The notes under the pieces: model-generated
Seen by the model: only the letters and a program-made list of their open reading frames with translations
Told to the model about the DNA's origin: nothing
Databases searched by the model: none
Shown here: one piece after another, positions 1 through 48,722 of the stretch
Layout of the letters: the number at the start of each line of letters is the position of its first letter
Position numbering within the stretch: position 1 is the stretch's first letter
Made by a program: the position numbers and the translations under genes
Origin: Paraspadella gotoi
Taxonomy: Eukaryota > Animalia > Chaetognatha
Reading direction: 5' to 3'
Length of the DNA: 48,722 nucleotides
Assembly (NCBI GenBank): GCA_051294375.1
Contig: CM119264.1
Coordinates: 20,127,564 to 20,176,285 of the forward strand

Positions 1-141
1 TAAATGTTTTAATTAATTAATTAATTAATATGGAAAAATGATGCAGTTTAAAAAAATTATGCCAGTTGAAAAAATGATGCAAGCAGAAAAATGATGCAAG
101 TTAAAAAAATCCTAAAAGCATAAGGATCGTTGCAATTGCAA

Positions 142-175
<34 letters not shown>

Positions 176-1574
176 CAGAAAAATGAGCATAAGGATCGTC
201 GCAATTGCAAAGAGAGAGAGAGAGAAAGAGAGCAGAAAATGAGCATAAGGATCGTTGCAATTGCAAAGAGAGAGAGAGAGTCCGAGATAAAAATTAGCTA
301 ATAAAAAAGTTGTTATTTTACTCACTGAATAAAAAAACTTAAAATACTTACAAAATACATAAAATTGATAAAATTATTATTCCGATAACATTGTTTAATC
401 ACATGCAATATATCTAGTAAGGCGAGCCAAAATTGAACACTTTTTATAACTTCTAGTTCTCTCAAAAAAATTTCTTTTTTCCTTCTACTACTAAATCGAT
501 TTTCAATGTAACTTTTTGAATTAGTTCATTGGGTTGTTGCACTGAAGCTTTTAAATATTTATTAATATATAACAAAAGACAAAAAAAATTTTAAAAATAT
601 GATTTTTTAAAGAACGGGTTCTTGTAGAGCTTAAAAAGTTAAATGAAAGTTAGTACTATAATTTTTTCAAATTTTGACAATAAATTGGTTAAAAATAGAA
701 AAAACCTTAAAAAATCATCATCATCATAATTATTGGCTGAATTTTATTTTAATAAATTTTTCATTAATAAAACAAAAAAAATTTAAAAAGTTGTATTAAT
801 AACCTTTATCTAACTTTTAAAGCTCTATCAGAATCTATAAAAAAAATTGATAAGCAAAATTTTTAAAATTGTTTTTATTTTTATATTATTTAATAGTCGC
901 TTAACCATTTAGTGTATGTTGAGAGAACTTCTAGTTTTCAACCTGTGTTTCCGGCCTAATATCTAGTAAGGTGGGCCAAAATTGAACACTTTTTATAACT
1001 TCTAGTACTCTTTAAAAAATTTTTTCCCTACCTTTTACTACTAAATCGATTTTCAATGTAATCTTTTGAATTAGTTCATTGGGTTTGTTGCACTCTGAAG
1101 CGTTTAAATATTTATTAATATATAATAATTATTAGTTAATTTTGTGACGGAATTGTGCCGCAGTGGAAATGAGTTTAGATGGAAAAAACATAAAGTCACA
1201 TTTACTTGAATCTTTAATATTAATGATTACTAATAAATGTTTTAATTAATTATTAATTAATTGATGATAAGAGAAAAAATGATGCATAGTTAAAAAAATA
1301 TTAAAAGCATAAAGATCGTCGCAATTGCATAAAAAAAGAGAGAGAGAGAGAAAAGGAGACATAAAATAAAATAGAGGATATTTGTGTTTTGATAAAATGT
1401 AAACAAACATATTTAATAACTGTCCTAACCCAATTTTAAGGACCATTGATGATGATCAGTTGAATATAAATTTAAAATATTACATATTAAAATTAATTAA
1501 TAATTATATTAATTAATTAATTAATAATATAATTATCGTAGGCAGATCCGACATTGTTTGGCTCAAAACTTGTT
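1..1574 (+). mobile_element. DINE-1/HINE-like element family H-A (3' part)
   Basis: Ends GCAGATCCGACATTGTTTGGCTCAAAACTTGTT; close match to 43080-44090 apart from an extra ~550-bp segment (about 570-1125). Confidence 0.75.
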
Positions 1575-2249
1575 TTTAAATGGGTAAATAACAAAATTGT
1601 TAAGTTAAATGAGTAAGCACATTTTTAAAAAATTTGTTTTTCAATCTGGTTGTTAAAATATCTAGGTAAGAAGTTAAAACACGGTATGGGATAGTTTAGA
1701 AAGGGGAGAATTAAACAATTAATCTCGTTACCTGTTGGTTTCCAGTCATGAACAAAATCTTCAGTAAAATAGATGGTTAAAGATATTCGAGCTACAATGA
1801 ATCTACACTGAATTTGAAGAGTGTCGCAGCCTAAATGACTGCAATAATATTGAATTAAAAATTTGATTAGCAATCTTAAAAAACATTTGTAAAAATGTAA
1901 GAGAGAACTTTTGATAAACGCGTTCCAGTTTGAAAGAATTCAGGGTTAAAGTTTAAAAACGTTCATTTTCAAGGATAACAAGTTGAATATTTAAAAATGT
2001 CTCTCTATTACATTTTTCTAATTCAGTAATATAAAATAATCATAAAAATTATAGTCAGTGGATTGCTTTTGTTTAACCCTGCAACTCTTCAGATAGGTTT
2101 CTTTTATTTTATATTAAACCGATACAAAATGGGGTAGAATGCATCAAATGCTTAAAGTGAATACATTTTCGGAATCGCCAGGAGCTCAGCTTTCTGAATT
2201 TGTACTCCATTTTAGCCTATTTAGAAGTTGAATTGAATGACCCTTTTTC
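1575..2249 (+). mobile_element. Kolobok-like TTAA element family K1, partial
   Basis: Ends TGAATGACCCTTTTTC|TTAA; serves as the uninterrupted reference for the nested copy at 37557-45900. Confidence 0.65.
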
Positions 2250-2388
2250 TTAAGAAGGTCTTGTGATGTCTCATGTTTTTTATTGATTCAAAGATTTTTT
2301 TATGAATTTTATCTTCAATATTATTTACTACAATATGTAAATTAGATTAAAGTATTTCTATATACTAATTTTGATATTATAATGAGTA

Positions 2389-2608
2389 CTGTAATCTCAT
2401 TTGCATGTTGCAGTAAATCATAATGAAGTAGAAATTCAAACAAAAAAGATAATCAGCGACTAGTTGGTTTAATTACCAATAAATGTACTTAGTTATCAAG
2501 TTCCATAAGTGAGGCAGTGAGGAAGTTGAAGTTCATATCGATTCAAGTATTTTTTGTTTGAATTTCCACTTCATTATGATTTACAGCAATATGCAAATTA
2601 GATTATAG
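2389..2608. mobile_element. 220-bp palindromic MITE, TA TSD
   Basis: About 60-bp TIRs CTGTAATCTCATTTGCATG.../...ATGCAAATTAGATTATAG; relatives at 2310-2375 and 29940-30075. Confidence 0.7.
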
Positions 2609-2670
2609 TACTTTTTCATTAATTTTCTTTGATAGTAAGGTCTGTCGAGATCCTTATACTTTTAAGATTT

Positions 2671-4233
2671 TTAGTGGGATCTGCTTTTAGCAGATCCTGA
2701 CTCTATAATTCACTTTGTCGTTCCGTCGGTCCGCCCCCTTAATCTTGTCGAGCATTCACTTAAATCATGTCAGAACATCGAATTATGATAAAAAATCTTA
2801 AAAGCATAAGGATCGTCACAATCGCATAAGAAAAATATGGATTGACGACAAATTTTGACACTAAAAAATACAATTTGAGAAAAGAAAATTAATTATCTAT
2901 AAACAGAAAGAAAAAATTATATTTATAAATTATAAATTAAAGTTACAGTTTCTGAAAAAAAAGAAAAAAACATTTTCATTGTCAAAAAATAAATTAATCA
3001 GCAGACGCAGCCCCTTAGGAAAAAACACAAAAAAAACCTGATGTTGCGATAGCAAAATGATAACATGCACGAATGCGATGCCTAATTTTACGAGTTCAAT
3101 CCTATTTCAATTTTTTTAAAATAAAAACCCAGAGAGAGAGAGAGAGAAAAGAAAGAAATCAAAAGGCAGCAGCAGAAGCAGCAGGAAAAAAGAGAGATAA
3201 AGAATAAGCCCCTGCAGAGCCAGCTGCAGACTCAAAAGGCAGCAGCAGAAGCAGCAGGAGAAAGAGAGGAAAAAGAATAAGCCCCTGCAGAGCCAGCTGC
3301 AGACTCGTTTTTTCCCTATGATTATGTTTATGAATCAGTGATGAGGGAAAAGAGAGAGGGAGAGAGACATGTAATTAAAAGAGAAAAGAGAGAGAGAGAA
3401 AGAAATATGAAAATAAAAGAGTAAAAATTTGTTTGTTTTGATAAAATGTAAACAAAACATATTTATAACTATCCAGACTCAATTTTAAGCACATCGATGA
3501 TGAGAGAAGCTGTATATAAATTTTCAGTTTCATAAACCCAAATTTAATCATAAAAAAGGCGATCTATAATTTGGACCGCTGACGACAACAAACGACGACG
3601 ACGACAACGACGACGACGCCACTTATGGGCAAAAGCGTTACAAAGTATTTGTTCGCAAACGCTAAGCGATTGCGACGATAATTATACAAAAAAATGATGT
3701 CCGTCCATCCGTCCGTACGTCCCACCTTAGCAAAAAGCTCCAATAACTCGTGATTGGGTGGTTGGATTGAAATGAAATTTTGTGTGGGTGGAATCGTGCG
3801 AGTGGAAATGAGTTCAAATGAAAAAAATATGAGTCACATTTACTTGAATCTTTTTACTTATTTTAACCCATAATTACTGGAATTAACCATAATTGAATTA
3901 ATAGATTAAGATGAAATTTTGTAATATTGGATGGATAGATTGAGTTGAAAAGTGTGTGAAGAAGCTAGATATAAAGTTTTGACGGAATTGTGGCAGTGGA
4001 AATGAGTTTAAATGGAAAAAACATAAGTCACAATTACTTGAATCTTTTTATTTATGATTACTAATAAATGTTTTAATTAATTAATTAATTAATGTGAAAA
4101 AATGATGCAATTTAAAAAATGATGCAAGTTGAAAAAAATGATGCGAGTTGAAAAAATTATGCGGGTTCCAAAAAATTTTTAAAAATATTGTGATTTATCA
4201 TGGCAGATCCGACATTGTTTGCTCAAACTTGTT
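2671..4233 (+). mobile_element. HINE H-A, full length, hosting an H-B copy
   Basis: 5' subTIR plus inverted copy (TTAGTGGGATCTGC...GCAGATCC), (GTCC)n microsatellite, ~120-bp central repeats, 3' subTIR GCAGATCCGAC plus stem-loop GTTTG-CT-CAAAC; T-run insertion site. Confidence 0.8.
2790..3681 (-). mobile_element. HINE family H-B
   Basis: subTIR ATCGTCGCAATCGC at both ends, (GTC)n microsatellite, 3' CTTATGCTTTTAAG hairpin plus T run; empty site visible in the H-A copy near 38600, no TSD. Confidence 0.8.
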
Positions 4234-4275
4234 TTTTTCATTCGTCACTTCCTATTATGTCCTTTCCCCTTTTAC

Positions 4276-4880
4276 CTCAGAGAATCCGACTTCTCGAGGA
4301 AAACCAGACTTTTCTTTCGCTATACTATGCCATCTTGCAAAAGGCTCCCGAGCCGGATTCCAGGTCGAATTTTCGCCAGGTTTATCGATCCCTGAGCAAT
4401 CCGATCGGTTCGAAGATTTAGATTCAAGTTGATGATTGTGGCGTCGTCCTTCCGCTTCGGGATTTGATTGGTCATGCAACCGTCGCCTGCTCACCGCTTC
4501 TTTGAATCTTTGATTAGGCGAGGGGGTCAGTGCGTATATGCCCGCGCCTTCCAGTCTCGAATCTCCGACGATCTCGTGTCTCCGCTGTTTGGGCGAGTTT
4601 CTATTCTTCACTTCGATACCCAATTGCTGTTCGGAACTTTGATGAGGATATTGTGGCTGCGGTGATTGCAAAGTGCTCCGATTAAATTTCTGCCTCATCA
4701 ACGAAGACTCGATTTCCCGCTGATGTTTGGGTATGATATCACAAAATTGTTGCTGTTGATGTATTTTTGAATTAGTTTCATTGAGGGACTGATTTTGTTG
4801 TTGCTCATCTTGTTTGCTCCAAAAAACCGAGGGTCGATCTTTAAGTGCGGGACGTTGACCGAAAGTCGAAGAAAGCGAGG
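4276..4880 (-). CDS. Gene 2 exon 5 (Gln/Ser-rich, probably disordered)
   Basis: Acceptor ctttacctatttttatgtcag phase 1 matches the exon 4 donor; 605 bp open; either donor GAG|gtaaaa at 4276 or read-through to the stop at 4255. Confidence 0.6.
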
Positions 4881-5012
4881 CTGACATAAAAATAGGTAAA
4901 GCAATTAAAAAATCGTTACAAACAATATAAAAATTATCCATTCATTTAAAAAATAAGCGGCTAAATTTTACTTTCGACGACAGCGATCTTTTGAGAAACT
5001 GCTTATTTTTAA

Positions 5013-5861
5013 AACAAGTTTAAGCAAACAATGTCGGATCTGCCCACGATCATTAGCGGTAATTAATTAATACAAACTATATAAACTAAAATAATATTTT
5101 AATTAATAAATTAATTAATTTTATCCGAAATGTTTGTTTTTAGGTCTTTTTGTCACTAACCACAACAAAAGCAACGACGACGATGATGGCGACGACGACA
5201 ATAATGGCGATAACGATTGACTGATTGAATAATTAATTAAGAGATATCTAAATAAATTGATTGATTGAATAATTTATTGATTAATTTACCGATTAATTAT
5301 TTATTAATTGATTAATTAACTAATTAATTATTTGATTAATTAATACATCTTGCATTTACATTTAATATAAAAAGAAAAAGAAGCATAATCAATTGGTGAA
5401 ACAGTTTTTTTGTTTTTTCCATTTAAACTCATTTCCACTCAGACGATTCCATCGAAACTTGATTTCCAGCTTAATCACACACTTTCCTACCCACATACAA
5501 AATTTCAAATCAATCGCCCCATCCACTCATTAGTAATTGGCATTCAAATAATAAAAAATATTTTTTTGTTTTTTCCATTTAAACTCATTTCCACTCGCAC
5601 GATTCCATCAAAACTTCATATCTCGCTCAATCACACACTTTCCTAAACAAACAAAAATTTAATTCCAATCCATCCATCCAATCAGGAGCAATTGGAGTTT
5701 TTTGCTAAGGTGGGACGGACGGACGGACGGACATCGTTTTATTTGCAAAATATATCATAATTCAATGTTCTGACATATAAGTGAATGCCCGACAAGATTG
5801 GGGGGCGGACCGACGGACCGACAAAGTGAATTATAGAGTCGGGATCTGCTGATCCAACTAA
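5013..5861 (-). mobile_element. HINE H-A
   Basis: Both termini and the (GGAC)n tract present in reverse orientation. Confidence 0.8.
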
Positions 5862-6274
5862 AAAATTTAAAAAATTATTATCTAATTATCTAATTCTACA
5901 TGGTAGTCTTATCCCTATTGGTAAAAAAAATCATATATAACATTGGCCCCCATAAAAAAATTATCCATTCCCACCCCTTTCTGTTCAGCCTTTTAGATAT
6001 TATGATTTTTCATTAATGACTTTCTAACAGAAATGATGTGTGATATCTATTAGTAAACTAGGACAGATAGTAATCTAACCTTGTGTTGTATATATGCTCC
6101 CTCTATTTCCAGAAGACAACACTGACTTCCCCTTCCCAAATTGAATTATTAGATAAATAAAACTTTTTTAAAAAAGAAAGCAATATATATTTGTATAAAT
6201 AATATAGATTAAATACTAAATCCTTCATAAAATATAAAATTAAAAAATAGTGAAACAAGTAATTTGCAAATTTT

Positions 6275-6522
6275 CATGATGACAATTTTATAAGCGCCGG
6301 TAGAGAAGTGAAGTGAAGAGAAGAGCCGAAATTTGTTTTGAGCGAGTGGGGGAGCTGCTTTAAATATTATATTTAAAATATTTCGCGGTATTTATTGTTG
6401 GTTGTTTCTAGTCAATATGATTTTTATCTCCTCTACCCAATGAAATAAATTTTTAAACTAATTTTTAACGCGTTTTTGAATGACAGCTCTTTTTTAATGG
6501 CGCTTATAAAATTGTCACCATG
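6275..6522. mobile_element. MITE with 24-bp TIR beginning CATGATG (P-element-like end)
   Basis: CATGATGACAATTTTATAAGCGCC and GGCGCTTATAAAATTGTCACCATG; no TSD seen; a related end lies near 28585-28607. Confidence 0.55.
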
Positions 6523-6559
6523 TACCCTAACCCCGGTCGGTGAAAGTAAAGTTAACCCA

Positions 6560-6910
6560 AGTAAACTATCTCAGCCCTGACATTGGACTGGCTTTGGTGG
6601 TTTAAGGCGTCCTTTACAATTACAAGACAATAACATAGCAGGACCCTACAATCATTCAAACAAGGCTCTCTCAGTCTTGTTTATTCACACCCAGAGTACC
6701 CGGCTTCTCTATCAAATGGTCTAAAGTTTTAAAGTATATTTAATTTGTATAAAAGGAACACTCTATGACAACGGGGGAACATTAGTGACCGTGAGGGGAT
6801 TGAACCCGGAACTCAGGGTTGGTGAAGAAGTACTTTGCAGCCCAAGCCAATCGGACAAGCTGAGTTTTACCAAGCTATACGGGAGGCGAATTTAGGATTC
6901 GCCACAACTC
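6560..6910 (-). mobile_element. Degenerate element: leader hairpin + tRNA-like head + family A body with decayed twister
   Basis: Hairpin GGCGAAT/ATTCGCC near 6885-6903, B box GGTTCAATCC near 6800, family A homology about 6567-6716; twister 6567-6629 has GA changed to AA and other lesions. Confidence 0.55.
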
Positions 6911-7707
6911 CCTTCATAACCACAAATTTCAAGCATTGTAATTTGTCTTAATCTTCTTATTGGTTATCTAAACTTTAAAATGCTATGTCGGAATTTTTTC
7001 TTTCTTTCTTTTCTTTCTTTTTCTTTTCTGTACAGGGGAGGGACCCTACATCGAGACAAAACGTAACGTCCTGCCTTGTCTGAACGATTTGAGATACAAT
7101 AATAAAATGAGTGGCAAAACTTTGGGGAGAATTTTTACATTTATATGTAATGAAAAAAAAATTTTAAGCAACTACAAGGCGTCGCGTCGTGGATGTTTTC
7201 AAAACATTTAGTCGCGCACATTGTAAAAGCCATACTTTTCATAGGTCGTTTCTGAATTCACCCGATTTTAAGCTTTTCATCTCTATCCAAATTGAACCAG
7301 CTACAGCTCCAGCTCTAATGGGCCTAACACCAAGTGCTTACAGCACAAAAACGTTTATGATAAAAGCAAAATGAGACCATTTTTGGAAATTAGGCTAAAT
7401 TTTCTTTCCATCGATATCACAAATGTCTAGAAAATCCAACAGCAACTACTGTATTTAAAGCTTTTTGCATAACATAAAATTTAGTTTTAATAAAAACTAA
7501 ACTATAACTTACTCAAATCTTACCTACTTACTTTATAAATTTTTTTAACCAAAATACTATGTACACCTTGCCAGAAGCATTGTTATACTATAAATAAGTA
7601 CTTCCAAAAATATTTTCACTGTTATGTAATGGGATTTAACAATAAATATTCCAAACCGCGCAGTTGCCTTTGCTGCATAAAAAAAAGCATCAAAATAAAT
7701 AATATTT

Positions 7708-7948
7708 TGAAGAGACAGTAATAATTATAATTGTTAAGAGTTAATGACTGAATCATTCAATATTAGCAGTCTCTGAGCTTCGAATCAGGATGTAACACTG
7801 TGTTAACAGGCGGGTTAAGCGCCCTGTCCCTCTTAACTGCTAGGCGACCACCAGGCTAGAACCACAAACCTTTGGGTTGGGAGGCAAATGCCTTGCCTCC
7901 TGTACCAATGGCCGCTGATGAACGGTTGGTTTATTTTAGTCCACCATA
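7708..7948 (-). mobile_element. Family B tRNA-twister element, diverged copy
   Basis: Colinear with 46596-46814; twister 7764-7842 has an intact P5 (TAGCAGT/ACTGCTA) but a damaged T1 (CAG/TCG). Confidence 0.75.
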
Positions 7949-8953
7949 CATCCCCCTCCCCTAGAGATAAGTCTGTTTGCGTTAGGCGTGTGCCAAAGTT
8001 GCCAAAGTTTCTCGATTTTCAAATGAGGTCTCGGATAATATGGGAGGCCTAAAAAAGATGTTAGGAACAATCGCCGTTTTAGAATAGAAGCTGATCGCTG
8101 GCCGTGCTACCCTGCCTTGAAGGATTTTTGGGCACACCTTTCACGTTCATAGTTCATATGTGTTAAAGTAAGAAAGGTTTTTTGTTGTCCAACTTAAATT
8201 TAATTAGTTGTAAAAGTTAGAAAGTTAATTCAAATAAATTTCACAAGATCCCAACTACCTCTGAGGCTCTGCTGCAGCATTTACAACATGCGGAGGAGGT
8301 GGTAGCTATTAAAATAAAGATTATATCTTTTGAGTGCTGATGGTACTATAAAAGGTTCCTATAAAATTAATATTCATTAACAAGCCCTTTAACTAATTTC
8401 ATAACCTTTTTTTGAAAATGCAAGTATGTCTACACTCCTGGAGGATACTTCTTGTACAGTTTTTATAAATTGCTTAATTATATACAAAAATATAATATCT
8501 AATTAATTAGATAGTAAGACACAGTTTATAAAACTAGATAAGATAAAGTTTTTGGAAATCTTAAATTAAATTGACCAACAACTTCTCATGGGAGCCTCCT
8601 TTTGAAGGATTCTGAAAATTTATTCCACACCACATCAATTAAAAAAAAAGAAAGTTATGTTATCAAAAATAGCTTTAAAATAATAGTAATAAATTAAATA
8701 AAAAATTTTTACAGATATCATGATTACATTATACGAGGATGTGGACAAGGCTTGCTAGCTGATAGCTTTTCATTAACAAAGAAATAAAATCCTTATTTTT
8801 TGTTTAAAATATGGCCATAATAAATGATACCAAAAACAATTACTTTTAACCAAGGTGTGCCTAAATCTTTGTAAGATTCTTCATGTACAGACTGCCTGAA
8901 GGATAAAAATATCTTTTTATTATTATTATAGAATAAATATATATTTTATCATA

Positions 8954-10115
8954 GCGAGGAAAACCTGCTATGTCAATTATCTTTGTAAAGAGTGATGAGG
9001 GCCTTAAACACCAAAGCCTGTCCAAAGTCAGAGGGCAAGCATATGCTATTTATTAATGAAGGATAATTTTTATATTGTGTGTATAAACCAATTCAATAAA
9101 ATCAGCTCCTTGTATTTTGTTATGCATAGTGCGGATAACAATAAGTAATTCCGCACGATCTAATCTTAAGGGAGTGGTCTTTTCATAACAATTGAAACAT
9201 TCTTTGAAATATTTTCCACTTTCAATTGATAGGGAAGGCAGGTACTCTGTGAGAGTGAATAAACAACTGTGAGAGAGTCTTGAGTTGAAAAGCGTTGCAA
9301 GGACCTGCTATGTCATTATCTTGTAAGAAGTGATGGAGGGCCTTTAAACCACCAAAGCCTGTCAAAGTCAGGGGCAAGATTACTTATTTTATTAAATGAA
9401 TGGTACATTTTTAATTGGGTTGTACCATATTTCATAAAATTCAGACTCCTTGTATTTGATGCTATGCGGAGTACAATAATGTATTCCCCCGATCTAATAC
9501 TTAAGGGAGTGGTCTTTTCATACATATTGCAAACATCCATTTTGAATTTTTCCACTTCATTGATAGCGGAAGCCAGTACTCTGGGATGTGAATAAACGAG
9601 CTGTGAGAGAGTAGTCTGATTGAAAGCTTGCAGGGACCATGCTATGTCCATTACTTGTAGAGAGTGATGGAGGCCGTTAAGACCACCAAAGGCCTGTCCA
9701 AATCAGGGCAAGATACGCTTATTTATTAAATGAGATGGATAATTTTTGGTAATATATGGTTGTTAACCAATTTTCATAAAATTCAGCTCCGTTGTCATTT
9801 TGAGATGCTAGTGCGAGGTACATAAGTATTCCGCGATTCTAATACTATAAGGAGTGGTCTTTTCATACAATTGAACACATTCTTTGAAATATTCCATCCA
9901 GTTGATAGAGGAAGCCAGGGTACTTTCTGGTGAGTGAATAAACGAGATCTGTGAGAGAGGCTGATTGAAAGCTTGCAGGGATCCTGCTAGTTGTCATTAT
10001 CTTGTAAGATGTGGAGGCCCTTAACCTACCAAAGCCTGTCAATAGTCAGGGCGACAAGATAGCTTATTTATTAAATGAATGGATGAATTTTTTTATATTG
10101 TTGTTACAATTTCAT
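8954..10115 (+). repeat. Head-to-tail array of ~340-bp units (about 3.4 units, 4 twister motifs), retrozyme-like
   Basis: Twister motifs at 8978-9043, 9317-9381, 9652-9715 and 9998-10061 (spacings 339, 335, 346); each copy has different small indels; the array is absent from the opposite foldback arm, so it is an insertion. Confidence 0.85.
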
Positions 10116-11469
10116 GGATTATTGATCAGAATAAAGGCAATCAGCCTGAGTTAACTAAGAATATATAATATCTAATAAATACGATAAAATATCCTATATA
10201 AAATAGCTAAACTTCATTTACTTTAAATCTTAAGTTTTGGTTTTCTTTTATAAATGTTTGGTGTATTATAATTTTATCATATTTTAATTATATCTTACAA
10301 TTCTAATTTTCCTACTGCATGATATGTAAAGAAGGTGATTAACTGGATTTATTGGTTTATTAATTTTTTGATTTACATGAATTGAGTGGGGTCAATTAAT
10401 TAATTGATATGTAGTGTGGTTTGATTCTCTTTTACAGATTGTGTTGAATGATGAGGAATATCTGCATCATATATAGTAGATCAATATGAATTGTACTATT
10501 AAAGAACTTAATAAAATATGATTTCATAATATAATCACTGAACTCATATATCAATAAAAATTTTTTTATTATATCCATTTGGTCGGTCCATCAATCCGCC
10601 CACTCAGTCTGGCACTCAGTCACTTAATCATTCAAAAAATCGGAGATTAGATAAAAATTCTTGACAAAAAAGTTAATATCCGTCTCGTCCTGTGTCTATT
10701 CCAATAACATTAATGAAAAAAACAATTTAACAATGTTACAAATCTTTTATACTAATCTTAACCTATAATTATTTTAAGTAATCTACAAATTGGAGTAGAT
10801 GAGAAATAAATTTTTGGTATGGGTAGGAAAGTGTGTGTTGATTAGGCATGACGATATAAATAGGTTAAAAAAAATGATGCAAATAAAAAAATGAGGCAAA
10901 TTAATAAAAATGAATGCAAATTAAAAATGATGCAAGTTAAAAAAATAATGTGAGTTAAAAAGTATGATGTAATTTAAAAAAAATTGATGGACGGACCCGA
11001 GATTGAATAAACTATTTAAAAACAAATCACCTTTAAAAGTGGTTTATGTCACAGGTTTTCAGAGGCATTATTTCTCTCCTCACTGGAGTCTGGACGTTTC
11101 TAACGGTTAAATAATTCGCGATATCTTTTATCTTTCGCTATTCAATATTTTTCTCTTGCGGGAGAACAGGGCAAAGGCAGCAGCCAGAAGTCCACGGCCA
11201 CGTCGTGTCGTTGACCATGACGCGCGTAAATTGATGTTCTGATGATTAAGGTAAATGACCACCCAGATTCAGGTGTGGATGCGCTGGATCAACAAAATGG
11301 ATTATCAAAAGAATTTTTTTACACTGATTTATCTAATATTAAATGATTAATTTACTGAAACTCATAATTTTATCAAGTGTTTATAGTACATATATTGATT
11401 TAATCAGTATGAGTACAGATATTCTATTCCTTCAAACAACTGTAAAATGAATAAGTCAACCAAACTATA

Positions 11470-11900
11470 GAGATGTTTACAAGGTGTCTGCATGACAATA
11501 CGTTACAAGGTGTTTGGCGGATTCGCAGATGGATGGAGAAGTGGTACATTAAGGGTAGGTGGATCAGGGAGATCTGACAGAGGCTAAAATGACGGGCAGC
11601 TGGTGAAGCATGATGCAGGCCACGCTGAGAGTCGGGGTGTCAAAGGAGTAGCAGTACCAGCAGTGTACTTGTCTGACGCTACAGTGTGCGCATGGATAAA
11701 GGACGTTTGTGGGCAAAGTTTGTATAGTTGAGAGGACTGTTAAGATGGATGGGGCATATGGGCATGACTGTGATGAAGCACTGGGCGTGGCGGAACACTT
11801 AGCGTCTCGAGCGCTAATTAAGCGGACCGGCCACTAAGATCGCGCTTAGAGATTAGAGACGCGGTGGCCGAAAAGACGGAGCTGACTAAGATTTGAATTT
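11470..11900 (+). pseudogene. Degraded 3' fragment of an RTE-like non-LTR retrotransposon
   Basis: GC-richer insert in the right foldback arm; encodes LRWMGHMGM (RTE consensus LRWxGHxxRM) near 11740-11770, followed by a GRP-like remnant; many frameshifts. Confidence 0.45.
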
Positions 11901-13452
11901 TTTTCCCCTTTTTGAAACTTATAGTAAACTGGAGCCATAGAAGTAAAAGTATTAAACTACTACTACCCCTTTTACTCCATGTGTGTACATTAGCAATACG
12001 TTTGTTGAGTTTCGCAAGAGATGGTAATTAATTATTGGCATACACAGAAACAGCGACCAGTGCTAAGTTAATAATATATTAATTAATAATTAACCAACTT
12101 GATCAATTAATCACCAAATTATAAACCAATAATAAAATAATTACTTTTTTTATATATCATCAGCAGTGGGGAAATTAAGAAATTTAATCATTTGGAATAT
12201 ATTCAAATTTATAATAACTCTCATAACAATTTTTTAAAAACCTAAAAACTAAGCTTTAAAGTATATGGAATTTAGTTATCTTATTACAGGATATTTTATT
12301 ATTTATTAGATATATTATTCTAGGTTTGACTCAGGCTGATTGATTTATCTGATTTATATCATATTATGATAAAAATATATTTATTTATAATAATATAATA
12401 AGATATTTTATCCTTCAAACAGTCTGTACATGAAGAATCTACAAAGATGTAGGCACACCTTGGTTAAAAGTAATTGTATGATTAGTCTATCATTTATATG
12501 ACCATATTTTAACAAAAATAAGGATTTTATTCTAATTGAAAGCTTTATCAGCAGCAAGCTTTTTCCACATCCTCCAGCATATTGGAAATGCCTTTACAGG
12601 TGTATAAAAGAATTCTGTTCAAAAAATTTTAATTAAAAAAGTAACTACAAGTATTTTGCCAGCTATTAAAGCTATTTTTGATAACATAACTTTCTTTTTT
12701 TTTTAATTGATGAGGCGTGTGGAGATAATATTTTCAGAATCCTTCAAAAGAGGCTCCCATGAGAAGTTGTTGGTCAATCAATTTAAGATTTACCAAAAAC
12801 TTTTATCTTATCTAGTTTCATTAAACTGCCTTACTATCTAATTAATAGCTATATATTTTCTATATAATTAAGCAATTATAAAAACTGTACAGAAGTATCC
12901 TCCAGGATGTAGACATACTTGCATTTTCAAAAAAAGGTTATGAAATTAGTTAAAGGCTTGTTAATGAATATAATTTTATAGGAACCTTTTATAGTACCAT
13001 CAGCACTCAAAGATATAATCTTTATTTTAATAGCTACCACCTCTCCAGCATGTTGTAATGCTGCTGCAGAGCCTCCAGAGGTAGTTGGGATCTGAAAATT
13101 TATTTGAATTAAATTCATATACTTTTACAACTAATAAATTTAAGTGGGCACAAAAACTTTCTTACTTTAGACACAATGAACTATGAGTGAAAGGATGTGC
13201 CAAAAATCCTTCAAGGCAGGGTAGCACGGCCAGTGATCAACTTTTTAAACGGCGATTGTTCCTAACATCTTTTTTTAGGCCTCCACATATTATCCGAGAC
13301 CTCATTTGAAATCCGAGCAACTTTTGGCATTTGGCACACCCTACTGTTGCGTCTCTTCAGTGAATTGTTATTGTTGGTGTAAAGTTCATCACCAGGTTGA
13401 GGCAAATCGCCTGAAAGTGTTTGTCTGCTGTGTCAGAAATCGAGCTCACCAA

Positions 13453-13683
13453 TGAAGAGACAGTTATAATTGTTACAAGTGACAGAACCGTTCAATATAA
13501 GCAGTCCCTGAGCTTATGATCAAGGCGTAACACCGGTGTTACAGGCAGGTTTAGCGCCCCGTCCCTCTTAACTGCGAGGCGACTACTAGGCTAAAACCCT
13601 GGACCTTTGGTTTTGGAGGCAAATGACTTGCCTCCTGCACCAATGGCCGCTGATGAACGGTTGGTGGATTTTAGTCCACCATA
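13453..13683 (-). mobile_element. Family B tRNA-twister element, diverged copy
   Basis: Colinear with 46596-46814; twister 13501-13575 has L4 changed to TCATAAGC and TAA changed to AAA. Confidence 0.75.
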
Positions 13684-14094
13684 ATATCATCTAAAAGCGA
13701 AGAGAGAGTACTATATGAATATTTATTCAGATGATTTTATTTTATTTATTTATTAAAATCATGGACTTTTTAAAATTTTGTCTCGATATAGGGTCCCACC
13801 CCTGCGCTATTATGTTGTTGACAAATAGTCGTTGATAATGGTTGTTCCACCATGAGCAACTTCATCTAGTAAAATGGGCTTATACTTCATCTCCGAACCT
13901 GAAGACCCAATCGCGGTTTCCCAACTCCACTCCAGCGCTACCCAAAGGTCCCGAGTTGTAGTCCTTGTCGGTTCCGTCCTTTCATAAAACTATTATTAAT
14001 AGTGACGGGCTGGTTAATCTACCCAAAGCGCCGGGTGCAATACATGGGAACCGCCTCTCCTCTTGATTTTTTTAGCAAAACCATATCAACTCAC

Positions 14095-14546
14095 CTGCGT
14101 TAAAGGGCTCTACTCGTCCGGCAGAGATGAAAGGCAGTCTCCTCGGTGGCCTTAACTGATCGTTTCCTCCCTCTACACCGCGGGGATGAGGAATTGTAAA
14201 CGAGGAACGAAAAGTTTCCTCTGTCTTGCGAACTTTAAAAACTGCCACTTCGCCGTGGACGTCCTCGCCCGCCAATAGCTTGGATATCTTCTTCGTCGAT
14301 AATCCGCCGTCGACGGCCTTGTCCCTTGTCGTAGGCACCCGATCCTCTCGTGGTGCTCCTTCGTCCCTAACCCGACCCGCGCTCCCTTCCCCTCGTCCCC
14401 TGACTTCCTTTCCGAATCCCGTTGCCAGCGCTCTCTCATTCGTCCTCTCCATTGTCAAACTGGTTACCCGCTTCTCTGCCTGTTTGTCTTGTCCGAACCT
14501 CTGGGCCATTGTCGTCGAAGATCTGCGCCAGTGAAATGATGGAACA
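14095..14546 (-). CDS. Gene 2 exon 4
   Basis: Open GC-rich frame (ORF 14072-14509); consensus donor CAG|gtgagt phase 1; two phase-2 acceptors possible (exon start 14546 or 14522). Confidence 0.6.
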
Positions 14547-15613
14547 CTGTTAAAGTCGTCCGTTAAATGAACTTGTTACATATTGAAAATCGCATTTTAG
14601 AGTTTCTTTTCAGATTCGTGGGTTGAAGTAAAAGGGCATAAATTTCGTAGATAAAATGAGAGATGATATATTCGGATATTTAAATAAGGCAACGGTGAGG
14701 CTCTCACAGGAGCCAGAATAGGTTCTATATCTATTGGAACTAAGTCTATTTATAAGTTCAGAAACGATTCGAGAGCTAGGGTTAAATTTTTCTTTTCCCA
14801 TAAGTAGAACCAAATTCCTATAGTCGATCCCAAACCTTTTTTCATAATATTTTTATATTTTTGGATTGGGAATGACTGGAATAATGTAAATCTTAAGTTC
14901 CGTCTAAATTGGCCTGTGGATTTAAAAGAAATAGACCAAAAACGACCAAAATTCCTCTCCATTTTTTCAACATTCTCGCCTTTTAAGATTTTCGCCGATT
15001 CTGACTTCCTCTTACAAACTTATAATTCCGCTAGTTAATTTTTTTTTCTTAAACGAGCGAAGGGAATCCACAACTTTCTGTTATTTTATGATTTCTGGGT
15101 AAAAAATATAATAAATTACATTAACATTGGTATATTATGAAAGTAATATCTTATGAAGCCTGTGAGAGTTAAATAATTAAACAATTATTTTATTATTAAA
15201 AAATAACATCAAAGTGAAGAAGTTGAATGTCTTCCGGCTCCTTTCAGTAAATATCCCTGTTCTCTTCAATAAGATAATGTTTACTTTTTGCTGGTGGATA
15301 AGAAGGATAAATACTTAGGCTGTGATGGGGTAAATGATATTTTGTAGAATTTTGTAAGCATGCTTGTAAAATCAGACAAGCAAATATTTAAGTAACAAAA
15401 AATTCACATTTTCTTTATCCAAAAAACTTTAAAGTTTTACTAGAGTACAATTTAGCCTTTTTTCTTTTAGAAAAGATTGCCATTCCTTCAAAAGATATTA
15501 AGAAAAATCAGTTTTTTTCTCTACCTTCCTTTTAATTTCTTTTTAAATAAAAATTTTGTGATTCGAACTGGACTATTTCATTTAAACCTGATCATTTTAT
15601 GTCAAAATCATTA

Positions 15614-15784
15614 GAGAGAGCAAAGAATTTTGAATTTAACGATTTTTTATTAGTAGTTGGACATGTTTCGGCTTGCTTATTTCAAGCCGAAACATGTCCA
15701 ACTACTAATAAAAAATCGTTGTTAAATTCAAAATTCTTTGCTCTCTCTAATACCTATGAACAACGAAAAAGAAAGGATTAACGC
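15614..15784 (+). mobile_element. Penelope-like pLTR remnant with inverted duplication and 15-bp TSD
   Basis: Palindrome 15610-15675/15683-15751 centred on hammerhead halves AAGCCGAAACATGTC; direct repeat ATGTCAAAATCATTA at 15599-15613 and 15785-15799. Confidence 0.7.
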
Positions 15785-16369
15785 ATGTCAAAATCATTAT
15801 AAAATGAAAAAATAAAAATAGGACAAGCTCTTCAGACACAAAGCTATCAGAATCGCGAAATTCGAAGTCTCATGTAACAGGAACATATAGCAATCCCGTT
15901 TGCAATTTTAAGTTAGTAAACTTTCCCTTTCATTTCTATAGTAAAAATGAGGTTTGAAAATTCTCTGAAAATGAGGAGTACATTTCCCCTCGCTTGTTTG
16001 ATATTAAATCCTTTCTCAAATGCGATAAAACGAATAGGACAAGCTCTTCAGATGTAACAATATCGGAATCCTGCGTTTTTACAAATGATTTCTACCCGAA
16101 TTTCTGGCAATCGCGTTTGCAATTTGGGTAGTCAGATTTGAACGGAACTCTCTATTAGAAAAATGTTGAATCTTTTTTAAATCGAGATTCTCGTCTACCA
16201 TAAGCTTGATCTCTGATTGGTCGAGAGTGATTCTATAAGTGTCCAATCACGTCTCGGCAATTCCGAAACAGTGTCCGGTCATCTGAGCCGATTTGGTTTT
16301 TTTTTTTAAATTCTGGATCCTGCGATGCTCGGTTAGTTTTACAATATTTTTTAAGAAGACAAGTCTAAC

Positions 16370-16705
16370 CTTTGCCAAGAGTATCGATAGTCGTTTCCCA
16401 ATTCTCCTTTTCGTTCTCTTTCTTCCCCTCCTTCTCTTTCCCCTATCTCTCCTTTCTCCTTCCCCGTAACTTGTATTTTCGGGGGAAGAATTCTCGCCGG
16501 GCGCGACTGTCCAGGGAATAAGTCGTGCTTTCCTGAGGCCGAGGCCTTTTGCCCGAACGGCCCAGGCGCCACAACGGGTCCGTCGCCTTCTTCCCAGATT
16601 CTACGAGATACAACTAGATTGGAGGTCGATGATGGGCAACTGCCCAAGAGGCGCTGGGCCTTGACCGGAACCGGGCCCGGCAGATTGGTGAAGGGTTCGT
16701 CCGTT
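16370..16705 (-). CDS. Gene 2 exon 3
   Basis: Strong acceptor tttttctgaaattctctctttgtcag; the only open frame is phase 2 (TDEPFTNLPGPVPVKAQRLLG...), matching exon 2; donor AAG|gttaga phase 2 (weaker alternative donor at 16471). Confidence 0.6.
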
Positions 16706-17190
16706 CTGACAAAGAGAGAATTTCAGAAAAACAGAAAAACAAAAACAGTGAGTACATACAAGGAGATCCACGGGTACCGACCTCAAAATAATTTTAATAG
16801 CTTTGTAACCAATTTGAGTACAATTTTCATTAATACTGCAAAGCAATCACGTCTTGAAAATTTTTTTTTAATACCCTTGTCCTGTTGTATGATCAATAGA
16901 GCGAAGTGAAAGTTTGAAATCAAAATTTAGCAGTTATGTCTTGAAAACTATCATATTAGTAAATACTAATCTGTAGTAGGGGTAGCCGCATTCAATGGGG
17001 TGAGTCAAAAATTTAGAGTTGAGTACATGTTCAAACGAATATTTAGATATTTTTAAGAATACTTTCAATGGACAAAAAATTTGTAATATGGCTCTATACC
17101 CTAGTTATTAATTTTTTAATATTTATTTATAGATAGGAAAGGCCAAAATTTTTTTAAAGAATTTTTAAATTTTAAGACCAGATTCAGATA

Positions 17191-18675
17191 CAGTAGCATC
17201 CGTCTAGAATTTCTGAGACGGCAAGCTCTGTAACTCGAGTACAAATGATAATTTTAAAAAGAGCTTTTGTCTTGATATCGAGTAGACATTTGGCTACTCC
17301 CCCTTTGGCAAGCCATGGCTCTACAACCAATTTTGGGACATCAGAACTTATTGTAAAAAGTAGCTTCGGCCAGATTTGAACCTGAAACCTTTTCGTAATG
17401 TTGAAATCCGGCGCGCTAAGCACTCGGCCAAATGATTTTCAAAAAATTTTGTACAAAATAAATTATATAAAGCTGTAGGTTAGCTTTTAATTTTTTGGGG
17501 GAAACAAAAAATTCAACGTTCGAAGGCAGAGATTTCGACATCCGAGTCCCAAGTTTCGTCGCAACAACGACGATACGAAGAAGAAAGCGAATATCTGGCT
17601 TATTTTTAATGTTTGAAATTGAGGAAAAGTCAGAGGCCGCGAAGTCGAACATTTTCACGTTGCTTCTAAGGTGTTTTAATAAGTGTTTTTAACCAGTTGC
17701 TTATTGTGATAATCTGCCTACAATAATTAAGCGGTAATAAGCTAATACAATGATAATTCTTGGTAATGTTTTCTGACTTTCAATTTGTGATCTTAACAGA
17801 TCATAACATAAACAAGATCGTAACATAAACAAGTTTAAGCAAACAATGTCGGATCTGCCCACGATCATTATCGGTAATTAATTAATAATTAATTTATAAT
17901 TAATTCAAGTTAATTAATTAATTTGGCAATTAATTATTTTGATCCAAAAGGTTTGTTTTGATTAATTAATTGACTTATTGATTAATTAACTGATTAATTA
18001 TTTGATTAATTAATATATCTTACATTTACATTTAATATAAAAAGGAAAAAAAAGCATTATCAATTAGTGAAACATGTTTTGTTTTTTTCCATTTAAACTG
18101 ATTTCCACTCAAACGATTCCATCGAAACTTCATATTCAGCTCAATCACACATTTCCCTACCCACACACAAAATTTCATTCCAATCCATCCATTCAATCAT
18201 GAATAATTGGTGTTTTTTGCTAAGGTGGGATGGACGGATGGAGAGACGGACTTTTTTTTGCATAATTTATTATAATTCGATGTTCTGACATGATATAAGT
18301 GAATGCCTGACAAGATTGAGGGACCGACAAAGTGAATTATAGAGTCAGGATCTGCTGAAAGGAGATCTGACTAAAAAGAAAAGAAAAAACAAAATTTATA
18401 TTGAAGTTTTTGATTTTTTTTTTAAATAACGAAATGGCCGAGTGGTTAAAAACTAAGACTTCGACGCAGAATGGTATAGTCGGATTCGAATCCCACTCAA
18501 GGTAAACTTTTACAATAACCTGCTATGTCCCAAAAGTTGTCGTAGGGCAATGGCTTACCGAAGGGGGAGTAGCCATATGAGTACTCGATAACAAGACAAA
18601 AACTCGCTTTTGAATTATCATTTGTATTCGAGTTACAGAGCTTGCCGTCTCAGAAATTCTAGACGGATGCTACTG
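17191..18675. mobile_element. Tc1/pogo-like MITE with ~245-bp TIRs
   Basis: TA|CAGTAGCATCCGTCTAGAATTTCTGAGACGG and its exact inverse followed by TA; empty site confirmed in the paralogous host. Confidence 0.85.
17828..18374 (-). mobile_element. HINE H-A nested in the pogo-like MITE
   Basis: Both termini present. Confidence 0.8.
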
Positions 18676-19140
18676 TAGCTAATAAAAAGTTGTCTACACA
18701 AAGTATAATTCTTTTTAAAATATTTTTACGATAAGTGTGTCAAAAATAAGAAAAACCATAAAAAATCATCATCTTCATCTTTCGATGATTTTATCATTTT
18801 TTTTATTTTCACTTAGAAAACATAAAAATTTTTAAAAGCTGTAATTATATGTCTTGTTTAACTTTTGATGCTCTATCAGAATCCATCAAAAAATTTTAAG
18901 ATTTAAAAAATAAAATTTTTGCTCTATATAGTAATATAATATTTTTAATTAGGCTAGTAACCTCAGAAGAAAGCATTTTTGATAAAAAATATTTTAATAC
19001 CGTAATCTATGGTCATGTTAGATTATTTTAACGCTGTATACATTAGCATTTAAATTTCATCGGCTATGACTATCTGTAGTTATTTTTATTTTTTTTACAA
19101 ATATAGTAGCTTAGTCAGCTTATTTTGTATATAGTACTAT

Positions 19141-19430
19141 TGTAGTCGGGCATTGCCTAGGTTCACCCCGCCTATAAGCATGACTCTTTCAGTTGTGAGC
19201 CGGTGGCTCATTGAGTAAAGCCATCAGCTCATGACCACTAGGTACCAGGTTTAATCCCAACCCGGTACCTACCCTGCGGGAAGAGTGAGGACGGCCGTAA
19301 GCCGCCTTGGGGGTGTGGCAAACCCTTAAGCCTGGTTCCAAGCCTTGGACCCGTTCCATGTCTGCTAGAGGGGGTTATAGAAGTTATGGATAGTCATCCT
19401 CAGCCAACTTAGCGCCTTATCCATACTACC
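19141..19430 (+). mobile_element. tRNA-derived short element, family C (leader hairpin + tRNA-like head + twister + 3' hairpin)
   Basis: Leader stem TGTAGTCGGG/CCCGCCTATA; head about 19197-19269 with TGGCTCATTGAG and GGTTTAATCC boxes; 3' stem TATGGATA/TATCCATA. Confidence 0.7.
19276..19354 (+). ncRNA. Type-P5 twister ribozyme motif, family C
   Basis: GCGGG-AA-GAGT-GA-GGA-CGGCCG-TAA-GCC-GCC-[P3 TTGGGGGT-GTGGCAA-ACCCTTAA]-G-CCTGG-T-TCC-AA-GC-CTTGG-A-CCCGT; T1 GGA/TCC, P5 GCGGG/CCCGT; predicted cut 19298/19299. Confidence 0.8.
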
Positions 19431-19495
19431 CTTATTATAAGGCTTATTATAAGGCTTATTATAAGGCTTATTATAAGGCTTATTATAAGGCTTAT
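19431..19495 (+). repeat. (CTTATTATAAGG)n perfect 12-mer tandem, about 5 copies
   Basis: Directly visible; lies between the family C element and an inverted family A terminus (19494-19515). Confidence 0.9.
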
Positions 19496-19630
19496 GAAAT
19501 TGGTACAACCAATATATTGTGTAATATATATATAATGTCAAAATTTTAAATTTTTTTTTTTTTTAAATTCTGAAAACAGATTCAGATTCCTTGATAAAAG
19601 ATAGAAGAAGATATAAATCTTTTTCAAAAA

Positions 19631-20651
19631 TTATGTCATTAAATAGGTTAAAATTATAAAAAAATATATTTTTAAACCAGAAATTAAAAATCGGCGTCTT
19701 AAATATAGTTTTTTGTATTGTAAAGGAGGTGCTGCTGTAGTTGGTTTTGGAGCCGGGGGAGGTGCGGCAGCAGTGGTTGGAGCAGCAGTTGGATTGATTG
19801 GAGCAGATTCAATTGTCGTACCTCCAAAATTTATTCTTCTGTTCCTTTCTCTTTCCAGTTGTTTGGTAAGTTCCTTGACTGATCTTACCAATTGGCAAAT
19901 CTTCTTTTCCTGTTTCTTTATTTCGACTTCATGATTGATGCAGTAATCTTGTATTTCGGTGATGGCTCTGTCTTGGGTGGATCTTGTCTCGTTGAAGGTC
20001 GTTTCTGCACATTTCTTGTTCCATCTCTTGTCTTCTAAGTTCCATTTCGCGTTCATACTTTCCTTCTTGTTTTTTCTTTTCTTCTTTAATGAGGGCGAGT
20101 TCCTGTTGTTCTCGTTCGAAATTGCGGAACGTTTGGTCGTCCCAAAACGTTTCCTTTGGTTTGGGGATTTCATACTCAGGGCCGGAATCCTCGTCTTCAG
20201 AAACAACATTCGGTTGTGTATCATTGATGGCGTCAAAATATCCATCAATCAATATTTCAGACTCATTTGTAGCATCATGTGTTTGCTTGGCTGCCGTCTC
20301 GGAATCAGCATCATCATTCTCGTCTTGCTCGTTTATTGCATCATTTCTCTCGGGAGGTGGCGCGTCACGGCGTCGTCGTTCGGTGACGTGAGCCATGTTG
20401 ATACTTTCGTCAAGCATCTCGCGTTGAACAGATCCTTTGGGATAGCTATCCTGCAGCATTTTGATCTGGCCAAGTTTTGTGTTCACCAAGAATTCCATCT
20501 CCGTTGCGATGGCGATGGCTTCAGGAGTTCCAGTTTGCAGGTATCGTTTAACTAGTCTACAAAGAGAGCCAACGGCGTCATGTATCCCTTCAGGAGAAAA
20601 ATCATCCATGTTGATTCGCGAAAATTCCTCCTCGAGAGCAGCAAATGTCAT
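19631..20651 (-). pseudogene. Frameshifted acidic/coiled-coil/Pro-Thr-Ala-rich ORF nested in gene 2 intron; possibly a retroelement ORF1/gag-like relic
   Basis: ATG at 20651 opens a 240-aa frame; removing one C near 19980 (GAC AAG ATC C ACC CAA) fuses it to a second coiled-coil and PTAAP-rich frame that degrades into AT-rich DNA near 19720. Confidence 0.5.
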
Positions 20652-21368
20652 CGTTTCGATATGAAATAAAGAATAAAAATTCAATTAAAGAGAGCAAGGG
20701 TAAGTTTGAATCAATCAATCAATCAGTATTAAATAAATTGCAAAGTTACTTAGGCGGAATGTTTAATTCGTAAAATTAAAAAAAATTCCTTTGAGACAAA
20801 ATTCGAATCACTAAGCAAACAAAAGACAATCAATCAACCATGAAAATCATTGAATAATCAATCGGTTCATTTATACTAAATCAGCTAATCGAATCAATAA
20901 ATCAATACATTAATCAATAAAATCAATCGGTCGATTAGCCAATCAATCAATTAATCAATCAATCAATCAACATCGATCAGATTCACCTTTTGGATTGATA
21001 TTTTCCGGTTCAAAGGGTTCTGTTGTCAAGCTTGAAAAACAAATTTAATTCAATCCAAAAATCAATCACAAAAACCAACTCAACTTCCGAAGCGATGGAT
21101 ACTTTCTTACTGTAGAATCTTCAGTAAAAACGTAGTAGGAACTTTGTAAGAAAGTAGTTGACGGTCTCTCTAAAATGTGATCCAGTGAATCTGTATTTTT
21201 CTAGTCTGAGCCTGTCCAAGTAAGAGAGAGAAAGAGAGAGAGGGAAAGAGAGAGAGTGGAGAAAGAGTCAGGTCAGTCCCTGTCCGGTCGATCGGTCAAT
21301 CGGTCGAATGGGTCGGATCTGGCCGTCTCCGTCGGTCTCGGCCTTTTCTCTTCAGTGCTTCACTAGTT

Positions 21369-21575
21369 AAAAATCTTAAAAGCATAAGGATCGCAATCGC
21401 AATCGCATAAGAAAAATCTGGATTGACGACAAATTTTGATTTTAAAAATAATAAAATTTGAGCAACGAAAATTAATTTATGAACAGAAAAAAAAATTATA
21501 TTTTGCGATTGTCAAAAAAAAAAAAATTTGTCAAATAAACTGTTCAGCAGACGCAGCCAAGAAAAAAAAAGAGAT

Positions 21576-21626
<51 letters not shown>

Positions 21627-22175
21627 CCAAATCGTTTTCGGACAAATCAGCAGCGGCAGCAGCAGAGGCAGCCAGACAAAAAGAAAGAAATCAAAAGGCA
21701 GAAGCAGCAGGAGAAAAGAGAGAAAAGAGAGGCCCCTGCAGAGCCAGCTGCAGACTCAAAAGGCAGCAGCAGAAGCAGCAGGAGAAAAGAGAAAAAACGA
21801 ATAAGCCCCTGCAGAACCAGCTGCAGACTCGTTTTTTTCCCTTTCTCTAAGAATCTAGGGAAAAGAGAGAGGGAGAGAGACATATAATTAAAAGAGAAAA
21901 AAGAGAAAAGAAAGAAATATAAAAATAAAAGATAGAAAATTGGTTTGTTTTGATAAAACGTAAACAAAACATATTTAATAACTATCCTGAATCAATTTTA
22001 AGCACATCGATGATGAGAAGCTGTATATCAATTTTCAGCTTCATACACCCAAATTTAATCATAAAAAAGGCGATCTATAATTTGGAACGCCGACGCCAAC
22101 GCCGACGACGACGACTCCACTTATGTGCAAAACCACAGCAAAATCGTCGCAAACGCAAAGCGATTGCGACGATAA
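21369..22175 (-). mobile_element. HINE H-B
   Basis: Colinear with 2790-3681; both termini present. Confidence 0.8.
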
Positions 22176-22481
22176 AAAGTGATAGTAAATATTGATTAAG
22201 TATATGATGGACAAATGAATTTTATATTACAGATCTCTTAATGATAAAAAGTGATCAATTTTGGCCCGCCTTAGTGACCAACTTAGGACGAGCACAATAA
22301 AAAAATACTGGACTTTTCTCACTAATAAAATCTATATCATGACAAATGGATAGGTCGTATGGATGCTGTATCAATTTTTTGGGGGTCGGTAACTGTGGAT
22401 CTTCTTGGATATGAGTCTTTTTTAACTGTTTATCAAGGTTCAGAGGATTAAGAGTTTAAGACTGTATTTTCTAATTCCCAC

Positions 22482-22636
22482 CTCTCGAAGTTCCACACAT
22501 AGACGGGCCTATTGACAAGCAGGCGTCGTCGATGCCGGGCGCGGAAGTAGAGCCGCAGGCGTGCCGTGCAATGGACGATAATGTAGAGAACGACGCCAGA
22601 AAGGATGGGGGCCGCGCCGACAAGGGCTCCCTTTAT
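22482..22636 (-). CDS. Gene 2 exon 2: transmembrane helix plus basic stop-transfer segment
   Basis: Acceptor tatattcag, donor GAG|gtggga, 155 bp, phase 0-2. IKGALVGAAPILSGVVLYIIVHCTARLRLYFRARHRRRLLVNRPVYVWNFE(R). Confidence 0.65.
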
Positions 22637-22828
22637 CTGAATATATAGAGTTGATAACTATCGTAACGAAGAATAAAACCAGATAAACGTCCAAATAATC
22701 AGAACTTCTTTAAAGTTCTCCTTTAAATTTAATTATTGAGGTTTTTTCTTTTTCGAAAAAAAGTTCTATTATGTTATTAAATTAAGACATAAGTACTTTT
22801 TAAAATGGATGGGACAAGCGTCACAAAC

Positions 22829-22915
22829 CTGCAGCAGCTGGTCGTTCGGCGTGAGCGGGACAAAGGAAGGTTCGGCGCTAGCTGCCGAAGTAGGGCGCAC
22901 TAAAGGCGTCGACAT
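22829..22915 (-). CDS. Gene 2 exon 1 (putative single-pass membrane protein)
   Basis: ATG at 22915, 87 bp, MSTPLVRPTSAASAEPSFVPLTPNDQLLQ, donor CAG|gtttgt phase 0; GC-rich island. Confidence 0.6.
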
Positions 22916-24614
22916 AGTCGTTTGTATTCGTCGTTTTATTAATCTTGTATTAAGGTTTTAAAAATTAGTTCAGAGCATCATATCTGCGCGCCGTAGTAAG
23001 TGGGAAAAAAATACGCAGCTCCGTTAGAAAAAAACCCTCCAGCTTACCAAAAAAAAAATCGAAATCAGAGAAAGAAATCGGCTCGAGATGATCTGAAAGA
23101 GGAAAGGTCGCGTTCGGGCCAGAATGAGAGAAAAAATATAACTATGAAGAAAGAAAAAGAAAGAAAAAGAGAAAAAGAAAGAAAAAGAGAAAAAAAAAAG
23201 AAAAAGAGAAAAAAAAGAAAAAAAGAAAGCAAGCACAAGCAATCGCCTCAATGTCACCTCGTGTTGAGTTTGACTTAATAGTTGCGACAACTTAAAACCA
23301 TATTTAATATAGAAACTTATTTTTATCTTGATTTAATACTAGTACTAATATTTAATGATACAAAATTATAAACTTAAAAGTTTTTATAAAATATTATTTT
23401 AATCTACTAAATAACTAAAAATATTCTACATTTCGCGACGGACCAAAATAACGCCTGGTAAAAATATGTACGGCCATTGTTCTTTTTCGCAAGCAAAGCA
23501 TTCAATTATCTTGTAAAACGTTCCATCTAAAATGAATTAGCGATAGATAATTAGAGTCCAGTCGAAAACGACCCGACAAGGATCCAAAAAACGTTTTTAC
23601 TTATTGTATAATTAGTGTTAACATTACATTCTTTGCTTTTCACAATGCTTTGGAGAAATCAAAGATAATAATTTAAGATTTTTTACGACATTTTAGCTTT
23701 CTCCTGTAAGAATTCCAGAAGCAGCATCGACTGTGTTAAAGATCAAGTTCCGGTTTGGGTTCTTCGGTTTCAGTTGAGCGCTTCTTTTTCAACCGTGGCG
23801 ATTGGGAACCAAGCTATAGCAATTGCGGCGAAACCAAAAGGACAAAAAGCAGCCAAGGGACAATATAGAACGGAAATCATGGACGTTTGTAGGTTAACCA
23901 CGTAGTAGGCAAACGTTTCCGATTTATCAATCTTTTAACCATTTAATTTAGAGATGCGCATCGTTCGAATCGAAGCTCAGATCAAGATTCCTTTATATTT
24001 CACTTCTATTCAAAACTGCATAGTCAAGGCCAAAAAAATTATGTCAATATAGGCAGATTTCGAAAGCTTGGCGTCTTGGAAAGCCAATGGAGGAAGAGCG
24101 CGATCGAAATTCCCATTTTATCATGCCCAAAAATGGTATTTAAATGGATTGTTCAGGCCGTTTTTCCCCTATTCCAAGAAAACCTCCTGGCTTTTGAGAA
24201 AAAAAGACCAAATCATACATATCAGTACAGTTTCCGAAACCTTATTATCTTCTCTACGTGATGAAAAAAAGCAAAATTAAAATTCTTGCAATCTTAATTT
24301 CTTGATAAAGCAATCAAATGAACTGGTTTTTTAGGTGAAAACTGCATAGTCAAGCCTTCATTTTTTTCAATTTTGAACACTATTGACAGAAACTGTATTG
24401 ATTTTACTATTCAAATCAGGTAGAGCGCGGGCTTAATTCAAAAGCGTTTTCTCAATATAATGCAAAATTTAAAAAAAGTCCAATAAAAACTTATTAAAAA
24501 CAAAAATCGCCACAGTGTTTATTTTATTTATTTAAAATTATACAAAATTTCTTTTAAATTATTTTAATATTTAAATAAATTTTTAAAAAATTATTTTTAT
24601 AATTAATATATAAT

Positions 24615-25050
24615 AAAAAATCTTAAAAGCATAAGGAATCGAGCCTACTTTTGATGATAACCAAATATTGATGCGATGATAACCGAAGGATTGATGCGAT
24701 GATAACCAAATGATGGATGCGATGATAGTCATTCATTGATACGATGATAATCATTCATTGATGCGATGATAGTCCTTCATTGATCGGATGATAATCATTC
24801 ATTGATGCGATGATAGTCATTCATTGATGCGATGATAGTCATTCATTGATGCGATGCTAGTCATTCATTGATGCGATGCTCGTCATTCATTGACGTGATG
24901 AGTTAATTAGAGAGAGAGAAAGAGAGAGAGAGAGAGCGAGAGAGAGCGACATAGAGTTGATTGAGAGAGAAATATAGAGAGAATAATAAAATAATAATAA
25001 AAGTTTTTAGAAGGAAAAAAATAAAAATCCACAAAAATCTCGGAAATAAA
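24615..25050 (-). mobile_element. HINE-like family H-C with 22-bp minisatellite (GATGCGATGATAGTCATTCATT)n
   Basis: Same CTTATGCTTTTAAG end as H-B but adjacent motif GTAGGCTCGAT; inverse copy at 28610-28875. Confidence 0.6.
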
Positions 25051-26342
25051 TTTGGGATTTTGTATTAGGAAAAAAGTGGCGTGATAAAAATAAAATTGTT
25101 TTATTAGAGTGTGATTAAGCATCAATTAACTTTCTATTTTTTTTTTCAATTGACTGAAGTCTTTTGTTCATCTAGTTCAAAATGAGGTTGAAAACCTTAT
25201 TTTTTTGCATATTATTGAAAATTAATGAGATTGATATTGATTGTATGAAATGAAAACTCATCGCTATAAGTATTAAGTAGTGTATCAAGATGGATTCAGA
25301 TTTTCAAAAACGTTCGCACAAGTGATCACACATATATATACTTTAATTTAAAACACCTTTTATTCGATTTGAAATTCTCAACATGAGAGATCCCGGTCGA
25401 TTTTTATCCGGCTCCTAAATTATGCAAATTAGCTTTCGATCGAATTTTTCAGATAACGATGACGCTCTTTATTCGCGTAATTTTAAACGTTTTATTATTG
25501 TAATATAATAAATAATTGAATATTATAGTTTTTTTAATATATATTTTATAAATATTAATAGTTTATAGTATTTATACTAATATAAATAAGACAAAATAGC
25601 AATTAAATGAGAGCTTAAATCCTTCTTTTTCTTACCAAAATGAGGAATTCAAAGAGATTTTTGCATAAAATAAAATATTAACTATTTTGCTTGTTTAAGT
25701 TCCTTATTACATATAAAATAATATGAATTGTATTATAAATTGTATAATTCATTCATTTAAGTTACTATTATACGTGCTTTAATAAATAGGTAAATATGGA
25801 AAAACTTGATAACAAAGATTAAAATAACCAATAAAAGTAAAATTTTTAAAAAAATAATAATAGGGATCGGAGCACCGCTCGATTCCAGCGGGGACGTAAA
25901 TTTTAGACGTAACTAACATTTTATAAAATAATTACCATAAAAATTGAACGAAATCTGCTCACAATTCTTTGCGCACAAATTAAAACGATTAAATTAATAT
26001 GATTTTTTTCATTCTCTTTATTTCTTTGTTATTTCCCTAGCGGAACTATCTGAAAACAAAAGGCTCTTTAATTGTTTTGTTAAAAAAATGTTTTCGAGTT
26101 CTCGAATTTAATTTATTTTATTTTATTTAATTTTAGATACTAAAGTATTACACTAGCGTCAGTTTAGCTAACATCTAGGAAAACGTAAAAAATGCCACCA
26201 TTATGTTTGTCAGGCATTATGCCTCTTGGAGATGTAAAATTCGGTACGACGTTGTTCTTCCATTCCTATCTGACATTATCTTCAGCTGTGCTCAAACTCC
26301 TCATCTCCTCTCTAAAATTCTTTGTTTGAAACTTTACTTTTA

Positions 26343-26374
<32 letters not shown>

Positions 26375-27160
26375 CCTCTCCCTCTCTCTCTCTCTCTCCC
26401 TCCCGCCAATTTTTTTATCGAATTTTGCTCTCTCTCTCTCTTTCTCTCTATATATATATATATTATATATATCTATATAAATTCTTTTACAATCTACGTG
26501 ATTCGCGCTAATATCTTATTTAAATCGTTTTTCATAAACAAATAAAAAGTTTTCCAATTTTTCTGCCTTTACCATGATAAAAAATATTAAGTAATTGAAA
26601 GATTTTGGGACGTCGTGTCAGGTCATTTTTCCCTGGTCATATAGTTGACCTTTTCCAGTCATTTTACCGTTCAAAGCGCCTCGTGGCTTTCTTTCGATCG
26701 AAATCATCATCACTTGTTATTCGATCATAATCGTTTCTCTGGAACCATAGTTTTTACGGAATCCAATGATTTTCTAAACAATTTTATTGTACTTTGAGAG
26801 CTAAAATGATTCGAATAAGACGACGACGAATACAACATTTATTTCGCAATTCATTTATTCTCGATGAAAATAGACTTATTCACGATTTATTCGCCATTTA
26901 TTCGAAAATTACGTTATTTGAGATTTTGAAATCCGAGCTCCATGTTCTTCCTACGGCCGACGTATCAAACGCGCGACCCTCGAGGCTTAGAAAATAATAA
27001 ACATTTTCTTCAGTGAAAACTGTGGTTCCTGACAGTCGATAGGTTTCCTATATTTTATTCTTCATGAATGATCTATTTTACCTAATTTTGGTTAAAAGAA
27101 ATCTCAAGCCAGCGACTCATGGCTCTCCAAATATTGAGAAAAGAGAAAATCATGACAAAA

Positions 27161-27202
27161 TCCACTGATGAAGGCTTGAATGAAAGCCGAAACTTGTCTG
27201 TA
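27161..27202 (+). ncRNA. Minimal type I hammerhead ribozyme motif, Penelope-like-element type
   Basis: TCCA-CTGATGA-A-GGCTT-GAATGA-AAGCC-GAAA-C-TT-GTC-TGTA: full core, 5-bp stem II, minimal stem III, imperfect stem I; followed by the AATAAAATCGTT tail shared with the 15683 and 47420 remnants. Confidence 0.7.
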
Positions 27203-28609
27203 CCATTAAAATAAAATCGTTGATGTAACAAGACTTCGTCTTTAATCTCAAATGACAAAAATCCATAAAATCTTATATTTTTGAAGACACAAATCATTAA
27301 TAACGTGTTTAATGTGGTTTGGAGCCTATGTTAAGACAACGGGCAACAACGAATGCTTGTCTCTGCGTGTCGGAAACAAATTCATGAGGACATCGAGAAT
27401 CTCGAGATTTACTATTCGCTTCATTTATAATAGTTGTTTAATTATTATTCGATTATCATTTATTAATGTTTGCTTTTCAGTAAAACGAGTATTGTGCTAT
27501 TAAGTAAAAAATGATAAGTCTCAGAATACTTGGTTCATGGTTAGCATTTCCAATATCTCTTAGATCTATACAATAAGACTAGCATCTGTCGACTTCGCCG
27601 CTCGCGCAGTCCCGATTGAAGGTCGTCGTTGGAGACCCCGATGCAACCCACTCTTTTGTGGATAGGGGGCGTGAAACAAAAACAACAAAACAAAAACCCT
27701 TTTCACAGAGGAAGTTAGTTTATGTAGCTCATGCTGTTTTTTAAGGTGAAAAAATTGAAAGACTGTATTTTAAAGTTTGATATGCACGTGATTCTTTCGT
27801 TTCCTTTCCCTAAAACTCTCAGATTTGGTATTTAAAGCAGTGAGGGAAAAAAAATTCTAATCTATAAATTTAAAAAATAACCTATAAACTAAAGACTTTT
27901 GATTTACTTTGACAAACATACATATAAAAAACATTTTAAATGAGTGATGTTAATGTTCTTGATTGTTTGATGCTATGCAATAATTCTTTTGTTAGCAATA
28001 ATATTTTATAAAAATTCGTTGTGAGATAAGGTCAAGTTGGTCAGGGCGTTGATAAAACTGGATAAGGAGAGAGCTCGTCTCACTTCACTTACATCTTCAC
28101 AATTCTTCACCTTCTTCCTTTTTTATTCATAATATTTTTGTCTTTTACAGTTGTTTAGTTTTTTACTAGGAGTAAGGTAATTAATATATTTAGCTAACAA
28201 TTATTTCATAAAAGTGGGTAATTTAGATTATAGTTTGCTAATATAAATTACTATGAAATATTTTAGCATTAAATATTGTCATTATTTATCATAATTAATC
28301 TAAAACTTGCAATTTTTTCAATTTTGTTTTTGTTCAACCTAATTTTGATATTAGAATATATTTATTCCGATGGCGCAAAGACTAGGAAAATTTTTTTGGG
28401 TTAAATGGCGCTCAAAAATCTTGTAATTATACTACTACGTTAATTAAAAACGTCCTCACTGGGATAATAAATAAAATAGTTTTATTTTAAGTATTGCTCC
28501 TCCCCCTATTAATAGTTTCTACTCAACTAATTTTTAAAATCAATGAAATAACCACTGGTTTGCAAATTACAGCGTTTTTTACCGGCGCTTGTAAAATTGT
28601 CAGCATGTA

Positions 28610-28875
28610 CATCCGAGATTTTCAAGGATTTATTCTTTTTCTTTCTCTTTCTCTTTCTTTTTCTCTCTCTCTCTCTTTCACTCATACACGCATTTGTTTG
28701 TTTTATTTATGATGAATGATTCATTGCGTCAATGAATAACTATCAAAACATCAATGAATGACTATCATCGCATCAATCATTTGGTTATCATCGCATCAAT
28801 CCTTTGGTTATCATCGCATCAATATTTGGTTATCATTGAAGGTAGGCTCGATCCTATTCTTTTAAGATTTTTTTT
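28610..28875 (+). mobile_element. HINE-like family H-C, shorter copy
   Basis: Reverse-complement homology to 24615-25050. Confidence 0.6.
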
Positions 28876-30511
28876 AATTGAATTTTAAAGTTTTGTTATA
28901 ATTTTTCATACAAAATAATGAGAGATTAATCAACGACTTTGTCATTTTTTTCAAATCATTTCTTTATATCAATCATTATCTACTGAAAGAGAGCTTATAT
29001 TTGAACTCACTTTCATAAGCCTACGATTATTCGTTCTCAAGTTATTATTGAAAATAACTCAATTTATTAATTACTACATGAAAGACTTATTCAATTCCTA
29101 TTTAATAAAAAACTATAGAAATGTAACATACAATTGCTTAGCTAAAAAATTAATCTAATTTAAATTTTTTCTTCAACAAATAACTACTATGAAATGTTAA
29201 ATTTTATATATATATTTTTAAATAATTTAACATCAAGCAAGAGCACAATTAGTAATATTATATATCCAAAAAAATCCTCATTTTATGAGCTTTCTTTTGA
29301 GTCTAATCTCAGTTTTCTGTGATAATTCGTTTTAGAGAGAGAGAGAGACAGAGAGGGAGAGAGAGAGATTGAGGGAGAGTTTCCAACAAAGGGCTGAGTA
29401 AAGGACAGTGGCCAGATGAGAGGACAGGTGAAGGTAAGGACAGAGAAAAAGAAGATAATTTTGACATAGTGAAAAGTGAAAGAGAGAGAGAGAAATAATT
29501 ACATTTGACAATGTACAACAAAGATAAAAATTTGGACTAACTTAGAAATAAGCTGAGATTTTCAATTGATAACAAAAGTTAAATAAGCTAGTAAGTAGTA
29601 ATGAAAATTGAAATAGGTGGTGAGGGATAGATAAGGTAAGAGTTTAGTGAAATATATAAGAGAAAAAAGAGCTCAAAATGAGCTGGCACCCCCCGGGCGG
29701 ACAAAGGTGGGACGCTGACGCTGACGATTAATAATAATACTTTGACATTTTATCACTTAAAGAGTTAACTTGCTCTTATTTAGGGATTCCTTTATTTGTT
29801 CAAAAGTTTAACCCTTATTCAGTTTTAGAATTGGAAAAGTGTGTATTTTTATTTATATTAAAATTTAAATATAGCTTCCCATCAAAAAGTTCTTTTAAAA
29901 TCATATGTTTCTTATTGATGAAAGTATTTTTTATATGCATTTTCTTTTCAATATGATTTACTGCAATATGCAAATTAGATTATAGTATTCTATATACTAA
30001 TTTTTATGTTTCTAAAATGTAATTTGCATATTGCAGTAAATTATAATGAGAAAGAAATTCAAACAAAAAAAATTTGATTCCATATGAAGCATGACAATTG
30101 CAAACATCTTAAAGATGAGAAGCCTTATGTAAACTTTTAACTTACTATGATTGCACTCTTTTATAAAAAATCCATCGTAATTCGTAGTGGTATTATATTT
30201 AAAAAAAACAAAATTGTAAGCCCCAGACAAAACTATATAAGAAAAAAGCATGATGCCGACGACGACGTCACAAAGAAGCTGAGCCGAAACCAAATCTAGA
30301 CAGGACGTCTGTCGAGATAAAAATACAAAATTTATTTATCTAATTAGGCATTAATTACGTAAAACTGTACTTAAGGTTATTTTGTCTTTTTGTCTACTTC
30401 AAATTAAAAAAATTCGCTAGTCACCGTAGAAAAATTAAAGATATATTCTCTGTCAAATGCTAACAACTATAACAAGCATAGGTAAAAAATGTTATTGAAC
30501 AGATAATTAGG

Positions 30512-31023
30512 TTAACAGCTATACTTTACATCGACGGCGCAAGCGTTTTGCCCTCCGAGATACAAAGGGCTCGGGAAAAAAGCCAAAACTTCGTCCTGAA
30601 GAGGAGAGAACTTTTGATGTCGAGGAATTGAGCTTTTTTGGTCCGTTTCGGCGTCGTTGGAGAAAGGAAGGAAAAATTTGCGATCGATAGTAGGATCCAC
30701 GGGGGCGTAGATAGTGTGTACGGCCGCTGCAGCAGTAGAAGCGATGTTATAGTTGGTTGCTTGACTTCCGCTGGAATGAGCAATGGTTTCATGACCAGGG
30801 GGCGGCGAGTGACTGACCGAAACTATCTCTTGGCATCCAGCGTTTGCTCGGCTGGTGGCGCTGGCGACGATTTCGGCGCCGGAATTGTCAGTCTCGATTG
30901 GCGAGGCGGAAAAAAAGTTAGACTCCGGCGGCGCAGGAGGAGGCAGTGAAGTTAAACTAAACATCTCCCTCAGCAATGGAGGGATGCTCCATAGACAAGG
31001 GAAAGAGCATAGGGCCGCCACAA
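30512..31023 (-). CDS. Nuclear receptor terminal coding exon: helix 12/AF-2 plus long Ser/Pro-rich F domain
   Basis: Acceptor ttatatcttcttgcag (AG at 31024-31025); phase 1 joins the 45957 donor in frame to give ...INHQ-VVAALCSFPCLWSIPPLLREMFSL...; PPLLREMF fits the AF-2 motif; GC-rich frame open to the stop at 30512. Confidence 0.85.
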
Positions 31024-31039
31024 CTGCAAGAAGATATAA

Positions 31040-31221
31040 TGAAATTGGTACAACCAATATAAAAATTATCCATTCATTTAATAAATTAGCTATCTTGCCC
31101 CTGACTTTGGACAGGCTTTGGTGGTTTAAGGCCTCCATCACTCTTACAAGATAATGACATAGCAGGTCCCTGCAAGCTTTCAATCAAGACTCTCTCACAG
31201 TCTCGTTTATTCACTCCCAGA
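31040..31221 (-). mobile_element. 5'-truncated monomer of the ~340-bp twister repeat (family A)
   Basis: Reverse-complement match to the 8954-10115 unit; same 3' terminus ...ATTGGTTGTACCAATTTCAT; flanked by AGATATAAT (31032-31040) and AGATATATT (31219-31227), a possible TSD. Confidence 0.75.
31091..31153 (-). ncRNA. Type-P5 twister ribozyme motif, family A, intact copy
   Basis: TATCTTGT-AA-GAGT-GA-TGG-AGGCCT-TAA-ACC-ACC-AAA-G-CCTG-T-CCA-AA-GT-CAGG-G-GCAAGATA: P5 TATCTTGT/GCAAGATA, T1 TGG/CCA, T2 AC/GT, P4 CCTG/CAGG, P2 ACC/G(A)GT, conserved GA and U^AA; predicted cut between 31128 and 31127. Confidence 0.85.
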
Positions 31222-31789
31222 TATATTATAGCAACAGCCGGGCATGTGATGCCCATTGCGAAGGGTCATCTCACTGTAAGCTCTGGGGGCATCTGACACT
31301 CAGAGGTACCGCCTGTTAATGGCGTGGTTAGACGGTTACCCGAGGACGGTCTCGCTTTACAAACGCAGAGGTGTGAGGTGTGAGGGGGTGTGAATATACC
31401 GCCACAATATCATATACATTCACAGACAACGAACAAAATAACATTGTGAGGAAATGGGTAAAAATGAGTAAAGAATTAATTAAGAAAGAACTACATAGAG
31501 ATCAAATTAGAGATTCCTTAACCGTTAAAAATTAACCGTTAATAACGGTTAAAATTTTTTTTAACTTAACCGTTAATTTTTGAATTTTAACAGTTAAATT
31601 CGGTTAAATTTTATTTTTTCCAATTTAGATATTTTGGTAAAAAATATTCTGTTTCCTTTAACTTATTCTGTTTTTCGAGAAATTTTTCTTAAAACAAAGT
31701 GAAACGTTCAAATAAGACACGTTTTTTATATAGTTTTTGTATTCATTATTTATTTATTCAGAGGAAAAACAAAGTTTGTTTTTGTTTAC

Positions 31790-32320
31790 AAACAACGAAA
31801 TTTATTTCTTTAAACGAACATGTTTCGACGGATATTTTTACAAAATCTGTCAACTCAACTACCCTGTCTTTTCAGCCTATAACTCGCCAATGACCTAAGC
31901 ACTCCGGCCACGCCTTTCCTTTGTCCGTACCGGGGGGTATTTAGAGCTCTTTCTTTATCTTTTCAATTTTTCTTCTCTTAATGTCTGACTATTACTAATA
32001 TCTATTTCATTTCTATTTCACTCTTTAAGCAATTTTAATTTATACTTAATTTTAAATTTGTTTTCGTTATTTTAGTTTTTCCATTTACTATTGTTGTACA
32101 TTACCTAAATGTATTGCTTTCTCCAAACCTTGTTCCCTACTTACTCTCAAATGACCTTACTTCGTTTCTCTTCACTCTCTGTCTCTCCTGTCCTTACCTT
32201 CAGCTGTCCTCACCCTCAACACTATCCTTTACTCAATTCTTTGTTGGACGTTTGGCAAAAATTTTTAAATTCAAGAGTCGAAACATGTCCGTTTAAAGAA
32301 ATAAATTTTGCTGTTCTTTT
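31790..32320 (+). mobile_element. Penelope-like remnant bounded by inverted GTCGAAACATGTCCGTTTAAAGAAATAAA segments
   Basis: Inverted pair about 31795-31829 and 32277-32315; the interior is homologous to the reverse complement of about 29380-29715. Confidence 0.5.
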
Positions 32321-32512
32321 GTCGATCTCCGAGTAGGGATTTGGCGAGTCTCATAATCAATCTTTAGTTCTTTTTATGACTTACAAAAAGTAGCATCGCC
32401 AATCCTGAATTTTATGGACGTTTTGATATAAAATACAAGTTTCTAAATCTTCAATTCTACTTTTCATTCATCATTTATTAAATTTTCAGCGGAAAAGATT
32501 CATGAAAACCTA

Positions 32513-34779
32513 CCTCGTGTCCGTTCGCGAGTGACACCAAAAAATGCTTACCATTTCCCATTGGATAAATATTTTCTAAATTTTCTTTCCTAATTCTATA
32601 GTAAAGTACTGAACGTTTATTATATTTTAATTTCATAAGATTAATTTGATATTTACTTATGTAAAACAACCTTTCTTTTCTGGTCATCCAATTTCATTTT
32701 CAGTAAAAAACTGAATCTTTTAAAAAAAGAAAATCATAAATTAATTGCTCAATACTCATTAATTATTAAAAATTAATAAAATTCATTTACGCCCTTAAAT
32801 TAAGAATTATCTGAGAATCTTTACGTTATAAAATAATTATTCAAGACAGTCAAGAACATGCTCAGGATAGAATTTTTTTCTAATTGGACAAATTGTATAA
32901 AGAAAACATAAGATTTACAATTAAAAGAATAAATAAAAAATCATTACTGAGAAATTACTTACGATAATTCAGATACGCCATTGATTAGACCATTAATAGG
33001 AATTTCTTATAATGTAAATTTAAAAAAAAATTAAATCAAGAACACGTCTAAATTTTAAAAGTGCCTGAATCTAGATTCAGATTTTCAAAATATGATCAGA
33101 ACCATATTTAATGGAAATTAATTACACAGCAGGTGGATCAAGTATGTTCAAAAGGTTAGTAATAAAAATCGAGAGACTCGAATATGCAAATGAGATTAAT
33201 GCGTCATTGTAAGGTTGAATATAAAGCAAAAAAAAGCATAAACAATTTATTAATTATTATTTTTTAAAAAACAATTAATAAATATGTTTTAATTTGTTTT
33301 GATAGTTCTTTATGGGAATTCTGTATAATAAAAAATATTTTAAAAAACTAATTTATCTAACAATATTAACATAATTATTGGATATAAATATATTTGTATT
33401 ATTTTTTTTTATTTATCTTTATTATGAAATAGTTTTTTTTTAATTTTGAAAAAATATTTAGCAAAAATATAACTTTTTTAATTGGTTCAGGCAGTAGAAT
33501 ACAACAATACTTTATAGTCAGATTCTGAAAATGAATTGGGAAAAGATGATTTTTGATACTTCTTTTTCTGACTAATTTTTTTTATATAGTTTCCTTACTT
33601 ATTTTAATTTGTTTTAGGTTAAAAGTGGTTGACACCTATCCCACTAATATTCTTTGCTGAATTTATTCAGCCAATTTCATATTATAGTCATTGACTCTTT
33701 TTGACGAAACCTAATTTCTTTTTTTACGATTTTTGTATTAATCGACTTTGTCGTCCCATAACTTTTGAACGCTGAGTTCGATTTTTCGAGACTTGAACCA
33801 ATTGCTTCATCTTTCAATAAGTTTTATTTTATATTTCTATATCTTTGTAAAATTCAGCCATCCAATACGGTTTTTTTTATGAGAAAATGTAGCTATTTTT
33901 TTGCGCCTTGAGCCAGAGCAGTTCCTTGCAAGCTTTCAATCAAGACTCTTTTACTCTTTTTCAGTCTCGTTTATTCATTCCTAGAGTATAATTTTGACAT
34001 AATTATATTTGCAAGTACAAATTTTTTTTTTCCAAATATTTTGACTTGCGCTGGAAAGGAAAAAATATGAAGAATCCTTGCTATTAAAGTATTTTAATAT
34101 GATTCAAGTAAACAGTACCAAAATGGTTGTCAGCAAAACAAAAAACTGATTGAACTGGAGCTCTGTCTCAATGGCTTTTTGCCATTGGTTCACTGTCTCA
34201 CTCTCTTTCAAGATTGAGTTACAAAAAACCTTCATTGCAATAGTATTTTTATATGCTTTTTATTGTTAAATATTGTTTTTTTATCCTACATGCTGATAAA
34301 ACTATACATACTAGCTTTTTATTATGATTTTATAATATTTATTTAAATTTTTATATAAGATTAATAAGTTTAATAAGTTTTTATTAATTTAAAGTATTAC
34401 TGTGAAACGTTAATCTCATTTGCATATTAGAGTAACCCGATTTTTATTACGAACCTTTTGGCTTTGTGGACAAAAATTCGTTCTATCTCAAATCTCTTAT
34501 TTTGGTACCAAAGTAATATTCCCAAGGTTTTGTAAAGATATTCCAACCCTTCCTATAGGAAGCTGGCCAGGCTACCTAAAATGGTCTTTTTTCGCCAATT
34601 TTACTGTGTAAGATAAAAAATTAAATATAGAATAGTAAATGAAGTAAACACGAAATGAAACTTATACATAAAAAAGGTCAAGTAGTTCTCCAACTAATGA
34701 TATACTTATGAATTATATTTATTAAATATTTAAAGTATAGTAAAGATTATTTTGGTGTCACTCGCGAACGGACTCGGGG
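32513..34779. mobile_element. Tc1/mariner-like non-autonomous element, ~30-bp TIR, TA TSD
   Basis: TA|CCTCGTGTCCGTTCGCGAGTGACACCAAAA and TTTTGGTGTCACTCGCGAACGGACTCGGGG|TA. Confidence 0.7.
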
Positions 34780-35801
34780 TATGAAGAAACGTTTAGCCTC
34801 ATCTCTTTTTCTATTGACCACATTTGAACTCGTCCATATTTTATTATTTTCAGTCATTTTTACTTCGGCCGAGAAGATAGCAATTCTTCTACAGGGTATG
34901 TCACACTTTCAAGGAATGGACGACGCCGGAACGCTTGATATCACGAGCGTGATATTATACCAAGATATTTCAAATTTTTTTTATATTGGCCTGCCATGAA
35001 TGACTATTAAAAATTTACCTTGGAAACTGTCAAGATTGCTAGTTACACACTGATTAGGAGTCTACGTCGTTCTTAGAGATCGAGGAAGACTTTTTCAATG
35101 GAGATTTTCGTTCAAATCTGACTACCAAACAATATAAACGCCTCTGGTAAAAATTCGGGTAAAATATCGATGTAAAAACACTTGATTCCGATCCTGTTGT
35201 ATCTGAAGGCTCGCATTTTTTTTTCTTGTCAAATCATCAACATCTTGATATCAAACAAGCCAGAACAAATAGACTGCTTCTGGACGAAAAAATTTTCTAT
35301 CTCTGATTTTATATAGAAATGAAAGGGATTTTTTTCCTTGAAAACGATATAAACGTGACTGAGGTATGTTCCTGTTCAACAAATGACGTCTAATTTTGGA
35401 ATCCTTTGGCAAAGTGTCTGAAGGGCTCTCAAAATTTTTCTTTACATTTTATTTGGTTATTTTGATATGATACGATCCTGGGAAAGTTAATTAGTCCATT
35501 TTGGTAAGAAATTTTATTTAAAGTAAAAGTAAAAGAGGAGCTAATGATCGGAATTCTAAGAGTTTTCAACCGGGAGTCAGATTCGGGAAAAATCTTCTAT
35601 GGCAAAAATCTTCCAAAGAAGGGGTTGATTTTCCGAAGATTTTGGTTAATATTTTCTATATTTATGGTTGGATTTTTTGGAAACTTAATATTAACAAATT
35701 GCCATCATTCTACCTTGGCCGGTATAAGAATATATTGAAGAAACCTCGGGCTTTTTTCATCAGAGCTTAGTCCTACACTGATTTTCAATGAAAATAATAT
35801 C

Positions 35802-36276
35802 GGCTAAATTTTACTTTCGCCGACCGCGGTTTTGGCGGCTTTTGAAAATAATTACTTAAAAAATATTTAAAAAAAAAAATATTACCCAATTACCCTAACT
35901 CTAAATCCTCCTAAACCTAACTACCCTTAACTTTAAACCACCCTTAACCCTAACCCCTCCTTAACCCTGGTCGTGAAAATAAAAGTAACCCATATCTTTA
36001 AAACAGACCGTATCCCTAAATTTTTGTGGGCTGAGATAAGTAAAAACAAATCAAAATAAAGCTCTATAAAAGTTTTTAAAAAATGAGGTTTTTGGGTTAT
36101 TTTTTTTTTCGCCGACCGGGGTTATGGTTAAAGGTGGTTTAAGGGTGGTTTAGGGTTAAAAGGGTTTAAGATTAGGGTAATTAGGTAATATTTTTTAAAA
36201 ATTTTGTTTCAAAATAAATATTAAGTAGTTTTTCAAAAGCCGCCAAAACCGCGGTAGGCGAAAGTAAAATTTAGCC
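35802..36276. mobile_element. Inverted pair of ~190-bp units containing TAACCC-like repeats
   Basis: Outer TIR GGCTAAATTTTACTTTCGCC(G/T)ACCGCGGTTTTGGCGGCTTTTGAAAA; fragments also near 4958 and 6525-6558. Confidence 0.7.
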
Positions 36277-36668
36277 AGGTTTTTTATGCAACAGGTGAAC
36301 AAGCACCACATTTGAAAAAAAATATATTATGCACTACTTACTTTATTACCTCAGTCTAAGCAGAGAAGTGCAAAAGAAAATTTTATCTCTTAACTCAAAA
36401 CTTTAACTTTTGACGCTTTTTAAAGATAGCGATTATGAGCTTCTATCTTTTTTTTAAATTTAATAGCTATCATTAATATTTTTATGTGCAATGTGCATCC
36501 TATGTATTGAAATAAGATTTGAATATTAAGTTTTAATTGTTTTCCTTCTTTTTTTGTATTTATATTATCAAATAAGCTAAGTCAATAAATTATCCGATTT
36601 TAACCATTAACGGTTAAAAACGTCGATTTTTAACGGTTAACGAACAATGTAGAAAAATTAACGGTTAA

Positions 36669-37525
36669 GAGGAAGGGTCATTCACCATTACAATGCGTAA
36701 TCATTGATTTATTAGAGCTAATACGTCGAGAAATGCATTATATTGATCAGTAATCACAAAAAAATAAGTTTTTATTTATATGGCAGTGATTTTTATCAAG
36801 GAATTTAGCAAAAAAAAAAACACTTTTTTCAATATTGTTAGAATATTACCAACAAAAATGATTAAATTTTAACTCTAAGACAAAGTTGGCTAGACTACGT
36901 ATTAATTGAAATCCTCTGCATCATTTTCTAATTAATAATCAATATCATTTTTGCTACTTTTAATAAAAAAAATTATGTCCATTTTTGTCCATTTTGACTT
37001 TTGTCTTGAGATTTGAATGCTAAGATCATTGAAGAAAAATTTTTTACTCCGGCTTTCGGGTCCTTAGCTTCTTTACCTCTGAGTTGGTTCATTTGATGTT
37101 AATCATCTATTGTTTGCCTATGAATTAATTTTTAAATTGACTAGTCAAAAACTAATCAAATATTCCCTATTGTTGGTGCTTCTGTTACCTAAAAAATTAG
37201 GGCAAAATATTTAATACTTTAGCTGCAAAAAAAATTTTAAGCCTACTTTTAATTTGTGAGGATTTGTGAGGTGCGTTTTATTTGAACTAAAGCTCGATTT
37301 TTTACTTATTTTATAGTTTTAATAGATGAGAAAGATACTAAAGTTGACGAATTAAAAAAAACCGCCTTTTATTGAAAGGGGAACAGTCAGAAAATTAATT
37401 TCTCTCAATCGACAGGTTTTTGCGGAAAAAATAAACGACTGCAATAATATTGATTAAAAATTTGATTAGCAATCTTAAAAACATTTATAAAAATGTAATA
37501 GAGACATTTTGAATGACCCTTTTTC
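36669..37525 (+). mobile_element. Kolobok-like non-autonomous element K1
   Basis: TTAA|GAGGAAGGGTCATTCA ... TGAATGACCCTTTTTC|TTAA; purine-purine termini with TTAA TSD. Confidence 0.75.
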
Positions 37526-37827
37526 TTAAGGAGACACACACATAAAATGCATTTAAGAAAAAGGGTCATTCAAATCAACTTCAAAATAGGCCAAAATGAA
37601 GTACAGATCCAAAAAGCTGAGCTGCCGATTCCGAAAATGTATTCACTTTAAACATTTGATACATTCTACACCATTTTATATTAGTTTTAATTATAATATA
37701 AAATAAAAGAAACCTATCTGAAGAGTTGCAGGTCAAACAAAAAAGCCAATCCATCTGATATTTTTTATGAATTTTTTATTACTGAATTAGAAAAATATAA
37801 TAGACATTTTTAAATTTCAAGTTGTAT

Positions 37828-38453
37828 TAGGGGTAGCTGCACTCAATGGGGTGAGTCATAAATTTAGAGTGAGTACATGCTCAAACGAATATTTAGACAT
37901 TTTTAAGAATACTTTCAATGGACAAAAAAATTCTAATATGGCTCTATACCCTAGTAATTAATTTTTGAATATTTATTTATAGATAGGAAAGGCCAAAAGT
38001 TTTTTTTTATTTTTAAATTTTTAGACCAGATTCAGATAGCTCATAAAAGGTTGTCTGCACAAAGTATAATTCTTTTTTAAATATTTTTACGATAAGTGAG
38101 TCAAAAATAAGAAGAACTATAAAAAATTATCATCATTATCTTTCGATGATTTTATCAGTTTTTTATATTTTCACTTAGAAAACGTAAGAATTTTTAAAAG
38201 CTGTAATTATATTTCTTGTTTAACTTTTTATGCTCTATCAGAATCCATCAAAAAATTTTAAGATTTTAAAATTAGCAATTTTTTTTTTTTAAATATGTTA
38301 TGCTCTATATAGTAATATAATATCTTTAATTAGGCTCGTACCCTCAGAAAAAAGCATTTTTGACAAAAAGTATTTATATACCATAAGCTATGGTCATGAT
38401 AGATTATTTTAACGCTGTATACATTAACATTTAAATTTCATTGGCTATGGTTA
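37828..38453. mobile_element. Uninterrupted 626-bp copy of the 7-bp-TSD element
   Basis: GTTGTAT|TAGGGGTAGCTG ... TGGCTATGGTTA|CTTGTAT; shows the empty TA site (cagaTAgctc) for the 17191 insertion. Confidence 0.75.
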
Positions 38454-38478
38454 CTTGTATCCTTGAAAATGAAACTAT

Positions 38479-39140
38479 TTAGTCGGATCTGCTTTTAGCA
38501 GATCCCGACTCTATAATTCACCATCGGTCGGTCGGTCCGTTGGTCTGCCCCCTGAATCTTTTTGGGCATTCACTTACATCATGTCAGAACATCGAATTAT
38601 GATAAATTATGTAAAAAAAAATGTCCGTCCGTCCGTCCCACCTAAGCAAAAAGCTCCAATAACTTGTGATTGGGTGGTTGGATTGAAATGAATGTGTGGG
38701 TAGGAAAGTGTGTGATGAAGCTGGATATAAAGTTTCGATGGAATCGTGCGAGTGGAAATGAGTCTAAATGGAAAAAACCTAAGTCACATTTAGTAAAATC
38801 TTTTTACTTATTTTAACCAATAATTACTCATAATTGGATGGATAGATTGAGTTGAAAAGTGTATGAAGAAGCTAGATATATAGTTTTGACAGAATCGTGC
38901 GAGTGGAAATGAGTTTAAATGGAAAAAACATAAGTCACATTTACTTGAATCTTTATTATTTATAATTACTAATTATTAATTAATTAATGTGAAAAAATGA
39001 TGCAATTAAAAAAATGATGCGAGTTGAAAAAATGATGCGAGTTGAAAAAAATATAAAAAAATATTGTGATTTATCATCTGATTAGCTGATTACGGCTTAA
39101 TTATTGTAGGCAGATCCGACTTTGTTTGCTCAAACTTGTT
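38479..39140 (+). mobile_element. HINE H-A
   Basis: Both termini; inserted in a T run of the Kolobok-like host. Confidence 0.8.
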
Positions 39141-39143
39141 TAA

Positions 39144-40234
39144 GGTCGGGGATCACTCAATTCAAATTATAATTAAGCTAAAACGAGCTCGCGATTTCGA
39201 AAGGAGAGCTCCTGGCGATTTCCGAAAATGTATTCACTTTATATTTTTCAAAGGCATTATCGTTTTTTTTCGATTTTTTTGTACTATATAAAATAAAAGA
39301 AACCTATTTGAAGATTTGCAGCCCAAACGGTAAGGCGGTTTCTCATGAACATTTGGCATGGATTACTTTTAGTGACGCGAACTCCAATCTATGAAAAGAT
39401 ACTTTCAAAATTTGCCTTCCTTCATAGAAAATTTGATTATTTTAGTCAATTTTTGGGATAAATTCCTTGATATCTTTGAAACGAAAAAACTTTTTTCCAA
39501 AAACGCGCTCATAGAATCTCCACCATCTTTCCTTTTCTTGCCCAAGATATTTTTTTCTTCAAGAAGAATCCTGTGGTTTGAGCTGCAACTCTTCGTTTTA
39601 ACTTCACTTCGTCAAGAAAGTTAAATTCTGTTACTCATTACTTTTGCAAGATTCACCACAACATACACAAGCACGGGATGTGATGATGGAGTTTGTTTCA
39701 ACGCCGATGTCTAAAAAAATGGCTTACTGGTTTTTAATTTTTTTAATTCAAATTTGATTTTTTTTTCAGAAGATTCCCCTAGAAAATAGGGCAACTATTT
39801 TATGATATAACATTTACATAAAGTAAAAAGTCAAATTGAAATAAATCATAAGTTTTTTAACTTAAAAGCATAAAAACCTATCTGAAAAATGTGTAGAGTA
39901 GTTTGTTTTAGACTTATTAGTGATACAACTTCAAGTATGACTTGTACCAAAGGAAGAATAAATATAAGGAAGTAGAAATTGAGCTTACTGTAAAGAATAG
40001 TTTAAAGTTAAAAATTTGATTGTAGAAATTTAGCTTACATTTAAAAAAATATTTTTCTTTTGAAAAATCTAGTTTTACCGAAGAAAAAAAATTGTTTAAA
40101 TTTTGATGAACATTTGAAGTAGATTTTAAAAAGTTTTCTATTATTTTTTAATAGAAACCCCTTACAGATGTAAGCAAATGATAAAGATACAGTAAATTAA
40201 GATTTCTACAATTTTGATTGAGTGATCCCTGGCC
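39144..40234. mobile_element. Kolobok-like non-autonomous element K2
   Basis: TTAA|GGTCGGGGATCACTCAA ... TTGAGTGATCCCTGGCC|TTAA. Confidence 0.75.
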
Positions 40235-41183
40235 TTAAACTTTAACCCTGAATTCTTCCTAACTGGAACGCATTGATCAAAATGTTCTCTATACATTTTT
40301 CTAAATGTTTTTAAGATTGCTAATCAAATTTTTAAATCAATATTATTGCAGTCGTTTAGGCTGCAACTCTTCAAATTCAGTGTAGATTCATTGTAGCTCG
40401 AATTTCTTTACCATCTATTTAACTGAAGATTTGGTTCATGACGGGAAAACCAACAGGAGTAACAAGCATTAATTGTTTAATTCTCCCCTTCTAAATTATC
40501 CCTTACGGTAGATACCTCATAGGAGAGCTAATTTTAATTTATTTTATTTGCGTTTTCGACGATCTTGTAACGCTTTTGGGCATAAGTGGTGTAGGCGTCG
40601 TCGTCGGCGTTCCAAATTATAGATCGCCTTTTTTATGATTAAATTTGGGTGCATGAAGCTGAAAATTTATATACAGCTTCTCATCATCGATGTTTTGTTT
40701 ACGTTTTATCAAAACAAACAAACTTTCTCTCTTTTATTTTAATATTTCTTTCTCTCCCTCTTTTCTCTTTTAATTACATGTCTCTCTCCCTCTCTCTTTT
40801 CCCTAGTCACTGATTCATAATCATAGGGAAAAAAACGAGTCTGCAGCTGGCTTTGCAGGGGCTTATTCTTTTTCTCTCTTTTCTCTTGCTGCTTCTGCTG
40901 CTGCCTTTTGAGTCTGCAGCTGGCTCTGCAGGGGCTCTTTCTTTTTCTCTCTTTTCTCCTGCTGCATCTGCTGCTGCCTTTTGATTTCTTTCTTTTTTTT
41001 GGGTGCCTCTGCTGCTGAAAATGATTTGGCTTCTTTCTCTCTCTCTCTCTCTCTGATTAATTTTTTCCCTCTAAAAACTTTTATTATCGCCATTTATTCA
41101 CAAATTTACATCCGAGATTTTCGTGGATTTTTTTCGTTGATTATTTTTTTTTTTTTTTTTTTTTTTTCTCAAATTTGATTTTT

Positions 41184-43194
41184 TTAGTCGGATCTGCTTA
41201 TCAGCAGATCCCGACTTTATAATTCACTTTGTCGGTCCGTCGGTCAGCCCCCTCAATATTGTCGGGCACACACTTATATCATGTCAGAACATCGAATTAT
41301 CATTAATTATGCAAAAAAAAAACGATGTCCGTCTGTCTGTCCGTCCAACCGTTCGTCCCACCTTAGCAAAAAACTCCAATTACTCGTGATTGGATGGATG
41401 GATTGGTATTACATTTTGTGTGTGGGTAGGAAACTGTGTGATTGAGATGGATATGAAGTTTCGAGGGAATCGTGCGAGTGGTTTAAATGGAAAAAAAAAA
41501 ATATATTTCACTATTTGAACGCCAATTTCTCATGAGTGGATAGGGCAATTGACTTGAAATTTTGTATGATGGTAGGAAAGTGTGTGATTGAGCTGGATAT
41601 AAAGTTTCGATGGAATCGTGCGAGTGAAATGAGTTAAAATGGAAAAAACAAAAGTCATATTTACTTGAAGTATTTTTACTTAAATTTACTCATAATTATT
41701 ATGTTTATTAAAAATTGGATAGATAAATCGAAATTGAATTTTGTGTGTGGGTAGGAAAGTATGTGATAAAGCTGGATATAAATTTTTGATGGAATAGTAG
41801 GAGTGGAAAAGAGTTCAAATTAGAAAACCAAAGAACACATTTATTTGAATTTTTAAAGTTTCTCTTTCTCTATCTCTCTCTGATTGATTGATTGATTGAT
41901 TGACCAAATTATGCAAATTGATAAAAATATACCAGTTGACCAAATTCTTAAAGTTGACCAAAAATTATGCCAGTTGACCAAATTCTTAAAGTTGACCAAA
42001 TTATGCCAGTTGACCAAATTCTGCAAGTTGATCAAGTTCTGCAAGTTGACCAAATTATGCCTGTTGACCAATTGCTGTACCAAATTATGCCAGTTGACCA
42101 AATTAGGCCAGTTGATAAAATTATGCAGTTGACCAATTATCGCGGTTGACCAAATTATCTTAATTGATCATTATGTCAGTGACCAAATATGTCAGTAGAC
42201 CAAATTATGTCAGTTGACCAAATTATGCAAGTTGATTAAATTATGCAAGTTGACCAAGTTAGCTTATTACCACTTAATTATCAATTGACCTCGAATTTTG
42301 TATGTTAGTAGAAAGTGTGTGATTGAACAGGAAACCAAGTTTCGATGGAATCTTTTGAGTGGAAATGAGTTTAAATGGAAAAAAAACAAAAAACCTTTTT
42401 TACTAATTGATTATGATTCTTTTTTCCTTTTATATTAAATGTAAATGCAGGATGTATTAATAAATCAAATAATTAATCAGTTAATTAAGCAATTAGTCAA
42501 TGAATTAATCAATAATTAATTAATCAGTCAATCAATCCTCCATCCGTCCCACCTTAGCAAAAAGTTCCAATAACTCGTGATTGGCTGGTTGGATTGGAAT
42601 TAAATTTAGTGTGTGGGTAGGAAAGTGTGTGATAAAGCTGGATATAAAGTTTCGACGGAATCGTGTGAGTGGAATGAGTTTAAGTGGAAAAAAACATAAG
42701 TCGCATTTACTAAAATATTTTTACTTATATTAACCAATAAGTACTCTAATTAATCATAATTGGATGGATAGATTGAGTTCAAATTTTTTGTGTGGGTAGA
42801 AAAATGTGTAACGATGTTGATATAAATTTCGGTGGAAACGTACGAGTGGAAATGAGTTTAAATGAAAAAAATATGAGTCACATTTACTTGAATCGTTTTA
42901 CTTATTTTAACCCATAATAGATTGAGATGAAATTTTGTGAGCGGGTAGGAAAGTGTTTGAAGAAGCTAGATATAAAGTTTGATGGAATTGTGCCAGTGGA
43001 AATGAGTTTAAATGGAAAAAACATAAGTCACATTTACTTGAATCTTTATTATTTAGGATTACTAATTTATGATTACTAATAAATGTTTTAATTAATTAAT
43101 TAATGTGAAAAAATGATTCAATTTAAAAAAAATTATGCAAGTTGAAAAAATGATGCAAGTTCAAAAAAATCCTAAAAGCATAAAGATCGTCGCA

Positions 43195-43226
<32 letters not shown>

Positions 43227-44090
43227 AGAAAGAGAGCAGAAAAATGAGAATAAGGATCGTCGCAATTGCAAAGAGAGAGAGAGAGCAGAAAAATGAGCAT
43301 AAGGATCGTTGCAATTGCAAAGAGAAGAGAGAGAGAGAGAGAAAAGAAAGAGAGAGAGTCCGGAGATAAAATTAGTGAAAAAAAGTTGTTATTTTACTCT
43401 CTGAATAAAAATACTTAAAATACTTACAAAATACATAAAATTGATAAAATTATTATTCCGATAACATTGTTTAATCACATGCAATATATCTAGTAAGGCG
43501 GGCCAAAATTGAACACTTTTTATAACTTTTAGTTCTCTCAAAAAAATTTCTTTTTCCTTCTACTACTAAATCGATTTTCAATGTAACTTTTGAATTAGTT
43601 CATTGGGTTGTTGCACTGAAGCTTTTAAATATTTATTAATATATAATAATTATATAAAGTTTTGACGGAATTGTGCCAGTGGAAATGAGTTTAGATAGAA
43701 AAAATATAAGTCACATTTACTTGAATCTTTAATATTAATGATTACTAATAAATGTTTTAATTAATTAATTAATGTGAAAAAAATGATGCAAGTTAAAAAA
43801 ATCTTAAAAGCATAAAGATCGTCGCAATTGCATAAAAAAGAGAGAGAGAGAGAGACGAGAGAGAGAGAAGGAGATATAAAATAAAATAGAGGATTTTTGT
43901 TTGTGATGATAAAATGTAAACAAAACATATTTAATAACTGTCCTAACCCAATTTTAAGAACATCGATGATGATAAGTTGAATATAAATTTAAAATTAATT
44001 ATTACATATTAAAATTAATTAATTAATTAATCGATTAATTAATTAATTAATTATCGTAGGCAGATCCGACATTGTTTGCTCAAACTTGTT
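41184..44090 (+). mobile_element. Long composite HINE H-A
   Basis: Both termini; expanded central repeats; contains an 18-bp minisatellite and tandem H-B-like ends. Confidence 0.8.
41898..42290 (+). repeat. ~18-bp minisatellite (GTTGACCAAATTATGCCA)n
   Basis: About 20 diverged units visible; explains the repetitive ORFs at 41853-42149. Confidence 0.9.
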
Positions 44091-45956
44091 AGTATCAAAA
44101 TTTGTCGTCAATCCAGACTTTTCTTATGCAATTGCGACGATCCTATTGCTTTTAAGATTTTTTTATATATTTTATGCCAGTCCCTGGAGGATGATAGTGA
44201 AGTATAAAATTATAAAAATTCCGTCCTCCACTTAATGTCAATATTCATTTGCAAACAATTGTTTTAAAATACCTACAATAGTATCCAAGATATGGTCATA
44301 AACGTCAGCCTTGAAAGGCAAAATTTATCAGAATAAAATTTTCAAGTTTCTTTAAAGATTTCTGACACGCTAGTACTAACTATTTAAAAAAAAAGAGAAA
44401 ACGTTTTGCTGATTTTTCCAAGCATTTACCATAAATGAATTTTACGATGGGTACAACTGAAAGTGTTATGTCTCTAGATGACGAAAAATTTCTATATTAA
44501 AATTTAAGTATTATACCAATAGGATTATGTGAGATACTCCCGCTTTGCCAAAGATTTGTACAGCGTAGTTCAAATCCTTAGTTCTTTAATGGGAAAAAAA
44601 AGTTATTTTCTTGAATAACTTTTGAAAGAAAAGAGGTATGAAGGTGAGTGAGGTATAAAATTAAAGCCCAAATCATGGGACACCTTTCTAAAATAGTTTT
44701 ATTAAATTTTATCTATAATTATTTACACAGCTTTTGTTTAAATTAGAGTTAAAAGTATAACAGTTTTTTGCATTAAAAATTTCAATGAAGACATATGAAT
44801 TTTTTTATTTTCCTTTTGTAAAGACTGAATTACATTTTTATTACCATTTTCTCTACTCCATAAATTTGCTTATATTTTTTAGTTAAAGTAAAAAACAAGC
44901 AAAAATTTATGTAGTAGTTTGATAAAATGTCTTTTTAAATATGAAAAATGATAAATACAAAAATGTTTCCAGCTTGATATAAACAGTCTGGACGTCTACC
45001 TTCTTGTCTGTGAAAGAAAAATCGTCATTTTTCATTATTTTCAACTGCAAAAAAAAAACCTTGACATACTGCTTGTTTATCATAATAAAATTTTAAAAAA
45101 TTACATAGCTCGTGACATATTTGACAACGCAAGACATTGTGTTAAATTGTATTGATAATTTTCTTTTAAATATAACTACCTTTATACAAGGAATTTAATT
45201 CTATTATTTATCATCTATTTTAATAAGAAAAATTCGCGGAATAGCCCCTTTACTGCCATTTCACAAGACATAAAAGGTCATGATTATCGTGTCAGTAGGT
45301 CCAGATTATCTGTACGCTTCCTGCAATCTGCATTCTGAATTTTATTTTTTTCCCTTTCAAATGTATTAAATAAAAAAATTATATGAAAGAATGATCGGCG
45401 TGGATGATGCCATTGGAGAGACTTAGTTACCCCACTTCCCGATCGAATTTTTAAACAAGGTTTTTTTTTCATCTATTCGAGACAACACTAGCTATTGATT
45501 CTATTAATTTTCTATTTCTTACATGTAATTTTCTATTTCTTACATGATATTTTCTGAGTCAGAGAAACGTTTAGCGTGTCAAAAAAATAGGAAAAAAAGA
45601 GTAAAACGTTCTGACAAATTAAAAAAATTATGGAGGAATCTACTACTTACCAAGATTTAACTTTTTACCTAGAATTTTTTAACAACCAGATTGAAAAACA
45701 AATCTTTAAAAAATGTGCTTACCCATTTAACTTGACAATTTTGTTATTTACCGATTTAAAAAAATGATTGAAAACAGAATGTTTATATATAAATAAAAAC
45801 TTATTCTTTTTGTGATTACTGATGACTATAATGTATTTCTCGATAAATTAGCTCTAATACATCAATGATTACGCATTGTTATGGTGAATGACCCTTCCTC
45901 TTAAAGAAAGATAAGAGAGAATGAAAAAAAGAAGGAAATCAAAGAAAGAAAATCAC

Positions 45957-46121
45957 CTTGATGATTGATGCCCTTTACATTTACAAGTATATGTAGGATA
46001 CGAGCAAAGTACTGGTTTCCCTCAGAGAATCCCTGGCGCCTATGGACGTGACGCTGGAGGGCCAGAAGGTGACTTTCTTGCAAGAGCTGAATTGCTTCGA
46101 CACTGTTCAATCCGTTTTGAT
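45957..46121 (-). CDS. Nuclear receptor (NR1-like) ligand-binding-domain exon, helices 9-11
   Basis: 165-bp exon, acceptor ttttttatcgttgcttcag, donor CAAG|gtgatt, phase 1-1. Encodes (D)QNGLNSVEAIQLLQESHLLALQRHVHRRQGFSEGNQYFARILHILVNVKGINHQ, matching the NR LBD pattern DRxGL..VE.LQE..L.AL...F.++L..L..++.+N. Upstream exons not found in the window. Confidence 0.85.
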
Positions 46122-46595
46122 CTGAAGCAACGATAAAAAAATAAATAATTAAGGAGCTATGGCTATAACGTGGAGACATGTGTGATGCCCGGGGTGTGAG
46201 ACATCTCACGACAGCTGGCGCTCAGGGATTTGGAACTGCAATAACATCGATGGAACAATATTTTTTTACTGTCTTTGTATATGTAATAAAAAATAATCTC
46301 TTTTTCAAAAAAAAAAAAAATGCATAAGTGTCATTAATTGAATTTCTTTTATACTGAGTTCGGACTTGAATCTTAACCCCTTAATTGATCCTCCGATTGT
46401 TTTACAAATTTTTTTAATTTTTTATAGCAGAAGAATCGTTAAGGATTTTTCTATCTTTTGGATTGTATTTAGTTTTGCTATGTCGAAAAACATTTGTATG
46501 GGAAGCAACCGAAACAATAAGTCATGTTTGCTCCGCGCCCAAACAGTTAAAATTCAACTACATATAAATATTTGCACTCCTGCAAAAGTTACAAT

Positions 46596-46814
46596 TATGG
46601 TGGACTAAAATCCACCAACCGTTCATCAGCGGCCATTGGTGCCGGAGGCAAGTCATTCGCCTCCCAACCCAAAGGTCCGGGGTTCTAGCCCGGTGGTCGT
46701 CTGGCAGTTAAGAGGGACGGGGCGCTTAACCCGCCTGTAACATGGTGTTATAGCCTGATCCGAAGCTCAGGGAATGCTTATATTGAACACTTATCAATAA
46801 TTACTGTCTCTTCA
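46596..46814 (+). mobile_element. tRNA-derived short element, family B (leader hairpin + tRNA-like head + twister)
   Basis: Hairpin GGTGGA-CTAAAA-TCCACC; tRNA-like 46629-46701 (GCGGCCA/TGGTCGT acceptor stem, A-box-like TGGTGCCGGAGG, B-box-like GGTTCTAGCC); shared end CTGTCTCTTCA; two further copies in the window. Confidence 0.8.
46703..46778 (+). ncRNA. Type-P5 twister ribozyme motif, family B, best copy
   Basis: GGCAGTT-AA-GAGG-GA-CGG-GGCGCT-TAA-CCC-GCC-[P3 TGTAACA-TGG-TGTTATA]-G-CCTGA-T-CCG-AA-GC-TCAGG-G-AATGCT; T1 CGG/CCG, T2 GC/GC, P4 CCTGA/TCAGG; predicted cut 46727/46728. Confidence 0.85.
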
Positions 46815-47335
46815 CAATGATCAACCTAGTGGGTTTTTTTTATGGTGGTCTTGAGAGAGTACTGTAATTTATAATTTATAATTTCTAGTATAAGCCAAAA
46901 TTGTATAACAATCAATTCGTACTTTAAAATTGTATATCTTAAAAAAAAATTGAAGCTGCAATAACTTGAAATTCCGTACAATTACAATTTTGGCCTCAGG
47001 GCATTATGTCCCATATAATACAGTATCTAAATTCATTTGGATATTGCAGTATGGGGCGAATTAAATATAACACTCAACAGTATAGTACTTGTAACCGAAT
47101 TACATCAATCTCGGGCCATTATTGAATACACAGTGGTAACAAGAATGTAAAGACTTTTTCATATCGTCTACTCATCTTTGGAAGGGTCCTATGGAAGGTA
47201 TACTTCATAAATGAAATAATTGTTAAAACTAAATTTTTCAGATATATCATTAAGTACAAATAATCGAGGGGACTAATAATAATTTTTCCTATGGGGGGTA
47301 AGTTTTAAGTCCGAACCCTGTAGTAATATCCTTAT

Positions 47336-47511
47336 GTTATTATCCTTTCTTTTTCGTTTAGTAAAAGGTTTGAATTTACTTCATCGGCGTTAACAGTTTT
47401 AACTGTTTTACTGTTAACACCGATGAAGGCTTGAAAACAAAACCCGTAACATGTCCGTTTTGTATTAAAAAATAAAAATCGTTACAGAAATTAATTTAAA
47501 CCTTTTTATTA
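47336..47511. mobile_element. Penelope-like pLTR remnant, inverted arrangement, 14-bp TSD
   Basis: Decayed hammerhead CCGATGAAGGCTT...CCGTAACATGTC, inverted repeat CTTCATCGGCGTTAACAG/CTGTTAACACCGATGAAG, TSD AGTAATATCCTTAT at 47322-47335 and 47512-47525. Confidence 0.65.
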
Positions 47512-47864
47512 AGTAATATCCTTATAAAATCATATATTTTTAATTTTAAGAACAGTTTCAGATTAGCTGAAAAAAACTGAAAAACTTTTGTAAAATATGT
47601 TTCATGATATTTTTAGTTTCTATTACAGAGAGTAAAAAAGTAAATAATTTTGACCTTTTTGCCCATTTTTTATGCCGAGGTCATTAAAAATTTTAATAAC
47701 ATATTTCATATTTTTGATCTTAGGCAGTGATTTCTATCGAGGAATTTAGCAAAAAAACCACTTTTTGCAATATTGCTAGAATATTACCTACAAAATTGAT
47801 TAAATTTGAACCCTAAGACAAAGTGGGCTGGCTTACAGGTTAATTGACATCATCTGCTGCATTT

Positions 47865-47874
47865 NNNNNNNNNN
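47865..47874. other. Assembly gap (10 N) followed by an apparently exact duplicate of 46811-47051
   Basis: 47875-48115 repeats 46811-47051. Confidence 0.9.
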
Positions 47875-48114
47875 TTCACAATGATCAACCTAGTGGGTTT
47901 TTTTTATGGTGGTCTTGAGAGAGTACTGTAATTTATAATTTATAATTTCTAGTATAAGCCAAAATTGTATAACAATCAATTCGTACTTTAAAATTGTATA
48001 TCTTAAAAAAAAATTGAAGCTGCAATAACTTGAAATTCCGTACAATTACAATTTTGGCCTCAGGGCATTATGTCCCATATAATACAGTATCTAAATTCAT
48101 TTGGATATTGCAGT

Positions 48115-48722
48115 ACTTTCCTACCCACACACAAAATTCAATTTCGATTTATCTATCCAATTTTTAATAAACAAAATAATTATGAGTAAATTTAAGTAAA
48201 AATACTTCAAGTAAATATGACTTTTGTTTTTTCCATTTTAACTCATTTCCACTCGCACGATTCCATCGAAACTTTATATCCGGCTCAATCACACATTTTC
48301 CTACCATCATACAAAATTTCAAGTCAATTGCACTATCCACTCATGAGCAATTGGCGTTCAAATAGTGAAATATATTTTTTTGTTTTTTCCATTTAAACCA
48401 ATTTCCACTCGCACGATTCCTTCGAAACTTCATATCCATCTCAATCACACAGTTTCCTACCCACACACAAAATTTCATACCAATCCATCCATCCAATCAC
48501 GGGTAATTGGAGTTTTTTGCTAAGGTGGGACGGAGACGGACGGACGGACGGACGGACGGACGGACGGACGGAGGACGGACGGACGGACAGACGGACGGAC
48601 GGATATCATTTTTTTTGCATAATTTATCATAATTCGATGTTCTGACATGATATAAGTGTGTGCCCGACAATATTGAGGGGGCGGACCGACGGACCGAAAA
48701 AGTGAGTTATAGAGTCGGGATC
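48115..48722 (-). mobile_element. HINE H-A 5' part (cut by the window edge)
   Basis: Close reverse-complement match to about 41200-41760. Confidence 0.75.

Follow-up and report, generated by a model that had tools for sequence, protein, structure and literature searches.

A 48,722-nucleotide stretch of the Paraspadella gotoi genome (hereafter the window) encodes three motifs, in repeat elements that we call A, B and C, for which the sequence supports the fold of a type-P5 twister ribozyme. At the position of the P1 helix each carries a palindromic hexamer, and comparison of the motifs supports the view that this palindrome stands in for P1. We propose that the three are 3'-located type-P5 twister folds in small non-coding elements copied by Naiad, and that a P1 formed between the palindromes of two copies would let tandem transcripts be cut to units, a reading to which we give about an even chance of being correct.

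The three motifs lie exactly where the original prediction had placed them (Table 1). Each contains the U^A cleavage site, within UAA, and the general-base G in a GA step, and all base pairs of both pseudoknots, T1 (3 bp) and T2 (2 bp), are Watson-Crick. P2 consists of 3 bp with a bulge, also as predicted, and the P4 of the C motif has one U.U mismatch. The cores of all three have AAGAG(T/G)GA and the P4 strand CCTG in common. In a six-copy alignment the stems follow the P5 order, with 94% of cells paired in P2, 83% in P4 and 86% in P5; overall, 87.7% of cells pair and both sides change in 13/24 pairs. This level of pairing was reached by none of 500 shuffles, and slid controls gave 28–52%, for a structure that was derived from the same sequences on which it was scored. 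The covariation claimed for the pseudoknots was recovered there as changes on both sides in two of three T1 pairs and one of two T2 pairs. A sequence pattern built from the motifs themselves matched four times in the window and never in 100 shuffles, and a looser structural descriptor found the A, B and C motifs plus four AT-only matches (shuffle mean 0.5). Rfam bore out the class assignment in part: its Twister-P5 model matched A with 25.8 bits (E 0.25) but below the gathering score of 37.6 bits for RF02684, and left B and C unmatched. Pattern scans outside animals gave 34 viral-contig, 10 metagenome and 120 listed prokaryote-genome loci; none of these 164 listed loci passed the structural descriptor, and the matches listed gave no instance of the motif outside repeats of animals. 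Neither Rfam nor a core scan found a hammerhead in the window.

Table 1. Twister motifs and the elements that carry them, in window coordinates.
Feature	Position	Strand	Details
A31, family A type-P5 twister, intact	31153-31091	minus	without P3, AAA linker; predicted cut U31128^A31127; general-base G31139, GA at 31139-31138; T1 TGG/CCA; T2 AC/GT; hexamer AGGCCT 31134-31129 at P1 position
B46, family B type-P5 twister, intact	46703-46778	plus	P3 present; T1 CGG/CCG; T2 GC/GC; hexamer GGCGCT 46721-46726; predicted cut U46727^A46728
C19, family C type-P5 twister	19276-19354	plus	P3 present; T1 GGA/TCC; T2 GC/GC; hexamer CGGCCG 19292-19297; predicted cut U19298^A19299
Family A element, solo	31039..31221	minus	5'-truncated; fixed 3' end at 31039; contains A31
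Family A head-to-tail array	8963..10115	plus	3.3-3.4 units of 334-345 bp (~340); one twister per unit, at 8981, 9318, 9655, 9999
Family A twister, decayed	6567..6630	minus	inside older copy, about 6559-6763
Family A 3' tail remnant	4910..4958	minus	49 nt
Family A 3' end remnant	19494..19516	minus	23 nt
Family B element	46596..46817	plus	Naiad-like 5' motif and hairpin 46598-46617, tRNA-like stretch, twister, short tail
Family B putative tRNA-like folded stretch	46629-46702	plus	
Family B copy	7708..7948	minus	twister 7841-7765, T1 damaged
Family B copy	13453..13685	minus	twister 13576-13500, UAA changed, T1 broken; cleavage-site/general-base feature lost
Folded stretch upstream of C	19195..19268	plus	z -3.8; tRNA-like by eye only

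The original prediction had assigned the motifs to three unrelated repeat families, a description that we revise on two counts: the three modules are related among themselves and also to twisters of Naiad elements, and C is present as a single copy in the window. All three occurrences of TGGTGGAC in the window are the 5' starts of B copies, and 14/15 matches to CTGGTGGA in the Naiad consensus file lie at element starts. Inspecting 21 Naiad 3' ends sampled from that file by eye, we saw a P5 twister in five, all from bivalves (Naiad_Mgal, Bpla, Mphi, Scon and Mmer), where palindromes separate T1 from the cut; none was seen by eye in the 12 non-bivalve and four other bivalve 3' ends. Three of the five have P2 (3-bp, bulged) and T2 (AC/GT) as in family A, and two also have the family A P4. 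These bivalve twisters have two palindromes, longer than the hexamer and of differing sequence; no compact single-hexamer twister was found among the Naiad consensus matches to six hexamer terms, and matches to loop terms were at chance level. The five elements were published as lacking hammerheads, and the word twister does not occur in that paper (Craig et al., 2021; PMC8557442). Since B starts with a Naiad 5' motif and bivalve Naiads carry the twister, the families are not unrelated, and A, B and C are likely non-autonomous, retrozyme-like derivatives of Naiad. Among 134 of the 155 ORFs in the window there was no match to reverse transcriptase or GIY-YIG and no other credible Pfam match; no partner element was thus evident among them.

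The family B copies have both ends in common. tRNA-derived SINE heads for B and C are not established: ARAGORN found 0 tRNAs and Rfam none in either head, and an A/B-box consensus fits two of three B copies and not C, with 11 matches in the window against 6.6 in shuffles. Likewise, a tail motif common to A and B was not significant (nine matches vs 5.8). Protein searches returned no relatives for the ORF beside C or for a nuclear-receptor-like exon.

Copies of family A are highly abundant and share a fixed 3' end. The window holds ten twister copies, four in one head-to-tail array and six solo. In sequencing run X1, 19,469 records were placed, with 384 loose ends at position 31039, and contigs from this run contained head-to-tail (4), partial-tandem (4) and inverted (2) joints. 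A fixed 3' end, 5' truncation, and tandem and inverted structures are all present in family A, and Naiad insertions are described with 5' truncation, partial tandems, inverted copies and no clear target duplication (PMC8557442). Taking retrozyme-type units as non-coding tandems of 150–450 bp with low GC and one ribozyme per unit, family A fits, and B and C are solo in the window. The region has a GC content of 34%; the array copies are rich in insertions, likely sequencing errors, which break some motifs as assembled. The copy at 6567, originally listed as an instance of the motif, proved to be decayed, having lost both the general-base G and the palindrome. Variants occurred at 4/63 sites in the A motif vs 13/120 in the rest of the element, which is not clearly lower.

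We then considered how the palindrome could act as P1. As originally claimed, P1 is reduced to a palindromic hexamer. Its outer pair (positions 1/6) occurs in three types, and its central pair (positions 3/4) is swapped, being GC in families A and C but CG in B. An intramolecular P1 hairpin is absent, since within one strand at most 1 bp closing a tetraloop is possible, at +3.0 to +4.6 kcal/mol in the energy model, and a 6-bp P1 is possible only between two copies. The 3/4 pair cannot form within one strand and would need two copies. Self-duplexes of the hexamers are predicted at -9.1 (A), -8.3 (B) and -10.7 (C) kcal/mol, ranking 20, 47 and 7 of 4096 hexamers, and the hexamer of A has no variant at or above 3% in run X1. 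Self-complementary hexamers numbered just 13 among the pattern matches in the 164 listed chance loci. Unconstrained cofolding of two A motifs gave a strand-swapped dimer containing the hexamer duplex; the cofold minima for B and C differed from the swapped dimer, and, when pseudoknots were left out of the model, monomer misfolds were favoured over the twister fold. Dimer gating is plausible, and the tandem array and the family A cofold speak for it.

In the mechanism that we favour, a Naiad-type Penelope-like retrotransposon would copy small non-coding elements bearing a twister near their 3' end, and the hexamers of neighbouring copies would pair into a 6-bp P1. Where two copies follow each other head to tail in an RNA, an ordinary type-P1 twister would then arise from the 3' half of the first motif together with the 5' half of the second, an arrangement that follows from the sequence, and the reciprocal halves would provide a second cleavage site. 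Tandem transcripts are thus predicted to yield unit-length RNAs. A lone copy or monomer circle, with only the 1-bp tetraloop P1, would cut more slowly, by analogy with the palindromic hammerheads of newt and axolotl. Cleavage, dimer dependence, circles and mobilisation by Naiad are what we infer from these features.

A competing explanation, less probable though a serious one, is that the active twister cuts as a monomer (a P1-less 'mini-twister') and that the palindrome is kept to tune the rate or to dimerise RNAs for another step, for example the pairing or switching of templates as copies insert in tandem. A twister without P1 is reported to cleave at a rate near wild-type (PMC5408937), and P1 defects did not reduce cleavage in type-P1 twisters (PMC11662667); this dispensability weakens dimer gating, since the monomer may already cut. 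Six of the ten window copies being solo also suits a monomer, as does the possibility that each of the longer bivalve Naiad palindromes folds as a hairpin. The hexamer itself might close by 1 bp and a tetraloop, which the energy model disfavours. However, the palindrome occupies precisely the place of P1, and the analogous hammerhead geometry is dimer-dependent: the axolotl hammerhead, with 1 bp and a palindromic tetraloop, gave 6% cleavage as a monomer and efficient cleavage as a dimer (PMC7229834).

We consider it improbable that the motifs are active monomeric twisters in which the palindrome has no role of its own, being a GC-rich linker passed down from a single ancestor. There are just three independent hexamers to judge by, and the joint chance that all are self-complementary is only ~0.02 given their base composition (24/180, 24/60 and 8/20). 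As the modules of A, B and C are related, the three palindromes do not represent independent origins, and the hexamers probably share one ancestor. Yet at two of the three pairs in the hexamer the families differ on both sides, and palindromes of other sequence occupy the same place in five Naiad consensi. Similarly doubtful is the idea that the fold derives from a twister but has lost cleavage and now acts as a structure recognised by the reverse transcriptase. This would suit the subthreshold Rfam score and the competing folds but not the intact U^A, general-base G and both pseudoknots, features that activity is sensitive to, in one copy per family, nor the four common family A variants, all of which are structure-neutral.

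Returning to the inter-copy P1, we found no published account of a dimer-type palindromic P5 twister in the literature searched. More tentatively than for the mechanism itself, we suggest that this would be the first dimer-gated twister in nature and also the first retrozyme built on a twister. A Naiad lineage may have swapped its hammerhead for a twister using the same palindrome trick, with tandems cut and monomer circles spared, and several small parasites may have captured the module, one of them now among the most abundant repeats of the genome. Naiad was reported without the hammerhead of other Penelope-like elements, an absence taken to suggest a dispensable or parasitic ribozyme; a twister in the hammerhead's place, with a palindrome for a stem, would indicate convergence on one function. 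RNAs of 63–79 nt would allow direct tests of what self-cleavage and RNA pairing do for Penelope-type transposition, and a twister dependent on pairing of two copies would offer a simple switch for RNA engineering. Animal retrozymes have so far been defined by hammerheads, and family A would widen the class to another ribozyme.

Type-P5 twisters (RF02684; Roth et al., 2014, via PMC5408937 and PMC10085705) share the part order, U^A, GA, T1/T2, P4 loop and P5 end with our motifs. Where the Rfam consensus forms P1 as a paired hairpin and has 4 bp in P2, our motifs have the 6-nt palindrome and a 3-bp bulged P2; unlike that comparison set, they sit within mobile repeats of an animal. Metazoan non-LTR retrozymes (PMC7229834; bioRxiv 10.64898/2026.07.22.740005) likewise consist of non-coding units, a few hundred bases long, in tandem and resemble family A in low GC, one ribozyme per unit and a link to Penelope-like elements, but they carry a type I hammerhead in place of the twister. 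Naiad (PMC8557442) has its insertion features and, for B, the 5' motif in common with our elements, which differ in lacking an ORF, in their size of 220–345 bp and in having one hexamer palindrome rather than two longer ones. Minimal Penelope-associated hammerheads, which cut as dimers (Lunse et al., 2017, via PMC6765202), also have a very short palindromic stem, and their tandem layout was proposed to permit dimers; they belong to another ribozyme class in which helix III is needed, whereas the twister P1 is reported to be dispensable. Finally, the T-variant twisters of Schistosoma Perere-3 (PMC8501958) are also defective-P1 twisters in retrotransposons, but these are type-P1, lie at the 5' end and lost P1 by truncation at the cut, whereas the motifs described here are type-P5, lie near the 3' end and keep a conserved palindrome.

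The original prediction described three motifs with a common layout, and direct inspection found all three in place with it, in the intact copies A31, B46 and C19 of three small non-coding element families (A, B and C). In each motif, the order is P5, AA, GAG(T/G), GA, the pseudoknot strand T1, the palindromic hexamer that replaces P1, TAA, a three-base P2, the pseudoknot strand T2 and C, followed by a 3' part consisting of P3 or AAA, P4, T, T1', AA, T2', P4' and P5'. A pattern derived from these motifs matched the window four times but had no match in 100 shuffles. For the covariation count, we aligned six copies by MAFFT; the named structure paired 87.7% of cells, and 13 of its 24 pairs changed on both sides. 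None of 500 shuffles attained either value and slid structures paired 28–52%, although these controls are lenient because the tested structure came from these same sequences. The covariation claimed for both pseudoknots was borne out in this alignment, with three different pair types at the first T1 position and two pair types in T2. In the suggested check against Rfam Twister-P5 (RF02684), family A was matched at 25.8 bits (E 0.25), below the 37.6 threshold, and the search returned no twister match on B or C. We consider it very likely that the predicted twisters self-cleave.

A covariance model built from the six copies and run on the window gave ten matches (A six, B three, C one), beyond which none was better than E 0.05. 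Each family has one intact copy. The old copy A6 has lost both the general-base G and the palindrome, T1 is damaged in B7, and B13 lacks both UAA and T1. The three B copies, of about 220–240 bp, have both ends in common. Family C, for which no second copy was found in the window, is a putative repeat family with a single copy there. In B and C, the region 5' of the twister is folded (z -2.3 to -3.8) and is tRNA-like to the eye, but a tRNA identity was established neither by ARAGORN or Rfam nor by a consensus scan for the boxes. The window is AT-rich and repeat-rich, and its weak nuclear-receptor-like exon suggests that it is animal DNA.

Positions of twister copies and neighbouring features in the window
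Feature	Position (strand)	Remarks
A31, intact A twister	31153-31091 (-)
Solo A copy	31039-31221 (-)	fixed 3' end 31039
A6	6567
A array	8963-10115	head-to-tail, from four A copies; 3.3-3.4 units, 334-345 bp each; just past one of the two B-bearing duplicates
Repeat fragment	31244-31277	separate, just upstream of A31; depth in runs X1/X8 far over flank; match in run X12
B46, intact B twister	46703-46778 (+)
B7	7841-7765
B13	13576-13500
B-bearing duplication	7708-8900; 12414-13685	~1.2 kb, 85% identity, one B element in each
Direct repeat	46811-47051; 47875-48115	241 bp, 100% identity; begins at 3' end of B46 element
C19, intact C twister	19276-19354 (+)
12-bp unit repeat	19431-19516	5.4 exact copies; adjoins 23-nt family A 3'-end remnant, downstream of C twister
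Nuclear-receptor-like exon	45946-46128 (-)	resembles ligand-binding domain; weak, best match NR1I3, E 0.005; B46 element would be antisense, in or beside this gene
tRNA-headed repeat	18435-18680 (+); 17186-17430 (-)	clear tRNA-type head, good A and B boxes; conserved body contains hairpin; no ribozyme match; one copy has 12 bases in common with family A, just upstream of A twister
Overlapping ORFs	19929-20684 and 19631-20248 (-)	251 and 205 aa; no Pfam match for either; no relative of the 251-aa ORF by protein search

Family A is abundant in the sequencing runs: 19,469 records in X1, possibly the run from which this DNA comes, and 1,152 in X8, from another study, match the 183-bp solo copy, whose summed depth, which is not a copy number, lies four orders over the flank. 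Loose ends accumulate at 31038-31042, the flanks are AT-rich and unrelated, and the solo copy, the array and the 23-nt remnant all terminate at an identical position. Past 31221 most records run on into the remainder of the A unit, and the joints (15 of 137 listed) include four head-to-tail, four partial tandem and two opposite-strand contigs. Four variants at 3% or more lie inside the ribozyme (P5, U.G to U-A, 11%; bulged A, 10%; AAA linker, 3%; T1, G-C to G.U, 3%), each neutral to the fold, and the hexamer is free of them; their density (4/63) is not clearly lower than that in the remaining element (13/120). Array units differ from A31 by 9–14 insertion events and only 1–8 substitutions, whereas A6 differs by 23 substitutions and no insertion. 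Because of this contrast, and because matching contigs have no indel at 3% or more within the A element, we infer that the array insertions are long-read error, and the assembly therefore provides no reliable reading of the array's ribozyme state.

Among 4096 hexamers, AGGCCT, GGCGCT and CGGCCG rank 20, 47 and 7 in self-duplex stability, and closing the hexamer as one base pair with a tetraloop costs 3.0–4.6 kcal/mol. Pattern matches in 164 chance loci included only 13 self-complementary hexamers. Given base composition, the joint probability of three such hexamers is only about 0.02, with their independence lowered by shared ancestry. Better evidence for the palindrome than this probability comes from positions 1/6, which show three pair types across families, and positions 3/4, where no within-strand pairing is possible and GC is exchanged for CG. 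In the energy model, the hexamer duplex contributes 9–11 kcal/mol to a swapped dimer. Free cofolding regained this dimer with family A alone, B and C giving other folds; in all three families monomer misfolds were more stable than the twister fold, in a model without pseudoknot scoring.

When units are transcribed in tandem, one motif would contribute its 3' half and the next its 5' half to a type-P1 twister whose P1 has 6 bp, and the reciprocal halves of two neighbouring motifs would supply the second cut site. Cutting would yield RNAs of unit length that carry a 5'-OH and a cyclic phosphate; in hammerhead retrozymes, ligation of such ends produces circles (PMC7229834, in excerpt). A monomer circle, having one hexamer only, would be relatively protected. 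The same excerpt describes a hammerhead from axolotl that has a single base pair and a tetraloop of palindromic sequence and cleaves to 6% as a monomer and efficiently as a dimer. A dimer logic is likewise reviewed for Penelope hammerheads (PMC6765202, in excerpt). Counting against an obligate dimer, excerpts report that P1-less twisters cut at almost wild-type rate (PMC5408937) and that natural type-P1 twisters tolerate P1 and P2 defects (PMC11662667); by a contrasting account, cleavage without P1 is inefficient (PMC8501958, in excerpt). We give the predicted dimer-assisted cleavage roughly even chances.

Naiads are a group of Penelope-like elements. According to part of Craig et al. 2021 (PMC8557442), they show 5' truncation, partial tandem arrangement and frequent inversion, and lack both clear target duplications and canonical hammerheads; the word twister is absent from its text. 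Among the 21 3' ends viewed in its consensus file (File S5; 9 bivalve, 12 other), we noticed by eye a type-P5 twister in five: Naiad_Mgal, Bpla, Mphi, Scon and Mmer. Three of these resemble family A in a 3-bp P2 bulged at the second base and an AC/GT T2, and Mgal and Bpla have its P4 as well. In all five, two palindromic stretches of 8–12 nt lie between T1 and the cleavage site, where two of the consensi have CAA in place of TAA. The motif CTGGTGGA has 15 matches in the Naiad file, 14 of them at element starts (Mgal and Bpla among them), and TGGTGGAC has only three in the window, each the first bases of a B copy; this comparison was post hoc, made once the sequences had been seen. Scanning 134 of the 155 window ORFs found no reverse transcriptase. 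The simplest reading makes A and B, and possibly C as well, non-autonomous derivatives with a 3' module taken from a Naiad, which accords with a proposed derivation of animal retrozymes from Penelope-like elements (bioRxiv 10.64898/2026.07.22.740005), an excerpt of which does not mention twister. In the part of File S5 viewed, Naiad_Olur, Tgra, Pmar and a hemichordate consensus have 3' ends without the twister; in a similar place these four share a different conserved motif that includes a 10-nt palindrome, possibly another structured RNA.

In the literature covered, with Roth 2014 and the Rfam seed outside its scope, we found neither a natural palindromic or dimer-dependent twister nor a description of a twister retrozyme, and no publication brought twister together with Naiad; twisters in truncated form at the 5' ends of RTE are mentioned in an excerpt of PMC7761336. 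The elements depart from RF02684 in P1 hairpin and score and, having no hammerhead, fall outside the retrozyme class as defined, but their predicted mode of action resembles that of retrozymes whose hammerhead is dimeric.

Follow-up and report, generated by a model that had tools for sequence, protein, structure and literature searches.

A tandem array of twister-bearing units and its dispersed copies

The window, that is, the whole 48,722-nucleotide stretch of Paraspadella gotoi DNA that was analysed, contains a tandem array of a short non-coding element at 8954 to 10115. The earlier note had described this interval as an array with one twister per unit, and the analysis bore this out: a P5-order motif was found in each of the 3.4 units. 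The following features belong to the array.

8954 to 10115, plus strand: tandem array of 3.4 units of a non-coding element of about 330 bp, 5'-truncated, ending at the 3' terminus of the family, with many assembly indels
8978 to 9043, plus strand: twister motif 1, P5 order, predicted cut after 9005
9317 to 9382, plus strand: twister motif 2, predicted cut after 9345
9652 to 9715, plus strand: twister motif 3, predicted cut after 9678
9998 to 10061, plus strand: twister motif 4, predicted cut after 10022
10092 to 10115, plus strand: 3'-terminal stem-loop and insertion end, putative start site of reverse transcription

Tandem Repeats Finder delimited the array at 8963 to 10115, with a period of 334-345, 3.3-3.4 copies, a match of about 79% and 14% indels; the 5' end extended beyond this start to about 8954. 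The twister cores began at 9014, 9355, 9689 and 10032. The four motifs were therefore head-to-tail, as had been stated, and their spacings were 341, 334 and 343 instead of the 335-346 given before. When the four array units were compared with a clean single copy elsewhere in the window, 640 matches were accompanied by 16 substitutions, 53 extra bases and 18 missing bases. The array indels were absent from the short-read contigs of the one DNA run, and the base missing from L4 of motif 2 was present in 12,127 of the 19,102 depth of that run. Because of this excess of indels and the indel-free contigs, we attributed the divergence of the array mostly to assembly error. Once the indels were accounted for, the unit length fell from the roughly 340 bp first proposed to about 330 bp.

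The corrected unit had 36% GC, and its longest sense-strand frame was 51 codons. It thus has the format of retrozymes, namely non-coding tandem units within 150-450 bp, GC below 50% and one ribozyme each. No second ribozyme was found within the unit by Rfam or by a hammerhead core string on both strands; neither unit strand held the core string of a type I hammerhead, and there was no Rfam hammerhead match. Pol III boxes were not found in the unit. A scan of 140 of the 153 complex window frames of at least 55 aa revealed neither a reverse transcriptase or GIY-YIG frame nor any Pfam family at cut-off. An exact 20-base pattern and a degenerate pair-type twister pattern gave no match in metagenome contigs, and viral contigs gave no relatives either, these collections being poor in animal DNA.

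Five further pieces of the unit were located outside the array, all of them on the minus strand.

31039 to 31221, minus strand: clean single copy, 5'-truncated, agreeing with the population majority at every position but 31087
31091 to 31153, minus strand: intact 63-nt P5-order twister of the clean copy, predicted cut between 31128 and 31127
31128 to 31135, minus strand: palindrome replacing P1; two copies paired would give 6 Watson-Crick bp and two G-U ends
31219 to 31225, minus strand: 7-bp target-site duplication, 5' copy, its last 3 bases overlapping the 5' end of the element
31032 to 31038, minus strand: 7-bp target-site duplication, 3' copy, chance 0.005 per junction
6559 to 6787, minus strand: old copy, diverged to about 74% identity, in which neither the catalytic G nor the palindrome survives
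19494 to 19516, minus strand: scrap of the 3' end only, 23 bases identical to the terminus
4910 to 4959, minus strand: decayed 3'-end scrap
33914 to 33988, minus strand: internal scrap from the region upstream of the twister

The scraps reported near 4916-4948 and 33915-33988 correspond to the last two entries. The decayed twister copy at 6559-6787, the sixth copy in the window, had been overlooked. The 3' terminus said to be common to three sites was indeed the same at 31039 and 19494, where 23 bases are identical, and the match was inexact at 10115, where the hairpin is damaged by errors. A perfect 12-bp tandem of 5.4 copies (19431-19495) starts precisely where the 23-base scrap stops on its 3' side, and it could be either insertion slippage or an unrelated element. 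The clean copy sits in a short AT-rich spot within a GC-rich stretch (30500-31330), and downstream of it a minus-strand frame is open for 174 codons, with no Pfam match.

The array lies within one arm of an inverted repeat and is missing from the other arm. The claim that the array had been inserted into a foldback element was confirmed, as both flanking parts pair with the other arm.

7983 to 8953, no strand: host inverted-repeat arm left of the insertion, pairing with 12365-13343, outside the element
10125 to 10404, no strand: host inverted-repeat arm right of the insertion, pairing with 12078-12353, outside the element

The whole inverted repeat (7983-13343) has arms of about 1.3 kb, a spacer of 1.7 kb and low depth in the DNA run. 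Each of its ends adjoins a high-copy repeat (7708-7948 and 13453-13683) with a depth of 10,000-17,000. Much of the window is occupied by a dispersed repeat family (3680-4200, 5260-5870, 17960-18380, 38470-39080, 41180-43240 and 48110-48722), which has internal tandem units of about 150 bp and short microsatellites. The longest ORF in the window (19929-20684, minus strand) encodes 251 aa with an acidic composition and a coiled-coil-like end, and it gave no Pfam family, no homologue and no Atlas match. The 241 bases at 46811-47051 are repeated with 100% identity at 47875-48115, beside a gap of 10 N (47865-47874), and this duplication is probably a scaffolding artefact.

The twister motif and its predicted pairing between neighbouring units

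Both sequence and structure identify the motif as a twister, and self-cleavage is predicted at U|A. It was mapped on the S. mansoni twisters listed in Table 1 of PMC8501958, a source available in part, and on the Rfam alignment. The clean copy retained the UAA cut site, the cut-site A and the general-base G, and the population majority showed no change at the conserved L1 and L4 bases. The pseudoknots T1 and T2 could both pair, each with a compensatory two-sided change relative to the S. mansoni twisters. P4 consisted of 4 bp and P5 of 7 bp in the clean copy, and P2, 3 nt long, consisted of two standard pairs and a mismatch. A P1 hairpin within one molecule was not obtained: its place is taken by a 6-base palindrome with a G-U at each end, which leaves a loop of length zero.

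At the gathering score, Rfam gave no match anywhere in the window. Below this score, the Twister-P5 model matched the clean copy over its full length with 25.8 bits (E 0.0013; gathering score 37.6 bits) and array unit 1 with 18.5 bits (E 0.55). A strict twister descriptor matched once in the window, at the copy at 31139, versus no match in 200 shuffles (19.5 Mb), and none of the four array motifs passed it; as the descriptor was composed after the motif had been seen, this result shows only that such strings are rare. Comparison of the old copy with the clean copy revealed 11 substitutions in the 63 positions of the core and 12 in 100 outside it, so the core was as decayed as the rest. The two minor variants inside the motif both fell at unpaired or mismatched positions, which is a weak, after-the-fact hint of core conservation in a highly uniform family.

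The pairing of neighbouring units was studied by folding predictions, which covered secondary structure without pseudoknots and used a spacer reconstructed from three noisy copies. Without constraints, a transcript spanning two successive motifs in full was predicted to form a strand-swapped double twister, with probabilities of 0.89-1.0 for the inter-copy P1, 0.94-0.99 for P4 and 0.66-1.0 for the inter-copy P5; the intra-copy P5 had a probability of 0. With natural flanks, the 513-base and 3.4-unit transcripts gave a swapped P1 of 0.92-0.95 and P4 of 0.74-0.94, and two full units with flanks gave weaker values (P1 0.57, P4 about 0.6), so that the three multimer constructs spanned 0.57-0.95 for P1 and 0.59-0.94 for P4. 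In the 3.4-unit transcript, all four motifs were predicted to fold as active pairs. The probability of P4 dropped to 0.07 for the motif on its own and to 0.10 for the circular monomer, which was predicted to be self-paired (62% of bases paired, z -2.9); in the real single copy with its flanks, P4 stayed at 0.60 and P5 went down to 0.13. When the palindrome was replaced by non-palindromic controls, both swapped P5 helices were below the natural values in five of the six, and one of the six kept them. The swapped form, when constrained, was 15 kcal/mol lower than two separate motifs.

These predictions agree with the earlier idea that a neighbouring unit supplies the dimer partner, since swapped P1 and P5 appeared in multimers together with P4. 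The twister is predicted to depend on a pair of neighbouring units, and on the folding results we regard this as probable. According to the accessible part of PMC5408937, a twister without P1 cuts at a near wild-type rate and P1 is dispensable in a mini-twister; a monomer might therefore cut, and the need for a partner is likely only. The S. mansoni variants likewise tolerate P1 mismatches (PMC8501958, in part). Both reports speak for cutting by single units, in which the six palindromic bases would be a short loop and the inter-copy pairing incidental. We consider such cutting clearly unlikely. A perfect 6-nt palindrome has a chance of 1 in 64, palindromes stand at the same place in five Naiad tails described below, and the isolated motif was predicted to misfold at the same time as the swapped form was favoured energetically. 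The swapped arrangement parallels that of dimer-dependent hammerheads with a palindromic helix III, as far as the accessible accounts of these go. Among the frog retrozyme dimers in the available part of the literature, eight of nine were without cleavage in vitro.

Abundance, insertion pattern and the likely helper

Among the sequencing runs, the sequence was listed for one DNA run and for no RNA run, a listing that carries no information on expression. The family was surveyed in this DNA run, in the form of contigs, where depth does not equal copy number and edge effects shape the profile. Alignment to the clean copy yielded 4,756 contigs, of which 4,231 had a similarity of 95% or more. The summed depth was about 150,000 over the core versus 0-69 where the neighbouring arms are less repeated. 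These results indicated that the family is abundant, probably with thousands of copies. It is also uniform: the sites varying at 3% or more were four substitutions and two indels, none of them at a conserved ribozyme position.

The depth profile peaked at 211,000 near the 3' end and was about 95,000 on the 5' side. Agreement of loose ends was 0.56 at the 3' terminus (31039) versus 0.93 at an internal point (31221); the low value at 31039 reflects many different flanks and, in part, read-through into the next unit. The preferred 3' end does not coincide with the predicted cut but is located 89 nt beyond it. No depth step was seen at the predicted cut, where the surrounding bins had depths of 149,021, 150,691 and 147,615; this gives no evident sign that the main template consists of cut linear monomers. 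The loose-end consensus at 31039 followed the unit for about 15 further bases and then diverged. Tandem read-through looks alike, and this continuation is a possible second end resembling the 30-40 bp 'tail' of Penelope elements. The copies share one 3' end, are variably truncated at the 5' end, and range from inserts of 23 nt to 3.4 units. A 7-bp target duplication was present at one of four junction pairs, that of the clean copy (chance 0.005 per junction), and no target duplication above 3 bp was found at the array, where the junction is noisy, at 19494 or at 4910. The AT content of the insertion flanks was 0.60-0.95, and a poly(A) or short-repeat tail was absent at 31039 and 10115. The behaviour of a 5'-truncated retroelement with a preferred 3' end, claimed before, was thus supported by depth, loose ends and target duplication. 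Such a pattern is that of a target-primed, 5'-truncated insertion that begins at a fixed point 89 bases beyond the cut, on a template running uninterrupted across the cut site.

Satellites and rolling-circle transposons also have head-to-tail units and a terminal hairpin. This resemblance counts in favour of a repeat that multiplied at the DNA level, with the twister as a chance relic. Such an origin would not account for short copies dispersed on both strands, with one common end, graded truncation at the opposite end and a target duplication, nor for an intact ribozyme in the population majority, and we regard it as hardly probable at all.

The closest counterparts of the motif were found in Naiad elements. 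Naiad insertions are normally partial tandems, with 5' truncation and AT-rich targets, according to the available part of PMC8557442. In 5 of the 18 published Naiad ends in the consensus file of that paper, which was available in part, a P5-order twister was seen in which palindromes replace P1. This comparison was made by eye on the consensus ends, and the records are named by file order: the five bivalve ends are Mgal, Bpla, Mphi, Scon and Mmer. Three mussel motifs share with the clean copy a swapped T2 and a 2-nt linker between P4 and P5, and the joint before P2 is similar in all three. Their P2 is 3 nt long with a mismatch in third place, as here, and its first pair varies in step. P4 is letter for letter the same as in the clean copy in two of the mussel motifs, and T1 of the clean copy differs from that of the mussel motifs by paired changes. 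The other 13 of the 18 ends showed no such twister within the 420-600 characters displayed. Strings of canonical L4 variants gave no twister match in the accessible Naiad supplement (PMC8557442) because the Naiad motifs differ at the start of L4. Four oyster-type ends share a different conserved palindromic motif (File S5 of PMC8557442, by eye, in the part displayed). Naiads are reported to be without canonical hammerheads in the accessible text of the same paper; hammerhead-like core strings were seen by eye in three of the displayed ends (Hcon, Hpol and Smim, by file order). From the motif subtype and the insertion pattern, a Naiad-type Penelope-like element is the likely helper, for which the earlier note had given no name. 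We consider it very likely that the repeat depends on a Penelope-type element and that its twister, whose cleavage is predicted, is functional.

A SINE-like dependant of an RTE-type LINE, whose twister would mark the 5' end as in Perere-3, would offer another source for such a motif. In S. mansoni, Perere-3 does carry twister variants at its 5' end (PMC8501958, in part), and a 3' stem-loop and a 7-bp duplication are compatible with target-primed insertion generally. Here, the P5-order twister lies near the 3' end and the copies extend upstream through it, the short-repeat or poly(A) tail is missing at both termini named above, the subtype matches the Naiad tails, and six strings of the motif were absent from the PMC8501958 supplement. 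A dependence on RTE elements is therefore very unlikely.

With a Naiad-type helper, the element would work as follows. Within tandem RNA, two complete back-to-back twisters would arise, each from the 5' half of one motif and the 3' half of the adjoining one, and a lone or circular unit would misfold and lose P4. Read-through transcripts would then be cut into 330-nt monomers with ligatable ends, which a ligase would circularise as in hammerhead retrozymes, and the circles would stay uncut. AT-rich DNA would be nicked by the Naiad enzyme, which would then begin to reverse transcribe at an internal site of the RNA, namely the stem-loop situated 89 nt beyond the cut. As it ran round the circle, it would produce inserts that are truncated at the 5' end, measure between 23 nt and 3.4 units and have a common 3' end.

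The start site has a counterpart in the Penelope-like element of the anole. According to the accessible part of PMC11167929, reverse transcription of that element starts inside the RNA, in a stem-loop at positions 111-118 of the ORF, and its hammerhead cuts at 26; by subtraction of these positions, the distance is 85-92 nt versus 89 nt here. According to the same source, insertion in vitro did not require the ribozyme to cleave, and uncut RNA served as the principal template. An internal start on uncut RNA would thus explain a 3' end 89 nt past the cut without a circle. The Naiad enzyme could accordingly start internally on a tandem transcript not yet cut, the twister serving to trim or clear transcripts or being carried over from the parental tail, and longer arrays may have grown at the DNA level. 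Besides the dispensable cleavage of the anole element, this account has in its favour that partial tandems are usual for Naiads and for multicopy non-autonomous elements of Chlamys (PMC8557442, in part). All of the DNA evidence fits the circle model and the uncut-tandem model equally well. We nevertheless consider insertion without a circle somewhat unlikely. The four motifs predicted as active pairs in the 3.4-unit RNA should make long uncut templates scarce, the ribozyme is predicted to be silenced in the circle, and hammerhead retrozymes of this size give abundant circles in coral, mussel and axolotl (PMC7229834, in part).

Returning to the circle, we give about an even chance to the whole chain, in which a high-copy non-coding repeat of about 330 bp, Naiad-type and non-autonomous, with a pair-dependent twister, uses the circle as its main template. 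More tentatively, and with somewhat less confidence than that, the element may be the first twister retrozyme, that is, a genome-encoded 330-nt circular RNA parasite of Naiads, released by a strand-swapped double twister that is on in tandem transcripts and off in the circle; hammerhead retrozymes would then have arrived at the same kind of control with an unrelated ribozyme.

Comparison with known systems

Twisters have been linked to retroelements before, in the sources accessible to us. In the Perere-3 T-variants of Schistosoma mansoni (PMC8501958), the twister is likewise tied to a non-LTR retroelement and its P1 is weak or variable; in contrast to the present element, these variants have the P1 order, are placed 5' in a coding RTE element and form no short tandem unit. 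Truncated twisters at the 5' ends of RTE elements are referred to in a review as unpublished (PMC7761336, in part), and twisters are known in infectious circular RNAs from the literature that was accessible. Non-autonomous elements of Chlamys such as MRC1 are also non-coding, multicopy, head-to-tail and dependent on Penelope-like elements, but they are algal, and no ribozyme is reported for them in the accessible part of PMC8557442.

The type-P5 twister (RF02684; PMC5408937, in part) has the same strand order, UAA cut site, general-base G, P2, P4, T1 and T2. The motif described here differs from it in a loopless P1 that could form only between copies, a short P2 and a score below gathering. 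Naiad elements (PMC8557442, in part) have in common with the repeat the 5' truncation, the partial tandems, the AT-rich targets and, in five bivalve tails, the twister layout. They are coding, whereas the repeat is without an ORF, and no similarity to the displayed tails was seen outside the ribozyme. The Naiad twisters also have a P3 and two longer palindromes, whereas the repeat has one short palindrome and no P3. In the literature searched, whose coverage of subscription journals is thin, we found neither a twister retrozyme or a natural twister dimer nor a paper that pairs 'Naiad' with 'twister'.

Retrozymes have been defined by the hammerhead, and little is known of what twister ribozymes do in nature. 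If our reading is true, the trick of being cut in tandem and shut as a monomer is independent of the ribozyme class, and screens for hammerheads only are suggested to miss retrozymes in Naiad-rich animals. The family would offer a small, young and uniform system for asking whether natural twisters act as swapped dimers, what role ribozymes play in Penelope-like elements, and whether circles serve as insertion templates.

The non-LTR retrozymes are the nearest relatives in format (PMC7229834 and preprint 10.64898/2026.07.22.740005, both available in part). They likewise consist of non-coding tandem units of 150-450 bp with GC below 50% and one ribozyme per unit, and they share with the element a predicted self-paired circle and a proposed dependence on Penelope-like elements. 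Their target duplications, where they occur, exceed 4 bp; here, 7 bp was observed at one of four junction pairs. In the axolotl HHR_Amex1, as far as it is described in the accessible sources, a weak palindromic helix is rescued by dimers, as is proposed for the P1 palindrome. Linear and circular RNAs have been shown for the non-LTR retrozymes, whereas the present element is known from DNA sequence. In the accessible parts of both sources, the type I hammerhead defines the group, and its place is taken here by a P5-order twister. The element would work like a non-LTR retrozyme yet falls outside the group by its ribozyme.

Follow-up and report, generated by a model that had tools for sequence, protein, structure and literature searches.

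The repeat at positions 19141-19430 of the stretch of Paraspadella gotoi DNA analysed here (48,722 nucleotides, referred to as the window) had been noted, from its letters, as the second of two elements, families B and C, in which a hairpin, a tRNA part and a twister ribozyme follow one another. It had also been proposed that the 3' segment of family C could switch the ribozyme off in the full-length RNA. The locus thus raises the question of what kind of element carries this combination, whether the ribozyme fold is credible, and whether the 3' segment acts on it. Coordinates of all features are collected in Table 1.

The window is AT-rich (~32% GC) and carries many microsatellites and dispersed repeats; no recognisable genes were found along its whole length. 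A scan of the whole window against Rfam at gathering threshold returned no matches, and ARAGORN no tRNA genes. Pfam was run on 63 of the 75 stop-to-stop ORFs, the 12 simple-repeat frames being left out; none of the 63 matched a retroelement family, indicating that the window holds no helper element, and the single match obtained was weak and unrelated. For a 240-aa ORF on the minus strand (19932-20651), 500 bp downstream of the family C element, there was no Pfam match, nor any homologue among proteins of comparable length (E≤0.001). Further along, an identical 241-nt direct repeat flanks a 10-N gap (46811-48115), probably an assembly overlap. The region is present in 9 sequencing runs from 3 studies, none recorded as RNA. 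Copy variation of family C was read from variant tables of contigs from four runs (4886, 5905, 2449 and 487 contigs) aligned to 19060-19430; 40 variants are listed, with 5 weaker ones besides.

Table 1 Features of the family C element and of related elements in the window.
Feature	Position	Strand	Basis or remark
Family C element, likely solo LTR	19141..19425	+	Contig exit points; TG at 5' end, TA at 3' end here, CA in other copies
Left target-site duplication CTAT	19137..19140	+	3 of 4 letters as in right copy
Right target-site duplication CTAC	19426..19429	+	Host-repeat contigs skip the element
12-bp tandem repeat	19431..19495	+	Part of flanking host repeat; sequence behind 19423 unrelated in other copies
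U3-like 5' part, upstream of predicted Pol III start	19141..19196	+	Without similarity to family B
tRNA-like head, predicted internal Pol III promoter	19197..19269	+	Box A-like 19204-19215, box B-like 19248-19258
Predicted type-P5 twister fold	19276..19354	+	Permutation open at P5; pairing across families and variants
Twister P5	19276-80/19350-54	+	Fold reading
Twister P2	19283,19285-86/19301-03	+	3 bp with bulge
Twister catalytic GA	19287-88	+	Core letters
Twister T1	19289-91/19337-39	+	3 bp, all Watson-Crick in family C
Twister P1 remnant	19292-97	+	6 nt, 1-2 bp at most
Twister UAA	19298-300	+	Core letters
Twister T2	19304-05/19342-43	+	2 bp, all Watson-Crick in family C
Twister P3	19306-13/19323-30	+	Fold reading
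Twister P4	19331-35/19344-48	+	4 of 5 pairs in window copy
Predicted cleavage site U^A	19298..19299	+	Homology to twister UAA loop (PMC8501958, in part); 29 nt after head
Competing hairpin UCCAA/UUGGA, private to window copy	19337..19349	+	Pair probabilities 0.34-0.95
Candidate anti-ribozyme strand, complementary to 19286-19295	19393..19402	+	Pair count, folding, variants
Enclosing stem 19385-92/19418-25	19385..19425	+	8 bp in window copy, 5 contiguous bp in most copies
Family B 5' LTR (tRNA-like head and twister)	13453..13683	-	LTR anatomy
Family B primer-binding site, tRNA-Trp-like	13440..13451	-	TGG site; 10 of 13 letters as in Trp site, Fig. S2 of PMC10886601 (in part)
Family B polypurine tract	7951..7962	-	Precedes 3' LTR; also in letters joining internal part and LTR
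Family B 3' LTR	7708..7948	-	LTR anatomy
Family B solo LTR	46596..46814	+	Perfect 4-bp duplication CAAT/CAAT
Family A twister, P1-less type-P5 without P3	31094..31150	-	Independent covariation control

The ends of the element were read from the points at which contigs leave the alignment. On the 5' side, 88, 109 and 87 contigs (runs X1, X4 and X5) exit before 19141 and a further 41, 58 and 38 before 19140, about the number expected from a chance T. On the 3' side, 42, 38, 33 and 14 contigs of the four runs depart behind 19423 into unrelated flanks, and the consensus of their unaligned letters begins with CA in all four. From these ends we infer termini TG...CA over 19141-19425, i.e. a repeat of 285 bp, the C at 19424 coming from a low-agreement consensus. 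Termini of the Helenus-type LTR, TG (or TA)...CA, are thus present in the family, and the window copy ends in TA. No ORF of 80 aa spans the element. The summed depth of family C in X1 (1e5-6e5, against 12-41 for single long pieces) is not a copy number; we claim hundreds of dispersed copies and suspect thousands. One subfamily has a different 5' junction with loose ends before 19161 (19157-19160), and a subfamily variant of the T-arm is ~7 nt shorter (19247-19263).

Contigs of a second repeat pass from 19139 directly into CCCTTAT, the right flank of the element. Together with the flanking CTAT and CTAC, which agree in three of four letters in this one copy and also allow a 5-bp (19135-39/19424-28) or a 6-bp reading, these bridging contigs indicate that family C inserted into the second repeat. 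A corollary conclusion is that the 12-bp tandem array behind the element is not its tail. The hairpin that had been placed at the 5' end (19141-19176) is weak, its stability being at chance (z -0.3 and -1.2), whereas the corresponding family B hairpin reaches z -3.6.

Could the element be SINE-like or otherwise of non-LTR type, akin to the schistosome tRNA-plus-hammerhead repeats and merely resembling family B? No internal region, primer site or polypurine tract of family C was seen in the contigs, a tRNA-like head is there with a tandem repeat behind the window copy, and twisters are known in non-LTR elements (PMC8501958, in part), all of which would fit. Against this, 56 nt lie upstream of the head and hence outside a Pol III transcript, in other copies CA is followed abruptly by unrelated sequence, without a tail; the tandem array is part of the host repeat; and head, spacer and ribozyme share their layout with family B. 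We consider a non-LTR origin very improbable, and the specific case of a tRNA-derived SINE was rejected on the 56 nt preceding the head, the sharp 3' end and the missing tail. None of the 15 joints listed, out of 93, links the 3' end of family C back to its 5' end; all are skips.

Family B, by comparison, is a TRIM with two LTRs, a primer site and a polypurine tract, ~600 bp in total length. Its primer site equals the Trp site in 12 of 13 letters in most copies, and four X4 contigs join the internal part to the start of the next LTR over 26 letters that include the polypurine tract. The internal part is multi-copy, with a depth in X1 of mostly 3e4-7e4 versus LTR peaks of 6e5-1.1e6. In the predicted fold of the minus strand, the LTR end (13453-13462) pairs with the internal leader near the primer site (13348-13360), a pairing which we take to resemble retroviral U5-leader stems. 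In the window, the internal part is split by a presumably hAT-like insert of 5.3 kb (~7985-13335), which carries an array of family A; its terminal inverted repeats are ~900 bp long and begin with TAGGG, and its duplication is 8-9 bp, a size that led us to reject a TA-duplicating element. A fragment like the family B head (25 nt, 84%) lies at 13844-14014.

The order of modules is the same in B and C, as had been described: head, spacer and ribozyme are laid out alike. The accompanying claim, that the two share no similarity outside the twister, holds only in part. There is no BLASTN match, and alignment of the 5' and 3' parts does no better than chance (p=0.42 and 0.61), but the heads align above it (p=0.002), as do the twisters (p=0.001). 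Since family B with this same layout is a TRIM, family C is most likely the solo LTR of a Helenus-type TRIM, and that it is a solo LTR of some kind we regard as very probable.

Helenus (TRIMp3; Kojima 2024) comprises TRIMs with tRNA-like boxes in their LTRs, a primer site and a polypurine tract; animal members make a 4-bp duplication, and a Gypsy helper has been proposed (PMC10886601, in part). Both this helper and Pol III transcription stand as unvalidated proposals in the accessible part of that defining paper, which is without transcript data. Family C shares with Helenus that it is short and non-coding, with boxes A and B inside the LTR and sequence upstream of the head, and family B adds the Trp-like primer site, polypurine tract, solo LTR, 4-bp duplication and a length of ~600 bp (Helenus, less than ~1.3 kb). 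What sets B and C apart is the twister fold after the head, a place taken in most published Helenus LTRs by a T-run, with 25-60 nt left to the end (supplement, in part). In Cassandra TRIMs, too, the LTR contains a Pol III promoter that stems from a small-RNA gene; unlike family C, they are 5S-derived and from plants, and a ribozyme is not reported for them in the accessible part of PMC10886601.

The 'tRNA' of the preliminary description survives as tRNA-like boxes in a tRNA-like head, not as a tRNA. The family C head has the TGGCT box A start and a box B at tRNA spacing, while the YGG of box A is absent; box B reads GGTTT in the window copy and GGTTC in 98-99.7% of summed depth. It folds as two long hairpins (z -5.5) and not as a cloverleaf, and families B and C have no Rfam tRNA match at E≤10. 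A tRNA gene was accordingly rejected, this Rfam result being joined by that of ARAGORN. No T4 run occurs between the head and the LTR end, a property of only 358 of 4850 window segments of equal length; as 63% of shuffled elements also lack T4, it is not significant. In theta-type tRNA trailer processing, the cut is expected at the tRNA 3' end; such a role was rejected for family C, where the predicted cut lies 29 nt from the tRNA 3' end.

Behind the head, the modules follow one another from 5' to 3' as P5, P2', GA, T1', the 6-nt P1 remnant, UAA, P2, GC, C, P3, G, P4, an 8-nt L4 and P4', and the conserved core letters UAA, GA, GC/GC and L4 U...AAGC are present in order. Module order and L4 agree with the table for S. 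mansoni, L4 being identical to that of Sma-1-119 (PMC8501958, in part). The predicted cut at U19298^A19299 agrees with the distance of about 29 nt after the head that had been given for it. As in the type-P5 twister (RF02684; PMC5408937, in part), the fold is open at P5 and has GA, UAA, GC in T2, an 8-nt L4, a T1 of 3 bp and a T2 of 2 bp; it departs from the RF02684 consensus in the 6-nt P1, a P2 5' strand of 3 nt instead of 4, and the extra P3 hairpin of B and C. Stem P1 is thus nearly lost in family C, with 1-2 bp at most. The Perere-3 twister T-variants of S. mansoni (Liu et al. 2021) also have a weak or missing P1 and are tied to a retroelement, although these twisters are of type P1 and sit at the 5' end of an autonomous non-LTR element (PMC8501958, in part).

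Support for the fold comes from pairing, both between families and within family C. Taking three B copies together with C, pairing holds in 89% of 74 cells, and 5 of 19 pairs differ on both sides across the four copies; 1 of 500 shuffles reaches that count and slid controls give 0-1, the count being inflated in that the four sequences are related and the structure was derived from them. A model derived from B and C recovers family A (31094-31150), to which they are unrelated, at E 9e-8. T1 reads CCA/UGG in family A, UCC/GGA in C and CCG/CGG in B, and T2 AC/GU in A as against GC/GC in B and C; both pseudoknots thus covary across three unrelated families. Family A also has a match to Rfam Twister-P5, with the register unchanged (25.8 bits versus a gathering score of 37.6, E 0.0019). 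Among 75 pattern matches serving as a null set (4 viral, 71 metagenome), all have at most 9 of 14 pairs, versus 13 in C and 14 in B; scored by the model, these 75 loci reach 14.7 bits at best, with 5 matches at E≤1. Within family C, none of the 40 listed variants falls on 19286-19300, 19302-19310 or 19328-19344, while the common ones lie in the P3 loop (19315, 19319, 19322), in the bulge of P2 (19284) or at paired positions whose pairing they preserve (19277, 19301), and P4 is fully paired in 94-99.7% of depth. The compensatory changes in the pseudoknots of A, B and C bear out the twister call, and the prediction of a type-P5 twister with almost no P1 at 19276-19354 is well supported.

Might this fold nevertheless be a relic or a passenger, inactive in an element that moves as an ordinary Helenus TRIM? 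P1 is nearly absent, P2 is one base short and T1 is broken in two of three B copies. The RF02684 gathering score is not reached by A, B or C, and neither B nor C has an Rfam twister match at E≤10, probably because the Rfam consensus is without P3; Rfam scans returned no hammerhead for family C either. Cleavage without P1 has been called inefficient (PMC8501958, in part). Elsewhere P1 is reported as dispensable (PMC5408937 and PMC6154101, both in part), and its absence thus weighs against a canonical member of the class and not against a working one. Flaws in P1, P2 and P4 are tolerated in natural twisters, unlike flaws in the pseudoknots or catalytic bases (PMC11662667, in part). It is the catalytic and pseudoknot positions that are without listed variants over thousands of contigs, with loops that vary, and the fold persists in three unrelated families, where both pseudoknots show compensatory changes. 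A relic fold therefore appears improbable to us.

Family A itself shows no tRNA-like head. Degenerate tandem copies lie on the plus strand at ~8980-9040, 9320-9380, 9655-9715 and 10000-10055 (period ~340 bp) and another on the minus strand at ~6570-6630; many of the copies differ by small indels, which may be sequencing error. Family A may represent a non-LTR retrozyme with a twister as its ribozyme, or else a Penelope-type tail. A pair of related, GC-rich units that contain short hairpins lies at 31216-31360, abutting the family A copy at 31094-31150, and at 46146-46262. At 6765-6916 (minus strand), a GC-rich TG...CA unit beside a decayed family A copy has a box B towards its 3' end but lacks a twister; it resembles an inserted solo LTR of the ordinary Helenus type.

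The copy in the window is a poor representative of its family. Its letter is not that of the majority (73-99.7% of depth) at 11 listed positions and, probably, at 19424, mostly through C-to-T changes. Because of its private letters at 19345 and 19346, P4 contains a U.U and a G.U, and a hairpin arises at 19337-19349 that hides the T1 and T2 strands and is populated in all five constructs folded. Neither this broken P4 nor the LTR nature of the element had featured in the preliminary description. On these predictions the hairpin is the dominant alternative fold of the window copy; the copy is decayed, and its predicted ribozyme probably cuts poorly. The hairpin would also confound a comparison of cleavage between transcripts ending at 19360 and 19430, if run on the window copy.

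How would such an element use its ribozyme? We find it fairly probable that family C is the likely solo LTR of a Helenus-type TRIM with a predicted twister, the full element being cut in both LTRs and its RNA circularised as in plant retrozymes. Full-length family C would have an internal part like that of family B. Pol III would start near 19197 in the 5' LTR, so that the 56 nt upstream would still be copied, being supplied by the 3' LTR, and transcription would read through, there being no T4 run from the head to the LTR end. Cleavage at U19298^A19299 in both LTRs would leave a unit-length RNA without terminal repeat, whose 5'-OH and cyclic-phosphate ends would be ligated by RtcB into a circle; in family B this would comprise the LTR and the internal part, ~355-375 nt. 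A host tRNA would then prime at the primer site, a Gypsy helper would reverse-transcribe, and integration would produce a 4-bp duplication. Precedents exist for parts of this route: RtcB circularises metazoan retrozyme monomers in vitro (PMC7229834, in part), and in plant retrozymes circularisation compensates for the missing terminal repeat and solo, full and multimeric DNA can arise (PMC4918200, in part).

The same LTR element could alternatively work through a linear RNA that starts at the head of the first LTR and stops where the second is cut; the twister would then only make the 3' end in place of a T-run terminator, and a ~100-nt repeat (19197-19298) would serve ordinary strand transfer. 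By eye, a T-run stands right after the tRNA boxes in most published Helenus LTRs (supplement, in part), at the place that the twister takes in B and C. The ribozyme in the 5' LTR would then have to be slow or off, and it is here that the proposed 3' pairing could act. In the window copy, the 3' strand GTCATCCTCA (at 19393) faces TGAGGACGGC (at 19286), and is enclosed by TATGGATA (at 19385) and TATCCATA (at 19418), each occurring once in the window. The two strands had been described as complementary: the coordinates are right and 9 of 10 positions pair (8 Watson-Crick, 1 G.U), with a C.A mismatch at 19292/19396. The enclosing stem is a perfect 8 bp in the window copy and has 5 contiguous pairs or fewer in most copies.

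Several results bear on whether this pairing forms. Compared with 3000 shuffled tails, the 10-mer pairing has p=0.06 and pairing to the 17-nt catalytic strand p=0.39, and 19286-19295 ranks fourth among 204 targets of the tail. Two constructs give a pairing probability of 0 and a third no more than 0.12, pseudoknots lying outside the fold model, and forcing the pairing raises the energy over the minimum by 3.4 kcal/mol (from 19197) or 6.1 kcal/mol (from 19141). Elsewhere in the family, T stands at 19399 in 98.6-99.7% of depth, which turns the G-C with 19289 into G.U, and enclosing-stem pairs are lost through C at 19387 (89-97%), C at 19391 (32-48%) and, probably, C at 19424. Nine of ten pairs stay possible, and both partner segments are otherwise conserved, 19399 being the only listed variant in 19393-19402, but the pairing is stronger in the window copy than in the family, and the contig variants contain no compensatory change between 19286-95 and 19393-402. 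Switching-off by the 3' segment, as originally stated, is not sustained by this low probability, the pairs lost in other copies and the lack of compensatory change; a functional switch seems unlikely to us, and by these models the pairing is at most a secondary conformer.

Family B offers a parallel, with a 9-pair complement to the catalytic strand at its LTR end (p=0.007, 0.017 and 0.087 in three copies). There, the predicted anti-pairing is 0.6-0.9 in the solo copy folded as a whole LTR, 0.25-0.41 from the head, 0.03 in the 3' LTR copy, and 0 in the 5' LTR with the internal part, where the LTR-end segment pairs with the internal leader instead. Helenus LTRs without ribozyme also end in TGTCTCT-type pyrimidine tracts (PMC10886601 supplement, in part), and chance pairing with a purine-rich strand is thus easy. 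That in both B and C a 3' segment could pair with the catalytic strand, and that 19393-19402 is so little varied, speaks for a linear RNA. On the other hand, the segment follows both ribozymes and gives no built-in asymmetry, the value of 0.0 in the B 5' LTR points in the wrong direction, the family C pairing is hardly populated and costly, and pyrimidine-tract ends are shared by ribozyme-free LTRs. We therefore give the linear route a minor chance only, and retain circularisation as the reading to be placed among known systems.

Like the plant LTR retrozymes (Cervera et al. 2016, PMC4918200; PMC7761336, in part), family B is non-autonomous with a predicted ribozyme in each LTR, a primer site, a polypurine tract, a 4-bp duplication and solo LTRs (PMC4918200, in part). 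It differs from them in having a twister and not a type III hammerhead, a tRNA-like internal promoter, an animal host, a unit of ~360 nt versus 600-1000 (source in part) and circles that are predicted here. Metazoan non-LTR retrozymes are also short ribozyme-bearing animal repeats, one family with a tRNA (PMC7229834, PMC4918200, both in part); unlike family C, they are tandem, carry a type I hammerhead and have no LTR, primer site or polypurine tract in the available text, as PMC7761336 (in part) also has it. Unpublished type III hammerheads in insects are mentioned in the latter. In the literature searched, outside which lay subscription journals and Repbase, no report was found of a twister in an LTR or of a ribozyme in Helenus. 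The Helenus main text has no occurrence of 'twister' or 'self-cleav', and no twister was seen after the tRNA boxes in the accessible part of its supplement, where motifs broken across lines may escape searches (PMC10886601). PMC13570524, which cites the Helenus paper, makes no link to ribozymes in its accessible part.

Hammerhead layouts were recognised by what we take to be the hammerhead core. Two of five matches to this core motif in the accessible Helenus supplement, Helenus-2_SyJa-LTR and Helenus-2_SyUm-LTR of Synergus gall wasps, have, as read by eye, the layout of a type III hammerhead directly behind the tRNA boxes. In both, a long loop-loop pairing is seen, that place is free of T4 runs, and the Trp primer site resembles that of family B; the Helenus paper, as far as accessible, does not mention a hammerhead in them (PMC10886601). 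These LTRs indicate that the arrangement of a tRNA promoter followed by a ribozyme in an LTR recurs across ribozyme classes. The suggestion that the architecture is old or recurrent is thereby strengthened: family B is a TRIM, family C a likely solo LTR, family A has the same P1-less twister, and the wasp LTRs carry hammerhead layouts.

Twisters are widespread with few assigned roles, and a twister 29 nt behind the promoter in each LTR would bear on how TRIMs with Pol III promoters make an RNA with usable ends. Such an arrangement predicts a circle of LTR plus internal part joined at a named base. The families also supply many natural P1-less type-P5 variants that are missed by Rfam thresholds (no gathering matches, with three families in the window). 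More generally, we propose tentatively, leaning slightly towards doubt, that Pol III-driven ribozyme TRIMs form a recurrent animal class of LTR retrozymes moving via RNA circles, in which the cutting module is exchangeable, being a P1-less type-P5 twister in two or more abundant families of the window and a type III hammerhead in the Helenus of gall wasps. If true, the published split, with LTR retrozymes in plants and only non-LTR ones in animals, would fall, and the twister would gain a defined job in an LTR element. The model we favour would join Helenus and the retrozymes, and would extend LTR retrozymes to an animal host.

Follow-up and report, generated by a model that had tools for sequence, protein, structure and literature searches.

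The intronic hammerhead ribozymes of amniotes are reportedly conserved across amniotes. Another self-cleaving motif on the sense strand of an intron in a regulatory gene, the HDV-like ribozyme of CPEB3, is conserved throughout mammals; 9931 nt separate it from the next exon, and an effect of it has been measured (PMC10919898). The metazoan non-LTR retrozymes, by the account in PMC7229834, consist of head-to-tail monomers of ~150-400 nt with a GC content below 45%, each bearing one ribozyme, a type I hammerhead, and the Discussion of that paper proposes that hammerhead retrozyme circles are reverse-transcribed by an autonomous non-LTR element. In Schistosoma, twister T-variants with a weak or missing P1 accompany the Perere-3 (RTE) element, where a coding LINE carries the ribozyme at its 5′ end and the target-site duplication abuts the cut (PMC8501958); truncated twisters at the 5′ ends of RTE elements are also mentioned, as unpublished, in PMC7761336. 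Cleavage by twisters that lack P1 is called inefficient in the Schistosoma work (PMC8501958), and section 32 of PMC11662667 describes P1 as dispensable or tolerant, with no loss of cleavage from P1 flaws across thousands of twisters.

In a 48,722-nt stretch of the genome of the chaetognath Paraspadella gotoi (hereafter the window), a predicted twister-like motif lies on the pre-mRNA strand of the last intron of a probable nuclear-receptor gene, within a repeat insert that ends 15 nt before the exon. This insert is probably a young, 5′-truncated copy of a high-copy twister-like repeat, tolerated as a passenger at the splice site. Judged by its sequence, the repeat (family A) likely represents a retrozyme-like family in which a minimal twister replaces the hammerhead. 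It agrees with the metazoan retrozymes in its head-to-tail arrangement, monomer length, single ribozyme per monomer and GC content, and its twister-like motif sets it outside the family described in PMC7229834. Its fixed 3′ terminus, at a distance from the cut, is a feature that the available part of the retrozyme description does not mention, and the possible pairing of palindromes between its copies parallels axolotl HHR_Amex1 (both PMC7229834). As in Perere-3, a twister is combined with non-LTR retroposition, target-site duplications and a weak or missing P1 (PMC8501958), but in family A the ribozyme sits within a short tandem monomer, and insert sequence is present on both sides of the cut. 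The initial annotation had drawn an analogy with CPEB3, which is weak: the CPEB3 ribozyme is conserved across mammals, whereas the present motif is predicted, belongs to a young, near-majority copy of a mass-amplified repeat and would be cut 104 nt upstream of the exon. Neither a tandem retrozyme based on a twister nor a twister completed by a palindrome was found described in the open-access literature searched.

Anatomy of the twister-like motif

On the minus strand, which is the sense strand of the pre-mRNA, positions 31153-31091 can be read as a twister-like motif with its parts in the order of type P5, and this bears out the orientation first proposed for it. The core (31142-31100, minus strand) reads AGU GAUGG AGGCCU U^AA ACC ACC AAAG CCUG UCCAAAGU CAGG and was delimited by Rfam alignment, a structure descriptor and position-by-position reading. 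The Rfam Twister-P5 model matches the same interval with 25.8 bits (E=0.25 for the window, E=0.0025 for 501 nt); because this lies below the gathering score of 37.6 bits, the motif is classed, on its sequence, as a twister-like minimal variant and not as a canonical Twister-P5 member. The structure descriptor, composed after the motif was already known, gave one match in the window, the motif itself, and three matches in 641 dinucleotide shuffles.

The likeness to Twister type P5 (RF02684; PMC5408937) includes the open-P5 order of parts, a U^A cut and the catalytic G and A, together with T1 and its A-A pair, T2, and a P4 with the invariant G-C and U-A pairs. The conserved L1 bases are present as U31128, A31127 and A31126 at the cut, and as G31139, the predicted general base, and A31138 after P2. 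The predicted cut falls between U31128 and A31127, exactly where it had been placed before, with 104 intron nucleotides between it and exon position 31023 (about 103 by the earlier count). The T1 pseudoknot (31137-31135/31108-31110) is formed by U-A, G-C and G-C with the A-A pair, and T2 (31122-31121/31104-31105) by A-U and C-G; a C31120-G31116 pair closes the short P3 junction. All four pairs of P4 (31115-31112/31100-31103) can form, including the invariant G31112-C31103, and L4 has the expected 8 nt. An open-ended P5 stem of 8 bp (31153-31146/31098-31091, minus strand), identified by folding and by the P5-type order of parts, encloses the core. Five pairs differ on both sides from the Rfam consensus with pairing kept, by our reading one each in T1, T2 and P4 and two in P2, and the commonest family variant within P5, at 31098 (3-11% of depth), turns a U-G pair into U-A.

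The differences from type P5 (PMC5408937) are a P2 of three positions, a 6-nt palindrome in place of P1, and T2 as AC/GU rather than the conserved GC/GC. Relative to the canonical four pairs, P2 has lost one position and retains two Watson-Crick pairs and a C-A mismatch. Alternative registers that would give a four-pair P2 were judged by eye to break T1 or T2 and were rejected. The palindrome AGGCCU (31129-31134, minus strand) replaces stem P1, and two copies could pair through it into a P1 of 6 bp; within one molecule at most one A-U pair can be drawn around GGCC, so that the motif has no closed P1 stem-loop. The computed stability of the intercopy duplex is -9.1 kcal/mol, and forcing the single intramolecular pair costs 3.6 kcal/mol. 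The description of the motif as an intact twister is therefore apt for the catalytic core only, given the short P2 with its C-A mismatch and the state of P1.

In secondary-structure prediction for the lone copy, the pairing probability of P5 is 0.99 in a 73-nt context and 0.11-0.93 in four longer ones. The nested active fold is less stable than the minimum-energy fold by 6-7 kcal/mol in 5/5 contexts, with a P2 probability of 0.00 in a model that leaves pseudoknots unscored. Folding z-scores at the motif (-0.87 to 0.49) are uninformative, as expected of a model without pseudoknots.

Conceivably, family A is an animal retrozyme amplified to thousands of copies, and its minimal P5-type twister has a palindromic P1 that becomes whole when adjacent monomers pair; cleavage would then be efficient in tandem transcripts and muted in a single copy. 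We hold this tentatively and on balance doubt it. If it were true, sense copies could sit even 15 nt from a splice acceptor, the fixed 3′ end would mark the point at which a borrowed reverse transcriptase primes on an RNA circle, and a second ribozyme class would be seen to use the same dimer trick. A strict dimer requirement for the copy at 31 kb would in any case go beyond what can be established, P1 being reported as dispensable or tolerant in twisters.

The insert next to the splice acceptor

The insert at 31039-31221 (minus strand) comprises 183 nt, or about half, of a retrozyme-like monomer of ~340 nt, truncated at its 5′ end and with its 3′ terminus at 31039. Between it and the exon remain 15 nt of the host 3′ splice site (31024-31038, minus strand), a sequence ending in CAG, in agreement with the spacing of about 15 nt first noted for the element. 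It is bounded on the plus strand by copies of a target-site duplication, AGATATA at 31032-31038 and its counterpart at 31219-31225, whose length is 4 bp (TATA), or 7 bp if 3 nt common to the element end are counted. The shared 3′ ends of the family, the unrelated flanks of its copies and the AGATATA duplication are marks of target-primed retroposition; the fixed 3′ end, variable 5′ truncation and target-site duplication are those of non-LTR retroposition, and the insert is likely a product of target-primed reverse transcription.

A single base, 31087, departs from the family majority at a 5% threshold (the other base accounts for 96-99.8% of depth), and because of this near-identity the copy is young, as far as its sequence tells. 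The base at 31087 rests on the assembly, and polishing toward the majority is possible for 31065-31192, the region that no flank-anchored contig reaches. The distinction of being the cleanest copy is in part an artefact: three array copies differ from it by 2-8 substitutions but by 15-23 gap positions.

In all five DNA samples (X1, X5, X6, X7 and X8) contigs from the right flank enter the element by 23-29 nt, and in four of the five so do contigs from the left flank, X8 being without cover at 30911-31004; these overlaps are below the 31-nt threshold for bridging. An empty-site joint is absent from the 15+15 joints listed (46 and 159 more were not), among contigs from which rare alleles are lost. 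The window itself may derive from X1 and X5, and X5-X8 come from a single study. The insertion is thus common or fixed in the sampled material, where drift, a narrow sample and selection are indistinguishable. The initial annotation had named a polymorphic recent insertion as the sign of a neutral passenger: recency is borne out by the single difference from the family majority, polymorphism is not, as 5/5 DNA samples show the insertion.

Directly upstream of the insert, 31236-31411 is made up of further high-copy repeat, whose summed depth is high in every DNA run of organism A and which occurs once in the window. Repeats thus account for most of the 390 nt that precede the acceptor. The plus strand at ~31231-31272 bears a resemblance, which we take to be to the 3′ half of an HDV-like ribozyme; a search there for an HDV-like ribozyme gave no Rfam match up to E=10, and folding is unremarkable. 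When the insert is removed by joining 31226-31255 to 31038 (minus strand), the frame of the last exon is seen by eye to stay open into the intron with a hydrophobic start, probably by chance, and an ORF at 31086-31265 is in the same frame as this upstream extension.

The repeat family

Elsewhere in the window the family forms a tandem array at 8963-10115 (plus strand) of 3.3-3.4 monomers with a period of 334-345 nt and 37% GC, rich in indels, with one twister-like motif per monomer and the same 3′ terminus as the copy at 31 kb. Three array copies that were compared are only 77-79% alike among themselves; we infer that their gap pattern reflects uncorrected long-read error around nearly the same sequence and not decay. 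The array shows 14-15% indels while the nearby exon equals short-read contigs exactly, and it is probably an unpolished long-read stretch. Open frames over this indel-laden sequence are only stop-to-stop, of 61-128 aa. An older, diverged copy at 6559-6763 (minus strand) has 24 substitutions in its aligned part and 4 gap positions, and has lost the predicted general-base G. Further pieces lie at 4910-4958, 19494-19516 and 33914-33990. Four of the window copies have a common 3′ end (31039, 10115, 19494 and ~4910), and their 5′ lengths vary.

Several of these pieces have surroundings of their own. The 49-nt 3′-terminal stub at 4910-4958 ends 29 nt short of a possible acceptor AG for a frame of ~209 codons (4255-4881, minus strand) that has no Pfam match. 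At 19431-19516, a 23-nt 3′-terminal stub is followed by 5.4 perfect copies of a 12-nt unit, such as template slippage in priming might give. The piece at 33914-33990, in the same intron and on the same strand as the insert, is without the ribozyme core.

Loose ends of other genomic copies in public contigs cluster at 31037-31042. Contigs that end there with unrelated flanks (agreement 0.39-0.56) number at least 623 in X1, 353 in X5, 170 in X6, 116 in X7 and 188 in X8, so that the family comprises at least hundreds of insertions with one 3′ end. Past 31221, at least 60-178 contigs per DNA run (X1, X5-X8) carry the next sequence of the array, and joints from 31221 back to 31039, which denote further tandem copies, are present in three of the four DNA runs examined for them. 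Family size was judged from these junction counts and not from depth ratios: summed depth over exon depth is 18,000-52,000, or 580-1,700 after division by the worst-case overlap of 31, which is not a copy number. In the substitution table (rows of at least 2%), no change affects the catalytic bases and most entries are C>T and G>A at 2-3%, a resolution too coarse to speak to constraint. None of the runs listed as carrying the sequence is recorded as RNA, and X9 was taken as an RNA run by guess. It contains 1159 family-dominated records, contigs that report neither RNA ends, nor level, nor circularity.

Searches beyond the family itself gave little. A hammerhead found no Rfam match up to E=10 in the array or at the 31 kb copy. 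For metagenome relatives, a degenerate 37-nt pattern had 0 matches, and the 21 loci returned for a 17-nt pattern were rejected as chance matches of 17-21 nt; viral contigs searched for family relatives had 0 matches. Three contigs of organism B (X11; depth 2.5-4.9, element only) and one of organism C (X12; 121 identical nt, depth 4) could stem from contamination or from relatives and were left out of the evidence.

A mechanism that would account for the family starts from transcription of tandem ~340-nt monomers. The minimal twister would cut once per monomer, probably aided by pairing of neighbouring AGGCCU palindromes, and the cut monomers would be ligated into small circles. A borrowed non-LTR reverse transcriptase would then copy the circles back into DNA, always starting 89 nt downstream of the cut; a 3′ end at this distance would imply internal priming, as is expected for a circle or a multimer. 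Short copying could leave stubs like the insert at 31 kb, and repeated rounds of the circle could leave arrays.

An unlikely but serious alternative is that the family does not pass through circles at all, and is a SINE-like or satellite repeat derived from linear read-through RNA in which a twister with a short P2 and no P1 is weak or dead. The score below the Rfam cut-off is consistent with this, as are the fixed 3′ end away from the cut site and the circular folds of three error-laden array monomers, which are only 1.7-1.9 sd below base-shuffled controls; a change in P2 length has also been suggested to disrupt the active site (review, PMC5408937). Against it, the five both-sided pair changes preserve T1, T2, P4 and P2, the tandem monomers have one motif each with retrozyme size and GC, and P2 length was uncorrelated with cleavage in CHiTA (PMC11662667).

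In the retrozyme-like reading it is the family, rather than the locus, that deserves note, an AF-2 switch at the locus being unlikely and a young intronic repeat being ordinary. With a fixed 3′ end and hundreds of junctions, the priming site and the enzyme of animal retrozyme RNA, left open in the part of PMC7229834 cited here, become testable. The many intronic copies likewise offer a natural test for depletion of active ribozymes from the sense strand of introns.

The host gene and splicing at the acceptor

The last exon of the host gene (30476-31023, minus strand) encodes PPLLREMF, which we take to be an AF-2-like motif, and a long C-terminal tail; it ends in a stop at 30512-30514 and a short 3′ UTR. 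The penultimate exon (45957-46119, minus strand) probably corresponds to the region of helices 9-10 of the ligand-binding domain, with a donor GT at 45956. Donor (CAAG|GT, 45957/45956) and acceptor (CAG|31023) join in frame across a GT-AG intron of 14,933 nt, and the joined frame runs for 224 codons to the stop, reading ...INHQ-V-VAALCSFPCLWSIPPLLREMF. The penultimate exon is recognised by Atlas (0.94, 183 shared features), with PF00104 in 10/10 best family matches and on 20-36% of the members of the top two clusters, the best name being EcR-like; against the PDB it finds CAR at E=0.066. The PF00104 profile itself gave no match for the exons in the domain search, protein homologue searches with both exons found none, and the last exon alone, including its first 40 aa, went unrecognised in domain, homology and Atlas searches. 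On sequence grounds the host is likely a nuclear-receptor gene.

Record 18 of X9 (2870 nt) is identical to 30476-31025 over 550 nt and diverges from the genome at the acceptor. Its other 2320 nt lie elsewhere, while DNA contigs instead continue into the element, and its 2-nt overhang fits the AG common to the end of the upstream donor exon. Because the record departs from the genome exactly at the acceptor, we infer that full-length mRNA is spliced at 31023. The record indicates that splicing happens, in a sample that may or may not carry the insertion, and says nothing of its efficiency. X9 is without cover over a unique intron bin (31428-31474), a hole that was given no weight.

Fast intronic ribozymes abort splicing, whereas slow ones or RNase H cuts leave it working (Dye 2006 and Fong 2009, via PMC2995048 and PMC10919898); tethering of exons can allow splicing despite a cut in the intron (PMC2995048), and nascent RNAs cleaved by Drosha are thought to be degraded (PMC6097652). 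In our preferred account, folding of the lone copy is weak, its motif is completed only 67 nt ahead of the exon, and any cut would fall on the upstream side of the branch point. Splicing would mostly win or proceed on tethered pieces, and cut but unspliced RNA would be degraded rather than translated. Because the cut 5′ piece would have no poly(A) and still include 14.8 kb of intron, any effect would be a reduction in mRNA. It is plausible that the effect at the locus ranges from none to somewhat less mRNA and does not include a new AF-2-less isoform.

A stronger effect, in which the lone copy cleaves co-transcriptionally and fast enough to abort a sizeable share of last-intron splicing and so acts as a CPEB3-like dimmer of receptor mRNA, seems to us quite unlikely. 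The catalytic bases and both pseudoknots are intact, flaws in P1 and P2 are tolerated in vitro and ~94% of the natural twisters tested cleave (PMC11662667), the CPEB3 ribozyme tunes its own mRNA (PMC10919898), and the apparent fixation of a young copy, present in 5/5 DNA samples, could mean selection. Yet near-identical insertions number at least in the hundreds, and nothing points to long conservation of this one. Its motif, of which P5 is the last part to be transcribed, is complete only 67 nt before the exon, compared with 9931 nt from cut to exon in CPEB3, competing folds are predicted, and a spliced X9 contig exists.

The insert also bears on the branch point, which had been suggested to lie inside it. 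This is plausible from the sequence: the last 104 nt of the intron contain four YUNAY motifs (at -63, -59, -37 and -17), each of which is in the insert, and the predicted cut is upstream of them all. The candidate at -63 (CUAAU, 31085-31089, minus strand) lies at the 5′ edge of the AG-free zone; the base at 31087 changes CUUAU to CUAAU just past the last upstream AG and makes it the only CURAY among the candidates. It is improbable, in our view, that the insert was kept as a supplier of this branch point with the ribozyme irrelevant. Four of 549 single substitutions would create such a CUAAU-type motif, and a predicted hairpin (31078-31038) would bring the candidate nearer to the AG, but the z-score of that hairpin is -1.08 and the observation is post hoc. 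The base at 31087 is assembly-only and varies in other copies (bases other than the majority one make up 0.25-4% of depth), a YUNAY is present even in the majority sequence, and any repeat inserted here would hold the branch region by position alone.

A ribozyme cut leaves a cyclic-phosphate end without poly(A). The proposal that cleavage gives AF-2-less transcripts, taken as a stable and translated receptor isoform, is very improbable: were the penultimate exon read through into the intron, translation would indeed end 19 codons later, short of the AF-2-like motif, but the 5′ product would retain the 14.8 kb intron and lack poly(A), the intronic polyadenylation that it needs could be served by 42 AATAAA upstream of the predicted cut acting independently of the ribozyme, and the sole long RNA contig among those listed at the gene, in X9, is normally spliced.

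Other features of the window

Two further features lie apart from the family. A near-perfect hairpin at 15643-15716 matches mir-2797 with 53.9 bits (cut-off 74) and could be microRNA-like or an inverted-repeat element. At 19631-20684 (minus strand), overlapping frames of 251 and 205 aa in different reading frames have no Pfam match and possibly represent a frameshifted gene or a mobile element.

Follow-up and report, generated by a model that had tools for sequence, protein, structure and literature searches.

A predicted twister ribozyme next to a likely Pol III promoter in the LTR of a very small Paraspadella gotoi retrotransposon

A repeat present in three copies in a 48,722-nt window of the Paraspadella gotoi genome (the window being the whole stretch of DNA analysed here) is very probably, judging from its anatomy, the LTR of a tiny non-coding LTR retrotransposon (TRIM) of ~600 nt. 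The element would be of the Helenus/TRIMp3 type and unites two oddities of TRIMs, an internal promoter, likely for Pol III, and an LTR ribozyme, here a predicted twister. On balance we favour the interpretation that it is an LTR retrozyme propagated by way of a predicted circular RNA. The window is AT-rich (32% GC) and crowded with repeats, three families of which carry the same compact twister variant; the candidate LTR belongs to family B, and families A and C serve mainly for comparison (Table 1).

Table 1. Location of the family B features and of the compared repeats in the window
Feature	Position	Strand	Basis or remark
Family B solo LTR, TA...CA ends	46596..46814	+	alignment, flanking 4-nt duplication, empty-site contig
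Left target-site duplication, CAAT	46592..46595	+	
Right target-site duplication, CAAT	46815..46818	+	
Leader, putative U3, 33 nt	46596..46628	+	U3 role from LTR layout
tRNA-like stretch	46629..46700	+	A-box-like ~46637, B box 46681-46691, 44 nt apart
Predicted twister, P5-permuted variant	46704..46777	+	descriptor match, covariation; cut predicted 46727/46728
LTR 3′ part, U5-like	46778..46814	+	
Family B copy, 5′ LTR of full-length element	13453..13683	-	twister T1 decayed
Primer-binding site, tRNA-Trp type	13440..13452	-	directly after LTR end of the 5′ LTR
Internal region, 5′ part	13344..13452	-	13350-13359 complementary to LTR 3′ end
Nested DNA transposon	7983..13343	.	splits internal region; 5,361 nt, ~1-kb terminal inverted repeats
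Internal region, 3′ part	7949..7982	-	polypurine tract 7951-7962 just before LTR
Family B copy, 3′ LTR of full-length element	7708..7948	-	twister partly decayed
Family C, unrelated repeat	19141..19430	+	tRNA-like stretch (~19195-19266), then same twister variant
Family A, dispersed copy	31040..31222	-	lacks a tRNA-like part; same twister variant, included in the covariation alignment

LTR anatomy of the family B repeat

The three copies of family B range in size from 219 to 241 nt and are 86.5–89.4% identical in pairwise comparisons of ungapped columns. Their alignment upholds the claim of an earlier, sequence-only reading that all three share both ends, and that reading was also right that they lack a poly(A) or simple-repeat tail. 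Contigs of three sequencing runs (13,835, 2,464 and 785 contigs) cover the copies, a fourth run giving 0, and their summed depth exceeds the flank depth by factors of hundreds to thousands, a quantity that is not a copy number and supports only the description "high-copy". The loose ends of the contigs concentrate at 46593–46596 and their flanks are unrelated (agreement 0.39–0.52), so that the 5′ end of the repeat is fixed.

The solo copy is bordered on both sides by the exact 4-nt target duplication CAAT; an exact 4-nt duplication arises by chance at 401 of 48452 sites in the window. In one contig of another sequencing run (X2), the two flanks of this copy are joined with a single CAAT between them. 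The contig is the empty site, from an allele or paralogue of the locus, and the ends of the solo copy and its 4-nt duplication are therefore fixed. A tRNA SINE starts at its tRNA head and has a LINE-type tail and a duplication of variable length. With its 33-nt leader, fixed ends, 4-nt duplication and missing tail, the family B repeat is not an ordinary tRNA SINE, in agreement with the sequence-only reading. At the 3′ end of the solo copy, 241 nt (46811–47051) are repeated with 100% identity at 47875–48115, the second occurrence being bounded on its left by a 10-N gap and starting with the last four letters of the LTR; this duplication is likely an assembly artefact.

The other two copies lie in the same orientation and are the LTR pair of one element, composed of 231 + ~133 + 241 nt when a nested transposon is left out and the single example of its kind (n=1). 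A stretch starting with TGG follows directly 3′ of the 5′ LTR, where TGG within 6 nt is expected at 3924 of 97324 sites (4.0%) in the window. Eleven of its 13 letters are the same as in the printed tRNA-Trp primer sites of the wasp Gypsy-32_NVi and of Helenus-2_SyJa, a comparison made by eye with Fig. S2 of PMC10886601. At the other end of the internal region, a polypurine tract of 12 purines ends 2 nt before the 3′ LTR, and G-rich purine tracts are found at 162 of 97324 sites (0.17%) in the window. The internal region, ~133 nt without the nested insertion, also has 10 nt complementary to the 3′ end of the LTR (duplex −13.7 kcal/mol), a match attained by 14 of 1724 background windows (0.8%).

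The transposon that splits the internal region, presumably Mutator- or hAT-like, has a 9-nt target duplication with one indel. Its terminal inverted repeats are 94.5% identical, compared with 86.5% for the LTR pair, and this lesser divergence agrees with the required order of insertion. The paired LTRs agree in three letters that most of the family lacks, at the positions corresponding to 46643 (4–13% of depth), 46658 (0.2–9%) and 46691 (under 5%, unlisted); all three places are CpG sites, which makes this weaker support for the pairing. The outer target duplication of the paired element matches at three of four letters (7.6% by chance), and the 86.5% identity between its LTRs does not exceed their identity to the solo copy (89%). 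A Pfam search of 9 of the 26 window ORFs of at least 100 aa gave 0 families and hence no helper RT.

The sequence-only reading had regarded the copies as monomers of SINE-like anatomy. The primer site after the 5′ LTR, the purine tract before the 3′ LTR and the 4-nt duplication around the solo copy, none of which that reading had included, point instead to LTRs. A Helitron or MITE reading of family B was also tried and rejected, as the repeat has no terminal inverted repeats and shows the 4-nt duplication, primer site and purine tract instead. The hairpin reported as conserved in the leader is real (7 bp at 46598–46617, fold z −3.44) and is intact in two of the three copies, being broken in the 3′ LTR. 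Retention of the leader had been taken as a pointer to a circular template, an argument that falls away if the leader is U3, because LTR-type reverse transcription would regenerate it on a circular template or any other. Tandem or permuted copies, which would have accorded with that argument, were sought in contigs of the other runs, and none of the 15 joints listed of 39 connects the end of the repeat to its start; within the window, no tandem family B copies were found.

The tRNA-like stretch and the predicted twister

The tRNA-like stretch comprises a 7-bp acceptor-like stem, a T-arm-like stem, a B box with one mismatch to the consensus and a degenerate A box called by eye. Its middle is an 8-bp hairpin instead of D and anticodon arms, and for this reason no isotype can be named. 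The stretch is degenerate, a possible tRNA derivative, and the Gly-like identity that the sequence-only reading had assigned was rejected, since the anticodon stem fails to pair. ARAGORN predicted 0 tRNA genes in the window, and Rfam, run on the window and on the solo copy, the 5′ LTR and family C, made no tRNA call for families B or C. We consider the stretch a likely internal Pol III promoter on the evidence of its boxes and stems. A Pol III terminator is absent 3′ of it: the 309-nt, 173-nt and 219-nt pieces of the unit are free of T4 runs, save for one copy-specific run where the 5′ LTR has its B box; 47 of 2614 background windows of 370 nt have no T4 run.

A twister-like fold begins 3 nt after the tRNA-like part, with its predicted cut 27 nt after the tRNA-like end, close to where the sequence-only reading had placed them. 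The solo copy has stem P4, both pseudoknots (T1 and T2) from loop L4, the adenines of the cleavage site and, below P2, the conserved G, residue roles that follow in part PMC6154101. In each of the three families P1 has 2 bp and P2 is a bulged stem of 3 bp, compared with the full P1 and 4-bp P2 of the canonical ribozyme; P1 has been described as dispensable (review PMC6154101). Within family B the predicted fold is present in all three LTRs, in decayed form in the paired element. Contig loose ends, which are blind to RNA ends, show no pile-up at the predicted cut among 18 rows listed of 544.

Rfam twister models (Twister-P1, -P3 and -P5) applied to the whole window and to the solo copy, the 5′ LTR and family C gave no match for families B or C, and the family A copy scored 25.8 bits with Twister-P5, under the cut-off of 37.6. 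Rfam hammerhead models did not match family B. A descriptor search of the real window returned five matches, namely the solo copy, the 3′ LTR, the family A copy and two AT-rich places that are likely chance; ten simulated windows returned 14, two of them with full T1, so the descriptor alone is little proof. A search pattern designed on families A and B picked up the third family, C, at three mismatches, and the differences of family C are compensatory.

The comparison of families is more telling. In an alignment of seven rows, which represent three families and from which the structure itself was derived, both partners change in 8 of the 15 named pairs, and pairing holds in 85.6% of 104 cells as against 72.2% after shuffling (0 of 500) and 19–51% when the alignment is slid. 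Such both-sided changes occur in each of T1, T2, P2, P1 and P4 over the three families with all rows kept. For T1 the paired share falls to 70% of cells, owing to decay in both members of the LTR pair. Where P3 and P5 are broken in the solo copy, most other copies in contigs of the other runs have the pairing letter. Taken together these patterns suggest that the twister of family B is probably a working ribozyme.

The last ~10 nt of the LTR can pair either with the catalytic strand of the twister or with the internal region. In the solo copy the pairing with the catalytic strand was equalled by 2 of 1000 shuffled tails; it is weaker in the 3′ LTR (7 of 1000, pairing probability about 0.3) and the 5′ LTR (37 of 1000, probability 0) and absent in family C (151 of 1000) and family A (962 of 1000). 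This distribution, strong in the solo copy, weak in the paired element and absent in the other families, does not establish the LTR end as a general "off switch" of the twister; that it may act as a switch in the solo copy is speculative. The fold of the solo copy also includes an alternative hairpin that spans the predicted cut site.

Two degenerate patterns for the compact variant matched neither metagenome contigs (0) nor viral contigs (0), and a 15-mer scan of the viral contigs gave 12 loci, all of them chance matches of 15–19 nt. A Penelope/hammerhead reading of the minus strand was rejected, a complete core being absent by eye.

A proposed circular template and its rivals

We lean towards the full circular RNA route as the mode of replication. 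Pol III, initiating within the 5′ LTR at its tRNA-like part, would read through into the 3′ LTR, and the twister would cut in each LTR to give a ~370-nt monomer without a terminal repeat. A host ligase such as RtcB, a role described in part in PMC7229834, could close the monomer into a circle. A Gypsy-type RT, primed by tRNA-Trp, would then run round the circle and so rebuild both LTRs, the leader included, after which a helper's integrase would insert the DNA and so produce the 4-nt duplication. A Pol III terminator in the LTR would halt transcription within the 5′ copy as well, and the ribozyme would take its place; an LTR can hold a cutter after the promoter without that penalty. A model of cutting, circularisation and reverse transcription has been proposed for the plant LTR retrozymes, for which it also explained solo LTRs (PMC4918200).

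An unlikely alternative, though one that accommodates all the LTR hallmarks equally well, is that the same TRIM uses its twister merely to form 3′ ends. The 5′ copy would often stay uncut, and the template would be a linear RNA with a terminal repeat of ~99 nt, which extends from the tRNA-like part through the first third of the twister; it would be copied by ordinary strand transfer and need no circle. A short R is made from Pol III ends in Cassandra (PMC10886601), and pairings able to block the fold exist, both in the hairpin over the cut site and between the LTR end and the catalytic strand. However, the two LTRs are identical at insertion, so silencing the 5′ copy alone requires a switch that depends on context. 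The context available works the other way, as the internal region 3′ of the 5′ LTR would draw the LTR end off the catalytic strand, and activity of the 5′ copy is therefore favoured.

We regard it as improbable that the element is a plain TRIM of the Helenus type and its twister-like sequence an inactive motif or a passenger. The missing Rfam match for family B and the non-canonical P1 and P2 would be expected of such a sequence, but compensatory changes in T1, T2, P2 and P4 over three unrelated families would not, nor would the pairing letter that most other copies have where the solo copy breaks P3 and P5, and a tRNA-like part without a following Pol III terminator would be left unaccounted for. 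Least credible by far is a tRNA-headed SINE or a non-LTR tandem retrozyme like those of Schistosoma, which has in its favour that the schistosome repeats (PMC6765202) also place a ribozyme behind a tRNA-like part close to the 5′ end, and that the two-LTR element was seen once only, but which has against it the fixed TA...CA ends, the exact 4-nt duplication with its empty site, the missing tail and the lack of a tandem joint among the 15 listed of 39, and which would require the primer-like start (4.0%), the purine tract (0.17%) and the LTR-end complement (0.8%) all to be chance around one insertion.

Relation to known elements and neighbouring repeats

Family B lies close to two groups of described elements. 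Helenus/TRIMp3 elements (Kojima 2024, PMC10886601) are likewise non-coding, shorter than 1 kb and built of two LTRs with a primer site and purine tract; they have a tRNA-like stretch inside the LTR (a degenerate one in family B), occur as solo LTRs and, in animal families, make a 4-nt duplication. The resemblance is closest to Helenus-2_SyJa and Helenus-2_SyUm, in the Trp-type primer site and the start of the LTR, and TA...CA ends as in family B are found in at least four wasp LTRs of Data S1 of that paper. In contrast, the tRNA-like part is followed there by a T-run and in family B by the twister-like fold. What is new in family B relative to Helenus/TRIMp3 is this predicted P5-permuted fold 3 nt past the tRNA-like part. 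The word "twister" occurs 0 times in the main text of PMC10886601, which names ribozymes only in reference to plant retrozymes, and no twister was seen in the portions of its Data S1 that we examined or at the places returned by motif searches.

The LTRs of Helenus-2_SyJa and Helenus-2_SyUm from wasps (Data S1, PMC10886601) show by eye what looks like a type III hammerhead 3′ of the tRNA-like part, in the position of the family B twister. They account for two of eight occurrences of one core motif in Data S1, a by-eye count from searches that miss matches broken by line ends. These wasp elements have T4 runs in the internal region, also by eye, and Pol III read-through therefore need not be general. 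The apparent hammerheads of both LTRs show loop-loop complementarity and go unmentioned in the main text of PMC10886601.

The plant LTR retrozymes (Cervera 2016, PMC4918200) are the second group. They also have a ribozyme in both LTRs (a predicted one in family B), a primer site, a purine tract, a 4-nt duplication, solo LTRs and no coding region, and the same cut-and-circularise cycle is predicted for them. They differ in having a type III hammerhead and a tRNA-Met primer instead of a twister and a Trp-type primer, and the family B element is smaller and has a likely tRNA-like internal promoter. The Pol III hammerhead repeats of Schistosoma share with it the combination of Pol III promoter and self-cleaving ribozyme (PMC6765202). 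Unlike family B, these repeats and other animal non-LTR retrozymes are tandem, carry a type I hammerhead, lack primer site and purine tract and are linked to Penelope-like elements (PMC6765202, PMC7229834, bioRxiv 10.64898/2026.07.22.740005). Non-canonical twisters, the T-variants, have been described in Perere-3/RTE LINEs (PMC8501958), where they mark the 5′ end of a coding non-LTR element, whereas that of family B is P5-permuted and lies inside an LTR. The literature searched, with most subscription journals, Repbase and Dfam outside it, held no report of a twister in an LTR or TRIM or of ribozymes in Helenus.

The LTR retrozymes described so far come mainly from plants and have type III hammerheads, and the animal retrozymes described are tandem, non-LTR and based on type I hammerheads. 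It is possible, and we propose it tentatively, that ribozyme-bearing Pol III TRIMs are an unrecognised and convergent class of animal LTR retrozymes, each a cassette of Pol III promoter, ribozyme and ligase that would make circular templates for a Gypsy-type RT, and that their twister variant is undescribed and missed by Rfam. This proposal builds on the predicted twister in two unrelated families of the window and on the hammerhead seen by eye in two published wasp Helenus (PMC10886601); the difference in ribozyme class from the plant LTR retrozymes points to convergence. If the circular route is correct, the family B element would be a natural counterpart of the engineered twister-based circular-RNA cassettes mentioned in PMC7229834, and its high copy makes the circular-template model of LTR retrozymes testable. 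That three families of a single 49-kb window contain the compact variant suggests an undercount by Rfam of the twisters in eukaryote repeats.

Family C is laid out like family B, with 44 nt between its boxes and about 9 nt between tRNA-like stretch and twister, and BLAST detected no similarity between the two families. Its ends are LTR-like, with five of six letters inverted; a target duplication was looked for at 19141..19430 and not found. Behind it lie a 12-nt tandem repeat and, in inverted orientation, 23 nt of the family A 3′ end.

Family A has no tRNA-like part or clear primer site. It forms a tandem array at 8960–10120 (+), just inside one terminal inverted repeat of the nested transposon, with units of ~330–345 nt that each contain the same compact twister variant; the array is a candidate twister-based tandem retrozyme. 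The many indels in the array may be sequencing noise. Dispersed copies of ~185 nt lie at 31040–31222, 6566–6695, 4910–4958 and 33914–33990, all on the minus strand, and one of them ends at the same letters as the array. Just upstream of the first of these is a GC-rich, structured-looking stretch (31230–31400, minus strand).

Two near-perfect AT-rich palindromes (15643–15716 and 47362–47429) gave spurious Rfam matches below cut-off (mir-2797, 23S-methyl) and are probably MITE-like. A further repeat family, with short tandem subrepeats and AG microsatellites, is present in many copies, including those at 3700–4050, 38620–38990, 41340–43730 and 48110–48530, and we take it to be Helitron-derivative-like.
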